Assembly (NCBI GenBank): GCA_030669305.1
Contig: DAOVDU010000004.1
Location: forward strand, 1 to 55,115
DNA: 55,115 nt
Source of the DNA: Candidatus Aminicenantes bacterium
GTDB taxonomy: Bacteria; Acidobacteriota; Aminicenantia; Aminicenantales; Aminicenantaceae
Reading direction: 5' to 3'
Shown here one piece after another: positions 1 to 55,115 of this stretch. The position numbers were made by a program, and so were the translations under genes. How positions within the stretch are numbered: position 1 is the first letter of the stretch; every line of letters begins with the position of its first letter. The notes under the pieces were generated by a model. The model made no database searches. It saw nothing but the letters and a program-made list of their open reading frames with translations, and was not told where the DNA came from.

Positions 1-1
1 G

Positions 2-556
2 GATAGTGATGTTAAAACTTGGCTGGAAACAGATGGTGTGGAATTCTTCAAGTCTATTGGTATGAAAAAGGGACAGGCTGTATTGGACTTTGGTTGTGGA
101 GAAGGTCATTATGCCATACCAGCTGCAAAACTTGTAGGAGAGAAGGGCAAAATATATGCGGTAGATAAAGATGAACAGGCCTTAGATCGATTGGCACAGA
201 TAATAGAGCAAAATAATATAAAAAATATTGAAGTGATAAAAGAAGAATCAAAAACTTCCCTAGAAAATAATTCTGTAGATTTCATTCTATGTTACGATGT
301 TGTCCATTATTTAAAAGACAGAAAGATCATTTATCATGAACTCTATAGAGTTTTGAGACCAGAAGGGATATTTTCTCTTTACCCTATGCATCACAAAAAT
401 GACTATCCTTTGATGGAATTAGCTAATATGAAATTGGAGGATATCATAAAAGAAGTCGAAGAAGCAGGGCTTTATCTGCAAGATAAATTTTTAAAAAGGC
501 TTATTCACGATGATTATTATAATGACGGCTATATACTGAATTTTAGAAAGGATTAA
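2..556 (+). CDS. Class I SAM-dependent methyltransferase (5' end probably cut by the window edge)
   Basis: VLDFGCGEG SAM motif I, YAVD and VDFILCYDV motifs. The frame is open from nt 2 (DSDVKTWLETDG), so the true start probably lies just upstream of the window. Confidence 0.85.
   Translation, partial: DSDVKTWLETDGVEFFKSIGMKKGQAVLDFGCGEGHYAIPAAKLVGEKGKIYAVDKDEQALDRLAQIIEQNNIKNIEVIKEESKTSLENNSVDFILCYDVVHYLKDRKIIYHELYRVLRPEGIFSLYPMHHKNDYPLMELANMKLEDIIKEVEEAGLYLQDKFLKRLIHDDYYNDGYILNFRKD
350..440 (+). repeat. Direct repeat copy 1 (91 bp, inside the methyltransferase gene)
   Basis: 77/91 identical to 5249-5339 by manual alignment, including a 28-nt perfect core GCATCACAAAAATGACTATCCTTTGATG. Confidence 0.9.
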
Positions 557-789
557 TCATGGAAACTTCTAATTGGGATAGCTACATTGAATTTCAATCA
601 TTCCTATCTTTGTGTTCTTATTCTTAGCCGTTTGGCTTCCCTGTTGCTTGAGTGATATAATTTTCCCTCTTTTATTTGTCCCGGCTACAATGGAAAAAAT
701 ACAAAAAGAACCTTCACAGATAAAAAATAAAAATTGTGGATGAATAATAATTAATAGATTTTAGAAATAATAGAGAAGGAGGCTAAAAA

Positions 790-1713
790 ATGCAGAATCG
801 GGATATAATTGTGATTGGTGCAGGACCAGCTGGTCTTACTGCAGGCATCTATCTAGCTTATTATGGCTTTGATACAATAATTTTTGAAGAAAAAATCCCA
901 GGAGGAGAGGCAGCTGAAATCCCTCTCCTTGAGAACTTTCCTGGTTATAGTGAGGGAATTACCGGGAAAGACCTCGTTGATAAAATGGTACAGCAGTGTA
1001 AAAAAGCCGGAGCAGAAATACATCAATTCGAGAAAGTAATTGAATTAAACCTTAAAGACAAAAGGAATGTTGTAAAGACGGAAAAATCTGTCTATACAGC
1101 TGCCTCTGTAATTATCGCTTCAGGAAGACATGCGAGAGTGCTTGGAGTGCCCGGTGAGAGTCAATTCCGAGGTAAAGGCGTAAGTTATTGTGCAGTATGC
1201 GATGGTGCTTTTTTTAAAGAGAAGAAAGTAATTATAGTAGGAGAGAATAGCCGGGCAGCAGAAGTTGCCATATTTCTTTCTGGATTGGCATCTCATGTGA
1301 AACTGGTTTGTGGGAGAGATAAATTATGTGCAGAGAGGATTCTTATAGAAAATCTTGAAAACCAGAAAGTAGAAATTCTGCATGATATGGAACTCAAAGA
1401 AATCAAAGGAGATATTAAAGTAAAGAGTGTCGTTTTAGTTGACAAGGCAACCGGGGACACAAAAGAAATAGATACTGATGGGGTATTTTTTCAGCTAGAA
1501 GGCATTCCTAACAGCCAAATAGCAAGAGAATCTGGGGTAAAAGCCGATAATGATGGCTATATTCTAGTTGACAATAGGGGAAGGACAAACATTGATAGCA
1601 TATATGCAGTTGGCGACATAACCGCCTGTCCAACAAAGGTAGTAATAACAGCAATTTCCCAAGCTACTTCTGCGGCTGTTGATGTAGTAGAGCATATCAA
1701 TAAACATATTTAA
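790..1713 (+). CDS. trxB: Thioredoxin reductase-family flavoprotein with a degenerate NADPH site
   Basis: GAGPAG FAD motif, GKGVSYCAVCDG redox CxxC and AVGD second FAD motif. SD AAGGAGG upstream. Confidence 0.85.
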   Translation: MQNRDIIVIGAGPAGLTAGIYLAYYGFDTIIFEEKIPGGEAAEIPLLENFPGYSEGITGKDLVDKMVQQCKKAGAEIHQFEKVIELNLKDKRNVVKTEKSVYTAASVIIASGRHARVLGVPGESQFRGKGVSYCAVCDGAFFKEKKVIIVGENSRAAEVAIFLSGLASHVKLVCGRDKLCAERILIENLENQKVEILHDMELKEIKGDIKVKSVVLVDKATGDTKEIDTDGVFFQLEGIPNSQIARESGVKADNDGYILVDNRGRTNIDSIYAVGDITACPTKVVITAISQATSAAVDVVEHINKHI

Positions 1714-1759
1714 TGCCGAACATAACTCATCTTTTAATTATGAGATTAACTGAAGGGTA

Positions 1760-3541
1760 ATGAATAGTAAGAAAGAAAAACGAATTGGTATCTTCATCTG
1801 TCATTGTGGTAAGAACATAGCTGGAGGCCTAAATATAGAATCTTTAGTCGAAAGCTCAAGACAAATACAGGGAGTTGTATATGTTATTGATAATAAGTTT
1901 TCCTGTTCTGAAGATGGTCAGGTCGCCATCCAGAAGGCAATTCAAAATCAGAAATTGGACAGAGTAATTATAGCTGCATGTGATCCTGCTTTGCATCTAA
2001 TGACTTTTCAAAGATGCGGTAAAAAAGCTGGAATAGAGCCAGGATTTGTGGATTTAATTGACATCAGAAAATGGACTATGCATGGAAGTCCGCATAGAGT
2101 CGACCCAGAACAAGCATTTGAGAAATCAAAGAAGCTCATTGAGTTAGCTGTAAAAAGGATGCGCTTAAAACGATTAATTCCTTTGGTTGAAGTAAAGGCT
2201 GAGCAATCAGTTTTGGTTATTGGAGGAGGTGTAGCCGGGCTGGAAGCAGGCTTAGATTTAGCGGATAAAGGTTATAGAGTGTATATTGTTGAACGGCTAC
2301 CGACTATTGGGGGGAAAATGGCGTTACTTTACAAGGTTTTTCCAACAAACGATTGTGCCCCCTGCATATTGGCCCCTAAAACAGCATATGCCAATATACA
2401 CCCTAATATAAATTTGTTAACCAACTCAGAAGTAAAGAGTGTAGAGGGTTATATAGGGAACTTTGACATTAAAGTCATTCAGAACCCACGATATATTGAC
2501 GCAAAAATGTGTACTGGCTGTGGAGAATGTATAGAAAAATGTCCTTCTAGAGTGATAGACAATGTATATTCGGCTGGAATGGGAGAGAGAAAAGCCATAT
2601 ATATTCCTTATGATCAGGCTATCCCAAAAAAGGCTATTATTGATGCTGAACACTGTCTTTATCTTAGAAGCGGTGCTTGCAGCTTATGTGAAAAGGTATG
2701 TCCTACTGATGCTATAGATTTTGAGCAACGAACTAGAACAATCAAGCTGAAAGTGGGGGCTATAATTGTTGCCACAGGTTTTGATGAATATAATCCTACA
2801 GAAAAAAGTGAATATGGATACGGACGATATGATAATGTCATTACTCAATTTCAACTAGCAAGGCTTTTAGACATTGATGGTCCAACAAAAGGTAAGCTTT
2901 TGAGACCGAATGACGGTAGGGAGCCAAAAAGTATTGTTATGATCCAATGTGTTGGTTCACGCGACGAAAATACAAATGCTTATTGTTCCAATATTTGCTG
3001 TATGTATGCATTGAAACATGCCCAGATGATCAGAGAGATGGTTTTGCCTGATACTGAAATCTATATTTGTTATATAGATATGCGTACAACGGGTAAAGGC
3101 TTTGAAGAGTATTACAGAAAAACCAGGGAGCTCGGTATCAATTTTATCCGCGGAAGACCCAGCGATATCATAGAAGAGACAGATACAAGAAACCTTATTT
3201 TGAAAGTGGAAGATCCTGATATCGGTAGACTCCTAAAAATAGAAACAGACTTAGTTGTTCTCTCTTGCGCCACGATCCCATCTTCAGGCACAAGACAGCT
3301 CTCGCAGATTCTACAAATAAACTTGGATGAAAATGGCTTTTACAAAGAAGTTCATCCTAAGCTTCGTCCTGTAGAAACAAATGTTCGCGGAATTTATATA
3401 TGCGGCGCCGCACAAGGTCCTAAGGACATTCCGGATTCGATAGTTCAAGCCAGAGCAGCCGCTTCCTTTTTGGATAAAGAGCTAAGGGAAGCTAAAATAA
3501 AGCTTCCCGAATATATAGTAAAAGCAATAAAACTAAATTAA
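1760..3541 (+). CDS. hdrA: Heterodisulfide reductase subunit A family (HdrA-1; no C-terminal ferredoxin domain)
   Basis: CHCG N-terminal domain, GGGVAG, FPTNDCAPC, inserted 2x[4Fe-4S] motifs, QCVGSRD..YCSNICC and GPKDIP. Confidence 0.93.
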   Translation: MNSKKEKRIGIFICHCGKNIAGGLNIESLVESSRQIQGVVYVIDNKFSCSEDGQVAIQKAIQNQKLDRVIIAACDPALHLMTFQRCGKKAGIEPGFVDLIDIRKWTMHGSPHRVDPEQAFEKSKKLIELAVKRMRLKRLIPLVEVKAEQSVLVIGGGVAGLEAGLDLADKGYRVYIVERLPTIGGKMALLYKVFPTNDCAPCILAPKTAYANIHPNINLLTNSEVKSVEGYIGNFDIKVIQNPRYIDAKMCTGCGECIEKCPSRVIDNVYSAGMGERKAIYIPYDQAIPKKAIIDAEHCLYLRSGACSLCEKVCPTDAIDFEQRTRTIKLKVGAIIVATGFDEYNPTEKSEYGYGRYDNVITQFQLARLLDIDGPTKGKLLRPNDGREPKSIVMIQCVGSRDENTNAYCSNICCMYALKHAQMIREMVLPDTEIYICYIDMRTTGKGFEEYYRKTRELGINFIRGRPSDIIEETDTRNLILKVEDPDIGRLLKIETDLVVLSCATIPSSGTRQLSQILQINLDENGFYKEVHPKLRPVETNVRGIYICGAAQGPKDIPDSIVQARAAASFLDKELREAKIKLPEYIVKAIKLN

Positions 3542-3556
3542 GGAGGCTCATAAATC

Positions 3557-3820
3557 ATGGAAGAAGTCTACGTGGAAGAATTTATGTCTCCTGGATGTGT
3601 AGGATGTCCAGCAGTCAAAGCAATGCTTGAAGGATTATCCGTTGAATTCAAAGACAAATTAATAGTTGAGGAAGTGGATATCACTGTGGATACTGCAAGA
3701 GCGACACAATACGGCATAATGTCAGTTCCTGCTTTAGCTATCAATGGTATCCTTAAATTTGTGGGCGTCCCCAGTAAGGAGGAACTAAAGAAAGCGATTT
3801 TGGAGGAGATTGAAGGATAA
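3557..3820 (+). CDS. Small thioredoxin/glutaredoxin-like protein
   Basis: CVGC motif, SVP cis-Pro, FVGVP. SD AAGGAGG upstream. Confidence 0.88.
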   Translation: MEEVYVEEFMSPGCVGCPAVKAMLEGLSVEFKDKLIVEEVDITVDTARATQYGIMSVPALAINGILKFVGVPSKEELKKAILEEIEG

Positions 3821-3827
3821 AAATAAG

Positions 3828-4355
3828 ATGAAGCAGGATAACAGTCAAAGTGAACCTATTCGGATATCAAAGCTTGATCCAAAATTTAAATCAGAAGTTA
3901 TGAAACACAAAGATGCTCAGGGATTAAATGCTTGTTTTGCCTGCGGAACCTGTACTGCTGGATGCCCTGTTCATGAAATATTTCCTGAATATGATCCAAG
4001 AAAGTTGGCTAAAATGGTGAAACTGGGAATGAGAAAAGAAGTACTGAGTATTCCTTATATTTGGTATTGTGTTACCTGCCACAATTGCGAGCAACGCTGC
4101 CCACAGAATGTAAAGTTCTTTAATATATTGAACGTGTTAAAAAATATGGCAGCAAAAGAGGGCTATGCCCCTTCTCCATGGGTTGAACAAACTCAGCAGA
4201 TTATGCAAACAGGCATAGTATTCCCTAAGGATGAAGAATTGGCTAAAAAGAGAGAATCCTTTTTTCTTCCAGTTTTAAAAAGTGACTGTAAAAAGGCCAA
4301 AAAGCTGATCGAGTTAGCAGGCCTTGATAAAATTAAAGCAAAGAAACAAAGTTGA
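3828..4355 (+). CDS. hdrC: Heterodisulfide reductase subunit C
   Basis: CFACGTCTAGCP and WYCVTCHNCEQRCP. ATG at 3828 is preferred over TTG at 3810. Confidence 0.9.
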   Translation: MKQDNSQSEPIRISKLDPKFKSEVMKHKDAQGLNACFACGTCTAGCPVHEIFPEYDPRKLAKMVKLGMRKEVLSIPYIWYCVTCHNCEQRCPQNVKFFNILNVLKNMAAKEGYAPSPWVEQTQQIMQTGIVFPKDEELAKKRESFFLPVLKSDCKKAKKLIELAGLDKIKAKKQS

Positions 4356-5246
4356 ATGAATAGATATGCTTTATTTCTAGGTTGCACTACTCCAACCCAA
4401 GTCATTCAATACGAGCTTTCTTCTAGATGGGTTTGTAAACATTTAGGGATTGAGCTAGTTGATATCGACGATTTCGTCTGCTGTGGAATCAACCAGATCA
4501 ATTTAAGTCAAGAAGCAGGATTGATGTTAGCAGCAATGAATTTAGCTCACGCTGAAGCAAAAGAGTTAGATATTCTCACGCTCTGTGCTGCATGCACTGG
4601 AGCTTTAGCAGAGGCTGTAGAAAGTTTAAAGGATCAGGAAACTAGAGATAGAGTAAATAGGAAATTGCAAACAATAGGCCTAAAATATAACGGAAGAACT
4701 AAAGTGAAACATATTTCAAGAGTTTTATATGAGGATGTGGGGATTGATAGAATAAAAATAAAAATAAAAAGAGATTTATCAAAGTTCCGAGTCGCCCCTC
4801 ATTATGGCTGCCACTATTTAAAGCCAGAATCTGCGTTTGAAGGATTTGATGATCCGGATAACCCGAAGACCCTTCATCAACTTATTTCTGCCACTGGCGC
4901 CTTCCCTGTTCAATATGAGACCCTCAACTTATGCTGTGGAGGGAAGAGCTTTCCGATTTCCAAGGAGCCAGCTTTTTATCTGGTACAAAAAAAGCTTGAT
5001 AACATTATGGGCAAAAAAATAGACTGCATGGTTGTTCAGTGCCAAACTTGTTATCTTATGTATAGCGATCAACAAAAAGTGATAAATGGTAGGTTTAAAA
5101 AACAATATAACGTTCCTGTTCTTCTTTATCCTCAACTTCTTGGTATTGCTTTAGGTGGGGATCCGATAAATGATCTCGGACTTAATTCAAATACAGTCTC
5201 TTTGAATAGTCTTCTTGCTAAAGGAGAAATAAATAAGCAGCTTTAA
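4356..5246 (+). CDS. hdrB: Heterodisulfide reductase subunit B
   Basis: Two CCG domains: LGC...CCG...CAAC and HYGCH...CCG...CQTC. Confidence 0.92.
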   Translation: MNRYALFLGCTTPTQVIQYELSSRWVCKHLGIELVDIDDFVCCGINQINLSQEAGLMLAAMNLAHAEAKELDILTLCAACTGALAEAVESLKDQETRDRVNRKLQTIGLKYNGRTKVKHISRVLYEDVGIDRIKIKIKRDLSKFRVAPHYGCHYLKPESAFEGFDDPDNPKTLHQLISATGAFPVQYETLNLCCGGKSFPISKEPAFYLVQKKLDNIMGKKIDCMVVQCQTCYLMYSDQQKVINGRFKKQYNVPVLLYPQLLGIALGGDPINDLGLNSNTVSLNSLLAKGEINKQL

Positions 5247-5248
5247 AT

Positions 5249-5339
5249 GTTTTGAGCCCAATTGGGATTTTTTCTCTTTATCTTAAGCATCACAAAAATG
5301 ACTATCCTTTGATGCAATTATCTTATATGGAATTAAAGG
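5249..5339 (+). pseudogene. Duplicated internal fragment of the upstream methyltransferase gene (direct repeat copy 2)
   Basis: Translates to PIGIFSLYLKHHKNDYPLMQLSYMELK, compared with PEGIFSLYPMHHKNDYPLMELANMKLE in the intact gene. Starts 2 nt after the hdrB stop. Confidence 0.88.
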
Positions 5340-5404
5340 GAGCAAGCCCGTTCCCAAGTATCAGAGCTTATCACAGAAATGGAGATGTTAATTTTAAAAA
5401 TTTA

Positions 5405-5470
5405 TTGAAAAATAATTTTTTTTATAATATAAGTAAATGTTTATATAATAATATAATTATTTGCTTATTT
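5405..5470 (+). promoter_or_regulatory. Sigma70-like promoter with two tandem palindromic boxes (putative ArsR operator)
   Basis: TTGAAA(5405)-17-TATAAG(5428). Boxes ATATAA-N8-TTATAT at 5427-5446 and ATATAA-N8-TTATTT at 5451-5470. The region is AT-rich, so chance matches are possible. Confidence 0.5.
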
Positions 5471-5474
5471 TTAG

Positions 5475-5747
5475 ATGACATCAAAAACCGACCGTAAAAA
5501 AGCTGTTCAACTCTTTAAAGCCCTCTCTCATTCAACTCGCCTCCTAATTGTACAAAAGCTATTAGAAGGGGAAAAATGCGTGAATGATATCAGAGATCTT
5601 TTTGATGTGAGCCAGCCAAATATCTCTCAACATTTAAACATATTGAAATTTTCTGGAATTGTTGATTTTCTCCAAGAAGGCAATTTGCGTTGTTACTTTT
5701 TAAAAAATCCAGAAAGAATAAAAAAAATAATCCAAGCTATTAAGTGA
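5475..5747 (+). CDS. ArsR/SmtB family transcriptional regulator
   Basis: FKALSHSTRLLI, EKCVND and VSQPNISQHL winged-HTH signature. Confidence 0.92.
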   Translation: MTSKTDRKKAVQLFKALSHSTRLLIVQKLLEGEKCVNDIRDLFDVSQPNISQHLNILKFSGIVDFLQEGNLRCYFLKNPERIKKIIQAIK

Positions 5748-5837
5748 GTGGCAAGAAATCGAAGGACTAAATAGGTTTTTGCAATTAATTTTAATAAGCT
5801 TATTTATGTAAAAAAAAAACTTTTAAGGAGGTTTCAT

Positions 5838-6191
5838 ATGGCAAAAGTAGCAATTACGGTTAATGGCTCAGAACCCGGAAATGTATTTCCAGCTTTCATT
5901 TTAGGCTCTTCTGCAGTCGCATCAGGAGATGAAGTCATTATATTTTGCACTCCCGGCGGTTCTCCGGTTATGGTCAAAGGCATTATCGAAAAAATGGAAG
6001 TTAAAGGCTTGCCAAATCTGCTTGAATTATTCAATGGCCTAAAAGAACTAGGTGGAAAAATTTATGTCTGTGAACTGGCTTTAGACGCGAAAGATCTTAA
6101 AAAAGAAGATTTCAGGGAAGGCATAGAAATCATCGGCGCAACAACATTCATAAACGAAATCAAGGATGCTACTATAACTTTTTCTTTTTAA
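5838..6191 (+). CDS. DsrE/DsrF-like sulfur-relay family protein
   Basis: DEVIIFCT, GGKIYVCELAL (conserved Cys) and IIGATTFI...TFSF DsrE-like ending. SD AAGGAGG. Confidence 0.82.
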   Translation: MAKVAITVNGSEPGNVFPAFILGSSAVASGDEVIIFCTPGGSPVMVKGIIEKMEVKGLPNLLELFNGLKELGGKIYVCELALDAKDLKKEDFREGIEIIGATTFINEIKDATITFSF

Positions 6192-6245
6192 AAGAAATTT
6201 GTCCCATCGATTCTGTTAATTCTTAACCGCAAAGGAGGAGATAAA

Positions 6246-6470
6246 ATGGCATTAAAAACACTTGACACTTTAGGACTTAAGTGCCCCCAACCTATATTAA
6301 AGGTGGCAATTATGGCCCCTCAGATGAACCCAGGGGATATCCTTGAGATTCAGGCTGACTGCGAATCTTTTCCCAAGGATATAAAAGCCTGGGCTGAAAA
6401 GACCGGAAAAACTCTGCTTTTCTGTAACGATGAAGGTGGAGGAAAATTTAAAGCTCAAGTCCAATTTTAA
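6246..6470 (+). CDS. tusA: TusA/SirA sulfur carrier
   Basis: LDTLGLKCPQPIL CPxP motif, 74 aa, SD GGAGG. Confidence 0.9.
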   Translation: MALKTLDTLGLKCPQPILKVAIMAPQMNPGDILEIQADCESFPKDIKAWAEKTGKTLLFCNDEGGGKFKAQVQF

Positions 6471-6559
6471 CAGGAATCATGGTATATTCTTAACTCTCTG
6501 AGAATACATCTTCCTTTCTATCGCAGATAAAATCTAATATATAAAGGAATTGTCAGACT

Positions 6560-6985
6560 ATGAAACAAGATTTTAAACCTAACATAGTAGGCTTCTTATG
6601 TAACTGGTGTTCTTATGCAGGAGCGGATCTTGCTGGGTCAAGCAAACTAGAAATAAAGCCCTACCTATCTGTCATAAGAGTTATGTGTTCCAGTCGGGTC
6701 AATTCGAATCTAGTCTTAAACGCTTTCCTCTGGGGAGCCGATGGGGTTCTAATTGCTGGATGTCATCCTGGTGACTGCCATTATGAAAAAGGAAATTATT
6801 ATGTAAGGAGAAGGTTTGCTTTGCTTAAGAAAATTCTGGAAACATTAGACCTTGAACCAGACCGACTCCAGCTTTCTTGGATATCAGCATCTGAGGGAAA
6901 GCGTTATGCTGAAGTAGTAAATAAATTTGCTGAAGATATCACTCGATTGGGACCTAGCGCTTTTCACACTAATCCTAATATTTAG
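6560..6985 (+). CDS. mvhD: MvhD/FlpD [2Fe-2S] subunit, copy 1
   Basis: FLCNWCSYAGAD, RVMCS, GCHPGDCHY and WISASE motifs. Confidence 0.93.
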   Translation: MKQDFKPNIVGFLCNWCSYAGADLAGSSKLEIKPYLSVIRVMCSSRVNSNLVLNAFLWGADGVLIAGCHPGDCHYEKGNYYVRRRFALLKKILETLDLEPDRLQLSWISASEGKRYAEVVNKFAEDITRLGPSAFHTNPNI

Positions 6986-7001
6986 GCAAAATAGGGGAAA
7001 A

Positions 7002-8276
7002 ATGAAAAACCCAAATGTTTTGGTAATAGGATCCGGCGTTGCTGGAATGGAGGCCAGCCTAATACTAGGCGAGGCAGGACAGAAAGTCTATCTCATTGAA
7101 AAAGAATCACTGATCGGAGGTCAAACTATTAAATTCGAAGAAGTCTATCCCAACATGGAATGCGCGACTTGTATGGTTGCCCCTAAGCAACAAGAAATAC
7201 TTCAGAATGAAAACATTGAGTTGTTCTTGCTCAGTGAAGTCGAACAGGTTAAAGGCTCTGTCGGGGAATTTAAGGTCAAAATCAAGAAAAAAGCTCGCTA
7301 TGTGAGCTTAGTCAATTGCATCGGTTGTGGTGCCTGTTATGAGCCGTGTCCGGTCAGTCTTGAGAACGAATTTGAGGAAGGCCTTTCAAAAAAGAAAGCA
7401 ATAGCCGTTGCCTGTCCGGGTGCTCTCCCCAATGTTCCCGCTATTGACCCTGAAAATTGTCTTCGTCTCAACGGTAAGAAGAAAGAATGTCAGGCATGTA
7501 AAGAAGCCTGCATGTTTGACGCGATCAATTTTTCTGAAAAAGATGAAATTCTTGATCTAGAAGTAGGAGCCATCTTAATCGCAACAGGATTTGGACTGCT
7601 TGATGCCAAGAACTTACCCCAATATGGCTACAGAAAAGCCAAGAATGTCTACACTGCAATGGAGTTTGAAAGACTTTACGCAGCAAATGGTCCCACTGAA
7701 GGAAAGCTTGTTCTTAGAGATGGAGAAACACCAAAATCAATCGCTATAATCCACTGTGTAGGTCGATCTGAGCAAGGATATTGTTCAGGAGTCTGCTGTA
7801 TGTATTCCACGAAATTTTCTCACTTCCTGAAACACAAAATACCTGAGGCTAAAATCTGCGAATTTCATACTGACCTATGTATTCCTGGCAAATCACACCA
7901 GAAATTTTATCAGAAAATACTTAATCAAGGCGTAGATTTTATTCGCTTTGACGATATAAAAGTGGAAGAAAAAAATGGTAAGATGCAGGTCATTTACAAA
8001 AACGGAAATGGCGAAAAAGACAAATTCATTGCTGATATGATTATATTATCTCCTGCTATGATACCAGGAGGAGATACAGAAAGTCTGGCTAAAACTATTG
8101 GAATCAGCTTGGATAAAAAAGGCTTTTTCTCAACACAAAGTGAAAAGCTCTCTCCTGTTGCAACCGCTGTGGATGGTATTTTTGTTGCCGGATGTGCAGA
8201 AGGCCCCAAAGATATTCCAGGCTCCATCGCTCAGGCTGAAGCGGCCGCAGGAAAAATTCTATCCATCCTCCGTTAA
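7002..8276 (+). CDS. hdrA: HdrA-family flavoprotein (HdrA-2; no N-terminal or C-terminal ferredoxin domain)
   Basis: GSGVAG, YPNMECATC, inserted CIGCGAC..CP and CQACKEAC, HCVGR..YCSGVCC, GPKDI. ATG at 7002 follows AGGGGA. Confidence 0.88.
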   Translation: MKNPNVLVIGSGVAGMEASLILGEAGQKVYLIEKESLIGGQTIKFEEVYPNMECATCMVAPKQQEILQNENIELFLLSEVEQVKGSVGEFKVKIKKKARYVSLVNCIGCGACYEPCPVSLENEFEEGLSKKKAIAVACPGALPNVPAIDPENCLRLNGKKKECQACKEACMFDAINFSEKDEILDLEVGAILIATGFGLLDAKNLPQYGYRKAKNVYTAMEFERLYAANGPTEGKLVLRDGETPKSIAIIHCVGRSEQGYCSGVCCMYSTKFSHFLKHKIPEAKICEFHTDLCIPGKSHQKFYQKILNQGVDFIRFDDIKVEEKNGKMQVIYKNGNGEKDKFIADMIILSPAMIPGGDTESLAKTIGISLDKKGFFSTQSEKLSPVATAVDGIFVAGCAEGPKDIPGSIAQAEAAAGKILSILR

Positions 8277-8318
8277 GCTACGATTATTTAATGTTTTTTA
8301 AGTTGAGGATCAAAAAAA

Positions 8319-10004
8319 ATGAATGAAAAAATTGGAGTATATGTTTGTGAATGCGGACCCAACATTTCAGAAAGAATAGATATCGATAGAGTTTTGGAAG
8401 AAATATCTTCGGCAGAAGGTGTTAAAGTTGCTAAAAAATTTGGACTTCTTTGTTCCAATGACGGCAAAAATTATCTTGCAGATGAGATCAAAAAGGAAGA
8501 ATTAACCCATCTTGTTGTCGCTGCCTGCTCTCCAAGAGAACACGAACAGACTTTCATGAATGTATGCCTGGAGGCAGGTTTAAATCCCTATTTGTTCCAG
8601 CTAGTAAATATCCGCGAACAATGCGCCTGGATGATATCTGACAAAGAAGAAGCAACCAGGATGGCTATAAAGTATATCTATGCCGGAATTAGTCGCGTCA
8701 CTCTGCATAAACCGCTTCTGAAAAAAGAACTCGACAGCATTCCAGACGTTCTGATCATCGGAGGGGGTATTTCTGGCATTGAAGCTGCCCTCTGTTTAGC
8801 CGGGAAGGATCGAAAAGTATATTTGGTTGAAAAGACAGAATCATTAGGCGGAATGGTAAAAAAATTTTTCGAGCTTCTTCCTTATCAGGGATCAAATTTA
8901 GCCGTTATCGAAGAAAAAATTGAACAGGTTCAGAACAACGAAAATGTTGAGATATTAACCTCAAGCGAAGTCGAAGATGTACGCGGCTTTTTGGGGAATT
9001 TCGAAGCAGTTATCAAAAGCAAGAGTAATGGTTCAGAAACCAAAGAGATTAAAATCGGGGCTATTATAGTTGCTACCGGATTTAAGTTGTTCGATCCTAA
9101 GAATATACCACAATACGGATATGGAAAAATTGAAAATGTTCTGGATGCTTTGGAGTTCGAGCAAATGAGTGCTTCAGGAAAAATCTTGCTCAAGAACGGG
9201 AATCCACCCAAATCTGTTGCCCTTATACATTGTGTAGGTCGAAACGAAAAAGGTTACTGCTCTAAAGTTTGTTGTCTCTATTCGATAAAATTTGCCCGCC
9301 ATCTCCAAGATAAGCTACCAGGCATTGATGTGTCCGAATTTTACTCGGACCTTTGTCTTCCTGACAAAGCTGATCAGGATTATTTTGAAGAGGCAAAAAA
9401 GAAAGGAATCCATTTCATCAGGGCAGACAATCTCGAACTTAAGGAAAAAGATGGAAAAATAAATGTGGAGTACAAGGTTGCTGGAGGCAAAAAAGATAGT
9501 ATCGCCGTGGATATGGCTATACTTGCTCCTGCCATGGTGCCTTCCGAAGATACTTCAAAATTAGCTGAGATACTTAATCTCCCTCTTGATGAGACAGGAT
9601 TTTTCAAAGAAGTTCATGAAATGCTTGACCCAATCTCAACCCCGATCGAGGGCGTTTATGTGTCTGGCTGCGCCTTGGGCCCTAAAAATATTCCTGAATC
9701 GATTATACAATCTCAAGCTGCATCGGGAAAAATCCTTTCCAGCCTTATCCCTGGTAAAAAAATAGAGCCAGAAGTTAAAGTCTCCGAGATTAGAGAAGAA
9801 TTTTGCACAGGTTGCCAGACGTGTCTCTCTGTCTGTTTCTACGGAGCCATCAGCTTTGATGAATATAAAGGTATCTCAGTTGTCAACGAAGCGATATGCA
9901 GAGGATGCGGGAGCTGTGTCGGCATTTGTCCTTCTGGAGCGATCAGGTCCAAACACTTTACATATCCCCAGCTGTACCTCGAAGTTCTCCAGGCTTTACG
10001 ATAA
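8319..10004 (+). CDS. hdrA: HdrA-family flavoprotein (HdrA-3; N-terminal domain plus C-terminal ferredoxin, no inserted ferredoxin)
   Basis: VCECG...AACSP...NIREQC, GGGISG, HCVGR..YCSKVCC, C-terminal CTGCQTC and CRGCGSC motifs. Confidence 0.9.
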   Translation: MNEKIGVYVCECGPNISERIDIDRVLEEISSAEGVKVAKKFGLLCSNDGKNYLADEIKKEELTHLVVAACSPREHEQTFMNVCLEAGLNPYLFQLVNIREQCAWMISDKEEATRMAIKYIYAGISRVTLHKPLLKKELDSIPDVLIIGGGISGIEAALCLAGKDRKVYLVEKTESLGGMVKKFFELLPYQGSNLAVIEEKIEQVQNNENVEILTSSEVEDVRGFLGNFEAVIKSKSNGSETKEIKIGAIIVATGFKLFDPKNIPQYGYGKIENVLDALEFEQMSASGKILLKNGNPPKSVALIHCVGRNEKGYCSKVCCLYSIKFARHLQDKLPGIDVSEFYSDLCLPDKADQDYFEEAKKKGIHFIRADNLELKEKDGKINVEYKVAGGKKDSIAVDMAILAPAMVPSEDTSKLAEILNLPLDETGFFKEVHEMLDPISTPIEGVYVSGCALGPKNIPESIIQSQAASGKILSSLIPGKKIEPEVKVSEIREEFCTGCQTCLSVCFYGAISFDEYKGISVVNEAICRGCGSCVGICPSGAIRSKHFTYPQLYLEVLQALR

Positions 10005-10043
10005 TAGTTCTAGATAGACACGTCTGAAAAGAAGGAGAAACCT

Positions 10044-11282
10044 ATGACTGCTACTCAAATTGATAGCAATAAAATGCCAACAAAAGGAGCAATCATCCCT
10101 GCCGAAGAAGAAATCAATAAAACAATTGTTGATATATTTAAAAAATCATTAGAAAAAAAGTGTTTTGATGCAATCTTGATTCCAGTAAGAGTTCCTGAGA
10201 CTGAAGCTTATGCCTGGGTTCTGCTAAAAGACCAGTCTCTGCTTGATGAGGCAAACCCTTTACCACCGATAATCTCGGTTCAAGGAGCAAAGGCCCTTCG
10301 AAGTTTAACCAAACGTGGAAAAATGACTCAGAATATCGCTGCAATTCTAAGGCCTTGTGAGATAAGAGCTGCTGTTGAACTCTCCAAACTAAAGCAAATC
10401 CATTTAGATAATATCAGCCTAATTAGCATAGATTGCCCAGGAGCAATGCCTCTGTCAGACTATCTGGCTGACCCAGAAAAATCTAAAAAAATCTATAAAA
10501 ATGTACTGGAGAAATGGGGAGAAGACGACTCTGTCAGACCCGTATGTCATATTTGTAATCGATTCAGCCTTCCGTCTCTCCTACATCGAAAATCAGTAAA
10601 AATTTCCCCAGTTGAACAAGATGAAGCAAAGATGCCAAGTATTGATTTACACATAGGGCTTCTAGGAGGAAACCAGGAAAAAATATTTCTTATTCCTGTC
10701 AATCCTAAAGGGAGAGAAATCCTGGAAAAACTCGAGTTAAAATCCGATGATTCTTTAGATCTCTGGCAAACTAAAGTGAGTGAAGTCCAAGAGAAAAAAG
10801 AAAAGATAAGAAAAGAATTCAACTTGGAACTTAAAGAAAAAATTGAGGGACAGAAAAAGCTCACTGCTGTGTTTGATGAATGCATCAATTGTCATAACTG
10901 TATGAGAGTATGCCCTATTTGCTATTGTCAGCAGTGCTTTTTTGATTCAGATTCTCTGACTCTTTCTCCTGAAACTTATATTTCAAGAGCAGAAAAAAAG
11001 GGTGCTTTGCGCTTTCCTCTGGATACAATGCTCTTCCATCTGGGCCGGATGTCTCATATGGTACTTTCATGTGTTTCCTGCGGTGTATGCGAAGATGCCT
11101 GTCCGATGTCCATTCCTGTTGCTCAAATATTCAGTCTAGTAGCAGATCAGACTCAGAAGTCCTTCGACTACACTCCAGGAATAAACAAAGAAGAACCTCT
11201 GCCCTTACAAGATTTTCTGGAGGATGAATTTCATGAAGTAGAAACTCCCAGTGAGGCAATGACCCCCGAAGAGGTAAATTAA
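10044..11282 (+). CDS. FdhB/FrhB-like iron-sulfur protein, copy 1
   Basis: LRPCEIRA, IDC, RPVCHIC, CINCHNCMRVCPICYCQQC, and FHLGRMSH..CVSCGVCEDACP. Confidence 0.8.
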   Translation: MTATQIDSNKMPTKGAIIPAEEEINKTIVDIFKKSLEKKCFDAILIPVRVPETEAYAWVLLKDQSLLDEANPLPPIISVQGAKALRSLTKRGKMTQNIAAILRPCEIRAAVELSKLKQIHLDNISLISIDCPGAMPLSDYLADPEKSKKIYKNVLEKWGEDDSVRPVCHICNRFSLPSLLHRKSVKISPVEQDEAKMPSIDLHIGLLGGNQEKIFLIPVNPKGREILEKLELKSDDSLDLWQTKVSEVQEKKEKIRKEFNLELKEKIEGQKKLTAVFDECINCHNCMRVCPICYCQQCFFDSDSLTLSPETYISRAEKKGALRFPLDTMLFHLGRMSHMVLSCVSCGVCEDACPMSIPVAQIFSLVADQTQKSFDYTPGINKEEPLPLQDFLEDEFHEVETPSEAMTPEEVN

Positions 11283-11283
11283 A

Positions 11284-12393
11284 ATGTCTAACGTATTGAA
11301 AATAAAAAAAGGTGTTGAGCAAGGAGTTAACGAGCTTCTCAAATTCCTGTTAGAAAGCGAAAAAGTAAAGGGAATTTTCACTCTAAGAAAAATGAATGAA
11401 AATGGAGCTGTCTCTTACTCCCTAATTACTCATCCCAAAGAGCTGAAGAATGCAGTCCCCCTCTTTCCTCTTATGCCAGTGAATGCTGGAAAAATCCTCT
11501 CTGGCTTTACTTTAAAAAAAGCTATCAATGAACCAATAGCTGCTGTGCTTCGATCCTGCGAATTAAGAGCTTTTATTGAACTCATTAAACGAACTCAGGG
11601 CAGCCTGGAAAATTTTCTCTTAATTAGCTCAACGTGTGGAGGAGTTTATCCTTTAAAATCACTGACTGATGGCACATTTAAAGAACAGGTTTCTCAATAC
11701 TGGGAATCCGCTAAAAATGCCGAGATTGCATCTGACATCAGGCCTACTTGTGCGGCTTGTGAATATTTCATCCCACAGCAAGCTGATATGACTATTGCCA
11801 TAGTTGGGAAAAATGACCTGCAACAGGAATGCAGCATATTTCTAAACACTAAAAAAGGAGAAGAGTTTACCATAGGGGCACCTGGAAACATCGTCTCTGA
11901 AGAGATTGACACCAAAGAAACAACAAAATTACGGGAAAAAAGGCAAGACCAAAAAAAGAAACTTTTTGATGAATTCGAAAAAAACGGGTTCGGGATTAAA
12001 GCTTTGGTAAAGACATTTGCAGCTTGTCTGAGCTGTCATGGCTGCAGTAAAGCCTGCCCTATCTGTTATTGTACATTGTGTGATTTTGACTCTAAAACTC
12101 ATGAATACCTTCCTTCAAGTCACGAGATAGAACTAGAGCAAAAAGGTGGCATCCGAATTCCCCCTGGCACAATTTTTTTCCATATAGGCAGAATGATACA
12201 TATGGCTGTATCTTGTGTTAATTGTGGTATGTGTTCAGACGTCTGTCCGGTAAATATTCCTGTTTCGACAATTTTTTCCAAGGTTGGAGACTCTCTTCAG
12301 AAATTGTTTGACTACCTTCCAGGAAAAGATATCGAAGAACCTGTTCCTTCTGGAACGTATAAAGAAGAAGAATTTACTGAAATCGGAGAATAG
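11284..12393 (+). CDS. FdhB/FrhB-like iron-sulfur protein, copy 2
   Basis: LRSCELRA, RPTCAAC, CLSCHGCSKACPICYC, and FHIGRMIH..CVNCGMCSDVCP. Paralog of the preceding gene. Confidence 0.8.
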   Translation: MSNVLKIKKGVEQGVNELLKFLLESEKVKGIFTLRKMNENGAVSYSLITHPKELKNAVPLFPLMPVNAGKILSGFTLKKAINEPIAAVLRSCELRAFIELIKRTQGSLENFLLISSTCGGVYPLKSLTDGTFKEQVSQYWESAKNAEIASDIRPTCAACEYFIPQQADMTIAIVGKNDLQQECSIFLNTKKGEEFTIGAPGNIVSEEIDTKETTKLREKRQDQKKKLFDEFEKNGFGIKALVKTFAACLSCHGCSKACPICYCTLCDFDSKTHEYLPSSHEIELEQKGGIRIPPGTIFFHIGRMIHMAVSCVNCGMCSDVCPVNIPVSTIFSKVGDSLQKLFDYLPGKDIEEPVPSGTYKEEEFTEIGE

Positions 12394-12428
12394 TGAAACC
12401 TTGAATAATAAGACTTGAAAAGGAGTCA

Positions 12429-12860
12429 ATGGATATGAATGACGAATATACACCAAAAATAATTGGATTTCTCTGTAATTGGTGCGCTTATACAGGCGCT
12501 GATCTGGCAGGTGTATCCAGAATACAAATAACCCCTTCGCTTAGAATAATCAGAGTTATGTGTTCTGGAAGAATAGATCCACTTTTTGTTCTAAAAGGTC
12601 TTCTAAAAGGAGCAGATGGCGTTATGATGATGGGATGCCATCCCGGTGATTGTCATTACCAAAAAGGAAATTATAGCGCTCGCCGGAGATATGTTTTGCT
12701 TCAAAAATTATTTGAGGATCTTGGTTTTGAATCCGAACGTATAGGGCTCTGGTGGGTATCCGCTTCTGAAGGACCAAGATATGCACAAGTGTCTTCAGAA
12801 TTTTCAGAGGAAATAAAAAAATTAGGTCCTAATCCTGTTCGAGAAGAGATATTTATATAA
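12429..12860 (+). CDS. mvhD: MvhD/FlpD [2Fe-2S] subunit, copy 2
   Basis: FLCNWCAYTGAD, RVMCSGR, GCHPGDCHY and WVSASE. SD AAGGAG. Confidence 0.93.
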   Translation: MDMNDEYTPKIIGFLCNWCAYTGADLAGVSRIQITPSLRIIRVMCSGRIDPLFVLKGLLKGADGVMMMGCHPGDCHYQKGNYSARRRYVLLQKLFEDLGFESERIGLWWVSASEGPRYAQVSSEFSEEIKKLGPNPVREEIFI

Positions 12861-13056
12861 GCCAGTTTTACATTAAAACTGTGATTCAATGACTCGAAAC
12901 TGATAATCCAACAGTCAAATTTATTTCAAACATTTGCTCTTTTTGTTATAATATTATGTAAACAAGAATTAATTAATTTTTTTTAATTCTAATTAACTCG
13001 AGATAAACCAATTAAATGCTGGAATTCTTTTAAAAATAGGAGCAATAAGAAAAGCT

Positions 13057-13527
13057 ATGTCCCAGGATGAAGACCTAGAAAAATTTGCTCGCGAGCTTCA
13101 AGAACAGATCTTGGAACAAATCAAGAAGCGGTATTCTGAAATAGTTATCGATCATTGGCAAAACCCAAGAAATTTCAGAAAAATTGGGAATCCAGATGGA
13201 TATTCAAAGGTTAAAGGTTCCTGCGGAGATACTATGGAGATGTTTATAAAAATGAAAGATGAAACAATTATAGAGTGTTGCTTTCAAACCGACGGCTGTG
13301 GTACAAGCATTGCCTGTGGAAGCTTAGCCACAGATATAGCACAAAATAAATCCTTCACTCAGGCTCTGGCTCTTGTCAGCGCTGATGAAATATTAAAACG
13401 CTTCGGCGGATTACCTGAAGCAGATGTCCACTGCGCTCAACTCGCCTCTGAAACATTGAGAAGGGCATTAGCCGATTATCTTTATAATAAAAGAGCTCCA
13501 TGGAAAAAATACTACAGGAAAACCTGA
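13057..13527 (+). CDS. IscU/NifU N-terminal-like Fe-S scaffold protein
   Basis: DHWQNPRN, GSCGD, DGCG and HCAQL (three conserved Cys). Confidence 0.88.
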   Translation: MSQDEDLEKFARELQEQILEQIKKRYSEIVIDHWQNPRNFRKIGNPDGYSKVKGSCGDTMEMFIKMKDETIIECCFQTDGCGTSIACGSLATDIAQNKSFTQALALVSADEILKRFGGLPEADVHCAQLASETLRRALADYLYNKRAPWKKYYRKT

Positions 13528-13618
13528 TCTTCGTAAAGCTGAAAACATAAGCCACAAACATTAAGATTAAAACTAATTGAAACGTGTATAAATTAATTGA
13601 GGTAGATTAAAATTCATA

Positions 13619-13652
13619 TTACGACTTACGACTTACAGCTTACGGCTTACGA
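13619..13652. repeat. Degenerate heptamer tandem (TTACRRC)x5
   Basis: TTACGAC TTACGAC TTACAGC TTACGGC TTACGA. The same unit recurs at 17777-17802 and 17930-17948. Confidence 0.85.
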
Positions 13653-13695
13653 ACTTTACATATTTGCACAAAATCCCTGATTAGAAGGAGTCGCC

Positions 13696-13899
13696 ATGAG
13701 AGAATGCCAAAAAGAACAAAATCTTCAAAATTGCAACTGCACATGGGAGCCCTGCAGCCACAAAGGAATCTGCTGCGAATGCATCCAGTATCACTGGAGA
13801 ATAAAAGAACTCCCTGCCTGCCTTTTTCCCGATGATGTGGAAAAAACTTATGACCGCTCTTTGAGAAGGTTTATCGAGGTATATAAAGACAAGATATAG
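13696..13899 (+). CDS. Small Cys-rich protein (DUF6485-like)
   Basis: [16 protein letters not shown]...ELPACLF pattern. SD AAGGAG. Confidence 0.75.
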
Positions 13900-13905
13900 G
13901 AAACG

Positions 13906-14853
13906 TTGAATAAATCAGAAGATAAAAACAGCTGTGTTCATATCTACGGCCCTGTGCCCTCGAGACGCCTGGGTTTCTCTCTCGGGATAGATATTATTCC
14001 CTTTAAAACATGTACTCTTGATTGCATTTACTGTCAATTAGGCCCGACCACCAGGAAGACTATACGGAGAAAAGAATATTTCTCATCTGAAGAGATTTTA
14101 GCCCAAATTAAAATGAAACTTGCCTCAGGCCAGAGAATTGACTACATCACATTTTCTGGCTCAGGAGAACCAACCCTAAATACTTCAATAGGAAAACTCA
14201 TCAAAGAAATCAAAAAGATAACAGCAATCCCTGTAGCCGTGTTGACAAACAGTACTCTTCTTTCCCGAAAAAGTGTAAGAAATGCTTTGCTATCTGCTGA
14301 TTTTATCGTTCCGTCTTTGGATGGAGTGACTCAAGAAGTTTTTGTTCAAATCAACCGGCCTCATCCATCACTTAAGGCTGAGGAAATCATAGAAGGCTTA
14401 AAAAAATTCCGACAGGAATTCCACGGCTCGATGTTGCTCGAAATCATGTTAGTGAAAGGGATAAATGATTCTCCCGTCCATATCCAAAAGCTTAAAAAAG
14501 TAATCTCCGATATAAAGCCAAAAAGAATTCAGCTCAATACGGTTATCCGGCCTCCCGCAGAAAAATTTGCCTGTTCTTTGAGTCTAGTGGAACTTAAAAA
14601 AATTAACAAAATCTTAGGCGAAAAAGCCGAGATTATCGCTAAATTCGATAAAAAAGAGCAAATACCCCCATCTAAAAATCTGGAAGAGGCTATTTTCTTC
14701 ATGATTAAGAGAAGGCCGGTGACTCTCTCTGATATTTCCGCCTCTCTTGGAAAACACAAGAATGAAATCATAAAATACACCAATTTTCTCCTGGAAGAGA
14801 GAAAAATTAAATGTGTCACACACAAGGGACTGAAATATTATGAACCGACATAA
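13906..14853 (+). CDS. Radical SAM protein (TYW1-like Fe-S oxidoreductase family)
   Basis: YGPVPSRRLG.SLG, CTLDCIYC and GSGEPTL motifs. Confidence 0.88.
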   Translation: MNKSEDKNSCVHIYGPVPSRRLGFSLGIDIIPFKTCTLDCIYCQLGPTTRKTIRRKEYFSSEEILAQIKMKLASGQRIDYITFSGSGEPTLNTSIGKLIKEIKKITAIPVAVLTNSTLLSRKSVRNALLSADFIVPSLDGVTQEVFVQINRPHPSLKAEEIIEGLKKFRQEFHGSMLLEIMLVKGINDSPVHIQKLKKVISDIKPKRIQLNTVIRPPAEKFACSLSLVELKKINKILGEKAEIIAKFDKKEQIPPSKNLEEAIFFMIKRRPVTLSDISASLGKHKNEIIKYTNFLLEERKIKCVTHKGLKYYEPT

Positions 14854-14908
14854 ATGGTAAATGAGGAATGGTGAATAAAAATCCTAGATTAGAGTGTTAG
14901 GAATTGGA

Positions 14909-15421
14909 ATGAAAGAAGTTAAAGATTTGACTAAAGAAGAGCTTTGGGCGCTTTTGAAAGATGCTTCCAAAAACTGGCTTGCCCATGATGGACTCTGGTT
15001 TCGAGCCGTGGAGAATAAATTCGGCATCGATGCTGCTATGGAACTTGACAGGAAGGCATGGGAAAACTTTACAGTCATCGAGGCCAAAAGGATAATGAAA
15101 AGACTCGGGATAGAACCCGGAGGAGGCATTCCAGCACTTGTCCATGCCCTTAAATTCAGACTATATGCACACATCAATGTCCAGGAAACCAAAGAAGTGA
15201 GTGACACACGATGTGTTTTCCATATGAATCGCTGTCGGGTGCAGGAAGCAAGAAAGAGGCAAGGGCTTCCCGATTTTCCATGCAAATCAGTAGGAATCAT
15301 TGAATACAGCGGGTTTGCCAAAACCATAGACCCGAGGATCAAAACCAAATGCCTGGTTTGTCCTCCTGATCCCCATCCTCCAGATGTTTGGTGTGCCTGG
15401 GAATTCACACTTTTGCCTTAA
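14909..15421 (+). CDS. DUF6125-like protein
   Basis: WLAHDGLWF, CRVQEAR..LPDFPC and CPPDPHP..WCAWEF. ATG at 14909. Confidence 0.72.
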   Translation: MKEVKDLTKEELWALLKDASKNWLAHDGLWFRAVENKFGIDAAMELDRKAWENFTVIEAKRIMKRLGIEPGGGIPALVHALKFRLYAHINVQETKEVSDTRCVFHMNRCRVQEARKRQGLPDFPCKSVGIIEYSGFAKTIDPRIKTKCLVCPPDPHPPDVWCAWEFTLLP

Positions 15422-15426
15422 CCCTT

Positions 15427-16074
15427 ATGAGTAAAGAAAAAATCAGGATTTTTGAAGAGAACTGGAAGAAATATGATGAATGGTTTGAACACCATCAAAA
15501 AATTTATCAATCTGAAATAAAGGCTATTAAGAAAGTTATTCCCACCGGCCTGGGGTTAGATATAGGTGTGGGAACAGGACGGTTCGCCTCTCCTTTCTAT
15601 GTTCAATTTGGCCTGGATCCCTCTCTTAATATGCTCCTCCTTGCTAGGCAAAGAAAAATAAAAATCATTCAGGGCGTGGGGGAAGCACTCCCGTTTAAAA
15701 ATGAATCTTTTTATTTTATCTTAATTGTGGTAACTATATGTTTCGCAAATAACCCCCATATATTTTTAAATGAAGCAGCAAGAATCTTAAAAAAGAAAGG
15801 TGAATTAATTCTAGCCATCATAGACAAAACCAGTGCATGGGGCAGATTCTATGAAGCCAAATCAACTCAAAGCAAATATTATGAAGCAGCCCACTTTTTC
15901 TCCCCAGAAGATATTCTCCAGATGTTTAATAATATCGATTTGGAATACAAAGAGTCTTATCAAACCCTTCTCCAACCGCCTCCAGATATCATAGAGATAG
16001 AAGAACCTCGAAAAGGATATGGAAAGGGTGGATTTATCGTCTTAAAAGCAATAAAAAAAGATAATGTCGTTTAA
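15427..16074 (+). CDS. Class I SAM-dependent methyltransferase
   Basis: GLDIGVGTGRF, LDPS..ML and GEALPF motifs. ATG at 15427. Confidence 0.88.
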   Translation: MSKEKIRIFEENWKKYDEWFEHHQKIYQSEIKAIKKVIPTGLGLDIGVGTGRFASPFYVQFGLDPSLNMLLLARQRKIKIIQGVGEALPFKNESFYFILIVVTICFANNPHIFLNEAARILKKKGELILAIIDKTSAWGRFYEAKSTQSKYYEAAHFFSPEDILQMFNNIDLEYKESYQTLLQPPPDIIEIEEPRKGYGKGGFIVLKAIKKDNVV

Positions 16075-16122
16075 TTTTGAGGAAATTATCAAAAATAATA
16101 TGAAGGAGTTATAGGAGTAATC

Positions 16123-17088
16123 ATGTTTGATAATACTCATTTTCCAGGAGCTAAAAAGTACTGGCACATGGGAACATTTTATGACTGGTCCCGACCTAAT
16201 ATTCATCCAATGAGCCATGCCCTTCATTACGGTACTTCTGTATTCGAAGGAATCCGTGCTTATAATACCGCAAATGGTCCTGCTATATTTCGCCTTCCAG
16301 AGCATATCGACAGATTTCTGCACTCAGCCTCAGTATTGAGGATGGAAGTTCCTTATAGTAAGGAAGAAATCATAAACGCCATAAAAACCCTCATGAAGGA
16401 AAACAAGCTTGATTCCGCCTACATTCGTCCTCTCTTTTTTTCTTCTTATGGAAACCTGGGCCTTGTGCCCAAATTTTCTCCTGTCGAACTAACTATCGGA
16501 GCCTGGGAATGGGGAGCCTATCTAGGGGAAAAAATGGAAATAGGTGCTCACGTCTATATTGTGCCCTTTAAGCGGATCCATCACAGCCAATTTGATATGA
16601 CGGCCAAACTCGGCGGCGTTTATGTGCAATCTGCCATCTGCGGTCTGCTTGCGAGATCCCTTGGCTATGACGAGGCGGTCTTTCTCAATCTTGAAGGAAA
16701 TATTGCCGAAGGCCCTGGAGAAAACATCTTAATTGTAAAGGAAGGAATTCTTAAAACCAACGATAAATCAGAATCTATACTTGAGGGAATCACAAGAACA
16801 ACCATACTCAACATAGCCGAGGACTTAGGCATTCCCTCTTCTGTCGGGCCAATAACCAAAGAGGAATTTTTCCAGGCAGACGAGGGTTTCTTTTCAGGCA
16901 CTGCTGTAGAAATCGCACCAATTGTATGTGTCACCGATGCCTCCGATCCAAAAGTCTCAAAGAAAGACTATACTATCGGCTCAGGGAAAGTTGGCAACAT
17001 CTCTCAGAAACTCGTTAAAACATATAAGGATGCAGTGACCGGGAAGATTAAAGAATACGAAAAATGGCTGACTTATGTTTACGATTAA
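16123..17088 (+). CDS. ilvE: Branched-chain amino acid aminotransferase (class IV)
   Basis: HALHYGTSVFEG, AK (PLP lysine), EGPGEN, ILEGITR and GTAVEI. Confidence 0.93.
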   Translation: MFDNTHFPGAKKYWHMGTFYDWSRPNIHPMSHALHYGTSVFEGIRAYNTANGPAIFRLPEHIDRFLHSASVLRMEVPYSKEEIINAIKTLMKENKLDSAYIRPLFFSSYGNLGLVPKFSPVELTIGAWEWGAYLGEKMEIGAHVYIVPFKRIHHSQFDMTAKLGGVYVQSAICGLLARSLGYDEAVFLNLEGNIAEGPGENILIVKEGILKTNDKSESILEGITRTTILNIAEDLGIPSSVGPITKEEFFQADEGFFSGTAVEIAPIVCVTDASDPKVSKKDYTIGSGKVGNISQKLVKTYKDAVTGKIKEYEKWLTYVYD

Positions 17089-17202
17089 AGAAATATGGCT
17101 CTTCAGACTGCAGATGTCCCAGCCATCTGTTCTATTTCTCAAAAAACAACTCTGAATTAATATCTTTAATAAAAAAACTGCCATTTGAGAAGAAGGAAAA
17201 CC

Positions 17203-17673
17203 ATGGAAATCAAATTTAAACCCATCGGCGTTGTCCACTCCCCGTTGAAAAAAAAGGAGGATATCCAATCATCAAGATCCACTGATCCCCAAGGGTTTGA
17301 TTCTGTCCAGGGAGAATTAGAAATATTTAAAGAATTCGAAGAAGGCTTAAAAGACATCGATGGATTCTCCCATCTTATTCTCCTCTTTGCATTTCATAAA
17401 TCTGAAGAATGCAGACTCTTCGCCCATCCTCCATATGATAACAAGCGGAGAGGAGTTTTTGCTACAAGAAGTCCTAATCGTCCTAATCCTATCGGGATGA
17501 CTGTTTTAAAGCTCATCCAGATAGAGCGAAATATTCTGCGAGTCTCAGGAATCGATATGTTCGAAGGCACTCCGGTTCTCGATATCAAGCCCTACACCCC
17601 AAGAGATCAAAAATCCCCTATCAAACTTGGATGGCTGGAAGATAAAATAAAGCAAGCACCAAAATCCCAATGA
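17203..17673 (+). CDS. trmO: TrmO/TsaA family tRNA methyltransferase
   Basis: KPIGVVHS, GVFATRSPNRPNPIG and GTPVLDIKPY. ATG at 17203. Confidence 0.88.
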   Translation: MEIKFKPIGVVHSPLKKKEDIQSSRSTDPQGFDSVQGELEIFKEFEEGLKDIDGFSHLILLFAFHKSEECRLFAHPPYDNKRRGVFATRSPNRPNPIGMTVLKLIQIERNILRVSGIDMFEGTPVLDIKPYTPRDQKSPIKLGWLEDKIKQAPKSQ

Positions 17674-18071
17674 CCGAAAACTATATAGGTCTAAGGTTGA
17701 ATGTTTAATGTTTAAGGATTTATAATAAATTAAAAATATTTATACCTTAAACCTTAAACTTTAAACCTTAAACCCGTTACGGCTTACGATTTACGGCTTA
17801 CGTCCATGGGGAATACTGCAATACTGCTAAACTGCCATACTGCAGAAGAATAAGAAAATGGTAAATGGTTAATGGTAAATAGTTAATAGCTTTCTTGCCT
17901 TAAACCTTAAACTTTAAACCTTAAACCCGTTACGGCTTACGGCTTACGAATGTTGCCTTAAACCTTAAACTTTAAACCTTAAACTAATTCGTATGGGATT
18001 TGGGATTTTAATATTAGCCACGAGCAATAAGCCATAAATGTAATTTTGGAGCAATAGAGCGCTTATCCACA
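17653..18071. repeat. Composite heptamer-palindrome element, expanded copy A
   Basis: 17653-17773 is near-identical to 31243-31363, and 17985-18071 is similar to 31364-31454. Three exact 29-mers CCTTAAACCTTAAACTTTAAACCTTAAAC at 17745, 17898 and 17956. Confidence 0.92.
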
Positions 18072-18196
18072 TAAAAGGGGGAATAGCCAAATAATTCTAC
18101 GTTTCTATCATTTCTAGCGATTTTTTGATATATTCTTTACACGGTAAAAAATTGTTAAATTCTTCAAACATTAAATTCCCAAAAGGAGGTAAAAAA

Positions 18197-19540
18197 ATGG
18201 CTAAATTCATATCTTATACTCTCTGTATTACCTTCTTGCTCTGTTTTCCATTGATAATGCACGGATCGGATATCCTCCCCTATGATTACAAAATCGAAGA
18301 GCTTGAAAACGGGCTTAAAGTCATATCCATTCCGCTTAACAACCCCCATATTATTTCTTACTATACAATCGTCCGTTCAGGATCCAGGAATGAAATCGAA
18401 CCCGGAAAATCTGGTTTTGCTCATTTTTTCGAGCACATGATGTTCAAAGGCACAAAAAACATTCCCCGTGAGACTTATGACGACTTCCTGACAGAATTGG
18501 GCGCAGGAACCAATGGGTATACTACAGATGATTACACATGCTATTTTATCGTATTCGCAGGACGGGATAACCTGGAAACTGTCGTAAAAACCGAAGCTGA
18601 CCGGTTCATCAACCTCTACTATGACGAAGAAATGATAAAAACAGAGGCTTCTGTTATCGAAGGAGAGTATTACTCGAGTGTCTCCAGCCCAGGCAGGCGC
18701 TTGTCTGAACTCCTTAGAGACACAGCTTTTGAAAAGCACTCCTACAAGCACACTACTCTCGGTTATCTCGAGGATATCCTGGACATGCCTAATCAATTTG
18801 AATACAGCCAGCTCTACAAAAAGCGTTTTTACGCCCCTGATTACTCCATTGTTCTTGTCGCTGGAGACTTTGACCATGACCAATTGATGGAATATGTCAG
18901 GAAGTATTACAGCAATTGGGAAAAATCCAACTATACGCTGGTAACGCCTGAAGAACCCCCTCAAACAAAAGCGAAGAGAGCCCATTATGACTGGCCCTCC
19001 CCAACACTCGCCAGAATTGCAATCGGATTCCATGGCCCTGTTTACTCCGATGAAAAAATCGACAAGGCAGCCCTGGACCTTCTAGCTGAAATTGCCTTTT
19101 CACGCTCTTCTTCACTTTATCAGAAATTGGTTATCGAAGAACAGAAATGTCGTACTCTTTCTGCCAGTTTTGCAGACAGACGTGACCCTTATCTTTTGGT
19201 TTTTAATGCCACAGTTAAAAAGGATAAGGATCTATCTTATGTCGAAAACGAAATATTCAAAGAATTAAAAAAACTGAAGAATGAGCCAGTTTCAGAGGAA
19301 ATCCTGGCAGATGTCAAGTCTAACGGTAAATACTCCTTTGCTAACTCCCTGGGAACTACCGATGGAGTAGCAAGCAGCCTCGCTTTTTACATCAATCTGG
19401 CAACCGATCCGGGAACCGTGAATAAACTCTTTGCCCTCTATGAGAAAATAACTCCTCAGGATATCCAGGAAATAACCAAAAAGTACTTCAAGAAAACAAA
19501 CAGCACTGTTGTTACCTTAACAGGAGGGAAAGCAAAATGA
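18197..19540 (+). CDS. M16 (pitrilysin) zinc peptidase, catalytic subunit, with signal peptide
   Basis: GFAHFFEHMMFKG (HxxEH) and NGYT. Hydrophobic N-terminus. ATG at 18197 after AAGGAGGT. Confidence 0.92.
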   Translation: MAKFISYTLCITFLLCFPLIMHGSDILPYDYKIEELENGLKVISIPLNNPHIISYYTIVRSGSRNEIEPGKSGFAHFFEHMMFKGTKNIPRETYDDFLTELGAGTNGYTTDDYTCYFIVFAGRDNLETVVKTEADRFINLYYDEEMIKTEASVIEGEYYSSVSSPGRRLSELLRDTAFEKHSYKHTTLGYLEDILDMPNQFEYSQLYKKRFYAPDYSIVLVAGDFDHDQLMEYVRKYYSNWEKSNYTLVTPEEPPQTKAKRAHYDWPSPTLARIAIGFHGPVYSDEKIDKAALDLLAEIAFSRSSSLYQKLVIEEQKCRTLSASFADRRDPYLLVFNATVKKDKDLSYVENEIFKELKKLKNEPVSEEILADVKSNGKYSFANSLGTTDGVASSLAFYINLATDPGTVNKLFALYEKITPQDIQEITKKYFKKTNSTVVTLTGGKAK

Positions 19541-21075
19541 GAAAAAATATTAAATATCATCTTTCAATAATATTTTTCTTAGGAATGTCTTTTTTGATTA
19601 CATCCTGCGCCAAGGAGATCCCCGGCAAACTCTCCTCCGAGCTCCTTCCCTTGGAAGGAAATCCCCTTGTGAGCTTTCGTATCCTCCTCCATGTAGGATC
19701 TGTGAATGACCCTGAAGGAAAGGAAGGCCTTTGCCAGCTCACCTTCAGCATGCTTGCCAGCGGCGGGAGCAAAAACCTAGCCTACAAAGAAATTTCAAAG
19801 AAGTTCTATCCCATGGCTACATCTGTTGGTCTTCAAGTGGAAAAAGAGATGTCTGTTTTCACAGGATCAGTCCATGTGGACAACCTGGAAGAATACTATG
19901 CCATTATCAAGGATATGCTTCTTGACCCTGGCTTTCGTGAAGAAGATTTTATCAGGATTAAAACCAACCTGCTAAACTTCCTGGAAAAATCCTTAGTCAG
20001 TACTAATTATGAACAATTCGGAAAAGAAATCCTGAACCTTATGATGTACGAAGGCCATCCATACGGCCATCACGACGCAGGATCCATAGAGAGTGTCAAG
20101 GGTCTGACTCTTGATGATGTACAAGCTTTCTACAAAGAACATTTTGTCCAGGGGAACATCACGACCGGCCTTGCAGGAGGTTGCCCATCCGCGTTTCCAT
20201 CAAAAGTCACAGGAGATTTTTCTGTTCTTCCTGAGGGACAAACTCCTCACCTGACCTTGCCAGAACAGCGCATGCCCGAAGGCCTTGAGATCGTCATTGC
20301 AGACAAAAAGACACCTGCTACTGCCATATCCATGGGTTTCCCTGTCCCCATTTCAAAGGCTAATGATGATTTCTTTGCCCTCTGGATCGCCGTTTCCCAC
20401 TTCGGGGAACACAGACAGCATCTCTCTCTCCTCTTTCAAAAAATCAGAGAGGAACGGGGACAAAACTACGGGGACTATGCCTATGCCGATCATTTTATTC
20501 AGGGACGGCGAAAGTTCCCGGCACAAAACTACTGCCGCCAACAGCAGTTCTTTTCTATCTGGATAAGGCCATTAGCTAATTCCAATCGACATTTTGTCAT
20601 TCGCCAGGCACTGCGCGAACTTAAAAAACTCGTACAAGAAGGAATCCCAAGAGAAAGGTTTGAATTGACCCGCAAATACCTCCTTAATTATACAAAACTC
20701 TATGCTCAAACTCTTGGAGAAAGGCTCGGCTGGCAGATGGATTCCACTTATTACGGATACAAAGATTTTCTGGCTGAAGTTCAAGAAAGGCTTCCTAAAA
20801 TAACTCTTGACGCCGTCAATCAGGCAATTAAAAAATACCTGAATTTCAACAACCTCTATATAGCCATTATTACAGAGGACGCAGAATCGCTCAAGGATGC
20901 TCTTGTATCAAACACTCCATCTCCAATAACCTATGCCAACCCAAACATGCCAAAAGAAATTCTGGAAGAGGACCTTGTTATCCAGACCTTTCCTCTTGAT
21001 GTTCTCCCAGAAAAGGTGAGGATAGCTCCAGCATCTGAATTTTTCAAAAAAATGGGAATACCTCGGACGAATTAA
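19537..21075 (+). CDS. M16 peptidase non-catalytic partner subunit, probable lipoprotein
   Basis: No HxxEH. LFQKIREERG.NY M16 C-terminal motif and LITSC lipobox. ATGA overlap with the preceding gene. Confidence 0.85.
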   Translation: MRKNIKYHLSIIFFLGMSFLITSCAKEIPGKLSSELLPLEGNPLVSFRILLHVGSVNDPEGKEGLCQLTFSMLASGGSKNLAYKEISKKFYPMATSVGLQVEKEMSVFTGSVHVDNLEEYYAIIKDMLLDPGFREEDFIRIKTNLLNFLEKSLVSTNYEQFGKEILNLMMYEGHPYGHHDAGSIESVKGLTLDDVQAFYKEHFVQGNITTGLAGGCPSAFPSKVTGDFSVLPEGQTPHLTLPEQRMPEGLEIVIADKKTPATAISMGFPVPISKANDDFFALWIAVSHFGEHRQHLSLLFQKIREERGQNYGDYAYADHFIQGRRKFPAQNYCRQQQFFSIWIRPLANSNRHFVIRQALRELKKLVQEGIPRERFELTRKYLLNYTKLYAQTLGERLGWQMDSTYYGYKDFLAEVQERLPKITLDAVNQAIKKYLNFNNLYIAIITEDAESLKDALVSNTPSPITYANPNMPKEILEEDLVIQTFPLDVLPEKVRIAPASEFFKKMGIPRTN

Positions 21076-21222
21076 ATTTCAATCTCTCTTCTGGATTATT
21101 CACTTTTAAATGCATAAAATTCTCATTCATACAAAAAAACATGCAAAAACAACGAAATTAAGGCAAAAAACATGCAAACAACTGGTATAAACAGAGGAAT
21201 CTAAGAAATTATAAAAAAATTG

Positions 21223-21252
21223 TTGAAATTTATTAATTATTTGTGATATAAT
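21223..21252 (+). promoter_or_regulatory. Sigma70 promoter with extended -10
   Basis: TTGAAA-18-TATAAT, with TG-n before the -10 box. Confidence 0.55.
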
Positions 21253-21501
21253 AATGAAGTTATATACAAAAGGGGCAAATAAAATCGAAGTTCAATCCAA
21301 ATAAATCTTTTACTTTTATCTCAAATTGACAGATGTTTCACAAATAAAGCAACTTTTTAACTATTTAGAGCGTATATATATATGGAATGAATAAAATGAG
21401 AGAAATAAAATTCTTCAGGGCAAGAAAGTCCCTCCTTTTAAACCCTCCTTTTTTCAAAGGATTTAACATAGATCCCCTAACCTTTTAACCCATCCCCTTC
21501 A

Positions 21502-21550
21502 AGGCTGCCTTTTTCACCCCAAGGAAAATGGCAGCCTGCTTTTCTTTTTC
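21502..21550 (+). terminator. Rho-independent terminator
   Basis: Stem AGGCTGCC(T)TTTTC / GAAAA(T)GGCAGCCT followed by GCTTTTCTTTTTC. Confidence 0.7.
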
Positions 21551-21757
21551 AATCCTTGATTTTCATATTCTTGCAAAACCAAAGAAGCAGGAACTTCAAG
21601 ACAAAAGTAACCTAAAGCCTTTTCCAATTACGGAAATTAAGATGCTTCCGTCTGAACTAGATTGTTTGCATAATTGCAGGTCGTGTATTATACTAAGCCC
21701 TTATTTTTTATCTTATAATATTGCTGATAAACATAGAATAAATAAGGAGGCAATTTC

Positions 21758-23062
21758 ATTAAAAAAGCCATAATAATGGGCGCTGCTGGAAGAGATTTTC
21801 ACAACTTCAATGTTTATTTCAGAGACAATGAAGAATATAGAGTGGCGGCTTTCACTGCAACCCAGATACCAGATATAGAGGGAAGAAAATATCCCTCTAT
21901 CCTTGCGGGAAAGCTCTATCCTGATGGAATACCTATCTATCCTGAGAAAGACCTCACCAAGTACATCAAAAAACTCGAAGTGTCTGAAGTGTTTTTCTCT
22001 TACAGTGATGTCTCTCATGAATATATCATGCATAAAGCCTCTGAAGTGATGTCAGCAGGCGCAAGCTTCACTCTCCTTGGGCCTCGAGAGACAATGATAA
22101 AGAGCAAGATTCCCTTGATATCGATTTGCGCTGTCAGAACAGGATGCGGTAAAAGCCAGACTAGCCGGAAAACTGCACTTATCCTTAAAGAAAAAGGGGA
22201 AAGAGTCGTAGTCATCCGCCACCCCATGCCTTATGGAGATTTGACCGAGCAGAAAGTTCAACGCTTCGCAACATACGAAGACATGATGAAACACAAATGC
22301 ACAATCGAAGAGATGGAAGAATATGAACCCCACATCAATAACGGTATTGTGGTTTACGCCGGGGTGGACTATGGAGCAATCCTGGAAGAAGCTGAAAAAG
22401 AAGCAGACATCATACTCTGGGATGGCGGAAATAACGATATCCCCTTCTACGAGGCTGATTTAGAAATCGTAGTCGTCGATCCACACAGACCAGGCCATGA
22501 ACTCAAATATCACCCGGGTGAAACCAATTTTAGAAGGGCACAAGTCCTTGTCATCAACAAAATTGGAACTGCAAAGAAAGAAAACGTAGAAATAGTGCTT
22601 AATAACATCAAAAAGTTCAATCCGGAAGCCACCATTATCCGGGCCAATTCTCCTATTTTTATTTCAGAAGCAGAAGAGGTTGCTGGTAAGACTGTACTAG
22701 TCATAGAAGACGGACCCACTCTGACCCATGGAGGAATGCCCTACGGAGCAGGAATCGTTGCTGCCGAGAAATACGGAGCCGCAAAAATCACAGACCCAAG
22801 ACCTTATGCAGTCGGAAGTATAAAGGAAACATTCCAAAAATTCACACATTTGGATAAAGTTCTCCCAGCAATGGGATACGGAAGAGAACAAATGGCCGAG
22901 CTTGCTCAGACAATAGACAAAGTTGACTGCGATCTTGTTATTAGCGCGACGCCTATTGACCTCGGCCGATTGATTAAAACAAACAAAAAAATTCTTCGAG
23001 TCACATACGAACTGGAAGAAATTGGATCCCCTGATCTTAAGGAAGTGCTTAGAGAATTCTAA
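21758..23062 (+). CDS. arcE: Arginine synthetase ArcE-like / cyclic 2,3-diphosphoglycerate synthetase-like P-loop NTPase (probable ATT start)
   Basis: MGAAGRDFHNFN, AVRTGCGKS (Walker A), WDGGNND and EDGPTLTHGGM. Lies directly upstream of carbamate kinase and OTC. Confidence 0.78.
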   Translation: MKKAIIMGAAGRDFHNFNVYFRDNEEYRVAAFTATQIPDIEGRKYPSILAGKLYPDGIPIYPEKDLTKYIKKLEVSEVFFSYSDVSHEYIMHKASEVMSAGASFTLLGPRETMIKSKIPLISICAVRTGCGKSQTSRKTALILKEKGERVVVIRHPMPYGDLTEQKVQRFATYEDMMKHKCTIEEMEEYEPHINNGIVVYAGVDYGAILEEAEKEADIILWDGGNNDIPFYEADLEIVVVDPHRPGHELKYHPGETNFRRAQVLVINKIGTAKKENVEIVLNNIKKFNPEATIIRANSPIFISEAEEVAGKTVLVIEDGPTLTHGGMPYGAGIVAAEKYGAAKITDPRPYAVGSIKETFQKFTHLDKVLPAMGYGREQMAELAQTIDKVDCDLVISATPIDLGRLIKTNKKILRVTYELEEIGSPDLKEVLREF

Positions 23063-24012
23063 TGGAAAGAAAAATTGCCCTAATTGCTTTTGGTGGAAAT
23101 GCCATCCTTCCTAAAGACCAGAGAGGGCTGCAGTCCGAGCAGATGAAAAATGCCCAAAAAGCAGCCCATCTCATGATCCATGTTGTGAAAAAAGGCTATG
23201 ACTTAATCATTGTTCACGGCAACGGCCCTCAAGTGGGAAATCTTCTTCTCCAGATGGAAGAATCTATCAACAAAATCCCTCCTTTTTCACTAGAAGTCTG
23301 CGACGCTATGACAGAAGGGAGCATGGGTTTTATGCTCGAGAAGGCTATTATCAACGAACTCCGCAAGAATTCTTTGGATAAGGAAGTCGCTACTCTAATT
23401 ACCCAAGTTGTAGTAGACAGAGAAGACCCGGCCTTTGAGAATCCCAGCAAACCAGTCGGTCCATTTTACTCTAAATACAGAGCCCAGATGCTCATCCGAC
23501 AGAAAAAATGGACCATGATCGAAGATGCCGGCCGGGGTTACCGCAAAGTCGTGCCTTCTCCCAAGCCTATAGATATTGTTCCAAAAAGAGTGATCCGGGA
23601 CTTAGTCCATTCCGGAAAAATTGTCATCGTTGCGGGCGGAGGAGGTATTCCTGTTATAATAAATGCTCGGGGGCTTTTCCAGGGCGTAGAAGCTGTAATC
23701 GATAAAGATTACGCTGCAAGCCTGATTGCCCGAGAAGTCAAGGCTAATCTTTTCATCATTTTAACCAATGTGAATCGAGTCTATTTAAACTACGGCACAC
23801 CAGATGAAACACCTATCACCACGATGACAGTTGAAGAGGCTCAAGAATATCTCTCCCAGGGACAATTCCCGGCAGGCTCCATGGGACCTAAAATCAAGGC
23901 AGCAATCGAATACATACAGAGCAATGGAAAAGAAGTTTTGATTACTTCAGCAAGCCACCTTAAGGCATCCTTAATCAATCGTTCAGGGACAAAGATCAGA
24001 TCATCGTATTAG
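23062..24012 (+). CDS. arcC: Carbamate kinase
   Basis: AFGGNA, HGNGPQVG, EAVIDKD and GSMGPK. Confidence 0.95.
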   Translation: MERKIALIAFGGNAILPKDQRGLQSEQMKNAQKAAHLMIHVVKKGYDLIIVHGNGPQVGNLLLQMEESINKIPPFSLEVCDAMTEGSMGFMLEKAIINELRKNSLDKEVATLITQVVVDREDPAFENPSKPVGPFYSKYRAQMLIRQKKWTMIEDAGRGYRKVVPSPKPIDIVPKRVIRDLVHSGKIVIVAGGGGIPVIINARGLFQGVEAVIDKDYAASLIAREVKANLFIILTNVNRVYLNYGTPDETPITTMTVEEAQEYLSQGQFPAGSMGPKIKAAIEYIQSNGKEVLITSASHLKASLINRSGTKIRSSY

Positions 24013-24021
24013 GAGGATGAG

Positions 24022-24954
24022 ATGTTAGAAGATTTTCTTTCCATCCATGATTTAAGCCCTTATCAATTTAGCAAAATCTTAGACTTCATTCAGCAAATTA
24101 AAGATAAACCTTGGCGTTTTCGAAATAAACTCAAAAATAAAATCCTGGCCATGATATTCCAAAAGTCATCTTTACGAACCAGGGTAACTTTTGAAGTCGG
24201 CATGCTTCAACTCGGAGGAGAAGCCATTTATTTAAGCCCATCAGATATTCAACTGGGTACCCGTGAGACCCCGTATGATGTTGGCAAAAACCTGGAACGT
24301 TGGGTAGATGGAATTATAATAAGAACCTTTTCCCATCAAATTGCCGTTGATTTAGCTCAGGTCTGCCACATCCCAGTCATCAATGGCCTAACAGATCTTC
24401 TTCATCCCTGCCAGGCCATGGCTGATTTTTTCACTCTAAAGGAAAAGCTGAGAGGTCCAGCGAATTTAAAGCTGGCGTATATCGGAGATGGAAACAATGT
24501 CTGTCACAGCCTTATCTTTGCAGCCGCAAAAGCTGGGAGCAAAATGAGGGTGGCAACACCTCCTGGATATGAGCCAAATCCAGAAATTCTCAAACAAGCA
24601 GAACAAGATGGAAGGGAAACAGGATTCAGTTTCTACATTACAAATGACCCATATGAGGCAGTTCAAGAAGCAGACGCTGTCTACACCGATGTGTGGGCCT
24701 CAATGGGACAGGAACAAGAAAAGGAGAAAAGAACCAAAATCTTTGCCCCCTACCAGGTCAATCGTGCACTCATGACAAAAGCCAAGAAGGACGCCCTATT
24801 TATGCACTGCCTCCCTGCCCACAGGGGAGAAGAGGTCACCGACGAAGTTATCGACTCTGCTCAATCTGTAGTCTTTGACCAAGCTGAAAACAGGCTTCCT
24901 TTCCAAAAAGCCATTATGTTATCATTATTAGAAAAAAAAGCAAAAAATGGATAA
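24022..24954 (+). CDS. argF: Ornithine carbamoyltransferase (probably catabolic, from context)
   Basis: SLRTR, HPCQ, GDGNNV, DVWASMG and HCLP. Confidence 0.93.
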   Translation: MLEDFLSIHDLSPYQFSKILDFIQQIKDKPWRFRNKLKNKILAMIFQKSSLRTRVTFEVGMLQLGGEAIYLSPSDIQLGTRETPYDVGKNLERWVDGIIIRTFSHQIAVDLAQVCHIPVINGLTDLLHPCQAMADFFTLKEKLRGPANLKLAYIGDGNNVCHSLIFAAAKAGSKMRVATPPGYEPNPEILKQAEQDGRETGFSFYITNDPYEAVQEADAVYTDVWASMGQEQEKEKRTKIFAPYQVNRALMTKAKKDALFMHCLPAHRGEEVTDEVIDSAQSVVFDQAENRLPFQKAIMLSLLEKKAKNG

Positions 24955-27025
24955 GCAAAACGAAAACATAAAAATCATTGATGCAGACCTCTCTTTCATA
25001 GAAAAAGAGCTCTCCCAAACCAACAAAGCTCTTTCTCTGTATGAGCTGACAAAAAAATTAGCCTTCAAAAAAACCGCCAGTCAATTAAGCAAAGAAGTCA
25101 AAAAATATGATCCTTACTGCCAGTATGAAGTCGGAGATCTTATCTATAAAAAATACGACGAACCCTTGATGGTCAGCAGTAAAGGCGTTGAGCCCTTTGA
25201 CGGAGCTGTTGTGCTTGTAGTTATCAAGAAAATTACATATGAAAATTTCAACTGTGAGATGCTGGAAGTCGATTACACTGGAGGAGGAACTTTCAGAAAA
25301 CACATAGATTATATGAAAAAAACAAAGACTCAAGTTCTCCTACCCAGCAACCTCGAAGGAAAAGCATTGGCTCCAGAGATGCTGAAAAAAGAGGAAGACC
25401 CAAGGCTTCATCAACTTCCAATGGCTAATAAAGATTTAAAAACCCTGGAAAAATATTTGGGAACAGCACTCTCCAAGTCAGCAGCTTTTTTCAACTGGAA
25501 TGACCTTTGGCAGCAAAAAGAAAAACAAGTGGAAATCCCGCAAGAAAAAATAAAAGCAATTGAAAATCATTTCTTGAAAACGAATAAATCTGCCACAACA
25601 ACAGAACTGGTTTCTCAATTATTTAACTTTGATCCTTCAAACGATCTGTTTGATATCCACTGTATCAGTTTGAATTACATATTAGAAAAAAAATTCAAGA
25701 AAACTTATACCTTTGTTTCATCCGACAACTGGGGAAAATGGCATTTGAAGAAAATCCTCGACTCCTTACTGGAAAATCTTCCTCTCTCATCACCGAAGGC
25801 TAAACTCCCTCCGTTTGAGGAGGAGAAAAAAACAGAAACAGCTCAAGCCCAGAAGTTCCCGTTTAGAGTCTATCTTACCTGGAGAGAAATTCTATCCGGT
25901 GGATTTAAAATTCCCAGAAGCCTGAACAAGGAGTTATCTCACTCAAGAGAATATGTTTTTACTGATATAGAAAGTGGGAAGGATTATACTGTTTATTACT
26001 TCCCATCTCCTAGCATTTTTCTTGGTTTAAAAGAATTTTTTGAGAGTAATAATGTCCCTCAAGGAGCAAGCTTATCTCTTGAAAAGAAAGGACCTACACA
26101 TATCAGTTTCTGGCTTAAGACATCAAAGAAGAAGCTTTCTGTATCAAAGGTCGCCTATGATCCAAAAGAGGATATATTTTCTGAGACAGGCGAAGAAGTT
26201 TTCACTTTCTCTTTGCCCAACAAAATCATTCACTTAAAAATAGAAACCTTAAACAAACTTTTTTCCCTTTACGGCCAAAGAGATGACATGGATCTTCGGG
26301 AACTTCTGATCCTAATCTTCAAGAATTTTGGCCTGGAGGGAGAGGCTCTATTCCTACATTTTCTGAGAGCTTTTCATCTTGTCGACATGCTAAAGCAAAC
26401 TAACCAGGAAGATGTCGAAAAAACACTGCTTTTTTCTCCTGAATTTTCCAGATCAGAAAAAAATAAAGGGGTCTTTTTCTATCATGAAAAGATAAAAACT
26501 GAAGGAGAATTAAAGCCTGAAGAGCCTGTCGAAATTCCTTTAGAAATGCTGCCCGAGGAAAAGCTTGAAGAATATCCTGATGAAGTTCTCCCTGAACTGG
26601 GAACGATTGAAGAAATTCCTTTACCTGAACCCCCAAAAGAAAGGGAAGAAATAATAGAAGAGGTGAAAGTTCAAGTTCCCTCTGAACTTCAAAAAGAAGA
26701 AATTCAAAAAAGGCCAAAAAAAGAGAAACCCCCAAAAAAGAAAAAACGGAAGGCAAAAATAGACAAAGAAAGTACTCTTCGCATGAGAAAAGGGGAGAAA
26801 AAAATTATAGAAGAACGAATTGAGTTTGAAGAATCAGAACAGGAAGCTTTAATCGCTGTTAAAGCAAAAGAAAAAAAGGAAGACGTTGGAGAAGAAATAG
26901 CAGCCTATAAAGCAAAAGAAAAAAAGGAAGAGTATGAACCTATTGTTACTCAGAAGCCTGAATTTGGTATATTTGCTGAAAAGCTAAAATCAGCTTTAGA
27001 TAAAAAAAAGAAAAAGAAAAAATAA
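24947..27025 (+). CDS. Large hypothetical protein with a Glu/Pro/Lys-rich C-terminal tail
   Basis: 692-aa ORF overlapping the argF stop. No recognised motif. Confidence 0.8.
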   Translation: MDKQNENIKIIDADLSFIEKELSQTNKALSLYELTKKLAFKKTASQLSKEVKKYDPYCQYEVGDLIYKKYDEPLMVSSKGVEPFDGAVVLVVIKKITYENFNCEMLEVDYTGGGTFRKHIDYMKKTKTQVLLPSNLEGKALAPEMLKKEEDPRLHQLPMANKDLKTLEKYLGTALSKSAAFFNWNDLWQQKEKQVEIPQEKIKAIENHFLKTNKSATTTELVSQLFNFDPSNDLFDIHCISLNYILEKKFKKTYTFVSSDNWGKWHLKKILDSLLENLPLSSPKAKLPPFEEEKKTETAQAQKFPFRVYLTWREILSGGFKIPRSLNKELSHSREYVFTDIESGKDYTVYYFPSPSIFLGLKEFFESNNVPQGASLSLEKKGPTHISFWLKTSKKKLSVSKVAYDPKEDIFSETGEEVFTFSLPNKIIHLKIETLNKLFSLYGQRDDMDLRELLILIFKNFGLEGEALFLHFLRAFHLVDMLKQTNQEDVEKTLLFSPEFSRSEKNKGVFFYHEKIKTEGELKPEEPVEIPLEMLPEEKLEEYPDEVLPELGTIEEIPLPEPPKEREEIIEEVKVQVPSELQKEEIQKRPKKEKPPKKKKRKAKIDKESTLRMRKGEKKIIEERIEFEESEQEALIAVKAKEKKEDVGEEIAAYKAKEKKEEYEPIVTQKPEFGIFAEKLKSALDKKKKKKK

Positions 27026-27108
27026 AATTCTTAAGCATTTTACTTGAACCCCTGACCCCTTGACCCCTTGAATCCTTATGATCCTACCAACTCTTTTGGA
27101 GATGAGCC
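27026..27108 (-). repeat. 83-bp element end (upstream flank plus first codons of a four-helix-bundle gene)
   Basis: Reverse complement is 79/83 identical to 54976-55058. Contains (AGGGGTCA)-like 8-mer repeats and ATGCTTAAGAAT. Confidence 0.92.
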
Positions 27109-27120
27109 ATAATTATTTAA

Positions 27121-27158
27121 ACTCCTCACTTCTTACTCCTTACTCCTAACTCCTTACT
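27121..27158. repeat. Degenerate heptamer tandem (ACTCCTN)n
   Basis: ACTCCTC ACTTCTT ACTCCTT ACTCCTA ACTCCTT. The same unit occurs at 31461-31484. Confidence 0.8.
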
Positions 27159-27185
27159 TTTTAATTAGTTTTGAATTTTGAGTTT

Positions 27186-28271
27186 TTAGAGGATTTCCCG
27201 AATAGCACCCCTCCTGCGTGTTATTCCCATCTGATCAAGAAGCTCTAAAAGAGGAATAACATACTTCCGAGTGAGCCCGGTCATCTTTTTAAAGTCGGAT
27301 ACAGTTAGTTCTTTCTTACCGGAATTGCGAACCTTCGAGATAATCTCCTCCAGCCATCGAGAATGAAGGAAAAATCCGTCCTTTCCCTGGACTATCTTTT
27401 TTCTCTCGATGAGGAGAGAGAGCATTACATTAAGCTTCTTTGTAGAAAGGTTAAAATACTCCTTTAAATATTTTAAAGAAACAGCCTGAAACTCTCCTTT
27501 AAGGCACATCTCTTCCATCTGGTTTAAAATCTCCTTTTCCTCAGGAAGAAGGGATATTTCAAAATCAAAAAGAGCCACTCTATTTTCAATCTCTTTTATC
27601 TTAGCCTCTCGAGAAAGATATCTAAGGGCCAAAGACAGAATTCTGGGATTCAGGTCAAATCTTTTCTGAATCCTGGCAAACGATGCTCCAAGCTCATCAG
27701 GATGTTTCTTATGGAATCTCGATAGAAAGGCAATAATTTGTTCACAGAGAAACTCAAAACTCGCCTGAGAGAGAAGAAAAAGCGGAGAAAAAGCAAGGAT
27801 TCTTATCTTCCCTTCTGCCTCTAAGCCCTGGCTAAAGCGAAGAATAGACTCTCTGGACAGAGGGGAATAACTGATGATTTCCCTCTCGGTCACACCATGT
27901 ATCCCCCGATAATGAACAACCGCGAAAATCATCTGTTTTTCATCCCCAAGAAGTTGCCGAAGAAAATTTTCTCTTTTCTTTATCTTTTTTGGGGGAATCT
28001 TTTCAGAAAGCGGATTAAGAACTTTCCCCTTACCCAATATTCCCAGTTTTCCTTTCTCTTCAATCTCAAACCTATCCATCCATCTCAAAAGGAGAGGTTG
28101 AGAAGACTGTACCATAACAAAAAAATGACCCTTCCCTTCTTCTTTTGCCTGGCCATAAAAAAAGAAAGAAGCAGGAATCTTTGTTCCCCGGATACAGAGC
28201 AGCGCATTCAAAGTCTGCTTTTCAGCAGATGGAGGAACATCAATAACAGCATCAAAACAAGAATTTTCCAA
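27186..28271 (-). CDS. SelB C-terminal (winged-helix, SECIS-binding) domain protein lacking the GTPase domain
   Basis: C-terminal LTVSDFKKMTGLTRKYVIPLLELLDQMGITRRRG is the SelB WH4 signature, and FHKKHP..G is a SelB WH motif. No GHVDHGK. TTG start lies 7 nt after AAGGAG. Confidence 0.8.
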   Translation of the reverse strand: MENSCFDAVIDVPPSAEKQTLNALLCIRGTKIPASFFFYGQAKEEGKGHFFVMVQSSQPLLLRWMDRFEIEEKGKLGILGKGKVLNPLSEKIPPKKIKKRENFLRQLLGDEKQMIFAVVHYRGIHGVTEREIISYSPLSRESILRFSQGLEAEGKIRILAFSPLFLLSQASFEFLCEQIIAFLSRFHKKHPDELGASFARIQKRFDLNPRILSLALRYLSREAKIKEIENRVALFDFEISLLPEEKEILNQMEEMCLKGEFQAVSLKYLKEYFNLSTKKLNVMLSLLIERKKIVQGKDGFFLHSRWLEEIISKVRNSGKKELTVSDFKKMTGLTRKYVIPLLELLDQMGITRRRGAIREIL

Positions 28272-28356
28272 TGGGCCACTCCTTTTTTGGCTTATATCTA
28301 AATTGAATATTTAATCATAGCTTTAAATTTTCAAATGTTCAAAGCAATATTTTCAA

Positions 28357-28511
28357 AATTCCAAAGCCCAAATCACAAATTCCAAATAAGCACCAAAATT
28401 CCAATGACAGAAACCTATATTGGTTTAAGGTTGAATGTTTAATGTTTAAAGATTAATAAAAAATGAAAAATATAAATACCTTAAACCTTAAACTTTAAAC
28501 CTTAAACTAAT
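28357..28511. repeat. Composite heptamer-palindrome element, copy C
   Basis: Outer arm CCAAATCACAAATTCC (28368-28383), inner left arm GGTTTAAGGTTGAATGTTTAATGTTTAA and exact 29-mer right arm at 28479-28507. Abuts the rnr stop codon. Confidence 0.9.
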
Positions 28512-30578
28512 CTATTTGGATTTTCCTGAAGAGAGTGTCAAAGTCATCCTCCTCAAGATAGGATCAACGGAAGCAAGGATGACTTTCAGCCTGTCTCCTA
28601 GCTCATATATCCTGCCTGTTCTCCTTCCGATAAGAGTTCTTTCTGATTTCCTAAAATAATAATCTCTGCCTAAATCACTAAAAGGAATTATTCCATCAAC
28701 AAAATAATCATTAAGTTCTACCACCAACCCCGCCCTCGAAACATCAACAATCACTCCTTCAAATTCATCCCCGAGTTTCCCCTTCAGGAATCGAAAAATC
28801 CTCCACTCTATAATATCTCGCTCAGCTTCACCTGCTTTTCTTTCCTGTTCGGAACAGTAAAGAGAAATCGCTGAGAGTGAGGAGGCTTTCGCTTTTTCTT
28901 GCCTGAGGGCACTTTTTAAGATCCGATGAACAGCCAAATCTGGATAACGCCGAATAGGAGAAGTGAAGTGAGTATACTCTCTTTTTGCAAGCCCATAATG
29001 CCCCTCATTCTCATCAGAATAAACAGCAAGTCTAAGGCTTTTGAGCACTTGTAAAGTAATAAATTTTTCTTCAGATTTTCCTTCTGCTTGTTTTAAAGCA
29101 CTCTGCAAATTTATTGACTTAATTTTCTTTGGAAGTGGGAGATAAATGTGAAAATGACTCAACATTTCCCGAAGCCTTTCCAGGTCTTCCAAAGCAGGAG
29201 GAGGATGAACCCTGAATATCAAGGGAATATCCTTCCCAAAAAGAAAAACAGCTACTGCTTCGTTAGCAGCGACCATGAATTCTTCTATAATCTGATGTGC
29301 TTCGTTTGTCTCGAACAGCACTACTGAATGGAGGGTTCCCTCTTTATACACAAGCTCCGGCTCCGCAAGGTCAAAATCAAGGCTCCCTTTCCCTAACCTT
29401 TCCTTACGCAGTAGGCGTGCCAAGTCCCGCATCCGAAATAAATCAGGAACTATATAGGAATATCTGTTCCGCTCTCGCTCATCCTCTTCAAGTATCTTGT
29501 AGACAGAATCATAGGTCATTCTCTCTCTAGTGCGGATCAAAGAAGGATGAAATTCAGTCTTTAAAACTTTCCCTTCTGCACTAATTTCAAGCAAAACAGA
29601 TAAAGTCAATCTTTCCTCTCTTGGCCTCAGGCTGCAAACATTGTTGGAAAGCTTCTCAGGAAGCATAGGAAGAGTCAAATCCGGGAAGTAGATGCTTGTT
29701 CCTCTCAAATAGGCTTCCTTATCCACGCATGATCCGGGTCTGACATAATGAGAAACATCAGCAATATGGACACCGAGAAGAAAATGCCCGTTTTTCAACT
29801 TCTTGATACTTACTGCATCATCAAAGTCCTGGGCGTTTTCGCCATCAATTGTTACTGTCAGCCAGCTTCTGTAATCTACTCTATCATTTCTTTCCTTCAA
29901 AGCAACTTCAGCAGAAACTTCCTCTGCCTCTTTCAGGGCCTCTTTTGAGAATGAGGAAGCCAGGTTATATCTCTTAAATACAACCTTTGTATCCACACCT
30001 TGATCATCAGGCAGTCCAAGGATCTGTTTCAAACTCAAGTTGTCTCTTTCAACCTCAACAATCATCCCGGGCTGAGGAGAAAGAGATGGGCTTTGTGTTA
30101 TCGGAATCTCCACTGAGAAAGGAGAGTCTAAAGGAAGAAAAAATGCTTGTCCCCCTTTTTCTCTGTAAAGACCTATCAAGCTCTTCTTTTCTTTTTTTAA
30201 TATCCTGACAACCTTTCCCTCAGGTTTCCCCTTTTTCCCCTTTTCCCTGTAAAATACTTCAACAACATCCCCACGTTGTGCTCCGCCTGAATATCGTGCT
30301 GGAATGAAGATATCTTCCAGTGAATCCTCATCTGGGCTGACAAATCCATAGCCTCTCAAAGAAGCGATAAATCTTCCCCTAGTAATATTCGATCTTGGAG
30401 CAATGAAATACTTGCTTTTTAACCTGAGAATAGCCCCCTGGCTTTCCATCTTTTTTAACTTTTTCTTTAACAATACTTTTTCTTTAGGTGAAAGGCCCAG
30501 TTCTCTGGCAATTCTTGCAAAATTCAAGCCTTCCCTGCGTTTTCTTAGGAGGAAAAAAATCTGTCTGACCATAACCAT
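28512..30578 (-). CDS. rnr: Ribonuclease R
   Basis: TIDGENAQDFDDA, HIADVSHYV and YTHFTSPIRRYPDL, with an N-terminal HTH/CSD and a C-terminal S1 domain. Confidence 0.95.
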   Translation of the reverse strand: MVMVRQIFFLLRKRREGLNFARIARELGLSPKEKVLLKKKLKKMESQGAILRLKSKYFIAPRSNITRGRFIASLRGYGFVSPDEDSLEDIFIPARYSGGAQRGDVVEVFYREKGKKGKPEGKVVRILKKEKKSLIGLYREKGGQAFFLPLDSPFSVEIPITQSPSLSPQPGMIVEVERDNLSLKQILGLPDDQGVDTKVVFKRYNLASSFSKEALKEAEEVSAEVALKERNDRVDYRSWLTVTIDGENAQDFDDAVSIKKLKNGHFLLGVHIADVSHYVRPGSCVDKEAYLRGTSIYFPDLTLPMLPEKLSNNVCSLRPREERLTLSVLLEISAEGKVLKTEFHPSLIRTRERMTYDSVYKILEEDERERNRYSYIVPDLFRMRDLARLLRKERLGKGSLDFDLAEPELVYKEGTLHSVVLFETNEAHQIIEEFMVAANEAVAVFLFGKDIPLIFRVHPPPALEDLERLREMLSHFHIYLPLPKKIKSINLQSALKQAEGKSEEKFITLQVLKSLRLAVYSDENEGHYGLAKREYTHFTSPIRRYPDLAVHRILKSALRQEKAKASSLSAISLYCSEQERKAGEAERDIIEWRIFRFLKGKLGDEFEGVIVDVSRAGLVVELNDYFVDGIIPFSDLGRDYYFRKSERTLIGRRTGRIYELGDRLKVILASVDPILRRMTLTLSSGKSK

Positions 30579-30580
30579 GT

Positions 30581-31210
30581 TTAATAATAATAAAGCGAAA
30601 TATGCGGGATTTTATACTTTTCTCTTACGTATTTTACCAACTTAATCCTGAAAATCCTACTGAATTCTTCATCATCCTTGAATCTATATCTAACTTCTAC
30701 CTCCTTCTTGATCTCTTCTCTTACCTCATTAGAGGCATTCTTCAAGAGAAGCTCTTCTATTTCTCGCTCCAGATGTTCAAGCTCTTCTTCATCAATAATT
30801 CCCTGAGATGCCATTTTCTGGACGCGAGAATATATGCCCCTCAAATATCCGATCTTGTCAGAGCTGAACTCTAAAAATCTTTTAACTGCAAACTCCATTC
30901 TCTCTTTTTTATTATCCATTTTCTCTGGTTTTCTTATGTCTCCAACTTTTCTCTCTCTATAAAGATCATACGCCTTAAAGACATGGGGATTACAGAAAGC
31001 TAGAGAAAGGATTTTACCCTTTCTTCCTGACCGCATCCTATAATTTTCGAAAGAACTTTTTATCCCTTCCAGGACTACACGAAGAGGAATTTCCATTTTT
31101 TCCCACTTTGCAATAAGATCGACTTCTTTTGACGAAAGAAAAAAGGGAGCGCCACGCTGCTCGAAGAAACGGTGTGCAATCGTTTGAAAATATCTGCTTC
31201 TTTTATCCAT
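30581..31210 (-). CDS. Conserved hypothetical protein (possible DnaD-like N-terminal domain)
   Basis: YF..IAHRF..RG....LS.KE..LI..W...IPL.VV..GI. The start is placed at ATG 31210 because the longer call runs into the repeat element. Confidence 0.7.
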   Translation of the reverse strand: MDKRSRYFQTIAHRFFEQRGAPFFLSSKEVDLIAKWEKMEIPLRVVLEGIKSSFENYRMRSGRKGKILSLAFCNPHVFKAYDLYRERKVGDIRKPEKMDNKKERMEFAVKRFLEFSSDKIGYLRGIYSRVQKMASQGIIDEEELEHLEREIEELLLKNASNEVREEIKKEVEVRYRFKDDEEFSRIFRIKLVKYVREKYKIPHISLYYY

Positions 31211-31228
31211 TAATATCCCATGTAATAA

Positions 31229-31454
31229 ATCCAAATACCAAACAAGCACCAAAACCCCAATGACCGAAAACTATATAGGTCTAAGGTTGAATGTTTAATG
31301 TTTAAGGATTTATAATAAATTAAAAATATTTATACCTTAAACCTTAAACTTTAATCCTTAAACTAATTCGTATGGAATTTGTGATTTGGAATTTTAATAT
31401 TAGCCATAAGCAAACTACCAAATGTAACTTTGGAGCAATAGACGCTTACCCACA
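31229..31454. repeat. Composite heptamer-palindrome element, compact copy B
   Basis: Matches copy A without the 211-bp insert. GGAATTTGTGATTTGG (31374-31389) is the exact reverse complement of 28368-28383. Confidence 0.92.
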
Positions 31455-31506
31455 CACATTACTCCTCACTCCTTACTCCTTACTGAAACTGTAACTGCAT
31501 TCCGCC

Positions 31507-32274
31507 CTATTCTCTGTTTCTCTCATGAAGGATTCTGAGGCCTTCCAGGACAAGAAAAGGCTCATGAAAATCAATGAATTCAATCTCCTTGTGAATTTCT
31601 ACAGCAAAGCTTCCTGTAGATACGACTTTTGTATCTCTTCCTAGTTCACGTTTGATTTCTTTAATGATGTTGGAGACTAGACCGATGTATCCAAAATAGA
31701 GGCCTGATTGCATACTGGTTACAGTAGTACGTCCAACTGCCTCCTTTGGCTTTTTTATCTCTATTCGGGGAAGTTTAGCCGTTTTGAGATATAGGGCTTC
31801 AGCAGAGATTTGAATTCCAGGAGCAATAGCCCCTCCCAGATACTCGCCTGTGGAGGAAATTGCATCAAAAGTTGTGGCTGTCCCGAAATCAACCACAATT
31901 GAAGGGCCTCCAAACTTATCAAACACCGCAATAGATGCAACCACCCTGTCTGCCCCCACTTCCTGGGGGTTCTCATAAAGAATGGCCAACCCGGTTCTCA
32001 GCCCTGGCCCTACCACAAGCGGTCTAATCTGAAACAGGCTTCGGCATACATTCTGAAAAACAGGAGTCAAAGGGGGAACAACACTAGAGATAATAACAGA
32101 TTTTATGCTTGCGGCCTCAAGGCCTGACAAGGAAAGCAAGTTCAATAGAGTAATTGCATATTCATCGCAGGTCTTCTCCTGTACCGCTTTTATCTTCCAA
32201 TTCTTGATTAATTCTTTTTCCTGGAAAACACCCAGGGCAACATTGGTATTGCCGATATCTATTGCTAATAACAT
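31507..32274 (-). CDS. coaX: Type III pantothenate kinase
   Basis: AIDIGNTN, VGADR, VVDFGTATT and GGAIAPG. Confidence 0.95.
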   Translation of the reverse strand: MLLAIDIGNTNVALGVFQEKELIKNWKIKAVQEKTCDEYAITLLNLLSLSGLEAASIKSVIISSVVPPLTPVFQNVCRSLFQIRPLVVGPGLRTGLAILYENPQEVGADRVVASIAVFDKFGGPSIVVDFGTATTFDAISSTGEYLGGAIAPGIQISAEALYLKTAKLPRIEIKKPKEAVGRTTVTSMQSGLYFGYIGLVSNIIKEIKRELGRDTKVVSTGSFAVEIHKEIEFIDFHEPFLVLEGLRILHERNRE

Positions 32275-32275
32275 G

Positions 32276-33034
32276 TTAATCCTCCTTTATCATGCCCTTA
32301 ATCGTTTGTATTTCAGCTGCACAGAAGTTTCTTTTTTTTCCCTTTCTTTCCAGAATCAAGCTGCCGCGTGAATCGATTCCTCTATAAACTCCTGAGGTAT
32401 GTCCATCTTCCATGATAACAGTAACTTCTTTTCCCAGAGGAATAACTGAATGCTCTTGAAACATATGGACAATCTTCCTCTCATCCCCCTGTGAAAAAAT
32501 ACTGTACCATCGATCTATAGCCTTCCAGAGCTCTTCGAGAAGGGCCTCTTCGTCGATTTCTCTTTTGAATATCATCTTTAAGGAAACGGCAAACAAGCGA
32601 ATGTCCCCGGGAAAATCTTCCTTCAAGTGATTGATGTTCAGGCCTATTCCTAGAATAACATAATTTAATTTATTCCCCAAAAAACTGCTTTCACAGAGAA
32701 TACCACCCAGTTTTCTCTTGTTCCAGATTATATCGTTAGGCCATTTGAGGCGGACCCGAATCCCAACTGAGTCAAAGACCGCATCCCTTACTGCTAACCC
32801 GGCCAAAAGCGGAAGGAGAGAAATATCATCTTTGGATGGACGAAGAATAACAGATATGTACAGTCCCTTTTTGCTTCCAGAAAACCACTCTCGTCCTTTC
32901 CTGCCCTTCCCTTGTGTCTGTTCCTCAGAGATGACAACTGTTCCTTCCTCCTCACCTCCAATCGCCAGTTCTCTGGCAATATCATTGGTAGAGGAGCAGG
33001 ATTCAACCCTGAAAATTTTCTCGCCAATTTTCAT
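32276..33034 (-). CDS. birA: Biotin-protein ligase (no HTH)
   Basis: SSTND, QTQGKGRKGREW, LKWPND and KLGGIL. Confidence 0.94.
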   Translation of the reverse strand: MKIGEKIFRVESCSSTNDIARELAIGGEEEGTVVISEEQTQGKGRKGREWFSGSKKGLYISVILRPSKDDISLLPLLAGLAVRDAVFDSVGIRVRLKWPNDIIWNKRKLGGILCESSFLGNKLNYVILGIGLNINHLKEDFPGDIRLFAVSLKMIFKREIDEEALLEELWKAIDRWYSIFSQGDERKIVHMFQEHSVIPLGKEVTVIMEDGHTSGVYRGIDSRGSLILERKGKKRNFCAAEIQTIKGMIKED

Positions 33035-33041
33035 GATCTTT

Positions 33042-33185
33042 TCAGTTAGTCAGTTAATCTGTTAGTCTGTCTGTCAGTTATCTATTTTAAATTAAAAAAT
33101 GACAATATGAAACAAGCAACTCTTTAAAAAAAATGAAAATGTCTGAATTATCGACCAACAGAGAAACGGATTAACTGACTAACGG
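33042..33185. repeat. Octamer-unit inverted repeat (TCWGTTAR / YTAACWGA)
   Basis: Left arm TCAGTTAG TCAGTTAA TCTGTTAG TCTGTCTG TCAGTTA. Right arm CCAACAGA GAAACGGA TTAACTGA CTAACGG. Same family as 52121-52247. Confidence 0.8.
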
Positions 33186-33189
33186 TTTT

Positions 33190-35832
33190 TTAAATAAGGG
33201 ATACAATATGTTCCAGGTTCTCTTTCAACTTAGTTCTCTTCTCCTCAAGCTCATACAGCCTTGTTTTGGTCTCTCGAACGAGATCCTCTGGAGCCCTATT
33301 AAGGAAATTTTCATTTCTAAGCCTATCTTCGATTTTTTCTACTTCTAAATTTATCTTCGAGATCTCTTTTTCTAGCCTTTTTCTCTCTTGATCAAAATCT
33401 ATCAGACCTTCCTCTAGGGGAATAGCAATTTCCCAGGAACCAGCTACTCCTTTTAAAAGCTTTTCTTCCTGAGGAAAATCACTGAGAATATCAACATTTC
33501 GAACATTAGCCAGCGTTTGAAAATAATCCTGGTGCTCGCGAACTACATGTTTTTCTTCTTCTTTGTTAGTCTTTATCCAAAGATTGATTTTCTTGTTGGG
33601 GGGGATTCTATTCTCTGCTTTTATGGTTCGGACCTCAACGACAGCATCCTGAAGAAGGCTCATCATTGCTTCAACATCCTCGTTCTTCAATTCCTCTTGT
33701 ACTTGAGGAAAAACAGCAACTGCTATAGATTTCCCTGCCGAAGGAAGGTGCTGCCAGATCTCTTCAGTCACGAACGGCATGAAAGGATGGAGAAGCTTTA
33801 ATATCTGATCCAATGTATCAACCAGAACAGCCTGGCTCGTCTTATTTCCTTCCTTTAGGCTTGGCTTGACCAATTCAACATACCAATCACAAAATTCATG
33901 CCAAATGAAATGGTATATTTTGTCAGCTGCCTCATAAAATTTATATTGTTCTAATGCGGTATTCATTTCTTCGACTATCCTAACCAGCCTGCTTCTGATC
34001 CATTTATCAGCCAATGTCAGGTTTTCCTCCTTTACTTCCAGCTCATCCTCTTCCAGGTTCATCAAAACAAAACGGGATGCATTCCAGATTTTGTTTATAA
34101 AAGCCCGATAGCCAGCCATCCGTTCCTCAGAAAGAGAAATATCCATGCCGGGAATAGCTAGCGCAGCCATAGTGAATCTCAAAGCGTCTGTGCCATATTT
34201 TTCGATCATTTCAAGAGGATCAATGATATTCCCTTCTGACTTGCTCATCTTCCGTCTTTTAAAATCTCTAACCAAACCGTTGATAAAGACATGGCGAAAG
34301 GGAATATCTCCCATGAATTTAAGGCTCATCATGATCATCCTGGCCACCCAGAAAAAGATGATGTCAAAGCCGGTGGACATAAGATCTGTGGGATAGAAGT
34401 TTTTTAAATCCTCGGTTTCTTCAGGCCATCCCATCGTCGCAAAAGGCCAGAGGGCGGAACTGAACCAAGTATCAAGAACGTCTTCTTCTTGAACAAGGCT
34501 TTCTTTTTGGCATTTACCACACTTTTTTGGAGCCTCCATTCCGACAATCACTTCTCCACACTCCTGACAGTACCAAGCAGGAATTCTGTGCCCCCACCAA
34601 AGCTGGCGGGATATACACCAGTCATGGATATTGTACATCCACTCAAAATAGGTCTTTGCCCAGTTGGGCGGAATGAATTCAGTCTTTTCTTCCTCGACTA
34701 CTCGAATGGCTTCCTTAGCCAGAGGACCAACCTTGACAAACCACTGCCAGGATAAATGGGGTTCAATGATAGTCTTACAACGGTAGCAGTGACCCACAGC
34801 ATGAAAATAATCCTCGACTTTCTCAAGCAAACCCTTTTCTTTAAGCTTTGATAGGACATGTTCTCGGGCTTCAAACCTATCCAATCCTTGGAATTCTTCT
34901 CCTGCTGCTTCGGTCATCTTCCCTGATCCGTCAATCACGATTACTTGTTCGAGATTGTGGAGCTTCCCCAACCCAAAATCCACAGGATCATGAGCTGGAG
35001 TTACCTTCACCGCTCCTGTTCCGAATTCCCTCTCCACTCTCTCGTCAACAATGACAGGAATCTCCCTGTTGACTATGGGGAGGAGTATTTTCTTTCCCTT
35101 TAGCCTAGCGTAGCGTTCATCCTCAGGATGAACGGCAACTGCGGTATCTCCAAGCATAGTTTCTGGACGGGTTGTTGCAACAACGATATACTCATCAAAA
35201 TCGATAAGAGGATATTTGATGTAATAAAGTTTAGCCTTTAGTTCTTTATGCTCAATTTCGATATCTGAAAGAACGGTTCCGCAGTGAGGACACCTGTTCA
35301 CAAGATAATAATCTCTGTAGATAAGTCCTTCCTTATAGAGATCAACAAAAACTTTCCTTACAGCCTTAGAAAAACCTTCATCTAGTGTAAATCTTTCTCT
35401 CGTCCAATCCAGAGAAGCTCCAAGCTTTTTGAGCTGGTCAATGATTACTCCGCCGTATTTTTCTTTCCAATCCCAGGCAACTTTAAGGAATTCCTCTCGG
35501 CCGATTTTCTCCCTTGTCAAACCCTTCTTTGCCAAGCTCTGTTCAATCACGTTGTGAACTGCAATGCTTGCATGATCAGTGCCTGGAAGCCAGAGGGTAT
35601 TGTATCCCTGCATCCTTTTCCACCGAACGATGATATCGGGCAGAGTGAAGCAGAGAGCATGCCCCATGTGAAGAGAGCCGGTCACGTTCGGAGGGGGAAG
35701 GACCATAGAAAACTTTTTCTTCGAAGAAGGCATCTCGGCCACAAAGAGACCCTCCTCCATCCAGAATTTCAACCACTTTTCTTCAACAGGCTTAGGATCA
35801 TAAACTTTTTCTAAAACTAATTTTTCCTTCAT
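33190..35832 (-). CDS. valS: Valine--tRNA ligase
   Basis: PPPNVTGSLHMGHA, DWCISRQLWWGH, KMSKS and C-terminal coiled coil. Confidence 0.97.
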   Translation of the reverse strand: MKEKLVLEKVYDPKPVEEKWLKFWMEEGLFVAEMPSSKKKFSMVLPPPNVTGSLHMGHALCFTLPDIIVRWKRMQGYNTLWLPGTDHASIAVHNVIEQSLAKKGLTREKIGREEFLKVAWDWKEKYGGVIIDQLKKLGASLDWTRERFTLDEGFSKAVRKVFVDLYKEGLIYRDYYLVNRCPHCGTVLSDIEIEHKELKAKLYYIKYPLIDFDEYIVVATTRPETMLGDTAVAVHPEDERYARLKGKKILLPIVNREIPVIVDERVEREFGTGAVKVTPAHDPVDFGLGKLHNLEQVIVIDGSGKMTEAAGEEFQGLDRFEAREHVLSKLKEKGLLEKVEDYFHAVGHCYRCKTIIEPHLSWQWFVKVGPLAKEAIRVVEEEKTEFIPPNWAKTYFEWMYNIHDWCISRQLWWGHRIPAWYCQECGEVIVGMEAPKKCGKCQKESLVQEEDVLDTWFSSALWPFATMGWPEETEDLKNFYPTDLMSTGFDIIFFWVARMIMMSLKFMGDIPFRHVFINGLVRDFKRRKMSKSEGNIIDPLEMIEKYGTDALRFTMAALAIPGMDISLSEERMAGYRAFINKIWNASRFVLMNLEEDELEVKEENLTLADKWIRSRLVRIVEEMNTALEQYKFYEAADKIYHFIWHEFCDWYVELVKPSLKEGNKTSQAVLVDTLDQILKLLHPFMPFVTEEIWQHLPSAGKSIAVAVFPQVQEELKNEDVEAMMSLLQDAVVEVRTIKAENRIPPNKKINLWIKTNKEEEKHVVREHQDYFQTLANVRNVDILSDFPQEEKLLKGVAGSWEIAIPLEEGLIDFDQERKRLEKEISKINLEVEKIEDRLRNENFLNRAPEDLVRETKTRLYELEEKRTKLKENLEHIVSLI

Positions 35833-35977
35833 AATTCAATCCATAGCTAGAAAAGCTAGAAAGGCAATCTTTTTCTTTCTATTCCACCTTCACTTCTCTA
35901 CATTCTCGATCATTCGCTATTTTATCAAGTTAATAAATATTTTTCTTCTTTTTATTACTGCTCTCTGCCTCCTGATT

Positions 35978-36061
35978 CTGTCGCCTTGTCACCGTTTCAC
36001 CCTGTTATCCCTTTCTTATTTAAATAAATCTGCCTACTGCTTACTGCCCACTGCCTGTTGC
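35978..36061. repeat. Degenerate 8-mer and 7-mer tandem tracts
   Basis: CTGTCGCC TTGTCACC GTTTCACC CTGTTATC, then CTGCCTA CTGCTTA CTGCCCA CTGCCTG. Confidence 0.6.
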
Positions 36062-36619
36062 TCACTTGTTTTTAAGATGTTCCTTAATCTCTGCAAGAAT
36101 GCGGGCCTTGATTCTCTTTTCCAATTCTCTTTCAACACCAAGAATTTCCTCTCTAACCAAATCTTTTACTTTCTCATCAAACTCTACTTTCACCTCAGGA
36201 TCAGAAATTTCGTCCAGGATAGGTTCTTCAGGAAGAGTTAAAGGAATTTTTCTCCCCTCAATAATACTCCGGACCATTTGGACTAAACCTTCGGAATCAA
36301 AAGGTTCATGTATCAATTTGTCATAATCTATGCTGGCAATTCTTTCCTTATCGAGAGGCTCAAAAGCCCCTTTTAGCAAAATAAGAGGTGTCTGACTGAA
36401 TTGCTCCTTGCTTTTCAAATAAGAGCCTACCTCATAGCCATCCTTGTGAGGAAGCGATAGGTTCAGAAGAATGGCATCAGGTTTTATTTCACTGATAGAT
36501 TTCATGACCTCCCTGCCATCTGCAAAAGAAAAGATTTCGAACTCTGTTTCCGGGAAAGCCATCTTGATGACTCTCTGGATGGAAGGGCTATCATCTGCAA
36601 CAATCAATCTGTACGCCAT
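36062..36619 (-). CDS. Response-regulator receiver-like protein (pseudo-receiver) with a C-terminal helical tail
   Basis: IVADDS, PDAILLNLSLP..DG. ATG at 36619. Confidence 0.82.
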   Translation of the reverse strand: MAYRLIVADDSPSIQRVIKMAFPETEFEIFSFADGREVMKSISEIKPDAILLNLSLPHKDGYEVGSYLKSKEQFSQTPLILLKGAFEPLDKERIASIDYDKLIHEPFDSEGLVQMVRSIIEGRKIPLTLPEEPILDEISDPEVKVEFDEKVKDLVREEILGVERELEKRIKARILAEIKEHLKNK

Positions 36620-36723
36620 CTCAAAACTCACATCAGAATCCCCCTTCAATTAACATTTTTCTCACCCACTGTCAACGGAAAAGAGAACCTTTAAATTTAA
36701 CCGGCATAACAGAATAAACGGAT

Positions 36724-39700
36724 CTAATATTCAATTATTACCGATTCCTCTCCCAGCAAACCCTCAACACTTTTTGTGAGTTTTTCTGACGGCACAACAC
36801 CCTGAATTTCAACAGATTTTACGATCATGCGATAAGAATGAGGTGTCTCAAGCTCAAAAAAAACAGGGCACTCCCCACGGTTTTTTTCCAAGATGCTTTT
36901 TAATTCCTCGAAAACTGCCTCTTCAATCCCGGGAAGAATGATTCTCAGGATCACCCGTTTTGCCTGCTTCTGGAAGGCGTCAGCTAACGGCATAATCTGT
37001 AAAAGGTAAATCCTCCGGCTTTCACCTTCGCCTAAAAACTCCCCCTTGACCCAGACTAGCAAGTCTTCTCTTAGGGATTCATAATATCTTTTATAACTGT
37101 CAGGAAAAACCACAACCTCTATTCGGCCGCTCAGGTCTTCCAAGATGAACGTGGCCATCCTCTCTTCTTTCTTTGTTTTGAGGGATTTAATAGAAGATAT
37201 AATCCCGGCAACTCTTATTTCTTTATTAAAATCTTTCTCATCATCCAGATGGCTTATGGAATGAGAGACAAGCTTAAGCAAGCTTTTCCCGTATTGGGCC
37301 AGAGGATGGCCCGTAATATAAAATCCCAAGGCATCCTTCTCATAAGAGAGAAAAAGCGGCTCGTCCCACTCCCGCATCTGCTTCACTTCTACAGGTATGG
37401 GCGGAGGTTCTAACTGAGCGTGACCAAACAGAAGATTCTGCTTCGAGTATTTGATTTTTTGTGTTTCATGGGCATAATCGATCATTCTATCGACAAGATG
37501 AAAGAGCTGCGAGCGTTTCCATCCTAAACAATCAAAGGCTCCAGCTTTTATCAAACTCTCAATTACTTTCCTATTGACACCTTTTGGATCTATCTCTCGA
37601 AAAATGTCAAATGGAGAAGAGAATTTTCCTATCTTTTCCCTCGCTTGAATCAGAGCCTGTACAGCTCCTTCCCCAACATTCTTAATGGCAGAGAGGCCAA
37701 ACCGGATATCTCCCTCTGTAACAGTAAAATTGAATTCGCTCTCATTGATATCAGGTGGAAGAACTTTGATGCCCATTTCCTTACATTCGTTGATATATTT
37801 GACCACTTGAGATGTGGCTCCTCTCTCCGCTTCAGAAGTCAAAAGAGCCGCTAAAAAACAAATAGGAAAATGAGCCTTCAGATAGGCTGTCCGATAAGCT
37901 AAATAGGCATAGGCAGCACTATGAGATTTATTAAACCCATATCCGGCAAAGTGCTTTATTTGCTCAAAGATTTTATTGGCCTTGGCTTGGCTTATGTCTT
38001 TCTGCTTCGCCCCCTGGATAAATCTCTGTTTCTGGGCTTTCATAACAGATGCCTTTTTCTTGCCCATAGCCTTGCGCAGAATGTCAGCCTCAGCCATGGA
38101 AAATCCGGCCAGTTCTGTAGCAATTTTCATCACCTGTTCCTGGTAGACGATGATACCTTTGGTCTCCTCCAGAATCGGTTCTAACTCAGGAAATTCGAAG
38201 CTGATACGATCGGGGTGGTTTTTGCACTTTATAAACTCATCCGTCATCCCGCTCTTCAATGGCCCTGGCCGATAGAGTGCATTCAAGGCAATCAAATCGC
38301 GGAAGTTTTCAGGCTTGAAATTCCTGAGCAAATCTTTCATCCCTGTACTTTCAAACTGGAAGACCCCATCTGTATTGCCGGACTGGAATACCTCAAACGT
38401 TTTTTCATCATCAAGCGAAATATTCTTCAGGTCGATTTTTTGATTAGAATCTTTTTCAACAAGTTCAACAGTGTCTTGAATAACAGTCAGGTTGCGAAGC
38501 CCGAGCAAATCCATTTTGAGAAGACCAAGGGCCTCGATATCTTGCATAGGAAACTGAGTTGTAATCTCTCCTTTTACCGACTGGTAAAGCGGCATAAACT
38601 CAACGAGAGGCTTTGGAGATATGACTATGCCCGCTGCATGAATGGATGGATGACGAACCTGCCCTTCTAATATCTGAGCAATGGAAAGGAGGTTAGCAAT
38701 CTTTGTATGTTTATCCCTTAATTCTTTCAACTGTGGAATTTTTTTTAAAGCACCCTCAATCGTAGCGTCCGGGCCAAAGGGGGGAATCATTTTTGCAATC
38801 TTATCCACTTCTGGAAGAGGAACCTCTAGAACTCTTCCCACATCCCTGACTGCTTGACGAGCTGCCATGGTACCAAAAGTAATGATCTGACAGACATTTT
38901 CCTGGCCGTATTTATTTGTAACATAGGAAATGACTTCATCCCTGCGCCTTCCGCAGAAATCAATATCAATATCCGGCAGGCTAGTCCGCTCGGGATTTAA
39001 AAATCTTTCAAACAAAAGGTCGTACTCAAGGGGATCTATATCTGTTATTCCTAGGCTATAAGCAAGAAGGCTCCCCGCTACTGAGCCTCGCCCTGGCCCG
39101 ACAGGAATATTCCTTGATTTTGCCTCCCGGATTAGATCCCAGACAATCAAAAAATACCCCCCAAAACCCATTTCTTTAATAAGCCGCATCTCCCTTTCCA
39201 GCCTATTCTCGTATTTCTTAAGCCTGGGAAGCTCGCCCTTTTTAATCCTTCCGCTGAGGGCCTGCATCTGTTTCTGAAATCCCTCCTTTACTGTTGAGTC
39301 AAAATACTCGCCTATAGAAGTTCCTTCAGGAGCCTTGAAATTTGGTAAGAAATATCCAGACGAAGGAAAATCAAAATTGCACTGTGCTGCGATTTTTGTT
39401 GTATTCTGGATCGCCTCCGGAATTTCTTTAAAAAGCTCTGTCATTTCTTCACTTGACTTAAAATAGAATTCATTTGTACTGAAACGAATTCTATCCTGGT
39501 CTGTCACTTTTTTATTGGTCTGTATACAAAGGAGAACATCATGGCTTTCCGCATCTTCTTTTCGGAGATAATGGATATCGTTTGTAGCGACTAAAGGGAG
39601 ACCGAGTTTTCGTGAGATCCGCACGAGTAAAGGATTGATTTTCTTCTGTTTCTCAATGCCGTGATCCATAATCTCGATGTAAAAATCTCCTTTTGGAAAA

Positions 39701-40200
39701 AAGGAGGCATACTCTAAAGCCACCTCTCCAGCTTTTTCTTCAAGGCCCAATCCCAAACAATAATTTATCTCTCCTTTTAAACATCCAGAAAGTCCGATCA
39801 ACCCTTCGCTGTGGCGTGCTAAAAGCTCCTTATCAATACGCGGCCTATAATAAAAACCTTCCAAATAGCTTCTGGTAATAAGCTGACAGAGATTTCTGTA
39901 ACCTTTTTCATCTTTTACGAGTAAAACCAAATGAAAGTGGTAGGGTCCTGACTTACCGGGCTTCTTATCGGTCCGACTTCGAGGAGCAACATATAGTTCG
40001 CAGCCAAGTATAGGCTTGACCTTTTTCTCCTTTGCCTGCCGGAAAAAGCCTACTGCACCAAAAATATTTCCATGGTCAGTAAGAGCAACGGCTGGCATTT
40101 TGTTTTGATATGCCGCCTCCACCAGAGACGCAGTTTTTAGATCGCCATCCAGAATGCTGAATTCTGAATGGTTGTGAAGATGAATAAACGAAGATTCCAT
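36724..40200 (-). CDS. dnaE: DNA polymerase III alpha subunit
   Basis: PHP HLHNHS, GPGRGS, PDIDIDF and GYGFNKSH. Confidence 0.97.
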   Translation of the reverse strand: MESSFIHLHNHSEFSILDGDLKTASLVEAAYQNKMPAVALTDHGNIFGAVGFFRQAKEKKVKPILGCELYVAPRSRTDKKPGKSGPYHFHLVLLVKDEKGYRNLCQLITRSYLEGFYYRPRIDKELLARHSEGLIGLSGCLKGEINYCLGLGLEEKAGEVALEYASFFPKGDFYIEIMDHGIEKQKKINPLLVRISRKLGLPLVATNDIHYLRKEDAESHDVLLCIQTNKKVTDQDRIRFSTNEFYFKSSEEMTELFKEIPEAIQNTTKIAAQCNFDFPSSGYFLPNFKAPEGTSIGEYFDSTVKEGFQKQMQALSGRIKKGELPRLKKYENRLEREMRLIKEMGFGGYFLIVWDLIREAKSRNIPVGPGRGSVAGSLLAYSLGITDIDPLEYDLLFERFLNPERTSLPDIDIDFCGRRRDEVISYVTNKYGQENVCQIITFGTMAARQAVRDVGRVLEVPLPEVDKIAKMIPPFGPDATIEGALKKIPQLKELRDKHTKIANLLSIAQILEGQVRHPSIHAAGIVISPKPLVEFMPLYQSVKGEITTQFPMQDIEALGLLKMDLLGLRNLTVIQDTVELVEKDSNQKIDLKNISLDDEKTFEVFQSGNTDGVFQFESTGMKDLLRNFKPENFRDLIALNALYRPGPLKSGMTDEFIKCKNHPDRISFEFPELEPILEETKGIIVYQEQVMKIATELAGFSMAEADILRKAMGKKKASVMKAQKQRFIQGAKQKDISQAKANKIFEQIKHFAGYGFNKSHSAAYAYLAYRTAYLKAHFPICFLAALLTSEAERGATSQVVKYINECKEMGIKVLPPDINESEFNFTVTEGDIRFGLSAIKNVGEGAVQALIQAREKIGKFSSPFDIFREIDPKGVNRKVIESLIKAGAFDCLGWKRSQLFHLVDRMIDYAHETQKIKYSKQNLLFGHAQLEPPPIPVEVKQMREWDEPLFLSYEKDALGFYITGHPLAQYGKSLLKLVSHSISHLDDEKDFNKEIRVAGIISSIKSLKTKKEERMATFILEDLSGRIEVVVFPDSYKRYYESLREDLLVWVKGEFLGEGESRRIYLLQIMPLADAFQKQAKRVILRIILPGIEEAVFEELKSILEKNRGECPVFFELETPHSYRMIVKSVEIQGVVPSEKLTKSVEGLLGEESVIIEY

Positions 40201-40331
40201 ATCAATTCCTAAAACCTTGTCATCTGAATTTTATCATGTTTCGATTTTAGCAAAGCAATTTTGGATTGTAAACAAAGAAAGGAATCGCTGGACCCTCAAG
40301 GCCAAACTTTTTTTAAAACGTCTGACCTTGA

Positions 40332-40360
40332 TTGACTTCATCTCAATAATTTCTTATAGT
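40332..40360 (+). promoter_or_regulatory. Sigma70 promoter for apgM (very short leader)
   Basis: TTGACT-17-TATAGT. The ATG is 10 nt downstream and there is no SD. Confidence 0.55.
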
Positions 40361-40370
40361 TGTTTTTAAG

Positions 40371-41573
40371 ATGGACTTTGAAAAAATTGTCAAAGAATTG
40401 AGTATTGAAACAAATTCAAAAATAATTCTTTTGGTCATCGACGGCCTAGGCGGTCTTCCAATGAAGGGTAAAACCGAGCTCGAAGCCGCACATACTCCAA
40501 ACCTCGATTCCCTCGCAGCAGAAAGCACATGCGGCCTGACAGATCCTGTTTTCATGGGGATCACGCCCGGAAGCGGACCTGCTCACCTCTCTCTTTTTGG
40601 TTATGACCCAACGAAATACATACTAGGCAGAGGTATTTTGGAAGCCCTCGGTGTAGGTGTCAGCGTCGGGAAAAATGATTTAGTGGCAAGGGGAAATTTT
40701 GCGACTTTAAAAGATGACCTTATTGTCGACCGAAGGGCAGGCAGGATCCCAACCAGCGATAATGAAAAACTCTGCCAGAGGCTCAATAGTTTCTTGAAAA
40801 CAAAAGATGGAACAAAGATCACGCTTTATCCCGGAAAAGAGCACCGGTTTGTGGTCAAGTTCAGCGGGAAAGGGCTTTCAGATGCCCTCACAGACGCCGA
40901 CCCGCAAAAAGAAAACAAACACAGGGTTTACACTCAGCCCCTTTCCCAGGAAGCAAGCAAGGCAGTAGAAACCGTAAACACATTTCTTGATGAGGTAACA
41001 GAATTCTTAAAAAATTCCCCAAAAGCCAACACCATCCTTTTAAGGGGATTTTCCAAGTTTCCATCCCTCCCTACAATGGAAGAGTTGTACAAATTAAGGC
41101 CTGCAGCCATAGCTAATTATCCTATGTATAAAGGATTGGCAAAGTTAGTCGGGATGAAAATCATAAATGTAGGCCAGGAAATGAACGATCTTTTTAACGC
41201 CTTGGAAAAAAACTACAATAATTATAATTTCTTCTATGTCCACGTCAAAAAAACAGATTCAGCAGGTGAAGACGGAAACTTCTTAGCTAAAAAAAAAGCT
41301 ATTGAAGAAACAGATAAATTTATTCCCCGCCTTCTCGCACTCCAGCCCGAAGTGCTGGTTGTTACTTCGGATCATTCCACCCCAAGCCTTCTGAAATCCC
41401 ATTCATGGCATCCAAACCCCTTTATTCTGCATTCTCGAACTGCACAAACAGATAAAACGACGTTATTTTCCGAAAAAGAGTGCAGCATGGGCTATTTAGG
41501 GCGGTTTCAAGCTGTATACACTATGCCTTTGATGCTGGCTCATGCTGGAAAGCTAAAGAAGTATGGGGCTTAA
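40371..41573 (+). CDS. apgM: 2,3-bisphosphoglycerate-independent phosphoglycerate mutase (ApgM type)
   Basis: IDGLGG, TPGSGPAHLSLFGYDP, GRGILEA, DRRAGRI and SDHSTP. Confidence 0.92.
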   Translation: MDFEKIVKELSIETNSKIILLVIDGLGGLPMKGKTELEAAHTPNLDSLAAESTCGLTDPVFMGITPGSGPAHLSLFGYDPTKYILGRGILEALGVGVSVGKNDLVARGNFATLKDDLIVDRRAGRIPTSDNEKLCQRLNSFLKTKDGTKITLYPGKEHRFVVKFSGKGLSDALTDADPQKENKHRVYTQPLSQEASKAVETVNTFLDEVTEFLKNSPKANTILLRGFSKFPSLPTMEELYKLRPAAIANYPMYKGLAKLVGMKIINVGQEMNDLFNALEKNYNNYNFFYVHVKKTDSAGEDGNFLAKKKAIEETDKFIPRLLALQPEVLVVTSDHSTPSLLKSHSWHPNPFILHSRTAQTDKTTLFSEKECSMGYLGRFQAVYTMPLMLAHAGKLKKYGA

Positions 41574-41585
41574 GCTTTTACTGAA

Positions 41586-41614
41586 TTGAAAGATATCGAC
41601 ATATTTTATAGAAT
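41586..41614 (+). promoter_or_regulatory. Sigma70 promoter for the amidase gene (very short leader)
   Basis: TTGAAA-17-TAGAAT. The ATG is 9 nt downstream. Confidence 0.5.
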
Positions 41615-41623
41615 TAATAGAGA

Positions 41624-42808
41624 ATGCGTCCAATGATCAAAAAGTATGTGTGGTTATTCTTGCTCTTTCTTTCCTGTTTCCTTTCCTCGTTGTTTTCTTT
41701 CCAGGCAGACCCCCGCATTGAAATCTCCAGCCTCCGCTACCACACACACCCCTCTTTTACCCGAATTGTCGCAGATATTGGAAAATTAAGAGAATACAAT
41801 TTCAGCGACCTTCTTTCCCCAGATCGAATTTATGTTGACATCTACCAGGCCAAGCTGAATCCTATTCTCCATGGCAAAACCATTCCAGTTAAAAATAACT
41901 ACCTTAGCCAGATAAGAATTGCTCAAAAGACAACTTCCACCGTCAGGATTGCTGTGGATATTGATTTTAAAAAAATCAAACGTTACCGCGTATGGCATCT
42001 CTTCGATCCTTTCAGGATTATCATTGATATCTATCCGGGAAACTCTCCTCTCAAACATCCTCCTGTAAAAATTACACAACCAGCAAAACCTGCTAAGGAA
42101 GGCTACAGCATGGTGCGCCAGCTCGGCCTTGGAATCCAAAGAATAGTCATTGACCCCGGCCATGGCGGCTCAGACCCTGGATGTATCGGGAAAAAAGGAG
42201 CCCAGGAGAAAGATATCGTTCTTGATGTCTGCACACGCTTGAAAAAACTTTTGAGCTCAAAAAAAGGCCTTGAAGCAATTCTGACCAGAGAGTCGGACAT
42301 CTTCGTCCCTTTAGAAAACAGAACCATTATCGCCAACCAGAAACAAGCAGATATTTTCATCTCCGTACACGCAAACTCTAACACGAACAAAAAGCACTAT
42401 GGAATTGAAACGTTTTATCTCAATTTCAGCCAGGACCCTTCTGTCAACGAGACTGCAGCTCGTGAAAACGCAACCTCCACAAAGAACATCAGTGAAATGA
42501 AGGAAATCATCGAAATGATCGTTAAAAACAGTAAAATCGTCGAATCAAAGGAACTCGCAGAAAATATCCAAAAAAATATGACAAAATGTCTTTCAAAAAA
42601 ATATAAAAACATCAAAAACCTTGGCGTTAAAGGAGGTCCATTTTGGGTTCTCATTGGCGGAGAAATGCCATCTGTGCTTGTAGAAATCTCACATCTAAGC
42701 AACCTCAGGGAAGAAGAGAGATTAAAGAGCCCGCAGTATCTCCAGCGTATTGCCCAAGGTATCTATGAAGGTATTATTGAATACATACAATCCTTAGGGA
42801 AAGGATAA
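41624..42808 (+). CDS. N-acetylmuramoyl-L-alanine amidase (AMIN plus Amidase_3)
   Basis: Signal peptide, PDRIYVD/PFRIIID AMIN motifs, IDPGHGG.DPG, ISVHAN and PSVLVE. Confidence 0.93.
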   Translation: MRPMIKKYVWLFLLFLSCFLSSLFSFQADPRIEISSLRYHTHPSFTRIVADIGKLREYNFSDLLSPDRIYVDIYQAKLNPILHGKTIPVKNNYLSQIRIAQKTTSTVRIAVDIDFKKIKRYRVWHLFDPFRIIIDIYPGNSPLKHPPVKITQPAKPAKEGYSMVRQLGLGIQRIVIDPGHGGSDPGCIGKKGAQEKDIVLDVCTRLKKLLSSKKGLEAILTRESDIFVPLENRTIIANQKQADIFISVHANSNTNKKHYGIETFYLNFSQDPSVNETAARENATSTKNISEMKEIIEMIVKNSKIVESKELAENIQKNMTKCLSKKYKNIKNLGVKGGPFWVLIGGEMPSVLVEISHLSNLREEERLKSPQYLQRIAQGIYEGIIEYIQSLGKG

Positions 42809-42814
42809 ACAGCA

Positions 42815-43702
42815 ATGAAACGAAGAGATTTCTTAAAGGACATCACTATTGGGAGCATCCTTCTGAATGTCAAGCCTGGCCTCCTGGCCCAGGGAAAAGA
42901 ATATCCCGACCTGGCCTTGATACAAGGCAACTCTCCTGCCCAGTTAACCAAAGAAGCTGTTGCTCTGTTAGGTGGAATCAATCGCTTCGTTTCTAAAGGA
43001 GATGTTGTTTTAGTAAAACCGAATATCGGTTGGGATAGAACTCCAAAGCAAGCCGCCTGTACCAATCCAGAAGTAGTCAAGACTCTTGTTGAACTCTGCC
43101 TTGATGCAGGAGCAAAACAAGTCAAAGTCATGGATAACCCCTGCAACCCTGCCAGAAGAACCTATGTCCGCTCTGGCATCGCTGCAGCCGCAAAAAAAGC
43201 GGGCGCAAAGGTCCCATATCCCAATGATCATCGACTAAAAAAAATGGCACTTAAGGGAGAATGGCTTAAAGAGTGGGAAGTCTACACCGACTTTGTCGAA
43301 GCAGACAAAATCATAAACGCCCCGATCGCCAAAACCCATAGTCTTTCACGGCTGACCATGGGGATGAAAAACTGGCTTGGTGCTCTCGGGGGAAAGCGAA
43401 ATCAGCTTCACCAAAAGATTGACTTTGCCATGGTCGATCTTGCTGCCTTCTTCAAACCTGTTCTCACTGTCTTAGATGGCTACAGAATTCTTATCAGGAA
43501 CGGCCCACAAGGAGGCAGACTCTCTGATGTTAAACTCCACAAAACCATAGTGGCAGGCGTAGATTACGTGGCTGTAGACGCAATAGGAGCGACTTTCTTC
43601 GGCATAAAACCAGAGGACCTGCGTTTTCTTCAACTTGCAAATCAAAAGGGATTTGGAAAAATCAATCTGGAGAAATTAAGGATTGAAAAAAGAACGGTCT
43701 AA
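42815..43702 (+). CDS. DUF362 domain protein with Tat signal
   Basis: MKRRDFLK twin-arginine motif, VLVKPN, TNPEVV and KTH...TMGMKN. Confidence 0.85.
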   Translation: MKRRDFLKDITIGSILLNVKPGLLAQGKEYPDLALIQGNSPAQLTKEAVALLGGINRFVSKGDVVLVKPNIGWDRTPKQAACTNPEVVKTLVELCLDAGAKQVKVMDNPCNPARRTYVRSGIAAAAKKAGAKVPYPNDHRLKKMALKGEWLKEWEVYTDFVEADKIINAPIAKTHSLSRLTMGMKNWLGALGGKRNQLHQKIDFAMVDLAAFFKPVLTVLDGYRILIRNGPQGGRLSDVKLHKTIVAGVDYVAVDAIGATFFGIKPEDLRFLQLANQKGFGKINLEKLRIEKRTV

Positions 43703-45278
43703 AAAATACCGGATTATCCAAATCATCAGGATCCTTATCCAATTTTTCTTTTTTTTGCTTTTTTTCTATCTTTTACTTGGAACTCGCTTCCCTGGAGAGG
43801 ATTATATCGGGAATGTTGAAGTTTTTTTTCATTTCGACCCCCTTCTTGCCCTGACAACCTTTATAGCTTCCCGAGCTGTATTCGTGGCATTTGCCTTGGC
43901 AGCCATCACTATCATCGTCACTTTTTTCATGGGTCGAATAGCATGCGGCTGGGTATGCCCTTTGGGATCCCTCCATCAGTTCTTCTCCTTCATCTTTAAA
44001 AAGTCAAAACTCCTGCATCCGAAAAAAGTCCAGGATAACCTTACAGCTTTGAAATACTATCTTCTGGTATTCATTCTTATCAGCGCTATTTTTACACTCG
44101 ACCTGGTTGGCCTATTTGATCCTCTCTCTCTTCTCTATCGTTCTTTCACAGTCGGGATTATTCCCGCCATAAGCCTCAGTATCTATAGCCTCATGGATTT
44201 TCTTTATCAAGTAAATCTTTCTTCTCTAGGTGATAGTCTTGTTCAATTCTTCGAGAACCTTGACTTCAATGCTACTTTTCTCCAGGGTTTTTTTATTGCA
44301 ATGATATTCATCGGCATTGTGCTTTTAAATATCCTCAGGGAAAGATTCTGGTGCCGCTATCTGTGCCCTTTAGGAGCTTTTCTTGGCCTTGTTTCAAGAT
44401 GGAATGTATTCAAACTTAAGATTAATCCTGAAAAATGCATTGAATGCGGACTCTGCACGATTCACTGTCAAACTCAAGCCAATCCATTCCCGAATGAAGA
44501 ATGGAAAAGTTCTGAATGTGTGTACTGTTACACCTGTAGCGCTATCTGCCCTACGAGTGCCATCGGATTTCCTTTGAAACCTGCACCTGAAAGAATCGAG
44601 ACAGTAAACCTTTCTAGAAGAAAGCTTATCTTTAGTTCGCTTTTAGGTATTTTTGTCGTTCCGTTCTTCCGAATCTCTCCGTCCAGGAAACGGGCATCAG
44701 AGAAATTGATCCGACCCCCAGGGGCACTTTCTGAAGAGCGGTTTCTTCAAAAATGTATCAAATGTGGCGAATGCATGAAAGTCTGCCCCACCAATGCTCT
44801 CCAGCCAGCCTTAACAGAGGCAGGCCCGGAAGGCATCTGGACACCCATGCTTGTACCCAAGATCGGATATTGTGAATATTACTGTTCTCTTTGTTCACAA
44901 GTTTGCCCCACTGGAGCCATAAAAGAGCTAACCATAGAACAGAAAACCCAGGTCAAGATTGGAACAGCCTGGGTTAACAAAAATCGCTGTATTCCCTGGA
45001 TATTTGGTGATCCCTGTATCGTGTGTGAGGAACATTGTCCGGTTTCCCCTAAGGCCATAAAATTGATGAAAACAGAAGTAACGCTTCCTGATGGAGTCGT
45101 AAAAACTCCTTTAACCCCTGTCATCGATATAGAACTCTGTAATGGTTGCGGAATATGCGAGAATAAATGCCCGGTGGTGGATGCCCCTGCTATCTATGTG
45201 ACGAGTGTTGGAGAGAGCCGTTCAGAAAAAAATCAACTGTTGCTCGATATCATCCAGCAGGAAGAAGAGATCTATTAA
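43683..45278 (+). CDS. Membrane polyferredoxin (NapH/MauN-like fused to a NapG/MauM-like domain)
   Basis: TM helices with CGWVCPLG and WCRYLCPLG, several CxxCxxCxxxCP motifs and IRPPGA. Confidence 0.85.
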   Translation: MKKERSKKYRIIQIIRILIQFFFFLLFFYLLLGTRFPGEDYIGNVEVFFHFDPLLALTTFIASRAVFVAFALAAITIIVTFFMGRIACGWVCPLGSLHQFFSFIFKKSKLLHPKKVQDNLTALKYYLLVFILISAIFTLDLVGLFDPLSLLYRSFTVGIIPAISLSIYSLMDFLYQVNLSSLGDSLVQFFENLDFNATFLQGFFIAMIFIGIVLLNILRERFWCRYLCPLGAFLGLVSRWNVFKLKINPEKCIECGLCTIHCQTQANPFPNEEWKSSECVYCYTCSAICPTSAIGFPLKPAPERIETVNLSRRKLIFSSLLGIFVVPFFRISPSRKRASEKLIRPPGALSEERFLQKCIKCGECMKVCPTNALQPALTEAGPEGIWTPMLVPKIGYCEYYCSLCSQVCPTGAIKELTIEQKTQVKIGTAWVNKNRCIPWIFGDPCIVCEEHCPVSPKAIKLMKTEVTLPDGVVKTPLTPVIDIELCNGCGICENKCPVVDAPAIYVTSVGESRSEKNQLLLDIIQQEEEIY

Positions 45279-45284
45279 TCAAAA

Positions 45285-45510
45285 AATCCAAATTCCAATT
45301 TCCAAATAAATTAGTTTAAGGTTGAATGTTTAATGTTTAAGGCAAAAATGCTACTTTAAACCTTAAATATTCAACTTTAAATAAAATCTGTCTTGCCTCT
45401 TTGTCTTGCCTACTTAGATAAACTTTTATACTGCTATACTGACTTACTGACTTAAATCGTGAGCCGTGAGCAGAAATAATGGTTTAAGGTTGAAGGTTTA
45501 ATGTTTAAGG
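45285..45510. repeat. Heptamer-palindrome mosaic, copy D
   Basis: AAATCCAAATTCCAATTTCCAAAT outer arm, left arm 45314-45342, right arm ~45354-45381, TACTG-based octamers, and a second left arm at 45481-45510. Confidence 0.85.
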
Positions 45511-45550
45511 AAAGAGTAGAAACAGGTTTAATTTTTTTAGAATTTGGAAA

Positions 45551-46528
45551 TTATTCTGCTAGTGCCTTCTTTAATTCTTCCTGCAGATGGGGAATAACCT
45601 GAAACAGATCGCCTACTACGCCAAAGTCGGACACCTTAAAGACAGGGGCTTCATGATCCTTGTTCACAGCCACTATGTATTTTGAGGAAGACATCCCTGC
45701 TAAGTGTTGAATTGCGCCTGAAATCCCAAATGCCAAATAAAGATTCGGAGAGACGGTTTTTCCTGTTTGGCCTACCTGATTTTGATGATCAATCCATCCA
45801 GCGTCTACTGCAGAACGAGAAGCACCCACAGCAGAATGGGGCAGGATAGAGGAGAGATTCCTAAGCATGTCAAAATTTTCAGGTCCCTTCATCCCTCTTC
45901 CTCCCGAAACCACAATATCTGCTTCAGTTACATCAAGCTCTGTACCTTCTTCCCTTATAATCTCGACCACTTGAGCTTTAATCTGGTCCTCGGTAAAAAC
46001 CGCATCTTTTCTTATGACCTCAGCCTGTTCATCCACAGGATCGATAAGAGGAAACACATTTGGTCTGAGGGAAGCTATTTGTGGTGAAGATTTAAGAATA
46101 AAGGTCGCAAAGGCTTTCCCAGCAAAAATTGGCCGCACAACCTCCAGTTTTCCATCTTTGCAAGCTGTTTGGGTACAATCAGAAGCCATGCTCACTCCCA
46201 GTTTAGCAGCCAGCCGAGGCGCTAAATCCCTGCCCATGGCAGTAGCCGAAAACAGAATAATTTCAGGGTTGATTTCCCCTGCCAAGGAAAAAAGCACCTC
46301 CGCAAAACCAGAAGGAGAATAGCGGCTGAGAAGAGAATTTTCAAGGACAAACACCTTTGAAGCCCCATAACGGAAAATGTCGGGAGCAAGGCTCTCTAAA
46401 TTATGGCCAACAAGAACAGCATTGACTTCAGTGTTCATCTCTGCGGCTCTCCTTTTGCCCTCAGAAAGGGCTTCCAAAGAAGATTTTTTTACCTTGCCTT
46501 CTCTAACTTCTATAAAAACTAAAATCAT
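45551..46528 (-). CDS. etfA: Electron transfer flavoprotein alpha subunit
   Basis: VSGGRG, GASR, QVGQTGK.V.P and GISGAIQH. Confidence 0.96.
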   Translation of the reverse strand: MILVFIEVREGKVKKSSLEALSEGKRRAAEMNTEVNAVLVGHNLESLAPDIFRYGASKVFVLENSLLSRYSPSGFAEVLFSLAGEINPEIILFSATAMGRDLAPRLAAKLGVSMASDCTQTACKDGKLEVVRPIFAGKAFATFILKSSPQIASLRPNVFPLIDPVDEQAEVIRKDAVFTEDQIKAQVVEIIREEGTELDVTEADIVVSGGRGMKGPENFDMLRNLSSILPHSAVGASRSAVDAGWIDHQNQVGQTGKTVSPNLYLAFGISGAIQHLAGMSSSKYIVAVNKDHEAPVFKVSDFGVVGDLFQVIPHLQEELKKALAE

Positions 46529-46537
46529 TTCCTCCTC

Positions 46538-47320
46538 CTAGATGACCTTGGCTTCCTTGTGTAAGAATTCCACAATTTTCTTTGCCACCTCCTTAGGTTC
46601 ACCCTCTATGATCTTTCCAGCCTCCCTTGTGGGCGGGCTCTCCATTCTAGTTAACTCCAGTTGTGAAACAAGATCCTCTGTATTTAGACCCAAATCTTCC
46701 AGAGATAGCACTGGTATTTGTTTTCTCTTAGCCATCATGATGCCCTTTAATGTTTCGTAACGAGGTTCATTTAAACCTTTCTGAGCACTGATAACTGCTG
46801 GCAAAGGAAAAGAAACTTTCTCTATGGCTCCCTCAATTTCTCGATGAGCAGTGCCATTATTTCCTTCAATTTCCAGTTTCGTCACCACGTTAACTTGAGG
46901 CACACCTAGAAACTCAGCAACCATGGCAGGGATTTGGGCATTATCAGCACCCATAGACTGTTTCCCGAACAGGAGCAAATTGTATTCAGGAAATTTTTCC
47001 TTTAAGGCGTGCGCAATAATCTTGGCTGTCCTTAAACCATCATAAGTTTCAGGGGTATCATCCTTCAAAAGCACTGCCTCATCAGCTCCCATTGCCAGAC
47101 ATTTCTTCAATATTCTCAATCCCTCTTCAGACCCAACCGAAAGGACAGTAACTTTGCCTTCTTTAGCCTCTCTTATTCGAAGGGCTTCCTCCACCGCATA
47201 CTCATCATAAGGATTCAAAACAAAGTTTAGGCCTTCCTCGATAACACTATTCGTCTCAGGGCTTATCCTTATCTTGGATTCGGTATCAGGCACCCTTTTA
47301 ACAAGAACAAAAATATTCAC
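46538..47320 (-). CDS. etfB: Electron transfer flavoprotein beta subunit
   Basis: KRVPD, NPYDEYAVEEAL, AMGAD and NEPRY. GTG start after AGGAGG. Confidence 0.95.
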   Translation of the reverse strand: MNIFVLVKRVPDTESKIRISPETNSVIEEGLNFVLNPYDEYAVEEALRIREAKEGKVTVLSVGSEEGLRILKKCLAMGADEAVLLKDDTPETYDGLRTAKIIAHALKEKFPEYNLLLFGKQSMGADNAQIPAMVAEFLGVPQVNVVTKLEIEGNNGTAHREIEGAIEKVSFPLPAVISAQKGLNEPRYETLKGIMMAKRKQIPVLSLEDLGLNTEDLVSQLELTRMESPPTREAGKIIEGEPKEVAKKIVEFLHKEAKVI

Positions 47321-47356
47321 TTGATCCTCCTATTCAAAAACAAAGCAATAAAATTT

Positions 47357-47493
47357 GGTTTAAGGTTTAAAGTTGAAGGTTTAATGAAAATTATGAGTAG
47401 TGAATATTACTCTCAAACTTATTTTTGTCTCCAAAATTTCAAAACGGATTAGATGAATTTCTTGCCTTAAACATTAAACGTTCAACTTTAAAC
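47357..47493. repeat. Heptamer palindrome, copy E
   Basis: GGTTTAAGGTTTAAAGTTGAAGGTTTAA ... CCTTAAACATTAAACGTTCAACTTTAAAC, located between fabF and etfB. Confidence 0.85.
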
Positions 47494-47506
47494 GATGATA
47501 TTTAAT

Positions 47507-48781
47507 CTATTCTTCAAATCTCTTCAAAAGAAGAGTTCCATTCGTCCCGCCAAATCCAAAAGAATTACTTAAGGCATAAATGATCTCCGCTGTGCGGGCT
47601 TTATTGGGAACATAGTCCAGGTCACAGTCAGGGTCAGGGTATTCATAATTAATTGTTGGAGGCATGATTTGATTTTTCAGACAAAGGGCTGAAATCGCAG
47701 CCTCGAAGCTTCCTGCAGCACCCAGGAGATGTCCAGTCATTGACTTAGTCGAATTTACACATATCTTGTACGCATGGTCTTTGAAAACCCTTTTTATGGC
47801 CAACGTCTCGATTCTGTCGTTATGAGGAGTGGAGGTACCATGAGCATTTATATAATTTACTTCTCTGGGCTGAATACAAGCATCCTTGATAGCTCTTTTC
47901 ATCGCCAGGTAGGCCCCCTCTCCATCCAGACAAGGAGCAGAAACATGATAAGCATCTCCGCTCATCCCGTATCCGACGATCTCTGCGTATATTCTAGCCC
48001 CTCGCTTTAAAGCTGTACTAAAATCTTCAAGAACAAGAATAGCGGCTCCCTCTCCTATAACAAATCCATCCCTCTGTACATCGAAAGGGCGGGAAGCTTT
48101 ATGAGGTTCATCGTTTCTCATAGAAAGGGCACGCATAGAACAAAAACCTGCAAGCCCGAGCGGAGTAATTGTGGCTTCTGCCCCACCAGCAAGCATGATA
48201 TCAGCATCTCCTCTGGCGATAATCCGATAGGAATCACCAACGCTATGGGCACTGGTAGAACAGGAGGTTGAAGTAGCTAAATTAGGGCCTTTCGCCTTGT
48301 ATCTTATAGAGATCCAGCCTGAAGCTTCATTAATTATGGATGAAACTAAAAAAAACGGCGAAACTCGACTTGGACCTTTTTCGAGCAATTTTTTATGTGT
48401 TTCCTCGATAGTACCAATACCTCCTATCCCTGAGCCCACATAAACACCTGTTCTTTCTCCCTCCAAAAGTGCAGGCTTAATGAATGAATCTTCTGCCGCT
48501 AACTGAGCAGCAGAAACAGCATACTGGATGAAAGGATCCATCTTCCGGATCTCCTTTTTTTCGATAAAATCGAGAGGGTCGAAGTCTTTGACTTCTCCTG
48601 CAATTTTAGAAGAATAACCGGAAGTATCAAACTTGGAGATAAGGGCAATTCCTCCTCTGCCTTCTAAAGCCGCCTTCCAATTCTTCTCAATGCCAACTCC
48701 TAAGGGGGAAACTATACCAATGCCTGTAATAGCTACGCGCCTCGAAGGGACTACTTTTCTTGAGGAAAGGGGGATTCCCAT
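47507..48781 (-). CDS. fabF: 3-oxoacyl-ACP synthase II
   Basis: TSCS (catalytic Cys), NAHGTST, KSMTGHLLGAAG and SNSFGFGG. Confidence 0.96.
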   Translation of the reverse strand: MGIPLSSRKVVPSRRVAITGIGIVSPLGVGIEKNWKAALEGRGGIALISKFDTSGYSSKIAGEVKDFDPLDFIEKKEIRKMDPFIQYAVSAAQLAAEDSFIKPALLEGERTGVYVGSGIGGIGTIEETHKKLLEKGPSRVSPFFLVSSIINEASGWISIRYKAKGPNLATSTSCSTSAHSVGDSYRIIARGDADIMLAGGAEATITPLGLAGFCSMRALSMRNDEPHKASRPFDVQRDGFVIGEGAAILVLEDFSTALKRGARIYAEIVGYGMSGDAYHVSAPCLDGEGAYLAMKRAIKDACIQPREVNYINAHGTSTPHNDRIETLAIKRVFKDHAYKICVNSTKSMTGHLLGAAGSFEAAISALCLKNQIMPPTINYEYPDPDCDLDYVPNKARTAEIIYALSNSFGFGGTNGTLLLKRFEE

Positions 48782-48798
48782 CTTGAACTTATATCTTT

Positions 48799-49047
48799 TT
48801 ACTTATTAGAGAGATTGCCTAAAACATAATCTATAGTCTTGCCAACGGTTGTCAATTTCTCCGCTTCTTCATCAGGAATATCCATATCAAATTCATCCTC
48901 TAAGGCCATGACCAATTCAACTGTATCTAAAGAATCTGCGCCTAAATCATCAATAAACGAGGCCTCTTCAGTAACTTGGTCCTCACCGATGCTAAGTTTG
49001 TCTGCAACGATAGCTTTTATTTTTTTCAGTAATTCTTCTCTCTCCAT
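48799..49047 (-). CDS. acpP: Acyl carrier protein
   Basis: [14 protein letters not shown]. Confidence 0.97.
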
Positions 49048-49095
49048 TCTTGTCCTCCTCTATATTAGATTTGTATACAAAAACATCACAGAATG

Positions 49096-49836
49096 TTACA
49101 TAAACATTCCGCCATTTACGTTAATAACCTGGCCAGTGATATAAGCAGCCTCATCGGAAAGAAGGAATTTAACAACATGTGCAACCTCCTCAGGAGTCCC
49201 CAATCTCTTCAATGGGATGATATCAACAAAGATTTTTTTTGCTGAGTCAGAAAGATTCTCGGTCATGGGGGTAGCAATATAACCCGGCGCGACAGCATTA
49301 ACTGTTATTCCCCTGGAAGCTACTTCCCTAGCTAATGATTTTGTAAAACCAATAACACCTGCTTTTGAGGCAGAATAGTTAGTTTGTCCAGCGTTGCCCA
49401 TTAAGCCCACAACTGACGAGATATTAATGATGCGGCCGTATCGATTTTGAATCATATTCCTGATTACTGCTCTGGAAAAATTAAAAACACCCTTTAAATT
49501 GACTGTCAAAACAGCATCCCATTCTTCCTCTTTCATTCGCATCAGGAGATTATCCCTTGTAATGCCTGCATTGTTGACCAAATGATCAATTTTTTGATGA
49601 TTCTGGATAATCGCCTCCACAACTTCAGATATTTTTCCCATACTTGTAACATCAGCACAATAAACAGAAGCTTTCCCGTTGCTGGCTTTTATATTACGGG
49701 CAACTTCTTCTAATTTTTCCTTTTGAACATCAACCAGAACAACCTCTGCTCCTTCTCTAGAAAGCTCTCGGGCGATGGCTTTGCCAATCCCTTGAGATGC
49801 TCCAGTAACAATCGAAACTCTTTCAGAAAATTGCAT
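49096..49836 (-). CDS. fabG: 3-oxoacyl-ACP reductase
   Basis: TGASQGIG, NNAGITRD and NYSASK. Confidence 0.96.
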   Translation of the reverse strand: MQFSERVSIVTGASQGIGKAIARELSREGAEVVLVDVQKEKLEEVARNIKASNGKASVYCADVTSMGKISEVVEAIIQNHQKIDHLVNNAGITRDNLLMRMKEEEWDAVLTVNLKGVFNFSRAVIRNMIQNRYGRIINISSVVGLMGNAGQTNYSASKAGVIGFTKSLAREVASRGITVNAVAPGYIATPMTENLSDSAKKIFVDIIPLKRLGTPEEVAHVVKFLLSDEAAYITGQVINVNGGMFM

Positions 49837-49852
49837 TTTATGCCTTTAGATC

Positions 49853-50851
49853 CTAAATCTCTGAGAAAGCCTGTCCAATTTCCTTTTGAATTTTCTCCTG
49901 GACCTTGCCCACCACAAAATCCTTTGCTAATTTCACTGCATTCTTTACTGCAGTTGGGTTTGAACGTCCATGGCCAATGATACAGGCTCCGTTTAACCCC
50001 AGCAAATGAGCCCCTCCATACTCTGAATAATCCACTTTTTTATAGAGTTTTTTCAAATTTCTCTTCATTAAAATAAATCCGATTTTAGAGAAAATATTCT
50101 TCATGATTTCAGTACGAGCCATTTTAAAAAAAGTCTCAACAACTCCTTCGCTAGCTTTTAAGGCAATATTCCCTGTAAAGCCATCGCTTACAATAACATC
50201 CGCTTTCCCTGAATAAATATCTTTACCCTCTACATTTCCAATAAAATTCAAAGGAGAGGATTGCAGCCTTTCAAAAACTTCTTTGATAAGGTCATTTCCC
50301 TTTGTCCTTTCTTCTCCTATACTCATGAGGGCTATACGAGGATTCTTTAAACCAAGCACGCTTTCCACAAAAATCCGACCCATTATCGCAAATTGCTGGA
50401 GGTGATGGGCACTACAGTTGACACTTGCTCCAACATCTAATAGCAAAGTAAGGCCACTTAGTGCAGGAACAAGAAGAGCTAATGCAGGTTTATCCACTCC
50501 TTTTAAAGTCCCTAGTACTTTCTTTGATGTATAGACAATTGCAGCAGTATTGCCTGTGCTGACAAAAGCCTGTGCTTCTTCTTTTTTTACTAGCTGAGTC
50601 CCGATACGGATAGAAGATCTCTTCTTTCTTCTGAAAGAAAGAAGGCCTTCTCCCATGCCGATGGCCTCCGCTGCATCAATGATTGTAACCTTTGCCTTTG
50701 AGTGGTCGAGCCTGTCTAACTCTTTTTTTATAAGCGCTTCTATACCAACCAGAAGAACTTCTATTTGATTCTCCTGTGATGCCCTTACTGCTCCTTCAAC
50801 CATTACCTTGGCTCCGAAGTCTCCTCCCATTGCATCAACTGCTACTCGCAT
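49853..50851 (-). CDS. plsX: Phosphate acyltransferase
   Basis: AVDAMGGD, SDGFTGN..LK and HGRS. Confidence 0.96.
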   Translation of the reverse strand: MRVAVDAMGGDFGAKVMVEGAVRASQENQIEVLLVGIEALIKKELDRLDHSKAKVTIIDAAEAIGMGEGLLSFRRKKRSSIRIGTQLVKKEEAQAFVSTGNTAAIVYTSKKVLGTLKGVDKPALALLVPALSGLTLLLDVGASVNCSAHHLQQFAIMGRIFVESVLGLKNPRIALMSIGEERTKGNDLIKEVFERLQSSPLNFIGNVEGKDIYSGKADVIVSDGFTGNIALKASEGVVETFFKMARTEIMKNIFSKIGFILMKRNLKKLYKKVDYSEYGGAHLLGLNGACIIGHGRSNPTAVKNAVKLAKDFVVGKVQEKIQKEIGQAFSEI

Positions 50852-50863
50852 CTAATCCCCTTT

Positions 50864-51046
50864 TTAATCTTCAGCTCCTTCCATCACCTGCCGACCTTTG
50901 TAATATCCGCATTCAGGACATGCCCGGTGAGGCAATTTTGGATTTCCACAGTTGGAACATAGGGACAGAGAGGGAACCTTAAGAGCATCATGGGCTCTTC
51001 TCTTCCCTTTTCTTGAGCAAGAATGTCTCCTTTTTGGATGTGCCAT
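50864..51046 (-). CDS. rpmF: 50S ribosomal protein L32 (Zn-ribbon type)
   Basis: MAHPKRR, CSNCG..KLPHRACPECGYY. Confidence 0.96.
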   Translation of the reverse strand: MAHPKRRHSCSRKGKRRAHDALKVPSLSLCSNCGNPKLPHRACPECGYYKGRQVMEGAED

Positions 51047-51565
51047 TTATCTTTTATCTCTCAAAAAAATTTTAAGCTTCTTGAGGCGAGGGTCAGATTC
51101 ATTCTCCATACATAAACATTCACCTTTCTTGATAATTTTCCCGCAAATGGGACAGATTCCTTGACAATCTTCACTACATAAGGGTTTCACTGGAAAAGTC
51201 AGGTTCAACTGTTCCAAAACAATCTCTTTAAGGTCTATCTTTCGGGTGTAATAAAAACATTTATTCAAGTCGTCTTTATTCAATTGATCCTTTCCAGCAT
51301 CAAGTTCTTCATGAAAAGAGACAAGATCAAAACTGGAATCGATAGGAAATTCAAATGGGAGCAGGCAACGGCTGCAGACAAAACTAAGGCAAGTACGAAC
51401 TCTTCCCTTTATTAAAATTTCCTCTCCGACCTTTCTTACTGAAATTTCTGCATGCACAGGCTCACAAAATACAGCATTTTCCTCCACAAGTTCAACATTG
51501 AAGAATTCAAAGTCTCTACAAACTTTTAGCCCTTCTGAGGGCAATCTATCAATATCTATGATCAT
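51047..51565 (-). CDS. yceD: YceD/DUF177 family protein
   Basis: CSRCL and PLCSEDCQGICPICG, DPR. Lies upstream of rpmF. Confidence 0.9.
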   Translation of the reverse strand: MIIDIDRLPSEGLKVCRDFEFFNVELVEENAVFCEPVHAEISVRKVGEEILIKGRVRTCLSFVCSRCLLPFEFPIDSSFDLVSFHEELDAGKDQLNKDDLNKCFYYTRKIDLKEIVLEQLNLTFPVKPLCSEDCQGICPICGKIIKKGECLCMENESDPRLKKLKIFLRDKR

Positions 51566-51592
51566 CTTATTTCTCTTAAAAAAAGTTACCCT

Positions 51593-51620
51593 ATTATACC
51601 ATCTTGCGTTTCTTTGTCAA
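51593..51620 (-). promoter_or_regulatory. Sigma70 promoter of the yceD-rpmF-plsX-fab operon
   Basis: Minus strand reads TTGACA-16-TATAAT, with TG-n extended -10. Confidence 0.7.
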
Positions 51621-51663
51621 CAGCATAGCCTAGCAAAACAACCAGGACGGGCAAGACAAATTT

Positions 51664-51728
51664 GGTTTAAGGTTTAAGGTTTAAGGTTACAATTTCTTTC
51701 CTTAAACCTTCTACATTAAACATTCAAC
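51664..51728. repeat. Heptamer palindrome, copy F (short loop)
   Basis: GGTTTAAGGTTTAAGGTTTAAGGTT ... CCTTAAACCTTCTACATTAAACATTCAAC. Confidence 0.82.
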
Positions 51729-51812
51729 TATTTAATAGTTCTAAAATTTTGCTTTAGATCTAATTCTGGTCTTATGTCTACGTTTTCCACAATTCACCGA
51801 CCTACTATTTGC

Positions 51813-51840
51813 TTGATATCCTGACAACAAGGAGTATAAT
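51813..51840 (+). promoter_or_regulatory. Sigma70 promoter upstream of the hypothetical gene and polA
   Basis: TTGATA-16-TATAAT. Confidence 0.5.
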
Positions 51841-51866
51841 ATTGCATGTAGGGAACAGGGTTAACA

Positions 51867-52118
51867 ATGGCTGGATATAACACAGAAGTCTCACACAAAG
51901 GATCAACCTTTCACGTTCAAACACAAGACAAAGGAATAAACGCTCATTATATCGAATCTATCATCTATAAATCCGGAAAAGTTCTCTCTTCTCGAAGAAC
52001 TTTTTACACATCTTTCCTCAACAGCCTTTATCTCAAAGATAAAATCACTCAAATCATAGAAGAACAACACAAAGCAATCCTCAATGAAATATCAGAGGGC
52101 AAATTTGATCATTTATGA
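51867..52118 (+). CDS. Conserved small hypothetical protein
   Basis: GYNTEV.HKG..FHVQTQD.G...IES.IY..G pattern, resembling an uncharacterised family. Confidence 0.75.
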   Translation: MAGYNTEVSHKGSTFHVQTQDKGINAHYIESIIYKSGKVLSSRRTFYTSFLNSLYLKDKITQIIEEQHKAILNEISEGKFDHL

Positions 52119-52120
52119 TT

Positions 52121-52247
52121 TCTGTTAATCGGTTAGTCTGTTAATCGGTTAATCTGTTAGACGGTTTGTCGGTTATTTTAATTTAAATATTTAACAGATT
52201 AACTGACTAACAGATTAACTGATTAACAGACTAACTGACCAACTGAC
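52121..52247. repeat. Octamer-unit long inverted repeat (7+7 units)
   Basis: (TCTGTTAA/TCGGTTAR)x7, an AT loop, then (TTAACAGA/YTAACTGA)x7. Ends 1 nt before the polA ATG. Confidence 0.92.
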
Positions 52248-52248
52248 A

Positions 52249-54927
52249 ATGATGAAAGAAAAAAAAATTTTTTTAATCGACGGCAATTCTCTCCTTTACC
52301 GCTCTTTTTATGCCATTCAACATCTATCTACTTCTCAAGGATTTCCGACCAATGCTATTTATGGTTTCATCACCATGCTCAGAAAGTTCAAAGAGAGAGA
52401 AAAACCTCGCTACCTTGGAATAGTCTTCGACACCAAAGGGCCTACTATCCGTCACAAAGCCTTCAAAGATTATAAAGCTCACCGTAAACCGATGCCAGAG
52501 GATTTAGTCATTCAGATACCAGTCCTAAAAAAAATCATCAAAGCCATGAAAATTCCCTTTTATGAACACGAAAACTATGAAGCAGACGATGTCCTGGGGA
52601 GCCTGGCATACAAGGCCTCCGCCCAAAATATACATTCTGTCATTGTTACTAGTGATAAAGATCTGCTCCAGCTCGTCGATAAGTCAATTACTGTCTACAA
52701 CCCTAAAAAAGAAATATATCTAGACGAAAAAAAAGTAAAAGAAGACTTCGGAGTTGCCCCTTCTCAGATTGTTGATGTCCTTGCTCTATGGGGCGATCCT
52801 TCTGATAATGTTCCAGGTGTACCCGGAATTGGAGAAAAAACGTCCAAAGAGTTGATTAATCTATTCGGCTCTCTCGATAACCTGTTGAGAAACCTTGATC
52901 AAATACAAAAAAAGCGACTGCGAGAAAAAATCGAGAACAATCTGGATCAGTTAAACCTGAGCCGCCAATTAGTAACAATCTATAAAGAATTAAACATAAA
53001 ACTCAGCCTGCAAGAACTCTCTGTATCCGAGCCAAACTATAAAGAGCTGACCCAGCTCTTTCAAGAATTAGGATTTTCTTCCCTTATATCTGAATATCTG
53101 AAGAAGCCACAAGGAATTAAAAAAAAATATAACTATATCTTAGAAGAAAAATCTCTATGCAACCTGATATCTCAAATAAAAAAAGCAAAATCCGTCTCCC
53201 TCGATACTGAAACAGACAGTCCATTCCCAACACAAGCCCGGTTAGTTGGGGTGTCTTTTGCCATAATACCAGGTAAAGCTTTCTACCTTCCTCTTCGCCA
53301 TGATTACCCCAATGCCCCAAAACAAATTCCAAAAGAAAAAGCCTTCCGCCTTCTTGAAGAGATTCTTACGGACTCCAGGATAAAAAAAATAGGACAAAAC
53401 ATCAAATATGATTATATCGTTCTTAAAAGAGAAGGAATTTCTCTTCAAGGTATAGATCTAGATACAATGGTAATTTCCTATCTCTTAGAGCCAAACTGGG
53501 GAAAACACAATTTAAACAAGCTAGCCTTAACCTATCTCCAGGTCAGAACCATCCCTTACCATGATATTGTAGGGAAAGGGAAGAATGAAGTCACAATGAA
53601 TGCCGTAGATATCAAGCAGGTAGCTCCTTATGCCTGCCAGGATGCAGATGTTGCTCTTCAACTTAGCTCAATGCTCTGGCCTAACCTCCAAGAAAAAAAA
53701 CTGGACACCCTTTACAAAAAAATCGAACTCCCCCTTATTGAAGTTCTTGCTGATATGGAAATTGCAGGTGTAAGGATTGATTCTGAAGCCTTAATAAAGT
53801 TGTCTGCAGAGCTTCAGGAGGAACTTAATCGTCTAAAAAAGAAAATCTACTCATTCAGTTGTGGAGAATTCAACATCAACTCTCCACAACAGCTCGCACA
53901 TATCCTTTTCGATAAATTAAAACTTCCTCCATCCCGAAGGACAAAAATTACTAAGGGATATTCTACTGGTTTTGATGTCCTTCAAGAATTATCCAAGGAT
54001 TTTCCTATAGCTAAACATATCCTCGAATACAGGCAGCTTGCAAAACTCAAGTCAACCTATGCTGATTCTCTTCCTCTTCTTATCAACCCTGAAACAGGGA
54101 GAATTCACACTTCTTACAATCAGACAGTGGCGGCTACAGGAAGACTGTCCAGCAGTGATCCGAACCTCCAAAACATACCGGTTAGAGGGGAATGGGGACA
54201 GAGATTCCGTCAGGCTTTCATCCCTGCGCCGGACCATCTCTTTCTCTCGGCCGATTATTCGCAAATAGAACTCAGGGTTTTGGCGCATCTTTCCGAAGAT
54301 CCCGTTTTAATCGAGACTTTTCTCCACGACCGGGATATCCACCAAGAAACAGCAGATCAGGTTTTTGGAAGCTCCGCAGCTCTCTTCAAGGAGGAACAGC
54401 GCAGGAGAGCTAAGATAATCAATTTCAGTATCGTATACGGGGCATCCGCCTTTTCTCTGGCAAAAGAACTCGGGACTTCCAATTCTGAAGCCCAGAAATT
54501 TATTTATCTATATTATGAAAAATTCCCTCTAGTGAAGGAATTCCTGGAAAAGATTGTAAACGAAACAAGGGAAAAAGGATTCTCAGAAACTCTCTTTGGA
54601 AGGCAGCGGCAGGTCCCTGAGCTCAAGCATAAAGATAAATCTGTCCAACAGGCAGGACGCCGTATCGCTCTTAACACACCGATTCAAGGCACAGCTGCTG
54701 ACTTAATAAAAAAAGCAATGATCGACATCTGGCACGAGATCAGAAAGCACAATCTAAGGAGTAAAATGATTCTCCAAGTACATGATGAGCTTGTTTTCGA
54801 GGCACCAAAAGAGGAATGTGAAGAAATAGAGGCGCTAGTTAAAGAAAGAATGGAGAATGTTTTCCCCTTAAAAGTGCCTTTAAAAGTACATCTGGGATGG
54901 GGAATCAATTGGGCCGAGGCGAAATAG
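52249..54927 (+). CDS. polA: DNA polymerase I
   Basis: IDGNS 5' nuclease, DTET 3'-5' exonuclease, ADYSQIELR, RRRAK.INF and QVHDEL. Confidence 0.97.
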   Translation: MMKEKKIFLIDGNSLLYRSFYAIQHLSTSQGFPTNAIYGFITMLRKFKEREKPRYLGIVFDTKGPTIRHKAFKDYKAHRKPMPEDLVIQIPVLKKIIKAMKIPFYEHENYEADDVLGSLAYKASAQNIHSVIVTSDKDLLQLVDKSITVYNPKKEIYLDEKKVKEDFGVAPSQIVDVLALWGDPSDNVPGVPGIGEKTSKELINLFGSLDNLLRNLDQIQKKRLREKIENNLDQLNLSRQLVTIYKELNIKLSLQELSVSEPNYKELTQLFQELGFSSLISEYLKKPQGIKKKYNYILEEKSLCNLISQIKKAKSVSLDTETDSPFPTQARLVGVSFAIIPGKAFYLPLRHDYPNAPKQIPKEKAFRLLEEILTDSRIKKIGQNIKYDYIVLKREGISLQGIDLDTMVISYLLEPNWGKHNLNKLALTYLQVRTIPYHDIVGKGKNEVTMNAVDIKQVAPYACQDADVALQLSSMLWPNLQEKKLDTLYKKIELPLIEVLADMEIAGVRIDSEALIKLSAELQEELNRLKKKIYSFSCGEFNINSPQQLAHILFDKLKLPPSRRTKITKGYSTGFDVLQELSKDFPIAKHILEYRQLAKLKSTYADSLPLLINPETGRIHTSYNQTVAATGRLSSSDPNLQNIPVRGEWGQRFRQAFIPAPDHLFLSADYSQIELRVLAHLSEDPVLIETFLHDRDIHQETADQVFGSSAALFKEEQRRRAKIINFSIVYGASAFSLAKELGTSNSEAQKFIYLYYEKFPLVKEFLEKIVNETREKGFSETLFGRQRQVPELKHKDKSVQQAGRRIALNTPIQGTAADLIKKAMIDIWHEIRKHNLRSKMILQVHDELVFEAPKEECEEIEALVKERMENVFPLKVPLKVHLGWGINWAEAK

Positions 54928-54975
54928 TATCTATTAGTCGGTTAGTCTGTTTCATTTCATTGGTTTTATATTAGA

Positions 54976-55058
54976 GGATCATCTCCAAAAGAGTTGGTAG
55001 GATCATAAGGATTCAAGGGGTCAAGGGGTCAGGGATTCGAGTGAAATGCTTAAGAATT
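54976..55058 (+). repeat. 83-bp element end, second copy
   Basis: 79/83 identical to the reverse complement of 27026-27108. Confidence 0.92.
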
Positions 55059-55115
55059 ACAAAGAATTAAAAGTTTGCACAGGAGGGAATAGGAGAGGTT
55101 GAGAGGATGCTCAAA
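55046..55115 (+). pseudogene. Internally deleted four-helix-bundle (23S rRNA IVP/bAvd-like) gene remnant
   Basis: MLKNYKELKV(C), the family's N-terminal YxxLxVW motif, is joined in +1 frame to QEGIGEVERMLK, which resembles the family's last helix. The conserved SNIAEG core is missing. Confidence 0.7.

Follow-up and report, generated by a model that had tools for sequence, protein, structure and literature searches.

A thioredoxin couple conserved within an Hdr operon as an apparent integral redox partner of the Hdr enzyme

Introduction

That a protein carrying a thiol can partner an HdrB- or HdrD-type site has precedents in DsrMK with DsrC and in sHdr with LbpA. Thermophilic archaea possess a thioredoxin reductase (TrxR)/PDO system that is run by NADPH and lacks Hdr components. 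In methanogens, the C-terminal ferredoxin domain of HdrA is described as the point of electron entry from MvhD and the hydrogenase to the bifurcating FAD (PMC9012536). Two residues at the FAD N5, Lys409 and Glu356, have been proposed as markers of bifurcation, with Glu356 said to position Lys409, and the HdrA2B2C2 complex of Methanosarcina acetivorans is reported to be F420H2-dependent and to operate without a hydrogenase (both PMC12054007). According to PMC5627308, low-Mr TrxRs exist that are independent of NAD(P)H, use free carriers and act in disulfide or oxygen stress; the reductant of one of these, DvTRi, is stated there to be unknown. The same source defines the motifs of TrxR, namely CxxC, a docking G[R/K]G plus FF, GGGxxAxE for the pyrophosphate and HRRDxxR for the 2'-phosphate, and gives TQ/NGK in place of HRRD as the signature of the TRi group (PMC5627308).

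Here we describe a five-gene cassette found in a 55,115-nucleotide stretch of DNA from a Candidatus Aminicenantes bacterium (GCA_030669305.1, DAOVDU010000004.1:1-55115), the whole of which we call the window. The cassette resembles MvhADG-HdrABC (5ODC) in that its HdrA has equivalents of Cys194, Cys197 and Lys409 together with the N-terminal and inserted ferredoxin domains, its HdrB has both CCG sets and its HdrC has two clusters. Unlike that complex, it lacks the C-terminal ferredoxin domain, mvhD and hydrogenase genes, has Ala in place of Glu356, and follows the order A-trx-C-B with trxR in front, in a bacterial host whose 91.45%-complete genome yielded no McrA. It is like HdrA2B2C2 in that a mid-potential donor would be used without MvhAG, and HdrA2 is the best NCBIfam model for the window HdrA (707.7 bits over model positions 1-568 of 777, cut-off 1100), but HdrA2 has the C-terminal ferredoxin domain and is fused to MvhD.

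The TrxR-like protein shares with DvTRi, clostridial and cyanobacterial FFTR, DDOR and archaeal DFTR a TrxR fold in which CxxC is kept and the NADPH motifs are degenerate. It departs from these NAD(P)H-independent TrxRs in having the signature C-x-x-x-x-L-C-[AS]-E rather than TQ/NGK, and in being tied by gene linkage to HdrA and to a thioredoxin (Trx) of its own. The small archaeal-type Trx, and a PDO-Trx protein encoded at one related locus (L002), recall the TrxR/PDO system of thermophilic archaea. Unlike DsrMK-DsrC and sHdr-LbpA, the cassette includes neither DsrC nor a lipoate-binding protein, and its gene order is not that of sHdr.

Our literature search found no paper that describes a TrxR-HdrA-Trx-HdrCB cassette. 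The cassette is real and is new among Hdr complexes. Because its genes are found together repeatedly in bacteria and archaea from sediment, Trx appears to be an integral redox partner of the Hdr enzyme; the mechanism that we propose is inferred from sequence.

Results

Organization of the cassette

Open reading frames occur exactly at the positions listed in Table 1, all on the plus strand and in the order that a first-pass annotation of this DNA had claimed (trxR-like, hdrA, trx with a CVGC site, hdrC, hdrB). The tight spacing that it described is also borne out, with intergenic distances of 46, 15, −11 and 0 nt within 790-5246. The start of hdrC is a TTG at 3810 (the next in-frame ATG is at 3828), and the resulting 11-nt overlap with trx suggests translational coupling. 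A strong Shine-Dalgarno sequence, GAAGGAGG, lies upstream of trxR-like. The sigma-70-like promoter candidate is weak evidence, because promoter-like sites in the region (21) are no more numerous than in shuffles (19.3 ± 4.1). The best explanation is that 790-5246 is a single operon, inherited and transferred as a unit.

Table 1. Features of the cassette and its flanks in the window
Feature	Coordinates	Strand	Description	Evidence
SAM methyltransferase	2-556	+	Small class-I enzyme, 5' end cut by contig start	Recurrent accessory neighbour of the cassette
Promoter candidate	632..661	+	Sigma-70-like, TTGGCT-18-TATAAT with TG, upstream of trxR-like	10/12 matches
trxR-like	790-1713	+	307 aa, low-Mr thioredoxin-reductase paralogue, predicted to lack the NADPH site	TIGR01292, Pyr_redox_2, motifs
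hdrA	1760-3541	+	593 aa; N-terminal Fe-S, FAD and inserted ferredoxin domains	HdrA models, 708/608/553 bits
trx	3557-3820	+	87 aa, archaeal-type thioredoxin	MJ0307-family thioredoxin model, 82.1 bits; Thioredoxin_3
hdrC	3810-4355	+	181 aa, two CxxCxxCxxxC motifs	TIGR03290, 102.1 bits
hdrB	4356-5246	+	296 aa, two complete CCG motif sets (10 Cys)	TIGR03288, 233.9 bits
Methyltransferase gene relic	5264..5334	+	Directly 3' of hdrB	71 nt, 88.7% identical to window 365-435

Conservation and distribution

Scanning metagenomes with HdrA rather than Trx as the seed retrieved 80 loci, of which 39 are cassette-type (HdrA at least 66% identical) and 41 have an HdrA of at most 48% identity. In the cassette-type loci, trx lies directly 3' of hdrA in 25 of 26 testable cases and trxR lies upstream in 29 of 30. 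For comparison, the other 41 loci have trx in 0/32 and trxR in 0/31 testable cases, and mvhD is found downstream of hdrA in 30/32; mvhD was never seen adjoining an hdrA of the cassette clade. When Trx was used as the probe, hdrA was directly upstream in all 13 close Trx relatives and trxR was present in 11 of the 12 that could be tested. The full five-gene order is found in each of the 11 same-class relatives that bear a cassette-type HdrA. The arrangement is seen again at 13 loci from genomes and 39 from metagenomes and in 11 genomes of the same class, far above what chance would give. Loss of the trx position among related clusters had been named beforehand as one part of the test that could refute the original proposal; since trx follows hdrA in 25/26 testable metagenome loci and in 11/11 class relatives, that test fails to do so. 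These comparisons support the view that the thioredoxin genes belong to the Hdr operon as a conserved and integral component.

The cassette is patchily distributed among relatives and has been transferred across the divide between bacteria and archaea. Its constant core over all architectures is TrxR, HdrA and Trx, and the CCG module (HdrCB) varies in both place and type. Between the two main architectures, identity is 65-70% for Trx and 66-69% for HdrA, but only 32-36% for HdrCB. Exceptions are L091, where trx is absent within 401 nt 3' of hdrA; L101 and L012, which lack trxR upstream; and L011, whose flanks lack hdrCB. A weak search for fused TrxR-HdrA or Trx-Hdr proteins found none.

Neighbouring genes and a possible sulfane-sulfur role

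The stretch matched by the methyltransferase relic lies inside the methyltransferase gene at the start of the window, and intact homologues follow hdrB in L006, L081, L083 and L084. Small SAM methyltransferases, ArsR-family regulators and TauE-type exporters are recurrent neighbours, with the exporters flanking the cassette in L077 and L083. A protein of ∼350 aa with a C-terminal Trx domain adjoins the cassette in 3/12 and 4/16 loci examined. The example at L002, the only one scanned with NCBIfam, matches the PDO family over ∼210 N-terminal residues ahead of its thioredoxin domain and is thus a PDO-Trx fusion; same-length proteins at six other loci have the Trx domain by Pfam only. An orthologue with 78% identity is encoded on another contig (C18) of the window genome.

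On the 3' side of the cassette, the window encodes an ArsR/BigR-like regulator, a DsrE-like protein and TusA. These genes, together with the TauE-type exporters, might point to a circuit in which the cassette reduces persulfides or polysulfide on TusA, DsrE or DsrC, with Trx as a shuttle. A DsrC homologue is encoded beside a CCG protein on a different contig of the window genome, so that the absence of dsrC, which had been put forward as a check, does not hold here; DsrA was not found in this genome. However, the proposed link to TusA and DsrE does not extend beyond the window: tblastn detected neither protein at the 63 other cassette loci (13 + 39 + 11), and even here arsR-dsrE-tusA is set apart from hdrB by 228 nt of AT-rich sequence that has a promoter-like site of its own. 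DsrC occurs in only one of five other cassette genomes, whose completeness is unknown, and so is not a consistent partner. We therefore regard a sulfane-sulfur circuit as very improbable.

The thioredoxin and the TrxR-like protein

The cassette Trx has the active site S-P-G-C-V-G-C-P and a cis-Pro at V57-P58. C14, C17 and P58 are invariant in 14/14 cassette Trx sequences, as is the V-P pair. Its closest structures are 1nho (80.4 bits) and 1fo5 (64 bits), and its score against TIGR00411, the MJ0307 family, is below the cut-off of 92.75. Elsewhere in the window genome, on contig C72, there is a canonical trxB-trxA pair (trxB 375.8 bits, over the cut-off), and the cassette pair is thus a second, specialised system.

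The TrxR-like protein scores 304.2 bits against TIGR01292 (thioredoxin-disulfide reductase), below the 343.45 cut-off, and matches Pyr_redox_2 at 8.3e-45. It retains CAVC, G-K-G and FF, and has G-E-N-S-R-A-A-E at the position of GGGxxAxE and C-G-R-D-K-L-C at that of HRRxxxR. Among the type 1 (bacterial) TrxRs (n = 42, including that of the window), CxxC, G[KR]G and FF are each present in 42/42, GxGxxA in 5/42 and HRR in 0/42. Judged by these motifs, the bacterial form is a TrxR that keeps its redox CAVC and Trx-docking residues without the NADPH-binding motifs. Because every docking feature is kept, the TrxR-like protein is the expected Trx-reactive site. In the archaeal architectures, TrxR is of the NADPH type (HRR in 10/12) and HdrA is equally truncated, so TrxR can be associated with HdrA without having lost NADPH binding.

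Such a protein might act as a ferredoxin- or flavodoxin-dependent TrxR in the manner of FFTR or DvTRi, co-regulated with HdrABC as an operon-mate but electronically independent of it. With Trx, and perhaps PDO-Trx, it would repair, activate or protect the oxygen- and disulfide-sensitive Hdr, or serve in general disulfide stress. The free-carrier TrxRs noted above are a precedent, the recurrent ArsR-family, methyltransferase and TauE-type neighbours give the operon a stress flavour, and a 2x[4Fe-4S] ferredoxin gene, which accompanies one subclade, adjoins the cassette in 3/28 loci. Nonetheless, the linkage to a single HdrA clade without its input domain is near-obligate (25/26 and 29/30, versus 0/32 and 0/31), which is tighter than general maintenance predicts, and a canonical Trx system is already present in the genome. 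The TQ/NGK motif is absent from the aligned stretch of every cassette TrxR, that of the window having C-G-R-D. Moreover, the best phmmer matches in the PDB are NADPH-type TrxRs (7aaw, 215.6 bits), with 5j60, which we take to be DDOR, lower at 145.8 bits and 6gna, which we take to be FFTR, far below at 115.7 bits. On this evidence an independent TrxR is somewhat unlikely.

HdrA and the CCG module

Window HdrA aligns with that of M. thermolithotrophicus (5odc_A) at 597.9 bits over residues 2-571 of 654. Because the alignment stops at residue 571, the C-terminal ferredoxin domain is missing, as the first-pass annotation had observed; the tail has no Cys. The N-terminal Fe-S, FAD/TrxR-fold and inserted ferredoxin domains are kept. 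Cassette HdrAs form one clade, and its complete members lack a C-terminal tail with Cys; in complete HdrAs from outside the cassette, tails run to 75-217 residues and contain 8-14 Cys. The Lys409 equivalent (K419 in the window) is present in 43/43 cassette HdrAs. At the Glu356 position, the window has Ala367, and the set has Ala in 42/43 and Gly in 1/43; cassette HdrA thus may not bifurcate.

The two CCG domains of HdrB, which had been described as intact, are indeed both above the Pfam cut-off, and ten Cys (C10, C42, C43, C77, C80, C152, C193, C194, C229 and C232) are invariant in 13/13 cassette HdrBs. Eight Cys of HdrC are invariant in 13/13 sequences. Both proteins miss the NCBIfam cut-offs for CoB-CoM Hdr (HdrC 102.1 vs 160; HdrB 233.9 vs 345.15). 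HdrB scores 197.3 bits against 5odc_B and is collinear with methanogen HdrB, with equal length and few gaps.

It is conceivable that Trx is the disulfide substrate that is reduced, or oxidised, at the two HdrB non-cubane clusters. HdrABC would in that case act as a ferredoxin-linked thioredoxin reductase, with the TrxR-like protein in an auxiliary role. Trx is the only thiol/disulfide carrier encoded by every cassette, its gene appears translationally coupled to hdrC, DsrC is found in only 2/6 cassette genomes including that of the window, and McrA was not found in the 91%-complete window genome. (A ComA homologue was detected there by a model that also matches B. subtilis and C. glutamicum controls.) Fe-S-mediated disulfide cleavage is, in addition, common to Hdr and plant-type ferredoxin:thioredoxin reductase. 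However, no other component is as poorly conserved or as inconstant as HdrCB, which is absent from the L011 flanks and replaced in L095 by a GlcD-like flavoprotein and a 391-aa CCG protein. The methanogen HdrB active site, with which the window HdrB is collinear, takes small molecules; where CCG enzymes are known to act on proteins, the substrate presents a flexible arm, for example lipoamide or the DsrC C-terminus. With a full set of Trx-docking features in the operon's own TrxR, HdrB would also be redundant for Trx. Thus, the original idea of a Trx embedded in an Hdr circuit is upheld as regards a conserved, integral Trx, but its suggested role as HdrB substrate is weakened and appears improbable.

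Discussion

The reading that we favour, with a confidence a little short of even, is that the cassette encodes an Hdr-type Fe-S flavoprotein complex in which the usual electron-input route has been swapped for a private thioredoxin couple. The TrxR-like protein and HdrA would be complementary 'orphans', the loss of an NADPH site in one meeting the loss of an input domain in the other. The TrxR-like flavoprotein would trade electrons with the Fe-S/FAD chain of HdrA and not with NADPH, and the dithiol/disulfide couple of Trx, whose potential is typically about −270 to −300 mV, would serve HdrA as its two-electron partner at mid potential. The inserted ferredoxin domain of HdrA might provide the ferredoxin docking site, and the CCG module, HdrCB here, might handle a further disulfide. 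Electrons could flow in either direction, such that oxidation of Trx(SH)2 drives the reduction of ferredoxin and a disulfide, or electrons from ferredoxin reduce Trx and PDO-type proteins.

The constant core of TrxR, HdrA and Trx, with a CCG module that is swapped, fits better with a Trx couple connected to HdrA than with a Trx that is a dedicated HdrB substrate. Also in favour of this mechanism are the linkage of trx and trxR to an HdrA clade without the C-terminal ferredoxin domain, the canonical trxB-trxA pair elsewhere in the genome, and the Trx-fold and ferredoxin genes beside some cassettes. Counting against this mechanism are the HRR retained by the archaeal TrxR, the Ala at the Glu356 position and the deviating loci L091, L101, L012 and L011. 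In place of contact with HdrA, the TrxR-like protein could be reduced by free ferredoxin. A more specific version of the HdrA-wired couple, which we consider doubtful, is a Trx-dependent, flavin-based bifurcating or confurcating Hdr, in which an NADPH-blind TrxR subunit would be docked at the position of the lost C-terminal ferredoxin domain and MvhD, with Trx as the mid-potential partner.

If this more specific version is correct, the thiol pool would have an energetic link both to ferredoxin and to another disulfide, at the CCG module. The cassette would then represent a thioredoxin reductase system of a new class. It would also be the first example of an Hdr with a protein dithiol as donor or acceptor, able to move between Aminicenantes-like bacteria and the Bathyarchaeia-type archaea of anoxic sediments.

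Conservation of the Cassette

The first-pass annotation proposed a gene set, order and set of coordinates for the cassette that are borne out in every detail by ORF positions and profile matches (see table). Intergenic spacings, in gene order, are 46 nt, 15 nt, an 11-nt overlap and 0 nt, and a ribosome-binding site (GAAGGAGG) precedes the first gene, that of the TrxR-like protein. The Trx has the active site S-P-G-C-V-G-C-P, and among solved structures it is nearest to the archaeal proteins 1nho and 1fo5, each of 85 aa. Scans for promoters and terminators gave counts not above those for shuffled sequence, and no terminator-like site was found in the scan between hdrB and arsR. Directly 3′ of hdrB lies a 71-nt stretch that closely matches part of a SAM-methyltransferase gene in the window and is a gene relic marking a rearrangement at the 3′ end of the cassette. 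Intact homologues of the methyltransferase come after hdrB in four related loci (L006, L081, L083 and L084). An 81-aa ORF in the same region is probably no real gene.

Coordinates of the cassette genes and other features (positions without a prefix are in the window; L, loci of relatives; C, contigs of the window's own genome)
Feature	Position	Strand	Remarks
TrxR-like, low-Mr thioredoxin-reductase homologue	790-1713	+	307 aa; TIGR01292 304.2 bits, cut-off 343.45
HdrA	1760-3541	+	593 aa; HdrA2 model 707.7 bits
Trx	3557-3820	+	87 aa; MJ0307 family, 82.1 bits
HdrC	3810-4355	+	181 aa
HdrB	4356-5246	+	296 aa, two CCG stretches
SAM-methyltransferase gene	2-556		
Gene relic	5264-5334		71 nt, 88.7% identical to 365-435
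81-aa ORF	5252-5497		
Second redox module	5475-12860		
SelB-like ORF	27186-28271	-	matches only SelB C-terminal winged-helix domains
~350-aa Trx-domain protein	L002:7731-8786		
~350-aa Trx-domain protein	L003:7727-8776		
~350-aa Trx-domain protein	L006:1790-2845		
~350-aa Trx-domain protein	C18:7018-8067		
Trio with substitute CCG module	L095:3234-5915		
DsrC homologue with CCG protein; ComA homologue	C103:7302-9517, 26468-27187		

A search of genomes with the Trx as probe returned 20 loci. hdrA lies directly upstream of trx in all 13 loci with Trx identity of at least 64%, and trxR is present in 11 of 12 testable loci (L012 lacks it, and L007 is ended by a contig edge). Because this test is biased by its probe, it was repeated by searching metagenome contigs with an alignment of HdrA; this yielded 80 loci in two classes, 39 with HdrA identity of at least 66% and 41 with at most 48%. 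Trx was counted as testable in the former class only where the downstream sequence was 330 nt or longer. Here Trx is directly downstream in 25 of 26 testable loci (the exception is L091), TrxR is upstream in 29 of 30 (L101), and MvhD occurs in none of 26. In the more distant class, MvhD is downstream in 30 of 32 loci, Trx is found in 0/32 and TrxR in 0/31. Within the window's taxonomic class, a cassette HdrA (77-82% identity) is present in 11 of 250 other genomes (10/59 in the same family, 1/54 in a second family and 0/137 elsewhere), and all 11 carry the complete order trxR-hdrA-trx-hdrC-hdrB. A phylum sample of 300 genomes gave a best other HdrB only 47% identical, with no Trx or TrxR in any of the 29 loci retrieved. 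These counts establish the cassette as a discrete, patchily distributed module. The metagenome and class results show that the position of trx next to hdrA is conserved, and together they rule out chance adjacency. No fused forms were found among 158 candidates at E <= 1e-8 when the Trx was compared with longer proteins, which is weak evidence.

We found no description of a trxR-hdrA-trx-hdrCB cluster in searches of openly available full texts. "Thioredoxin reductase" in passages of the Hdr papers PMC12054007, PMC9012536 and PMC6085437 denotes HdrA's own TrxR-like domain.

Architectures and Interdomain Distribution

Cassette HdrAs form a single clade with two branches in the HdrA tree. Type 1, found in the window and in loci of mostly bacterial label plus L012, is trxR-hdrA-trx-hdrC-hdrB, and type 2, of Bathyarchaeia type, is trxR-hdrC-hdrB-hdrA-trx. 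Between these types HdrCB is only 32-36% identical, compared with 66-69% for HdrA and 65-70% for Trx. Type 3 (L011, L095) has trxR-hdrA-trx only; in the archaeal-type locus L095, genes for a GlcD-like FAD protein and for a two-CCG protein of 391 aa (TfrB/LdhH-like) come after the trio in place of hdrCB. The constant core is TrxR, HdrA and Trx, trx always lying immediately 3′ of hdrA, and the CCG module is exchangeable. A CCG search of two Bathyarchaeia genomes revealed many paralogues in both, and so does not discriminate for the trio lacking any HdrB.

HdrA of the window bacterium is 67-72% identical to that of the two archaeal cassette-bearing MAGs, whose ValRS is only 34-37% identical, a disparity that points to transfer of the cassette between domains. 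The window genome's ValRS shares 70% identity with the ValRS of a MAG labelled Candidatus Aminicenantes, the MAG labels being the depositors' own.

Altered HdrA and TrxR-Like Proteins

The alignment of the window HdrA with M. thermolithotrophicus HdrA (654 residues) spans residues 2-571 of the latter and then stops; the window protein therefore lacks the C-terminal ferredoxin domain. Every complete HdrA of the cassette stops 7-13 residues beyond residue 585 of the window protein, with no Cys in the tail; complete non-cassette HdrAs have 75-217 extra residues with 8-14 Cys past the same point. Like homodimeric methanogen HdrA, the cassette protein has equivalents of Cys194 and Cys197 and the N-terminal domain. 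Lys409 (methanogen numbering) is present in 43 of 43 cassette HdrAs. Glu356 is described in PMC12054007 as positioning Lys409 at FAD-N5, the pair being proposed as a marker of bifurcating enzymes. This residue is retained as Glu in 26 of 27 readable non-cassette HdrAs and is Ala in 42 of 43 cassette HdrAs, a change that bifurcation may not survive.

In thirteen non-cassette HdrA genes (L106-L110, L118, L123, L124, L132, L136, L137, L140 and L145), the codon equivalent to Cys197 is an in-frame TGA (FPTxDCxx*I), where cassette HdrAs have Cys, and in two of them the N-terminal CxC motif also contains a TGA. These 13 are likely to be selenocysteine HdrAs.

Signatures of low-Mr TrxRs, as given in PMC5627308, are G[R/K]G and FF for Trx docking, CxxC, and GGGxxAxE with HRRDxxR for NADPH; TQ/NGK marks the NAD(P)H-independent TRi group. 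Among 42 type-1 TrxRs, a set that was not de-duplicated and includes near-duplicate sequences, all 42 contain CxxC, G[KR]G and FF; HRR is found in 0 and GxGxxA in 5. The 12 type-2 and type-3 TrxRs keep HRR in 10 and GxGxxA in 10. In type 1, the His of the NADPH 2′-phosphate motif (about residues 174-181 of the window protein) is replaced by Cys in 40/42, and the last Arg by a second Cys in 32/42. Because the CxxC and docking motifs are kept while the NADPH motifs are lost, the window protein is predicted to be a Trx-competent, NADPH-blind TrxR, with a signature that PMC5627308 does not describe. By sequence it is further from FFTR and DDOR than from NADPH-type TrxRs.

A Candidate Route for Electrons

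The C-terminal ferredoxin domain of HdrA is described in PMC9012536 as a point of electron entry. In the cassette HdrA clade, this entry is gone and mvhD is never adjacent; what the clade has acquired is a Trx together with a TrxR, and the bacterial form of this TrxR has lost its own donor site. On the simplest reading, the two deficits would complement each other, the HdrA having no input domain and the TrxR-like protein no NADPH site. The TrxR-like protein may exchange electrons with HdrA, making the Trx couple the mid-potential partner of HdrA, with ferredoxin and the CCG-site substrate as the other two. Flow could be in either direction, from Trx to ferredoxin and disulfide reduction, or from ferredoxin to Trx/PDO reduction. 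We offer this scheme, which is drawn from sequence features, tentatively and at somewhat less than even confidence. The score of 0.00 from two complex-prediction runs of HdrA with the TrxR-like protein speaks neither for nor against binding. The operon may instead merely co-house an independent ferredoxin-type Trx system, which we consider unlikely. It is still less probable that Trx is the direct substrate of HdrB, as first suggested, given that the CCG module is exchangeable between architectures and that the operon already holds a complete Trx-docking TrxR.

Genomic Surroundings

Flanks of the cassette vary by locus, with some recurrent neighbours. A ~350-aa protein that ends in a Trx domain directly follows hdrB in six loci (L002, L003, L071, L077, L078 and L080) and precedes trxR in L006. 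The L002 copy, the sole one scanned with NCBIfam, has a protein-disulfide-oxidoreductase-like (PDO) part fused to a canonical thioredoxin, and its orthologue in the window genome (78% identity) is on contig C18. In both L002 and the window genome this gene is followed by one for a MinD/ParA-type ATPase with Fer4 domains. Other neighbours are a 179-aa Trx ahead of trxR (L009, L075), small SAM methyltransferases, ArsR-type regulators, a 2x[4Fe-4S] ferredoxin (L006, L081, L084) and TauE-type exporters (L077, L083).

The second redox module of the window encodes an ArsR/BigR-like regulator, a DsrE-like protein, TusA, two MvhD, two HdrA-like proteins (449 and 561 aa) and two Fe-S/FrhB-like proteins, and is not conserved beside the cassette elsewhere. 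Neither DsrE nor TusA adjoins the cassette in any of 63 other loci, and the connection once drawn to them was not upheld. DsrC was found in one of five other cassette genomes. A sulfane-sulfur circuit via TusA/DsrE/DsrC is thus very improbable. The anticipated absence of dsrC does not hold here: a DsrC homologue is encoded in the window genome (2.06 Mb, 91.45% complete), in which neither McrA nor DsrA was detected. The DsrC gene adjoins that of a 462-aa CCG protein on contig C103, which also carries a homologue of ComA (phosphosulfolactate synthase); ComA was rejected as a CoM marker because control matches in Bacillus and Corynebacterium make it non-diagnostic. A canonical trxB (375.8 bits, above the cut-off) adjoins a 113-aa trxA on contig C72. 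Other genes mark the window as bacterial, namely those for DNA polymerase III alpha, Pol I, PlsX/FabF, an AMIN-domain amidase and a SelB fragment. Metagenomes of marine sediment and cold seeps from 12 studies contain near-identical DNA.

Relation to Known Systems and Significance

Nearest to the cassette among known systems are MvhADG-HdrABC, HdrA2B2C2, the NAD(P)H-independent TrxRs (TRi, FFTR, DDOR and DFTR) and archaeal TrxR/PDO. We do not assign the cassette to any of these because the defining features of each fail: it departs from Hdr in the C-terminal domain and Glu356, from TrxB in the NADPH motifs and from TRi in TQ/NGK.

To our knowledge, the physiological partners of HdrABC are mostly unknown beyond methanogens and sulfate reducers. 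Here the operon itself points to a candidate, a private thioredoxin, in that an HdrA clade without the normal input domain is tied to its own Trx and to a TrxR apparently unable to use NADPH. The result is a testable five-protein system for identifying the reaction partners of non-methanogen Hdr enzymes and the reductant of NAD(P)H-independent TrxRs. The cassette is present in widespread uncultured sediment lineages and appears to have moved between domains, and its function would therefore be selectable as a self-contained module.

Follow-up and report, generated by a model that had tools for sequence, protein, structure and literature searches.

A DsrE–TusA-linked operon encoding a split HdrA pair in uncultivated anaerobic bacteria and archaea

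The window, a stretch of 55,115 nucleotides from a Candidatus Aminicenantes bacterium, carries a cluster in which genes for two sulfur carriers precede genes for subunits of HdrA-based redox complexes. The question raised by this locus is what such a complex would reduce or oxidize, and with which partners. An earlier note on this DNA interpreted it as an anaerobic electron-transfer complex responsive to sulfane sulfur, possibly with a neighbouring HdrBC/thioredoxin set as its output. This interpretation is supported in part. The genes from dsrE through to the second mvhD, eight in all, are one unit, and this operon is a real, widespread and undescribed variant of HdrA-based complexes.

Gene content of the cluster

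Genes were called with Pfam and NCBIfam profiles, all on the plus strand. The genes for ArsR, DsrE, TusA, MvhD, a short HdrA, a long HdrA, two FdhB/ElpB-like subunits and a second MvhD are co-oriented between 5475 and 12860, with intergenic gaps of 1–90 nt. Content and order are those given in the earlier note. The features are the following:

5405..5471, + strand: conserved promoter-proximal block upstream of arsR, candidate promoter and ArsR operator
5475..5747, + strand: ArsR/SmtB-family regulator, 90 aa (PF01022, 55.6 bits; NF033788, 77.9 bits, above cut-off)
5838..6191, + strand: DsrE-family sulfur carrier, 117 aa, active-site Cys78 (PF13686, 56.1 bits; PF02635, 35.7 bits)
6246..6470, + strand: TusA sulfur carrier, 74 aa (PF01206, 60.2 bits)
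6560..6985, + strand: MvhD/ElpC-type [2Fe-2S] connector, copy 1 (PF02662, 174.9 bits)
7002..8276, + strand: short HdrA, 424 aa, HdrA6/QmoA-like class (5odc_A residues 145–560, E 1.5e-93)
8319..10004, + strand: long HdrA, 561 aa, HdrA5/QmoB-like class (8rvu_a, E 8e-113, two stretches)
10044..11282, + strand: FdhB/ElpB-like Fe-S subunit 1 (FrhB1), 412 aa (PDB sequence matches, AF2 model, Foldseek)
11284..12393, + strand: FdhB/ElpB-like Fe-S subunit 2 (FrhB2), 369 aa (PF04432, 25.7 bits; Fer4_8)
12429..12860, + strand: MvhD/ElpC-type [2Fe-2S] connector, copy 2 (PF02662, 175.1 bits)

The ORF of the short HdrA spans 6927–8276, with a likely start at 7002. The DsrE2 equivalog model was rejected for the dsrE gene, with a score of just 44.5 for a cut-off of 210. 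The Pfam/NCBIfam search found no NiFe hydrogenase, molybdopterin, NAD_binding_1 or CCG domain within 5475–12860, in agreement with the reported lack of hydrogenase, FdhA, FlxA and HdrBC inside the cluster. The MvhD, HdrA and FdhB-like pairs, earlier described as a duplicated set, are old paralogues and do not stem from a recent duplication; identity is 57% between the two MvhDs, 41–49% between the two HdrAs, and 35% between the paralogues FrhB1 and FrhB2.

The split HdrA pair

The short HdrA consists of the FAD domain with an inserted 2x[4Fe-4S] ferredoxin domain and the Cys194/Cys197 pair (C54 and C57, aligned to C194 and C197 of 5odc_A), and is devoid of the N-terminal domain and of a ferredoxin domain at the C terminus. 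The long HdrA combines the FAD domain with a Cys domain at its N terminus and a 2x[4Fe-4S] ferredoxin domain at its C terminus, and is devoid of the inserted ferredoxin domain and of Cys197. The domain sets thus differ, and the domain and cysteine maps are complementary. Throughout the families, cysteines occupy columns 194 and 197 in 57/57 short and 0/59 long HdrAs, and both forms retain E356 (56/57 and 58/59, respectively) and K409 (57/57 and 58/59). Also invariant in the long HdrA are the N-terminal C10, C12, C45 and C70 and eight C-terminal cysteines. According to the family alignments and the cysteine map, neither the HdrAs nor the FdhB-like subunits contain an extra conserved cysteine pair beyond the cluster ligands. 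The complementary-domain pattern is shared with HdrA5/6 of ANME-1, for which a heterodimer pattern is published (PMC9012536). The predicted heterodimeric HdrA, absent from the earlier note, is the key structural point of the module.

Conservation and neighbours of the module

A total of 80 related loci were compared. The split HdrA pair is present in 58, of which 52 have enough upstream DNA to be scored. Of these, 51 have an MvhD ahead of the short HdrA, 50 encode TusA and 47 DsrE, so that conservation of tusA and dsrE with the hdrA cluster, on which the earlier proposal depended, holds across phyla. The DsrE Cys78 is found in 51/51 sequences, as are in TusA the CPxP cysteine C13 (55/55), C39 (55/55) and C60 (54/55). 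Where enough downstream DNA is available, the gene for subunit 2 follows that for subunit 1 (73/73 loci), and the second MvhD comes downstream of subunit 2 in 61 of these 73; among the other 12, L027, L053, L054, L063, L066, L067 and L070 have it upstream of dsrE. The same gene order occurs in loci labelled Aminicenantes, Thermoplasmatota, Methanomassiliicoccales, Dehalococcoidia, WOR-3, TA06 and others, the record labels covering at least eight bacterial and archaeal groups. Within its own phylum the module is patchy (4/150 other genomes sampled), which fits a transferable unit.

In other lineages, sulfur genes lie near the module; out of the 80 loci, YeeE is found in 14, a second TusA in 12, a multi-rhodanese protein in 11 and a CsoR/CstR-like regulator in 8. 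TusA, YeeE and 4x-rhodanese genes are inserted within the operon in L067, L020 and L062 have TauE adjoining the module, and additional DsrE/DsrH genes are found in L076. As possible electron partners, MvhG/MvhA genes adjoin it in 12–13 of the 80 loci and HdrB/C homologues in 13. Taken with the Mvh hydrogenase, the accessory YeeE, rhodanese, TauE and CstR-like regulators suggest that sulfane sulfur bound to the carriers is handled reductively, a process for which we infer the catalytic site and direction. It is proposed, tentatively and at a little below even probability, that the product of the operon is a soluble redox complex, rich in cofactors and with a heterodimeric HdrA at its core, that reduces sulfane sulfur carried by TusA/DsrE.

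It is rather unlikely that the module is instead a general redox-balancing complex, bifurcating or confurcating with non-sulfur substrates, for example Nfn-like or hydrogenase-linked with ferredoxin/NAD(P)H. DsrE and TusA would then be accessory only, acting in thiol redox sensing, maturation or the supply of sulfur for Fe-S clusters. A version with a fused HdrA, both FdhB-like and both MvhD genes and no DsrE/TusA was found in six loci, which shows that the carriers are dispensable for the existence of the redox core. The Mvh genes mentioned above, and Flx- or sulfhydrogenase-like subunits beside the module in 8–12 of the 80 loci, are consistent with such a function, as is IscU, which is encoded just downstream of the module in the window and near it in L002, L007, L015 and L026. 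Furthermore, no known S-S-cleaving site and no CCG/HdrB domain was found in the conserved core subunits, which, like the carrier-free loci, also counts against the sulfur-reducing reading. However, the dsrE-tusA order at the head of the operon is strict across phyla, beyond what is expected of maturation helpers, and a housekeeping TusA is encoded separately in the genome, adjoining IscS-NifU. The clustering of sulfur importers, rhodaneses, sulfite exporters and CstR-like regulators with the module elsewhere also argues against a non-sulfur substrate.

The FdhB/ElpB-like subunits and the electron donor

The earlier assignment of these subunits to FdhB was right. Residues 23–386 of subunit 1 align to Hdr-bound FdhB/ElpB chains (9t1s_M, E 1e-32; 8rvu_E, 1e-24; 7bkb_E, 1e-19). 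Its AF2 model (pLDDT 83.5) superimposes by Foldseek to ElpB 8rvu_E with TM 0.66/0.70 and to FdhB 7bkb_E with TM 0.66. It contains the FrhB-type [4Fe-4S] ligands and a C-terminal 2x[4Fe-4S] domain, with invariant cluster ligands (alignment A2) and a degenerate FAD-helix motif. In subunit 2, C92, C118, C156, C159 and the C-terminal cysteine motifs are invariant (alignment A3). PF04432 is detected in 39/47 members of the subunit 1 family, and PF04422, the FAD-binding N-terminal subdomain, in just 3/47. The 'GG..T' helix cap, present in ElpB/FdhB alignments and tied to the FAD pyrophosphate by Mills et al. 2013 (PMC3591093), is missing from both family consensuses. The FAD-helix motif is lost, which is no proof of flavin loss.

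These features bear on the possibility of an Elp-like donor, in which F420H2 or another hydride carrier would feed a canonical HdrABC, namely the upstream HdrA-Trx-HdrC-HdrB set, reducing a thiol heterodisulfide or thioredoxin. Among solved proteins, the FdhB-like subunits are most closely related to ElpB and Hdr-bound FdhB, in which F420H2 is oxidized and the electrons pass through an MvhD homologue to HdrA (PMC12350162). The HdrA-Trx-HdrC-HdrB set lies directly upstream of the cluster, the HdrB/C homologues that adjoin the module in 13 of the 80 loci belong to other lineages, and a CofE-like gene scores above cut-off in the host genome. Yet this scheme is improbable. Unlike the methanogen Elp/Fdh systems, the module has FdhB-like subunits without the FAD-binding helix motif and host genomes without FO synthase. 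Neither cofH nor cofD was found in the host genome (91% complete), and cofH was above cut-off in 0/10 other module-bearing genomes (0/11 in all), the absence being weak evidence for the 6 of these 10 that are MAGs of unknown completeness. The contig of the CofE-like gene, 6.9 kb long, carries radical-SAM, patatin-like, serine-palmitoyltransferase and ACP genes around it. An ElpA/FdhA partner is missing. The upstream set is parted from the module by a 228-nt spacer with a promoter-like block, and no homologue of it was found in the 10 ArsR-bearing Aminicenantes-labelled loci; a role as fixed output partner is not supported. F420H2, to which the earlier note had pointed, is unlikely to be the donor because the FAD-helix motif is lost and FO synthase was not found. 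In support of the earlier note, the module has two MvhDs of its own, the Mvh hydrogenase and Flx-Hdr of the genome each have a further MvhD, and the sole formate dehydrogenase found in the genome is of the NuoEF/NAD type.

The reaction could also run in the oxidative direction as in sHdr systems, the sulfane sulfur of TusA/DsrE being oxidized, for example in sulfur or thiosulfate disproportionation, with electrons delivered to ferredoxin or H+. Association of DsrE/TusA with Hdr-like proteins is the hallmark of sHdr loci, the TauE proteins beside the module in two loci are sulfite exporters, and runs with the label cold seep metagenome contain sequence near-identical to the window. This direction is nevertheless improbable, as the core is without HdrB/CCG subunits, neither a dsrAB-type (NIR_SIR) gene nor aprA was found in the host genome, and the labels of the hosts are those of fermentative or anaerobic lineages. 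The short and long HdrA paralogues with MvhD resemble QmoA/QmoB, and 'Type II' QmoAB close to HdrA is reported (PMC10504309) from organisms with or without Dsr/Apr; however, a Qmo-type complex of QmoA and QmoB-like HdrA paralogues that would act with APS reductase in reducing sulfate is highly improbable, being largely refuted by the missing Apr and Dsr (aprA is above cut-off in 0/11 genomes of the family) and having no QmoC in the cluster.

The arsR upstream region and regulators

The block upstream of arsR contains TTGAAA (5405–5410) and TATAAG (5428–5433). The palindrome noticed earlier exists as an imperfect inverted repeat (I1, arms 5426–5446 and 5451–5471, 81% complementary) in an extremely AT-rich stretch. 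Alignment A1 of nine upstream sequences gives the consensus ..GTTATTGAAAAA...TATAATATAAGTTTATGTTTATAT..., where TTGAAA-N17-TATAAG followed by TTTAT..TTATAT is kept in about 6–7 of the nine. Conservation is evident in the window, L004, L010, L011, L013 and L007, and weaker in L002. A sigma-70-like site is located at 5421–5449, although the region has no more sites of this kind than shuffled sequence. Part of the block may be the promoter itself and not an operator. An ORF of 81 aa without family (5252–5497), probably not a gene, overlaps this region.

Residues C35 and C73 of ArsR are cysteines in 12/12 sequences. The BigR model was rejected for this protein (52.1, under the cut-off of 155). ArsR is specific to Aminicenantes-labelled loci (10/52 type A loci plus L015), and the CsoR/CstR-like proteins beside the module lack the copper His. 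Regulators of two families to which persulfide sensors belong adjoin the module in different lineages, in support of the earlier interpretation. In this genome, the two-cysteine ArsR probably represses its operon at the conserved promoter-proximal palindrome, and reactive sulfur would release this repression.

Proposed mechanism

The identities of the subunits, the complementary build of the two HdrAs, the cofactor ligands and the synteny are established; for a complex reducing carrier-bound sulfur, we infer that the proteins assemble, in which direction the reaction runs, what the donor is and where the S-S bond is cleaved. Cys197 of the short HdrA would complete the N-terminal cluster of its long partner, and the inserted ferredoxin domain of the short HdrA may be the exit to ferredoxin. 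Both HdrAs retain the Glu/Lys pair found at the flavin of bifurcating HdrA. The two MvhD [2Fe-2S] proteins and the two ElpB/FdhB-like subunits, each of the latter with three predicted [4Fe-4S] clusters, would wire the HdrA core to its partners. The FdhB-like subunits probably serve as Fe-S wires or provide a new substrate site rather than oxidizing F420H2.

The complex is genetically locked to the DsrE-TusA pair, on which sulfane sulfur would arrive as a persulfide or thiosulfonate. In some lineages, YeeE uptake and rhodaneses may feed the carriers, and TauE may export sulfite. The HdrA flavin would be the point at which reduction of the carrier sulfur to sulfide, presumed exergonic, is linked to ferredoxin and to a third redox partner: H2 through Mvh where adjacent, else NAD(P)H or ferredoxin. 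The reduction potential of persulfides is not far from that of NAD(P)H, and persulfide reduction as the 'high-potential' arm of bifurcation is therefore thermodynamically less obvious than CoM-S-S-CoB.

The operon is common to many uncultivated anaerobic bacteria and archaea, in which it probably connects sulfur handling with energy metabolism.

Gene content of the locus and its surroundings

The window is contig C94 of a genome (G000) of 2.06 Mb in 122 contigs, with an estimated completeness of ~91%. Nine co-oriented genes lie at 5475-12860, with intergenic gaps of 1-90 nt. The eight genes from dsrE to the second mvhD are referred to as the module.

Features of the locus, assigned with Pfam and NCBIfam where domains are named:
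790-5246: separate upstream set encoding a thioredoxin-reductase-like protein, HdrA, thioredoxin, HdrC and HdrB
3810-5246, upstream of the module: the HdrC-HdrB pair of this set
5475-12860, + strand: nine genes in the order ArsR/SmtB, DsrE-family protein, TusA, MvhD, short HdrA, long HdrA, two FdhB-like proteins, MvhD
6246-6470, + strand: TusA
7002-8276, + strand: short HdrA (HdrA6/QmoA-like), 424 residues from the likely start at 7002
8319-10004, + strand: long HdrA (HdrA5/QmoB-like), 561 residues
10044-11282, + strand: FdhB-like subunit 1, Fe-S protein of 412 residues
11284-12393, + strand: FdhB-like subunit 2, Fe-S protein of 369 residues, paralogous to subunit 1

Both MvhD copies contain an FlpD domain (PF02662, 174.9 and 175.1 bits for a cut-off of 22.3). 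Within 5475-12860, no hydrogenase, molybdopterin, FlxA-type or CCG/HdrB domain was found with Pfam or NCBIfam, which confirms the gene content read by the earlier note and the lack of hydrogenase, FdhA, FlxA and HdrBC.

The upstream set is separated from arsR by a spacer of 228 nt. Its flavoprotein scores 304 bits with the TRX_reduct model, under the cut-off of 343, its HdrA of 593 residues has no C-terminal ferredoxin domain and an Ala at the E356 position, and its thioredoxin is of the MJ0307 type. The set looks like a thioredoxin-linked Hdr. The ORF at 5252-5497 (81 residues) matches no family; it runs across the AT-rich promoter region into the start of arsR and is unlikely to be a gene. 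Downstream of the module are genes for IscU, a DUF6485 protein, a radical-SAM protein and a DUF6125 protein, and housekeeping genes. The run at 13057-17673 (IscU, DUF6485, radical SAM, DUF6125, methyltransferase, class IV aminotransferase, TrmO) is partially syntenic in three of the loci fetched for comparison (L002, L007, L015), which may reflect lineage synteny or a link to Fe-S maturation.

A scan of 5200-13700 for promoters and terminators gave no excess over shuffled sequences (23 vs 20.4 and 8 vs 7.5, respectively). As there is no clean terminator between the genes, the limits of the operon are set by spacing alone. Among sequencing runs containing the sequence, none was recorded as RNA. 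Two runs of one study, labelled RNA-Seq and flagged as probably DNA, contained 49% and 24% of the sampled words, with short contigs only, and are thus uninformative on transcription.

Conservation of the eight-gene unit

A scan with FdhB-like subunit 1, using one genome per species, returned 159 relatives. The window proteins were mapped by BLASTP onto all ORFs of the best 80 of these 159 loci and then counted; all counts out of 80 refer to this set. The closest relatives in it bear Aminicenantes labels and are 52-63% identical. Further record labels are Acidobacteriota, Thermoplasmatales/Thermoplasmatota, Methanomassiliicoccales, Dehalococcoidia, WOR-3, TA06, Stahlbacteria, Zixibacteria, Ignavibacteria and Gemmatimonadota. 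Certain TPA labels ('Eubacteriales' and 'Bacteroides' among them) are probably not to be trusted.

A split HdrA pair (type A) was present in 58 of the best 80 loci and a single fused HdrA of ~978 residues (type B) in 6, the other 16 being too truncated for classification. In every locus of the best 80 of 159 with enough downstream DNA (73/73), the gene of FdhB-like subunit 2 follows that of subunit 1. The downstream MvhD was found in 61 of these 73, and in several of the other 12 (L027, L053, L054, L063, L066, L067, L070) the second MvhD is ahead of dsrE instead. The type A loci with >4.4 kb of upstream sequence, 52 within the best 80 of 159, were scored for the head of the module: TusA was present in 50/52, DsrE in 47/52, and MvhD before the short HdrA in 51/52. 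The five loci lacking TusA or DsrE are explained by a contig end (L042, L046), an undetected DsrE (L035), or an insertion that shifts both genes outside the counting window (L067, L070), the two carriers being visible in the BLASTP map of the latter loci. The association of tusA and dsrE with the hdrA cluster, on which the earlier note relied, is thus conserved across phyla. The ArsR gene is lineage-specific, accompanying 10 of the 52 type A loci and one type B locus.

In the phylum of the window itself, the module was detected in just 4 of 150 other genomes sampled (E<=1e-40). This patchiness, together with the wide phyletic spread and the fixed gene order, indicates an operon that would have been transferred as a unit.

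The type B loci (L012, L015, L019, L026, L033 and L058, around 6500-12700 in each) have the order fused HdrA, MvhD, both FdhB-like genes and second MvhD, without DsrE and TusA. Their HdrA is 29-33% identical to the long HdrA. In L058, HdrC-HdrB-HdrA genes are found upstream and MvhD-MvhG-MvhA genes downstream. In Dehalococcoidia-labelled loci (8 of the best 80), BLASTP detected DUF5981 genes (methylene-tetrahydrofolate reductase C-terminal/MetV-like) after FdhB-like subunit 2, as at L039:13738-14385 and L062:13596-14743, with a divergent MvhD-like ORF in front. Two genomes of the same phylum contain homologues of FdhB-like subunit 1 that read through an in-frame stop (G046:C5:141383-142522, TGA; G133:C16:32060-33136, TAA), which could be due to a frameshift, a sequencing error or, for TGA, a selenocysteine.

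The HdrA pair

In the solved HdrA homodimers, the N-terminal cluster of each protomer has Cys197 of its partner as a ligand. Both HdrAs of the module match HdrA chains with E-values from 1.5e-93 to 8e-113 and have the FAD-binding thioredoxin-reductase-like fold with GxGxxG. The four-Cys [4Fe-4S] columns of the HdrA FAD domain are fully conserved (100%) in the short and long families. The short HdrA aligns to residues 145-560 of 5odc_A (E 1.5e-93). From the FAD motif, where it begins, it extends through the inserted two-cluster ferredoxin domain and stops short of the C-terminal one; its C54 and C57 are aligned to C194 and C197 of 5odc_A. The long HdrA matches HdrA in two stretches from which the inserted domain is absent; the N-terminal Cys-rich and C-terminal two-cluster domains are both present. 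In the alignment of orthologues, Cys occupies the 194/197 columns in 57/57 short copies and in 0/59 long ones. The pair is therefore of the HdrA5/6 type, the short copy having Cys197 without the N-terminal domain and the long copy the reverse. Each pair provides one N-terminal cluster set, in the long copy only, one inserted ferredoxin domain and one C-terminal ferredoxin domain.

The two residues that, in the available text of PMC12054007, tune the bifurcating flavin of HdrA, E356 and K409, were mapped through the alignment with 5odc_A. E356 is kept in 56/57 short and 58/59 long copies, and K409 in 57/57 and 58/59. The tandem HdrA5/6 and HdrA12/13 of ANME-1 show the same complementary pattern, taken as a sign of heterodimers where Chadwick et al. 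describe them (2022, PMC9012536). It is concluded from the pattern of residues and domains that the HdrA pair is probably heterodimeric and bifurcation-competent, with a single complete low-potential exit. Beyond the cluster ligands, neither the HdrAs nor the FdhB-like subunits contain a conserved redox-active Cys pair that could be a persulfide-reducing site.

The FdhB-like subunits and F420

FdhB-like subunit 1 shows homology to the FdhB/ElpB subunits of Hdr supercomplexes along almost its entire length (9t1s_M, 1e-32; 8rvu_E, 1e-24; 7bkb_E, 1e-19). An AlphaFold2 model built with 47 orthologues has a mean pLDDT of 83.5, and its top Foldseek matches are ElpB (8rvu_E, TM 0.66/0.70) and Methanospirillum hungatei FdhB (7bkb_E, TM 0.66), followed by the sulfhydrogenase I beta subunit, FrhB, HCAR and Fsr. 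In Elp-Hdr, ElpB oxidises F420H2 at its FAD, and the electrons pass through its clusters and ElpC, the equivalent of MvhD, to HdrA (PMC12350162).

Conservation was read from 47 orthologues of subunit 1 and 43 of subunit 2. The Cys corresponding to the FrhB-type [4Fe-4S] ligands, listed for FrhB as Cys104/134/192/195 in the text consulted (PMC3591093), are invariant or nearly so (C105, C131, C168 and C171 in subunit 1; C92, C118, C156 and C159 in subunit 2), as are the C-terminal cluster motifs of both paralogues. In the same source, the FAD pyrophosphate is located at the N-terminus of a helix that ranks with the best-conserved regions in the family (Mills et al., PMC3591093). At this position, the ElpB/FdhB alignments read ..CGGAVTA..; the window proteins and both family consensuses lack the glycines, and the GG..T cap is likewise missing from both consensuses. 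The N-terminal FrhB/FdhB model (PF04422) matches only 3/47 orthologues at E<=1, and the C-terminal one (PF04432) 39/47. The FAD-binding motif that defines the FdhB/ElpB/FrhB family thus appears to be lost, and a flavin may still be present.

No match to cofH or cofD was found in G000 (~91% complete), and cofH exceeded the cut-off in 0/10 other module-bearing genomes, one of them Methanomassiliicoccales-labelled and 6 without completeness estimate. Two sub-threshold cofH matches in one genome (G031; 337 and 319 bits, cut-off 374) were taken to be related radical-SAM enzymes. A CofE-like gamma-glutamyl ligase above the TIGR01916 cut-off is encoded in G000 (G000:C24:2516-3430, L084), on a 6.9-kb contig among radical-SAM/SPASM, patatin-like, serine palmitoyltransferase-like and ACP genes. 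It was rejected as a sign of F420 on account of this context and of the missing cofH and cofD; the context suggests that it probably serves something besides F420. F420 is therefore an unlikely donor, and the proposal that F420H2 electrons enter through the FdhB-type subunits finds no support, given the missing cofH and cofD and the apparent loss of the FAD-helix motif.

There is no molybdopterin-family gene in the cluster that could encode an FdhA or truncated ElpA partner. FdhA-like matches occur in 3 of the best 80 loci, all of the NuoG type.

Sulfur carriers and sulfur context

The TusA of the module (PF01206, 60.2 bits) has three conserved Cys: C13 of the KCPQP motif in 55/55 sequences, C39 in 55/55 and C60 in 54/55. 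Classical TusA has a single essential Cys. The three residues may serve a polysulfide bridge or metal binding. In DsrE, the active-site C78 is Cys in 51/51 sequences; the protein falls outside the DsrE2 subtype (44.5 bits vs 210). G000 also encodes an ordinary TusA, adjoining IscS and NifU on contig C122, which points to the TusA of the module as a dedicated copy.

Other lineages have further sulfur genes with the module. Between its long HdrA and FdhB-like subunit 1, L067 carries an insertion that encodes a second TusA, a YeeE/YedE-type transporter and a four-rhodanese protein (L067:6690-9995); similar genes are found in L042, L046 and L070. Over the best 80 loci, YeeE was counted 14 times, extra TusA 12 times and the rhodanese protein 11 times. 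L020 and L062 have TauE sulfite-exporter genes next to the module (two copies in L020), and L076 has an additional TusA-DsrE-DsrH-DsrE set.

G000 has no NIR_SIR gene (DsrAB/AsrC-type) and no match to aprA. On contig C103, a DsrC-family gene (G000:C103:9215-9517) adjoins a family-less ORF of 211 residues and a gene for a DsrK/HdrD-like protein, beside a cysteine desulfurase gene (L086:4180-6533); these genes possibly encode a DsrC/DsrMK-like persulfide or trisulfide system. Contig C75 (L085:1251-9140) encodes a PhsA/PsrA-like molybdopterin enzyme, NrfD-like and Fe-S subunits and an HdrD-like protein of 657 residues. The molybdoenzyme scores 293.7 bits with PhsA, under the cut-off, and the set is a candidate membrane thiosulfate or polysulfide reductase. 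The C75 and C103 genes thus offer other candidate enzymes for thiosulfate or polysulfide chemistry in this genome, and the DsrC/DsrK proteins are a possible acceptor for carrier-bound sulfur. A complex prediction of TusA with both FdhB-like subunits scored 0.00 for a mark of 0.32, which gives no answer and is evidence neither way.

Regulators

The window ArsR has two Cys, C35 and C73, that are invariant in 12/12 orthologues. It scores 52.1 bits with the BigR equivalog model, whose cut-off is 155. C73 is in the wing region; the second sensing Cys of SqrR/BigR is presumably at another position. In eight Dehalococcoidia-labelled loci of the best 80, a CsoR-family regulator is found beside the module. 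These sequences have Cys...Tyr-x3-Cys and not the copper-binding Cys...His-x3-Cys; the former is the fingerprint of the persulfide sensor CstR. The presence, in different lineages, of two unrelated regulator families with persulfide-sensing members beside the same module gives convergent, indirect support to the idea that the module may be controlled by reactive sulfur.

An alignment of nine loci upstream of arsR revealed a conserved TTGAAA, TATAAG 17 nt on, and then TTTAT..TTATAT. An inverted repeat of the window (arms 5426-5446 and 5451-5471, 81% complementary) spans the conserved block. It may be a promoter or an operator, which the sequence does not separate, and with such extreme AT-richness the palindrome alone is weak evidence.

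Electron partners

G000 has four MvhD genes, two of them in the module. The third lies before MvhG-MvhA on contig C97, adjoining NuoE/NuoF-GltD-like genes and an HdrC-HdrB pair, and the fourth is part of an HdrA-MvhD-FlxC-FlxB-FlxA cluster on contig C78. The only clear formate dehydrogenase, on contig C82, is of the NuoEF-linked type. With the Mvh and Flx-Hdr loci bringing their own MvhD, every known MvhD client is already provided for; the module may still serve a hydrogenase or formate dehydrogenase encoded elsewhere in the genome, but nothing evident calls for it.

In other lineages, MvhG/MvhA genes are within the fetched flanks of 12-13 of the best 80 loci, mostly downstream and on the same strand, so that H2 via Mvh is a plausible donor in some of them. 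In the Thermoplasmatota-labelled loci, they are accompanied by FlxA/FlxB-like (sulfhydrogenase-type) subunits. HdrB/C homologues adjoin the module in 13 of the best 80 loci, and BLASTP found no homologue of the upstream set in the 10 ArsR-bearing Aminicenantes-labelled loci. HdrBC is thus at most an optional neighbour; the upstream HdrBC/thioredoxin set, suggested earlier as a possible output of the complex, is not supported as its fixed partner.

Discussion

It is proposed that the six redox proteins would assemble into an asymmetric HdrA-centred complex, to which DsrE and TusA would hand the sulfur substrate. In the net reaction, carrier-bound sulfane sulfur would be reduced to sulfide, and the flavin would couple this step to ferredoxin and a third partner. 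This function is put forward tentatively, at slightly less than an even chance. It is favoured by the locked dsrE-tusA synteny, by the sensors and the genes of sulfur uptake, relay and export that accompany the module in other lineages, and by the conserved features of the bifurcation type. Against it are the lack of a recognisable S-S-cleaving site in the module core and the six type B loci without carriers; also, a persulfide as high-potential acceptor is not obviously favourable energetically. That the complex serves generic redox balancing, with the carriers as accessories, agrees with the carrier-free type B loci and sits less well with the locked synteny; it is a rather unlikely alternative. 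A more specific form of sulfane-sulfur reduction, in which a new class of cytoplasmic reductase would use the asymmetric HdrA heterodimer to couple reduction of a protein-bound persulfide, or of a TusA-DsrE polysulfide bridge, to ferredoxin by bifurcation, is doubtful as a whole. The S-S bond would then be split in the FdhB-like subunits, in the emptied flavin/F420 pocket next to their FrhB-type [4Fe-4S] cluster, and not at an HdrB non-cubane cluster.

Tandem HdrA5/HdrA6 clusters of ANME-1 are among the closest known systems. Likened by published description, in the available text of PMC9012536, HdrA5/HdrA6 are adjacent paralogues with complementary losses that imply a heterodimer, as in the module, and MvhD and FdhB homologues occur without FdhA in both. 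That text places FdhB-only clusters in ANME-1 alone. The module differs from those clusters in its hosts, which are bacteria and non-methane archaea without FO synthase, and in its gene set, which includes two FdhB-like and two MvhD genes and is headed by DsrE-TusA.

The ElpABC-HdrABC complex of Methanothermobacter marburgensis (Nomura et al. 2025, PMC12350162; 8rvu) and the FdhAB-MvhD-HdrABC complex of M. hungatei (7bkb) share with the module the FdhB/ElpB fold (TM 0.66-0.70), the FrhB-type and ferredoxin-like clusters, the MvhD/ElpC connector and the HdrA Glu/Lys pair. These likenesses suggest an Elp-like hydride-donor module for HdrBC. However, the module has no ElpA/FdhA scaffold and no HdrBC in its core, its HdrA would be heterodimeric rather than homodimeric, its two FdhB-like subunits differ from each other and have lost the FAD-helix motif, F420 biosynthesis was not found in G000, and a sulfur-carrier pair is attached. 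Such a role is improbable.

Much the same holds for an oxidative role like that of sHdr. The sHdr system has HdrB1/B2 and HdrC1/C2, a single HdrA and lipoate-binding proteins, and operates oxidatively in aerobes or denitrifiers; its loci, with the core order hdrC1B1A-hyp-hdrC2B2, are coupled to TusA- and DsrE-family carriers and rhodaneses. The module is likewise an Hdr-like flavo-Fe-S complex genetically tied to such carriers and rhodaneses, but it lacks the HdrB/C of the sHdr core, has two HdrAs, MvhD and FdhB-like subunits, and is found in strict-anaerobe hosts. The oxidative role is accordingly given little probability. A Qmo role can be given almost no credence: a short and a long HdrA paralogue with an MvhD-like module recall QmoAB(C) of sulfate reducers, but the MvhD is unfused, no QmoC-like gene is in the cluster (the qmoC model has just a weak match, to the upstream HdrC), no AprAB was found in G000, and the FdhB-like subunits and carriers are extra.

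The cst operon of Staphylococcus aureus encodes CstR, TauE and CstA (a rhodanese-TusA-DsrE-like protein), and the system disposes of sulfane sulfur oxidatively, with SQR and a persulfide dioxygenase. The Dehalococcoidia-labelled loci share its parts, namely a CsoR/CstR-like regulator without the copper His, TauE, rhodanese, TusA and DsrE. In the module, the sulfur parts are paired with an anaerobic Hdr-type redox complex and not with oxidative disposal.

The individual parts (HdrA, MvhD, FdhB/ElpB, TusA, DsrE) and the idea of a heterodimeric HdrA in ANME-1 are already known. In the accessible text of the ANME paper (PMC9012536) and of the 2025 HdrA survey (PMC12054007), the words TusA and DsrE do not occur. 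No published description of this gene combination came up in full-text searches; subscription-only reviews and supplements may hold related clusters. What appears to be new is that eight genes, two FdhB-like and two MvhD genes among them, form a fixed unit, that this unit is coupled to DsrE-TusA and has spread through F420-less bacteria and non-methanogenic archaea, and that the flavin motif is degenerate in its FdhB-like subunits.

Electron bifurcation by HdrA-based complexes has a central part in anaerobic energy conservation, and to our knowledge its substrates outside methanogens are mostly not known. The module described here is compact and strongly syntenic. Its repeated transfers were between bacteria and archaea that are dominant in anoxic sediments and in which few respiratory genes are recognised. 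With defined partners (TusA, DsrE) and candidate sensors (two-Cys ArsR, CstR-like), its function is directly testable, even if the sulfur link is indirect. If carrier-bound sulfane sulfur is reduced, the module would give its host lineages a hidden sulfur-cycling capacity, provide a reason for the abundant HdrA/MvhD genes of non-methanogens, and allow the mechanism proposed for heterodimeric HdrA to be examined in a bacterial, F420-free setting. If it is a new class of sulfane-sulfur reductase, 'fermentative' sediment lineages (Aminicenantes, Thermoplasmatota, Dehalococcoidia, WOR-3) would conserve energy on thiosulfate, polysulfide or S0, a use of sulfur that would escape gene surveys based on dsr and psr.

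Follow-up and report, generated by a model that had tools for sequence, protein, structure and literature searches.

S23p genes (PF05635, coding for a four-helix bundle) are of a type known from ribosomal-RNA inserts. In the Coxiella intervening sequence, tandem heptamers whose number varies between strains lie 5' of the S23p gene, the repeat-bearing stem is cut by RNase III, and one strain has a 176-bp deletion of the ORF (PMC4990558; this and the following systems as described in excerpts of the papers cited). In many bacteria, long simple repeats are most often heptamers, and polymerase slippage is their suggested origin (Mrazek 2007, via PMC4679880); TAACTGA repeats are placed before genes in marine Beggiatoaceae (PMC4679880). 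REPs are reported to be hot spots of IS insertion (PMC1525189), and in Microcystis, ISL3 elements that have GG-initial ends and 8-nt direct repeats reportedly mobilise a MITE (PMC11448079).

Here we describe intergenic repeats in a window of 55,115 nucleotides from an uncultured Candidatus Aminicenantes bacterium of sediment (contig DAOVDU010000004.1, positions 1 to 55,115), in which 11 of the 14 gaps measuring 100 nt or more beyond 13.5 kb hold 7/8-nt arrays. We propose, with a probability of about 0.6, that two nested repeat layers explain them: a kit of arrays, and an ISL3 insertion sequence (IS) with transposase-less derivatives.

Repeat arrays in the window

All 7/8-nt arrays named in the initial annotation are present, with Tandem Repeats Finder (TRF) starts within 3 nt of its coordinates, except at 14854 (about four degenerate units) and 54930 (about three), which fall under the TRF score yet are visible by eye. 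The GTTTAAG/CTTAAAC arrays start at 17692, 17740, 17898, 17956, 28423, 28478, 31282, 31330, 45314, 45481, 47357, 47467 and 51664; those of TTACGGC at 13619, 17777 and 17930, of ACTCCTT at 27121 and 31459, of AATGGTA at 17856, of CTGCCTA at 36030 and of AAATYCC/GGRATTT at 28352, 31373, 45283 and 17994. The octamers TCTGTTAA/TTAACAGA lie at 33042 and 52121-52247, and TRF places AGGGGTCA-type arrays at 27043 and 55013.

From left to right, a solo TTACGAC/TTACGGC array of 4.9 units (13619-13652, TRF) lies in the gap 13528-13905 and has small indels in strain X11. The AATGGTA-type units at 14854-14881 stand immediately 3' of the stop codon of the ORF 13906-14853, and are shorter by 14 nt in strain X6 and by 7 nt in X11, i.e. 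by whole units. The largest mosaic of the window (17645-18071, TRF and sequence) begins with a left outer module and an inner GGTTTAA hairpin (arms 17689-17715 and 17745-17774, fold z = -5.5), continues with TTACGGC, AATACTGC, AATGGTA, CCTTAAA, TTACGGC and CCTTAAA arrays in that order, and ends with the right outer GGGATTT module; it provides the stop codon of trmO (17671-17673). In X11, position 17768 is joined to 17981, a 212-nt deletion between two direct CCTTAAA arrays, and in X10 17801 is joined to 18043, the short sides of these joints being 22-25 nt.

At 27026-27108, on the minus strand, lies the truncated left end of an ISL3-type S23p cassette, which matches the C50 cassette over 92 nt at 96.7% identity and comprises the terminal repeat (terminal motif at 27098-27108), four AGGGGTCA-type octamers and the codons with which the gene begins. 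Next to it is a solo ACTCCTT array of 5.4 units (27121-27177, TRF), and X10 has 98 nt in place of the window's 157 nt at 26992-27148. A composite hairpin at 28325-28524 consists of an outer AAATTCC-type module and an inner GGTTTAA/CCTTAAA hairpin (28422-28507; z = -4.6), and in X6, inside one 2,682-nt contig, 12 nt replace the 226 nt at 28287-28512. Another, followed by an ACTCCTT array (31233-31484, z = -3.9), is a near-twin of the 17.6-kb copy, identical at 126 of 131 nt (96%) on the left and 84% identical on the right. Both X6 and X10 lack the 219 nt at 31266-31484, the site being bridged by single contigs, with 4 nt (GAAA) repeated at the junction that could represent a short target duplication. 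The nested palindromes described in the initial annotation are borne out at 28.3, 31.2 and 17.6 kb, where the GGTTTAA hairpin lies within outer AAATYCC/GGRATTT modules.

An octamer hairpin at 33042-33186 (TRF and sequence) surrounds about 77 nt and has a TTAACTGA-type arm that stops 7 nt 5' of the birA start codon (minus strand), and a solo CTGCCTA array of 3.9 units occupies 36030-36056 (TRF and sequence). The mosaic at 45283-45545, in a convergent gap (TRF; hairpin fold z = -7.4), comprises in order an AAATTCC array, a GGTTTAA hairpin (45314-45385), GTCTTGCC nonamers and TACTGACT octamers, with an additional GGTTTAA arm and its CAAGAGTAGAAAC-type connector. The GGTTTAA/TTAAACA hairpin at 47357-47493 (TRF; z = -3.7) has an 82-nt interior without significant similarity to the S23p genes of the genome. 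In the divergent polA upstream region, a GGCAAGACA unit and a GGTTTAA hairpin (51655-51725, TRF; z = -6.0) are followed by an octamer hairpin at 52121-52247 (TRF), in which 6.5 and 7 units flank a conserved AT-rich palindromic core; this hairpin folds at -61.6 kcal/mol (z = -12.9) and stops 1 nt 5' of the polA start codon.

Finally, an octamer left arm (54930-54952, read from the sequence) lies just 5' of the insertion of a miniature S23p cassette (54976-55115, plus strand), which is cut off by the contig end. Its ISL3-type terminal repeat is followed by four AGGGGTCA-type octamers, the gene start, an internal deletion and the gene end; it matches the C50 cassette over 99 nt (95%) and then 25 nt (96%), about 263 nt of the gene being missing between. 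Thus the array type that was said to precede a four-helix-bundle gene remnant does so. Among the loops of the window, a recognisable gene remnant is found at 54976 and 27108 only.

Abundance, pairing and strain variation

The genome has about 1,565 non-redundant arrays, which together make up 16.7% of its intergenic DNA. TRF rows of period 7, 8 and 9 number 801, 453 and 370, versus 78, 117 and 83 in simulated sequence (order-5 Markov, same contigs), and (GGTTTAA)x3 with at most two mismatches has 482 matches versus 11 for the reversed control. Any match to this motif was seen in just four of 150 further genomes from the order, with a maximum of 10, and heptamer arrays (about four units) were seen at one (L003) of 16 related loci, i.e. 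11 orthologous loci in other genera and the five closest ValS loci. Crude longest-ORF calls take up 87.8% of the genome but contain only 11.5% of the bases of period-7 arrays; arrays occur in 40% of divergent, 29% of tandem and 49% of convergent gaps. For octamers, 70 gene ends and 14 gene starts lie within 50 nt of an outward arm; for heptamers the counts are 64 and 21. The orientation of GGTTTAA relative to transcription is unbiased (57:65).

Adjacent inverted array pairs number 111, against a mean of 23 and a maximum of 34 in 200 motif permutations, in agreement with the proposed inverted arms around AT-rich loops. Of the 999 arrays of three or more copies, 244 are accompanied within 150 nt by a reverse-complement partner (28-44 in controls), as are 0 of 105 nonamer arrays; about 25% of arrays are thus arms of inverted pairs, with conserved AT-rich cores between them, and about 75% are unpaired. 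Seven of eight window regions fold at z = -3.7 to -12.9, with none of 200 shuffles equal, so that arm pairing is far stronger than in shuffled controls; the eighth, the solo arrays at 27037-27170, is unfolded (z = -0.3). Arm identity is similar within and between hairpins (0.80 vs 0.82 for 56 heptamer pairs, 0.86 vs 0.84 for 26 octamer pairs), and this comparison revealed no arm-specific covariation. With pairing inside a hairpin no better than across hairpins, these data do not demonstrate selection for hairpins.

Copies of arrays at separate loci have unit order, loops and flanks in common; for example, 40 octamer hairpins share a 28-nt core, that of the hairpin next to polA, with at most four mismatches. 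Whole array blocks, as well as single units, are present, absent or resized among strains of about 98% identity (estimated from the approximately 55% of 31-letter words kept), as the initial annotation would predict for mobile sequences. The strains are represented by contigs from four independent studies, several joints having short sides (22-30 nt), and, the comparison being made without an outgroup, each indel may be a gain or a loss.

For the arrays themselves, we found no terminal repeats, regular target duplication or general cargo. Gene-enclosing array pairs are inverted in 84 cases and direct in 85, which does not support the suggested enrichment around cargo; the enclosed genes are ordinary, with no GxxExxY, nuclease or toxin-antitoxin genes seen. 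The arrays do not fit CRISPR, as had been noted, and a search for a RAYT/REP relation found none.

An ISL3 element and an S23p cassette

Contig C43 encodes an ISL3-family transposase (341.6 bits on NF033550, cut-off 180) within an IS of 1,328 bp, assembled as a single full copy, with perfect 27-bp terminal repeats and the 8-bp duplication TTTTAATT. Its insertion site is the core of an octamer hairpin and has the same sequence as window positions 52160-52200, the centre of the polA hairpin being identical to the reconstructed empty site of the IS. The S23p cassette has ISL3-type ends and its own octamer-array arms but no transposase; a second element with such ends and no transposase is a miniature of about 330 bp. 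The right end of the cassette aligns with the IS end with a score of 9 (shuffles: mean -6.8, maximum 6, 0/500 equal), whereas the left end shows weak similarity (21/500 shuffles as good).

Fifteen complete cassette copies measure 481, 342, 316, 248, 230 (three), 222 (two), 214 (two), 165 (two), 157 and 156 bp, and the sole full-length gene has an in-frame TAG. Six copies have 8/8 target duplications and two have 7/8, compared with 1.4% and 9%, respectively, in mismatched-copy controls. By eye, four of the 15 are enclosed by the two arms of a hairpin and another four adjoin an array on one side, consistent with the proposed insertion into earlier copies. The left end of the cassette at 54976-55115 matches 28 loci in the genome, 25 of which cover at least 80% of the query, and many copies among the matches listed are 97-100% identical. 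The nesting and the gene remnant in the window are accounted for by the two cassette fragments there (27026-27108 and 54976-55115). The proposal of a transposase-less system is contradicted by the C43 transposase, whose element shares the target and the 8-bp duplication of the cassette and has similar ends; a co-occurring reverse transcriptase was not found in the 91%-complete genome.

Discussion

The initial annotation regarded the repeats as empty or decayed shells of a mobile cassette system. The cassette, the pairing and the polymorphism stand, but neither the absence of a transposase nor shells as a general explanation does. That all array hairpins are S23p-type shells, with periodic arms as cassette ends and the interior lost, is in our view unlikely, though it is the strongest of the alternatives. 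The AGGGGTCA arrays are indeed the terminal part of a transposase-less S23p cassette, with an actual deletion series from 481 to 156 bp, and the Coxiella heptamers and ORF deletion offer a parallel. The C28 S23p gene has 21.8 octamer units on one side and 8.4 on the other, their class being that of the octamer hairpins of the window. S23p genes have inverted arrays on either side, with 7- to 9-nt units whose sequence is specific to the copy, in 3 of 4 cases in this genome and in 11 of 25 elsewhere (the order, 4/11; four other genomes, 7/14). S23p genes of other phyla also lie between inverted 7-mer arrays, and one array-flanked gene lies within a 23S rRNA gene. The arrangements here (3/4) and elsewhere (11/25) leave no space for a separate terminal repeat, the direct abutment favouring an origin of arrays with S23p units. 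The flanking motif is also dispersed at gene-less sites, with 77 matches in genome G025 (control 0) and 13 in G084 (control 1); however, five array pairs in G025 have unrelated interiors without S23p trace (tblastn E at least 1). No S23p copy with GGTTTAA, TTACGGC, ACTCCTT or nonamer arms is present in the 91%-complete genome, and most arrays are not shown to be shells, because about three-quarters are unpaired, nonamers always so, and the window loops, save the two with remnants, lack significant S23p similarity. Moreover, the cassette inserts in pre-existing hairpin cores with target duplications, and such insertion alone can put S23p genes between arrays.

Somewhat less probable still is that the arrays are functional, each 7-8-nt unit binding a small protein or dimer on DNA or RNA (e.g. 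a nucleoid/partition-type protein, a cold-shock or S1-type RNA binder or the S23p pentamer), with a role in RNA processing, translation or chromosome organisation. The strict constancy of unit length and module size (about four units) over many motifs is consistent with this, as is the position of TTAACTGA-type arms 1 and 7 nt 5' of the polA and birA start codons, where there is no Shine-Dalgarno sequence, similar to the placement of the Beggiatoaceae repeats; however, start codons adjoin just 6 of the 170 octamer arms. Outward octamer arms lie within 12 nt of a stop codon in 44 of 170 cases, the sense orientation prevails (30:9) among Shine-Dalgarno-like AAGGAGT-type arrays of tandem gaps, and the genome has an RNase III gene, the enzyme that cuts the Coxiella stem. 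Against such roles, the main motif has no orientation bias, dozens of unrelated motifs would require many separate binders, blocks are dispensable, being absent beside housekeeping genes in near-identical strains, and the same gaps in related genera lack arrays.

Plain slippage, independent at each gap, producing immobile microsatellites with hairpins as accidents of AT-rich units, is very improbable: whole-unit length differences, the lack of covariation and the prevalence of heptamers in bacteria are compatible with it, but degenerate-unit order, loops and flanks common to copies at dozens of loci (whose origin as assembly artefacts the independent strain runs argue against), the order GGTTTAA...TTAAACC in about 66 tabulated GGTTTAA-type pairs versus one reversed, inverted neighbours at about five times the permutation level and composite blocks of 219-226 nt present or absent as wholes mean that the arrays are not simple in-situ microsatellites, this shared composite structure largely refuting a slippage-only origin.

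We thus favour two nested layers. The first would be a lineage-specific kit of 7-, 8- and 9-nt tandem modules of the STRR/LSSR kind, about four units each, filling intergenic DNA and assembled into mosaics like REP/BIME or BOX; its inverted quarter would form long imperfect hairpins around AT-rich cores. The second, the C43 IS and its derivatives, resembles the ISL3 and MITE system of Microcystis, both having 8-nt duplications (PMC11448079). The C43 transposase probably mobilises the S23p cassette and the approximately 330-bp miniature in trans; these elements insert into AT-rich DNA with 8-bp target duplications, often exactly in first-layer hairpin cores, and the cassette appears to have decayed to miniatures via internal deletions. 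The mosaics of the first layer are likely selfish or neutral DNA without a transposase of their own. Replication slippage, together with gene conversion or homology-driven recombination from array to array, may spread, resize and reshuffle them. They would be tolerated chiefly just 3' of genes, where a role at the RNA level, e.g. as an RNase III site or 3' stabiliser, is possible.

Results

The assembly that includes the window (as its contig C94) comprises 2.06 Mb in 122 contigs, is 91% complete and has a G+C content of 39.9%; the window's valyl-tRNA synthetase is 71-79% identical to Candidatus Aminicenantes proteins, and the public runs in which this DNA occurs bear the labels marine, cold-seep and hydrothermal sediment. 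Housekeeping genes (dnaE, valS, polA, RNase R, birA, trmO and Hdr-like genes) make up the window. The 7/8-nt arrays reported between them by the initial annotation were all located by TRF to within ≤3 nt, save those at 14854 and 54930, weak sites without a TRF row that are recognisable by eye. Beyond 13.5 kb, arrays are present in 11 of 14 gaps of ≥100 nt; window 1-13500 is a tight operon with two HdrA-like genes, in which 0/3 gaps of ≥100 nt have 7/8-mer arrays.

Genome-wide, TRF rows of period 7, 8 and 9 number 801, 453 and 370, versus 78, 117 and 83 in an order-5 Markov simulation, revealing an excess over composition of the contiguous 5-11-nt units that characterize LSSR/STRR repeats. The ~1,565 non-redundant arrays account for 16.7% of intergenic DNA, and only 11.5% of period-7 array bases fall inside crude ORFs, though these span 87.8% of the genome. 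The most frequent unit is GGTTTAA/CCTTAAA (245 TRF rows), followed by AAAACTC, TTACGGC, AAGGAGT, AAATTCC, TAACTGA-like octamers and nonamers such as AAACCAGAT. Rfam gave 0 matches to the window at gathering thresholds.

Many of the arrays are arranged as inverted arms. Inverted neighbour arrays number 111, compared with a permutation mean of 23 and a maximum of 34 (200 permutations), and 244 of 999 arrays with at least three units have a reverse-complement partner within 150 nt (28-44 in controls), the corresponding value for nonamer arrays being 0/105. Among the tabulated GGTTTAA-type pairs, the order GGTTTAA...TTAAACC occurs ~66 times and the other order once. In folding comparisons with shuffles, seven of the eight window regions are far superior (z = -3.7 to -12.9), the octamer hairpin at 52121-52247 most of all (-61.6 kcal/mol, z = -12.9); no fold was obtained for the eighth, the solo arrays at 27037-27170. 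Arm pairing thus exceeds shuffled controls both in the window folds and in the permutations, and the genome carries the abundant intergenic imperfect palindromes, arranged as mosaics of composite modules, that typify REP/BIME elements. Arm-specific covariation was not found, arms of the same hairpin being as complementary as those of different hairpins (0.80 versus 0.82; 0.86 versus 0.84). Because own arms are no more complementary than foreign ones, pairing is a by-product of inverted arrays drawn from one unit family; there is no sign of its locus-specific maintenance.

The hairpins are related beyond their units. The 69 GGTTTAA hairpins can be sorted into a few classes, the members of each having in common the loop, the flanks and the succession of degenerate units; the shared parts include outer AAATYCC/GGRATTT modules, which make the palindromes nested, and a CAAGAATAGAAATGG-type connector. 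Three GGTTTAA copies in the window can be aligned over their full length, the pair at 17.6 kb and 31.2 kb having 126 of 131 matching positions on the left and 84% identity on the right, and a 28-nt near-palindromic AT-rich core is common to 40 octamer hairpins (≤4 mismatches). Microsatellites arising in situ would have no common flanks or composites; here unit order, loops and flanks recur, and two loci share 131 nt (96% identity), which argues against such an origin.

Of the divergent, tandem and convergent gaps, 40%, 29% and 49%, respectively, contain arrays, with no orientation bias of GGTTTAA relative to transcription (57:65). Outward arms lie within 50 nt of gene ends more often than of gene starts (70 versus 14 for octamers; 64 versus 21 for heptamers), and a stop codon lies within 12 nt of 44 of the 170 outward octamer arms, while a start codon adjoins six. 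Two of these six belong to polA and birA (window 52192-52251 and 33035-33080), the start codons of which lie 1 and 7 nt past a TTAACTGA-type octamer arm and have no Shine-Dalgarno sequence; their arms resemble TAACTGA repeats located upstream of genes in marine Beggiatoaceae (PMC4679880). For window 51500-52300, a role as intrinsic terminators was rejected, there being 0 terminator-like sites. Two further observations concern coding signals: the trmO ORF (window 17185-17673) extends ~22 residues beyond the end of the family profile and takes its stop codon (17671-17673) from a repeat element, and Shine-Dalgarno-like arrays (AAGGAGT/GAGGAGT/AGGAGTT) in gaps between co-directional genes are sense in 30 cases and antisense in nine.

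The repertoire of motifs is local to the lineage. (GGTTTAA)x3 with ≤2 mismatches occurs 482 times in its own genome (11 times for the reversed control), and was present in only four of 150 other genomes of the order, at a maximum of 10 occurrences. Heptamer arrays of ~4 units, with other motifs, were found at one (L003) of 16 loci in relatives, i.e. 11 orthologous loci of other genera and the five closest ValS loci; comparable arrays with still different motifs occur at 36 of 171 loci, sporadically across many phyla.

A metagenome scan with RNase R did not find a near-identical strain, the best match being 66-67% identical. The strain comparison uses contigs of four runs from four studies (X5, X6, X10 and X11), which have scattered single-base differences in genes; their ~2% divergence from the window is an estimate from the ~55% of 31-letter words present, and all these runs are contigs, with several of the joints having short sides. 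In X6, 28287-28512 (226 nt) is replaced, within one contig, by 12 unrelated nt. Position 31265 is joined to 31485 in single contigs of X6 and X10, with 219 nt missing and a 4-nt GAAA repeated at the junction, and X10 has 98 nt in place of the window's 157 nt at 26992-27148. In X11, 31386 is joined to 31491, and 17768 to 17981, the latter being a 212-nt deletion relative to the window between two direct CCTTAAA arrays. X6 lacks 14 nt and X11 7 nt of the 14854 array (14853/14860), the unit number of which thus varies among strains, as in STRR. Separately, a 12-nt in-frame indel in the RNase R gene (29904) sets the window apart from X5, X10 and X11.

Arrays are therefore polymorphic for presence/absence among near-identical strains. 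The initial annotation had staked its proposal, that the arrays are empty or decayed shells of a mobile cassette system, on such polymorphism and on pairing beyond shuffled controls; since both are found, the proposal survives on these counts. The 4-nt junction repeat of the 219-nt indel, the 12-nt replacement of the 226-nt block and the 212-nt deletion between direct arrays argue against the arrays being classical MITEs, and an autonomous partner element for them was not found. The indels have neither fixed ends nor a regular target duplication, and are better accounted for by slippage and inter-array recombination than by transposition.

By contrast with these arrays, the AGGGGTCA-type S23p cassette is a true transposable element. 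Its left end matches 28 genomic loci, 25 of which cover ≥80% of the query; many copies are 97-100% identical and several are at contig ends. The 15 complete cassettes form a deletion series of 481, 342, 316, 248, 230 (three copies), 222 (two), 214 (two), 165 (two), 157 and 156 bp. An 8-bp target-site duplication, as expected of ISL3-derived MITEs, is present: six cassettes have 8/8 matching positions, two have 7/8 and seven ≤5/8, compared with rates of 1.4% (8/8) and 9% (7/8) in mismatched-copy controls. The cassettes contain no transposase, and a candidate cognate enzyme is encoded elsewhere, on contig C43, by an ISL3-family gene (PF01610, E = 1e-70; NF033550, 341.6 bits, cut-off 180). The C43 IS measures 1,328 bp; its 27-bp terminal repeats are perfect, and TTTTAATT is present on both sides as an 8-bp duplication. 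It sits in an octamer hairpin, the reconstructed empty core of which is identical to window 52160-52200. The cassette right end strongly resembles the IS end (score 9, shuffle maximum 6, 0/500 as good), and the left end does so more weakly (21/500 shuffles as good), consistent with ISL3-type terminal repeats. The description of the system as transposase-less thus does not hold, an ISL3-family transposase with similar ends being present on C43.

Insertion into earlier copies, as proposed previously, is borne out by our reading of the flanks: four cassettes lie between both arms of a GGTTTAA/octamer hairpin and four more beside one array. The same 26-28-nt ends as those of the C43 ISL3 also bound a ~330-bp miniature element with a GC-rich, possibly structured interior (C11:1-289, C38:1-289, C50:1-139, C96:1-163 and C36:44591-44839, all in the window's genome). 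Its copies are at contig ends and beside repeat arms, arrays adjoining five of the six loci inspected, by our reading of the flanks; the C11 copy and two S23p cassettes had no Rfam match at E ≤0.01.

Two Y1_Tnp genes (C45 and C51) have no repeat-kit arrays in their immediate flanks, the C45 flanks containing only two 2.1-copy TRF rows of unrelated sequence, which argues against a RAYT/REP relationship. RVT_1 was not matched in the 91%-complete genome, contrary to the idea of a co-occurring reverse transcriptase, and the rve profile had no match in the genome; among other transposase profiles, Transposase_mut was matched weakly on C42 and DDE_Tnp_1 by one gene on C79.

The genome has four PF05635 (S23p, TIGR02436) genes, none in the window. 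Three are flanked by inverted arrays, of three different kinds, such that the ORF is enclosed in an inverted-repeat stem as in an intervening sequence: the arms are AGGGGTCA octamers for the gene on C50, GCAAGGCGC nonamers for that on C102 and TCTGTTAA-class octamers (21.8 + 8.4 units) for that on C28. All copies examined in this genome are intergenic, i.e. not in a 23S rRNA helix. The sole full-length gene of the AGGGGTCA-type cassette (C50:1147-1458) has an in-frame TAG, and is either a pseudogene or read through. The window's own S23p content is two fragments. That at 54976-55115 is a C50-type cassette minus ~263 nt of the gene, in agreement with the four-helix-bundle gene remnant noted in the initial annotation, and that at 27026-27108 (minus strand) is the truncated left end of a C50-type cassette. 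The latter is abutted by the stop codon of a 692-residue ORF (24947-27025) that has no NCBIfam match. One frame of the 82-nt interior of a GGTTTAA hairpin (47385-47466) gives short stretches resembling S23p N and C termini; its identification as a S23p remnant was rejected, as BLAST against the genome's S23p genes gave only 11-12-nt matches (E ≥0.016). The suggestion that arm pairs enclose cargo is borne out for S23p, beyond which a cargo signal was not found: pairs 150-1500 nt apart are inverted in 84 cases and direct in 85, and the genes within the inverted ones are ordinary.

In the order, PF05635 was found in 10 of 81 genomes sampled. Inverted heptamer arrays flank the gene on both sides at four of the 11 loci there and on one side at two; one of these (L177), which is cut by a contig end, lies in 23S rRNA according to our own reading of the flank. 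Five further genomes were picked because their loci had arrays, one of which (G159) is the same complete genome as G025, leaving four new ones; all five array-bearing genomes (5/5) have a PF05635 gene. At the 14 S23p loci of the four new genomes, inverted arms are on both sides in seven cases and on one side in six. Array density within 150 nt of the S23p gene is 2.83 and 4.2 per kb, versus 0.07 and 0.32 in the rest of the loci, a contrast that is overstated because the latter are mostly coding DNA. The S23p-flanking motif also occurs at many gene-less sites (77 matches in G025 and 13 in another genome, G084). G025, a complete Aminicenantes genome with just two S23p genes, has dozens of sites at which CAGTGAG/CTCACTG arrays are paired in inverted orientation at a distance of 150-260 nt (e.g. 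C1:875371-875688, 1019386-1019620 and 1904581-1904806); five of its array pairs have mutually unrelated interiors with no S23p trace.

Discussion

The overall results reveal a real and striking, yet composite phenomenon: tandem heptamer/octamer repeats, arranged in REP/BIME-like mosaics, have been colonised by ISL3-derived cassettes with an intervening-sequence gene, each of these being of a known kind. Tandem heptamers (STRR) are known from heterocystous cyanobacteria; STRR work is reportedly due to Mazel (1990), and Elhai (2008) is said to have treated small dispersed repeats in Nostoc.

With respect to layout, the arrays are closest to STRR/LSSR. Shared with such repeats, which include the TAACTGA repeats of marine Beggiatoaceae, cyanobacteria and Bacteroidetes (PMC4679880), are intergenic tandem units of 7-9 nt with few copies per array and hundreds of arrays per genome, a sporadic taxonomic spread, strain-variable copy number and a TAACTGA-containing unit immediately before some start codons. 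Unlike STRR, the present arrays involve dozens of motifs in fixed composite modules in an Aminicenantes-type host, with a quarter of them forming inverted pairs about a conserved core; whole blocks are gained or lost, and arrays are tied to ISL3/S23p cassettes.

In their palindromic organisation the arrays are like REP/BIME of enterobacteria and pseudomonads and pneumococcal BOX, i.e. abundant intergenic mosaics, mostly near gene 3' ends, with a variable number of internal modules; that REPs are IS targets and insertion hot spots is described in PMC1525189, and is another shared property. The claim that they do not fit REP is sustained with respect to RAYT, none being found beside arrays (the two Y1 transposase genes are without them), but not with respect to the intergenic palindromic mosaic itself. 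In contrast to REP/BIME, the arms are tandem 7/8-mers, far longer (stem ≤56 bp) and AT-rich rather than GC-rich.

The cassettes, for their part, are like ISL3-derived MITEs such as the 187-nt MITE of Microcystis. In Microcystis, ISL3 elements whose ends begin with GG and which make 8-nt direct repeats are reported to mobilise a MITE (PMC11448079); as here, there is no transposase, the ends resemble those of a resident ISL3, and many near-identical copies break assemblies. The differences are that the passenger S23p gene lies in its own octamer-array stem and that insertion favours the core of another repeat family.

The likeness to the 23S intervening sequences of Coxiella and Leptospira lies in the PF05635 ORF in the loop of a long inverted-repeat stem, in heptamers beside the ORF that vary in number among strains and in ORF decay via internal deletion. 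In the Coxiella intervening sequence (PMC4990558), S23p is preceded by three tandem heptamers, variable in number among strains, at the first of which RNase III cleaves; one strain lacks 176 bp of the ORF. The elements described here differ in lying in ordinary intergenic DNA and in having ISL3-type ends and 8-bp target duplications, and most hairpins are ORF-less. RNase III is encoded in the genome.

CRISPR arrays, in which unique spacers alternate with direct repeats of 24-48 nt and which are usually accompanied by cas genes, were correctly excluded in the initial annotation, the units here being contiguous, 7-9 nt long and without spacers.

The interpretation as decayed shells of mobile cassettes is correct for a single array family, that of the AGGGGTCA-type cassette, and unproven for the remaining arrays. 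The repeat family serves as a landing pad for the ISL3 transposase and its hitch-hikers, which extends the REP-IS type of relationship to a new phylum and a new kind of palindrome.

The link between S23p and inverted arms, with both sides occupied at 14 of 29 counted loci in at least four phyla, one being inside a 23S rRNA gene, makes the origin and movement of rRNA intervening sequences testable. In the literature searched, the only mention of S23p with tandem heptamers was the detail of the Coxiella intervening sequence, and nothing was found on heptamers in Aminicenantes. The arrays may be part of the S23p unit, or S23p units may home to array hairpins. A bolder proposal is that 7-8-nt hairpin arrays and S23p (Avd-like, PF05635) genes are halves of one widespread, unrecognised selfish system, which we consider improbable, at roughly one chance in eight. 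The S23p pentamer would then recognise, protect or propagate the periodic stem enclosing its own gene, the array-S23p unit would be what entered 23S rRNA helices as intervening sequences, and the hundreds of ORF-less arrays would be descendants that have multiplied, dependent in trans on the few S23p genes that are left.

A sixth of the intergenic DNA of a ~2-Mb Aminicenantes-type genome is thus a fast-evolving repeat kit, by which assemblies are broken. Because the kit differs among otherwise ~98%-identical strains, it is a ready strain marker and calls for caution in binning and annotation, the latter also in that the repeats supply stop codons and 5' leaders. Should the selfish-system proposal be true, it would provide a function for the long-unexplained S23p family and would explain the scatter of heptamer-rich genomes across phyla.
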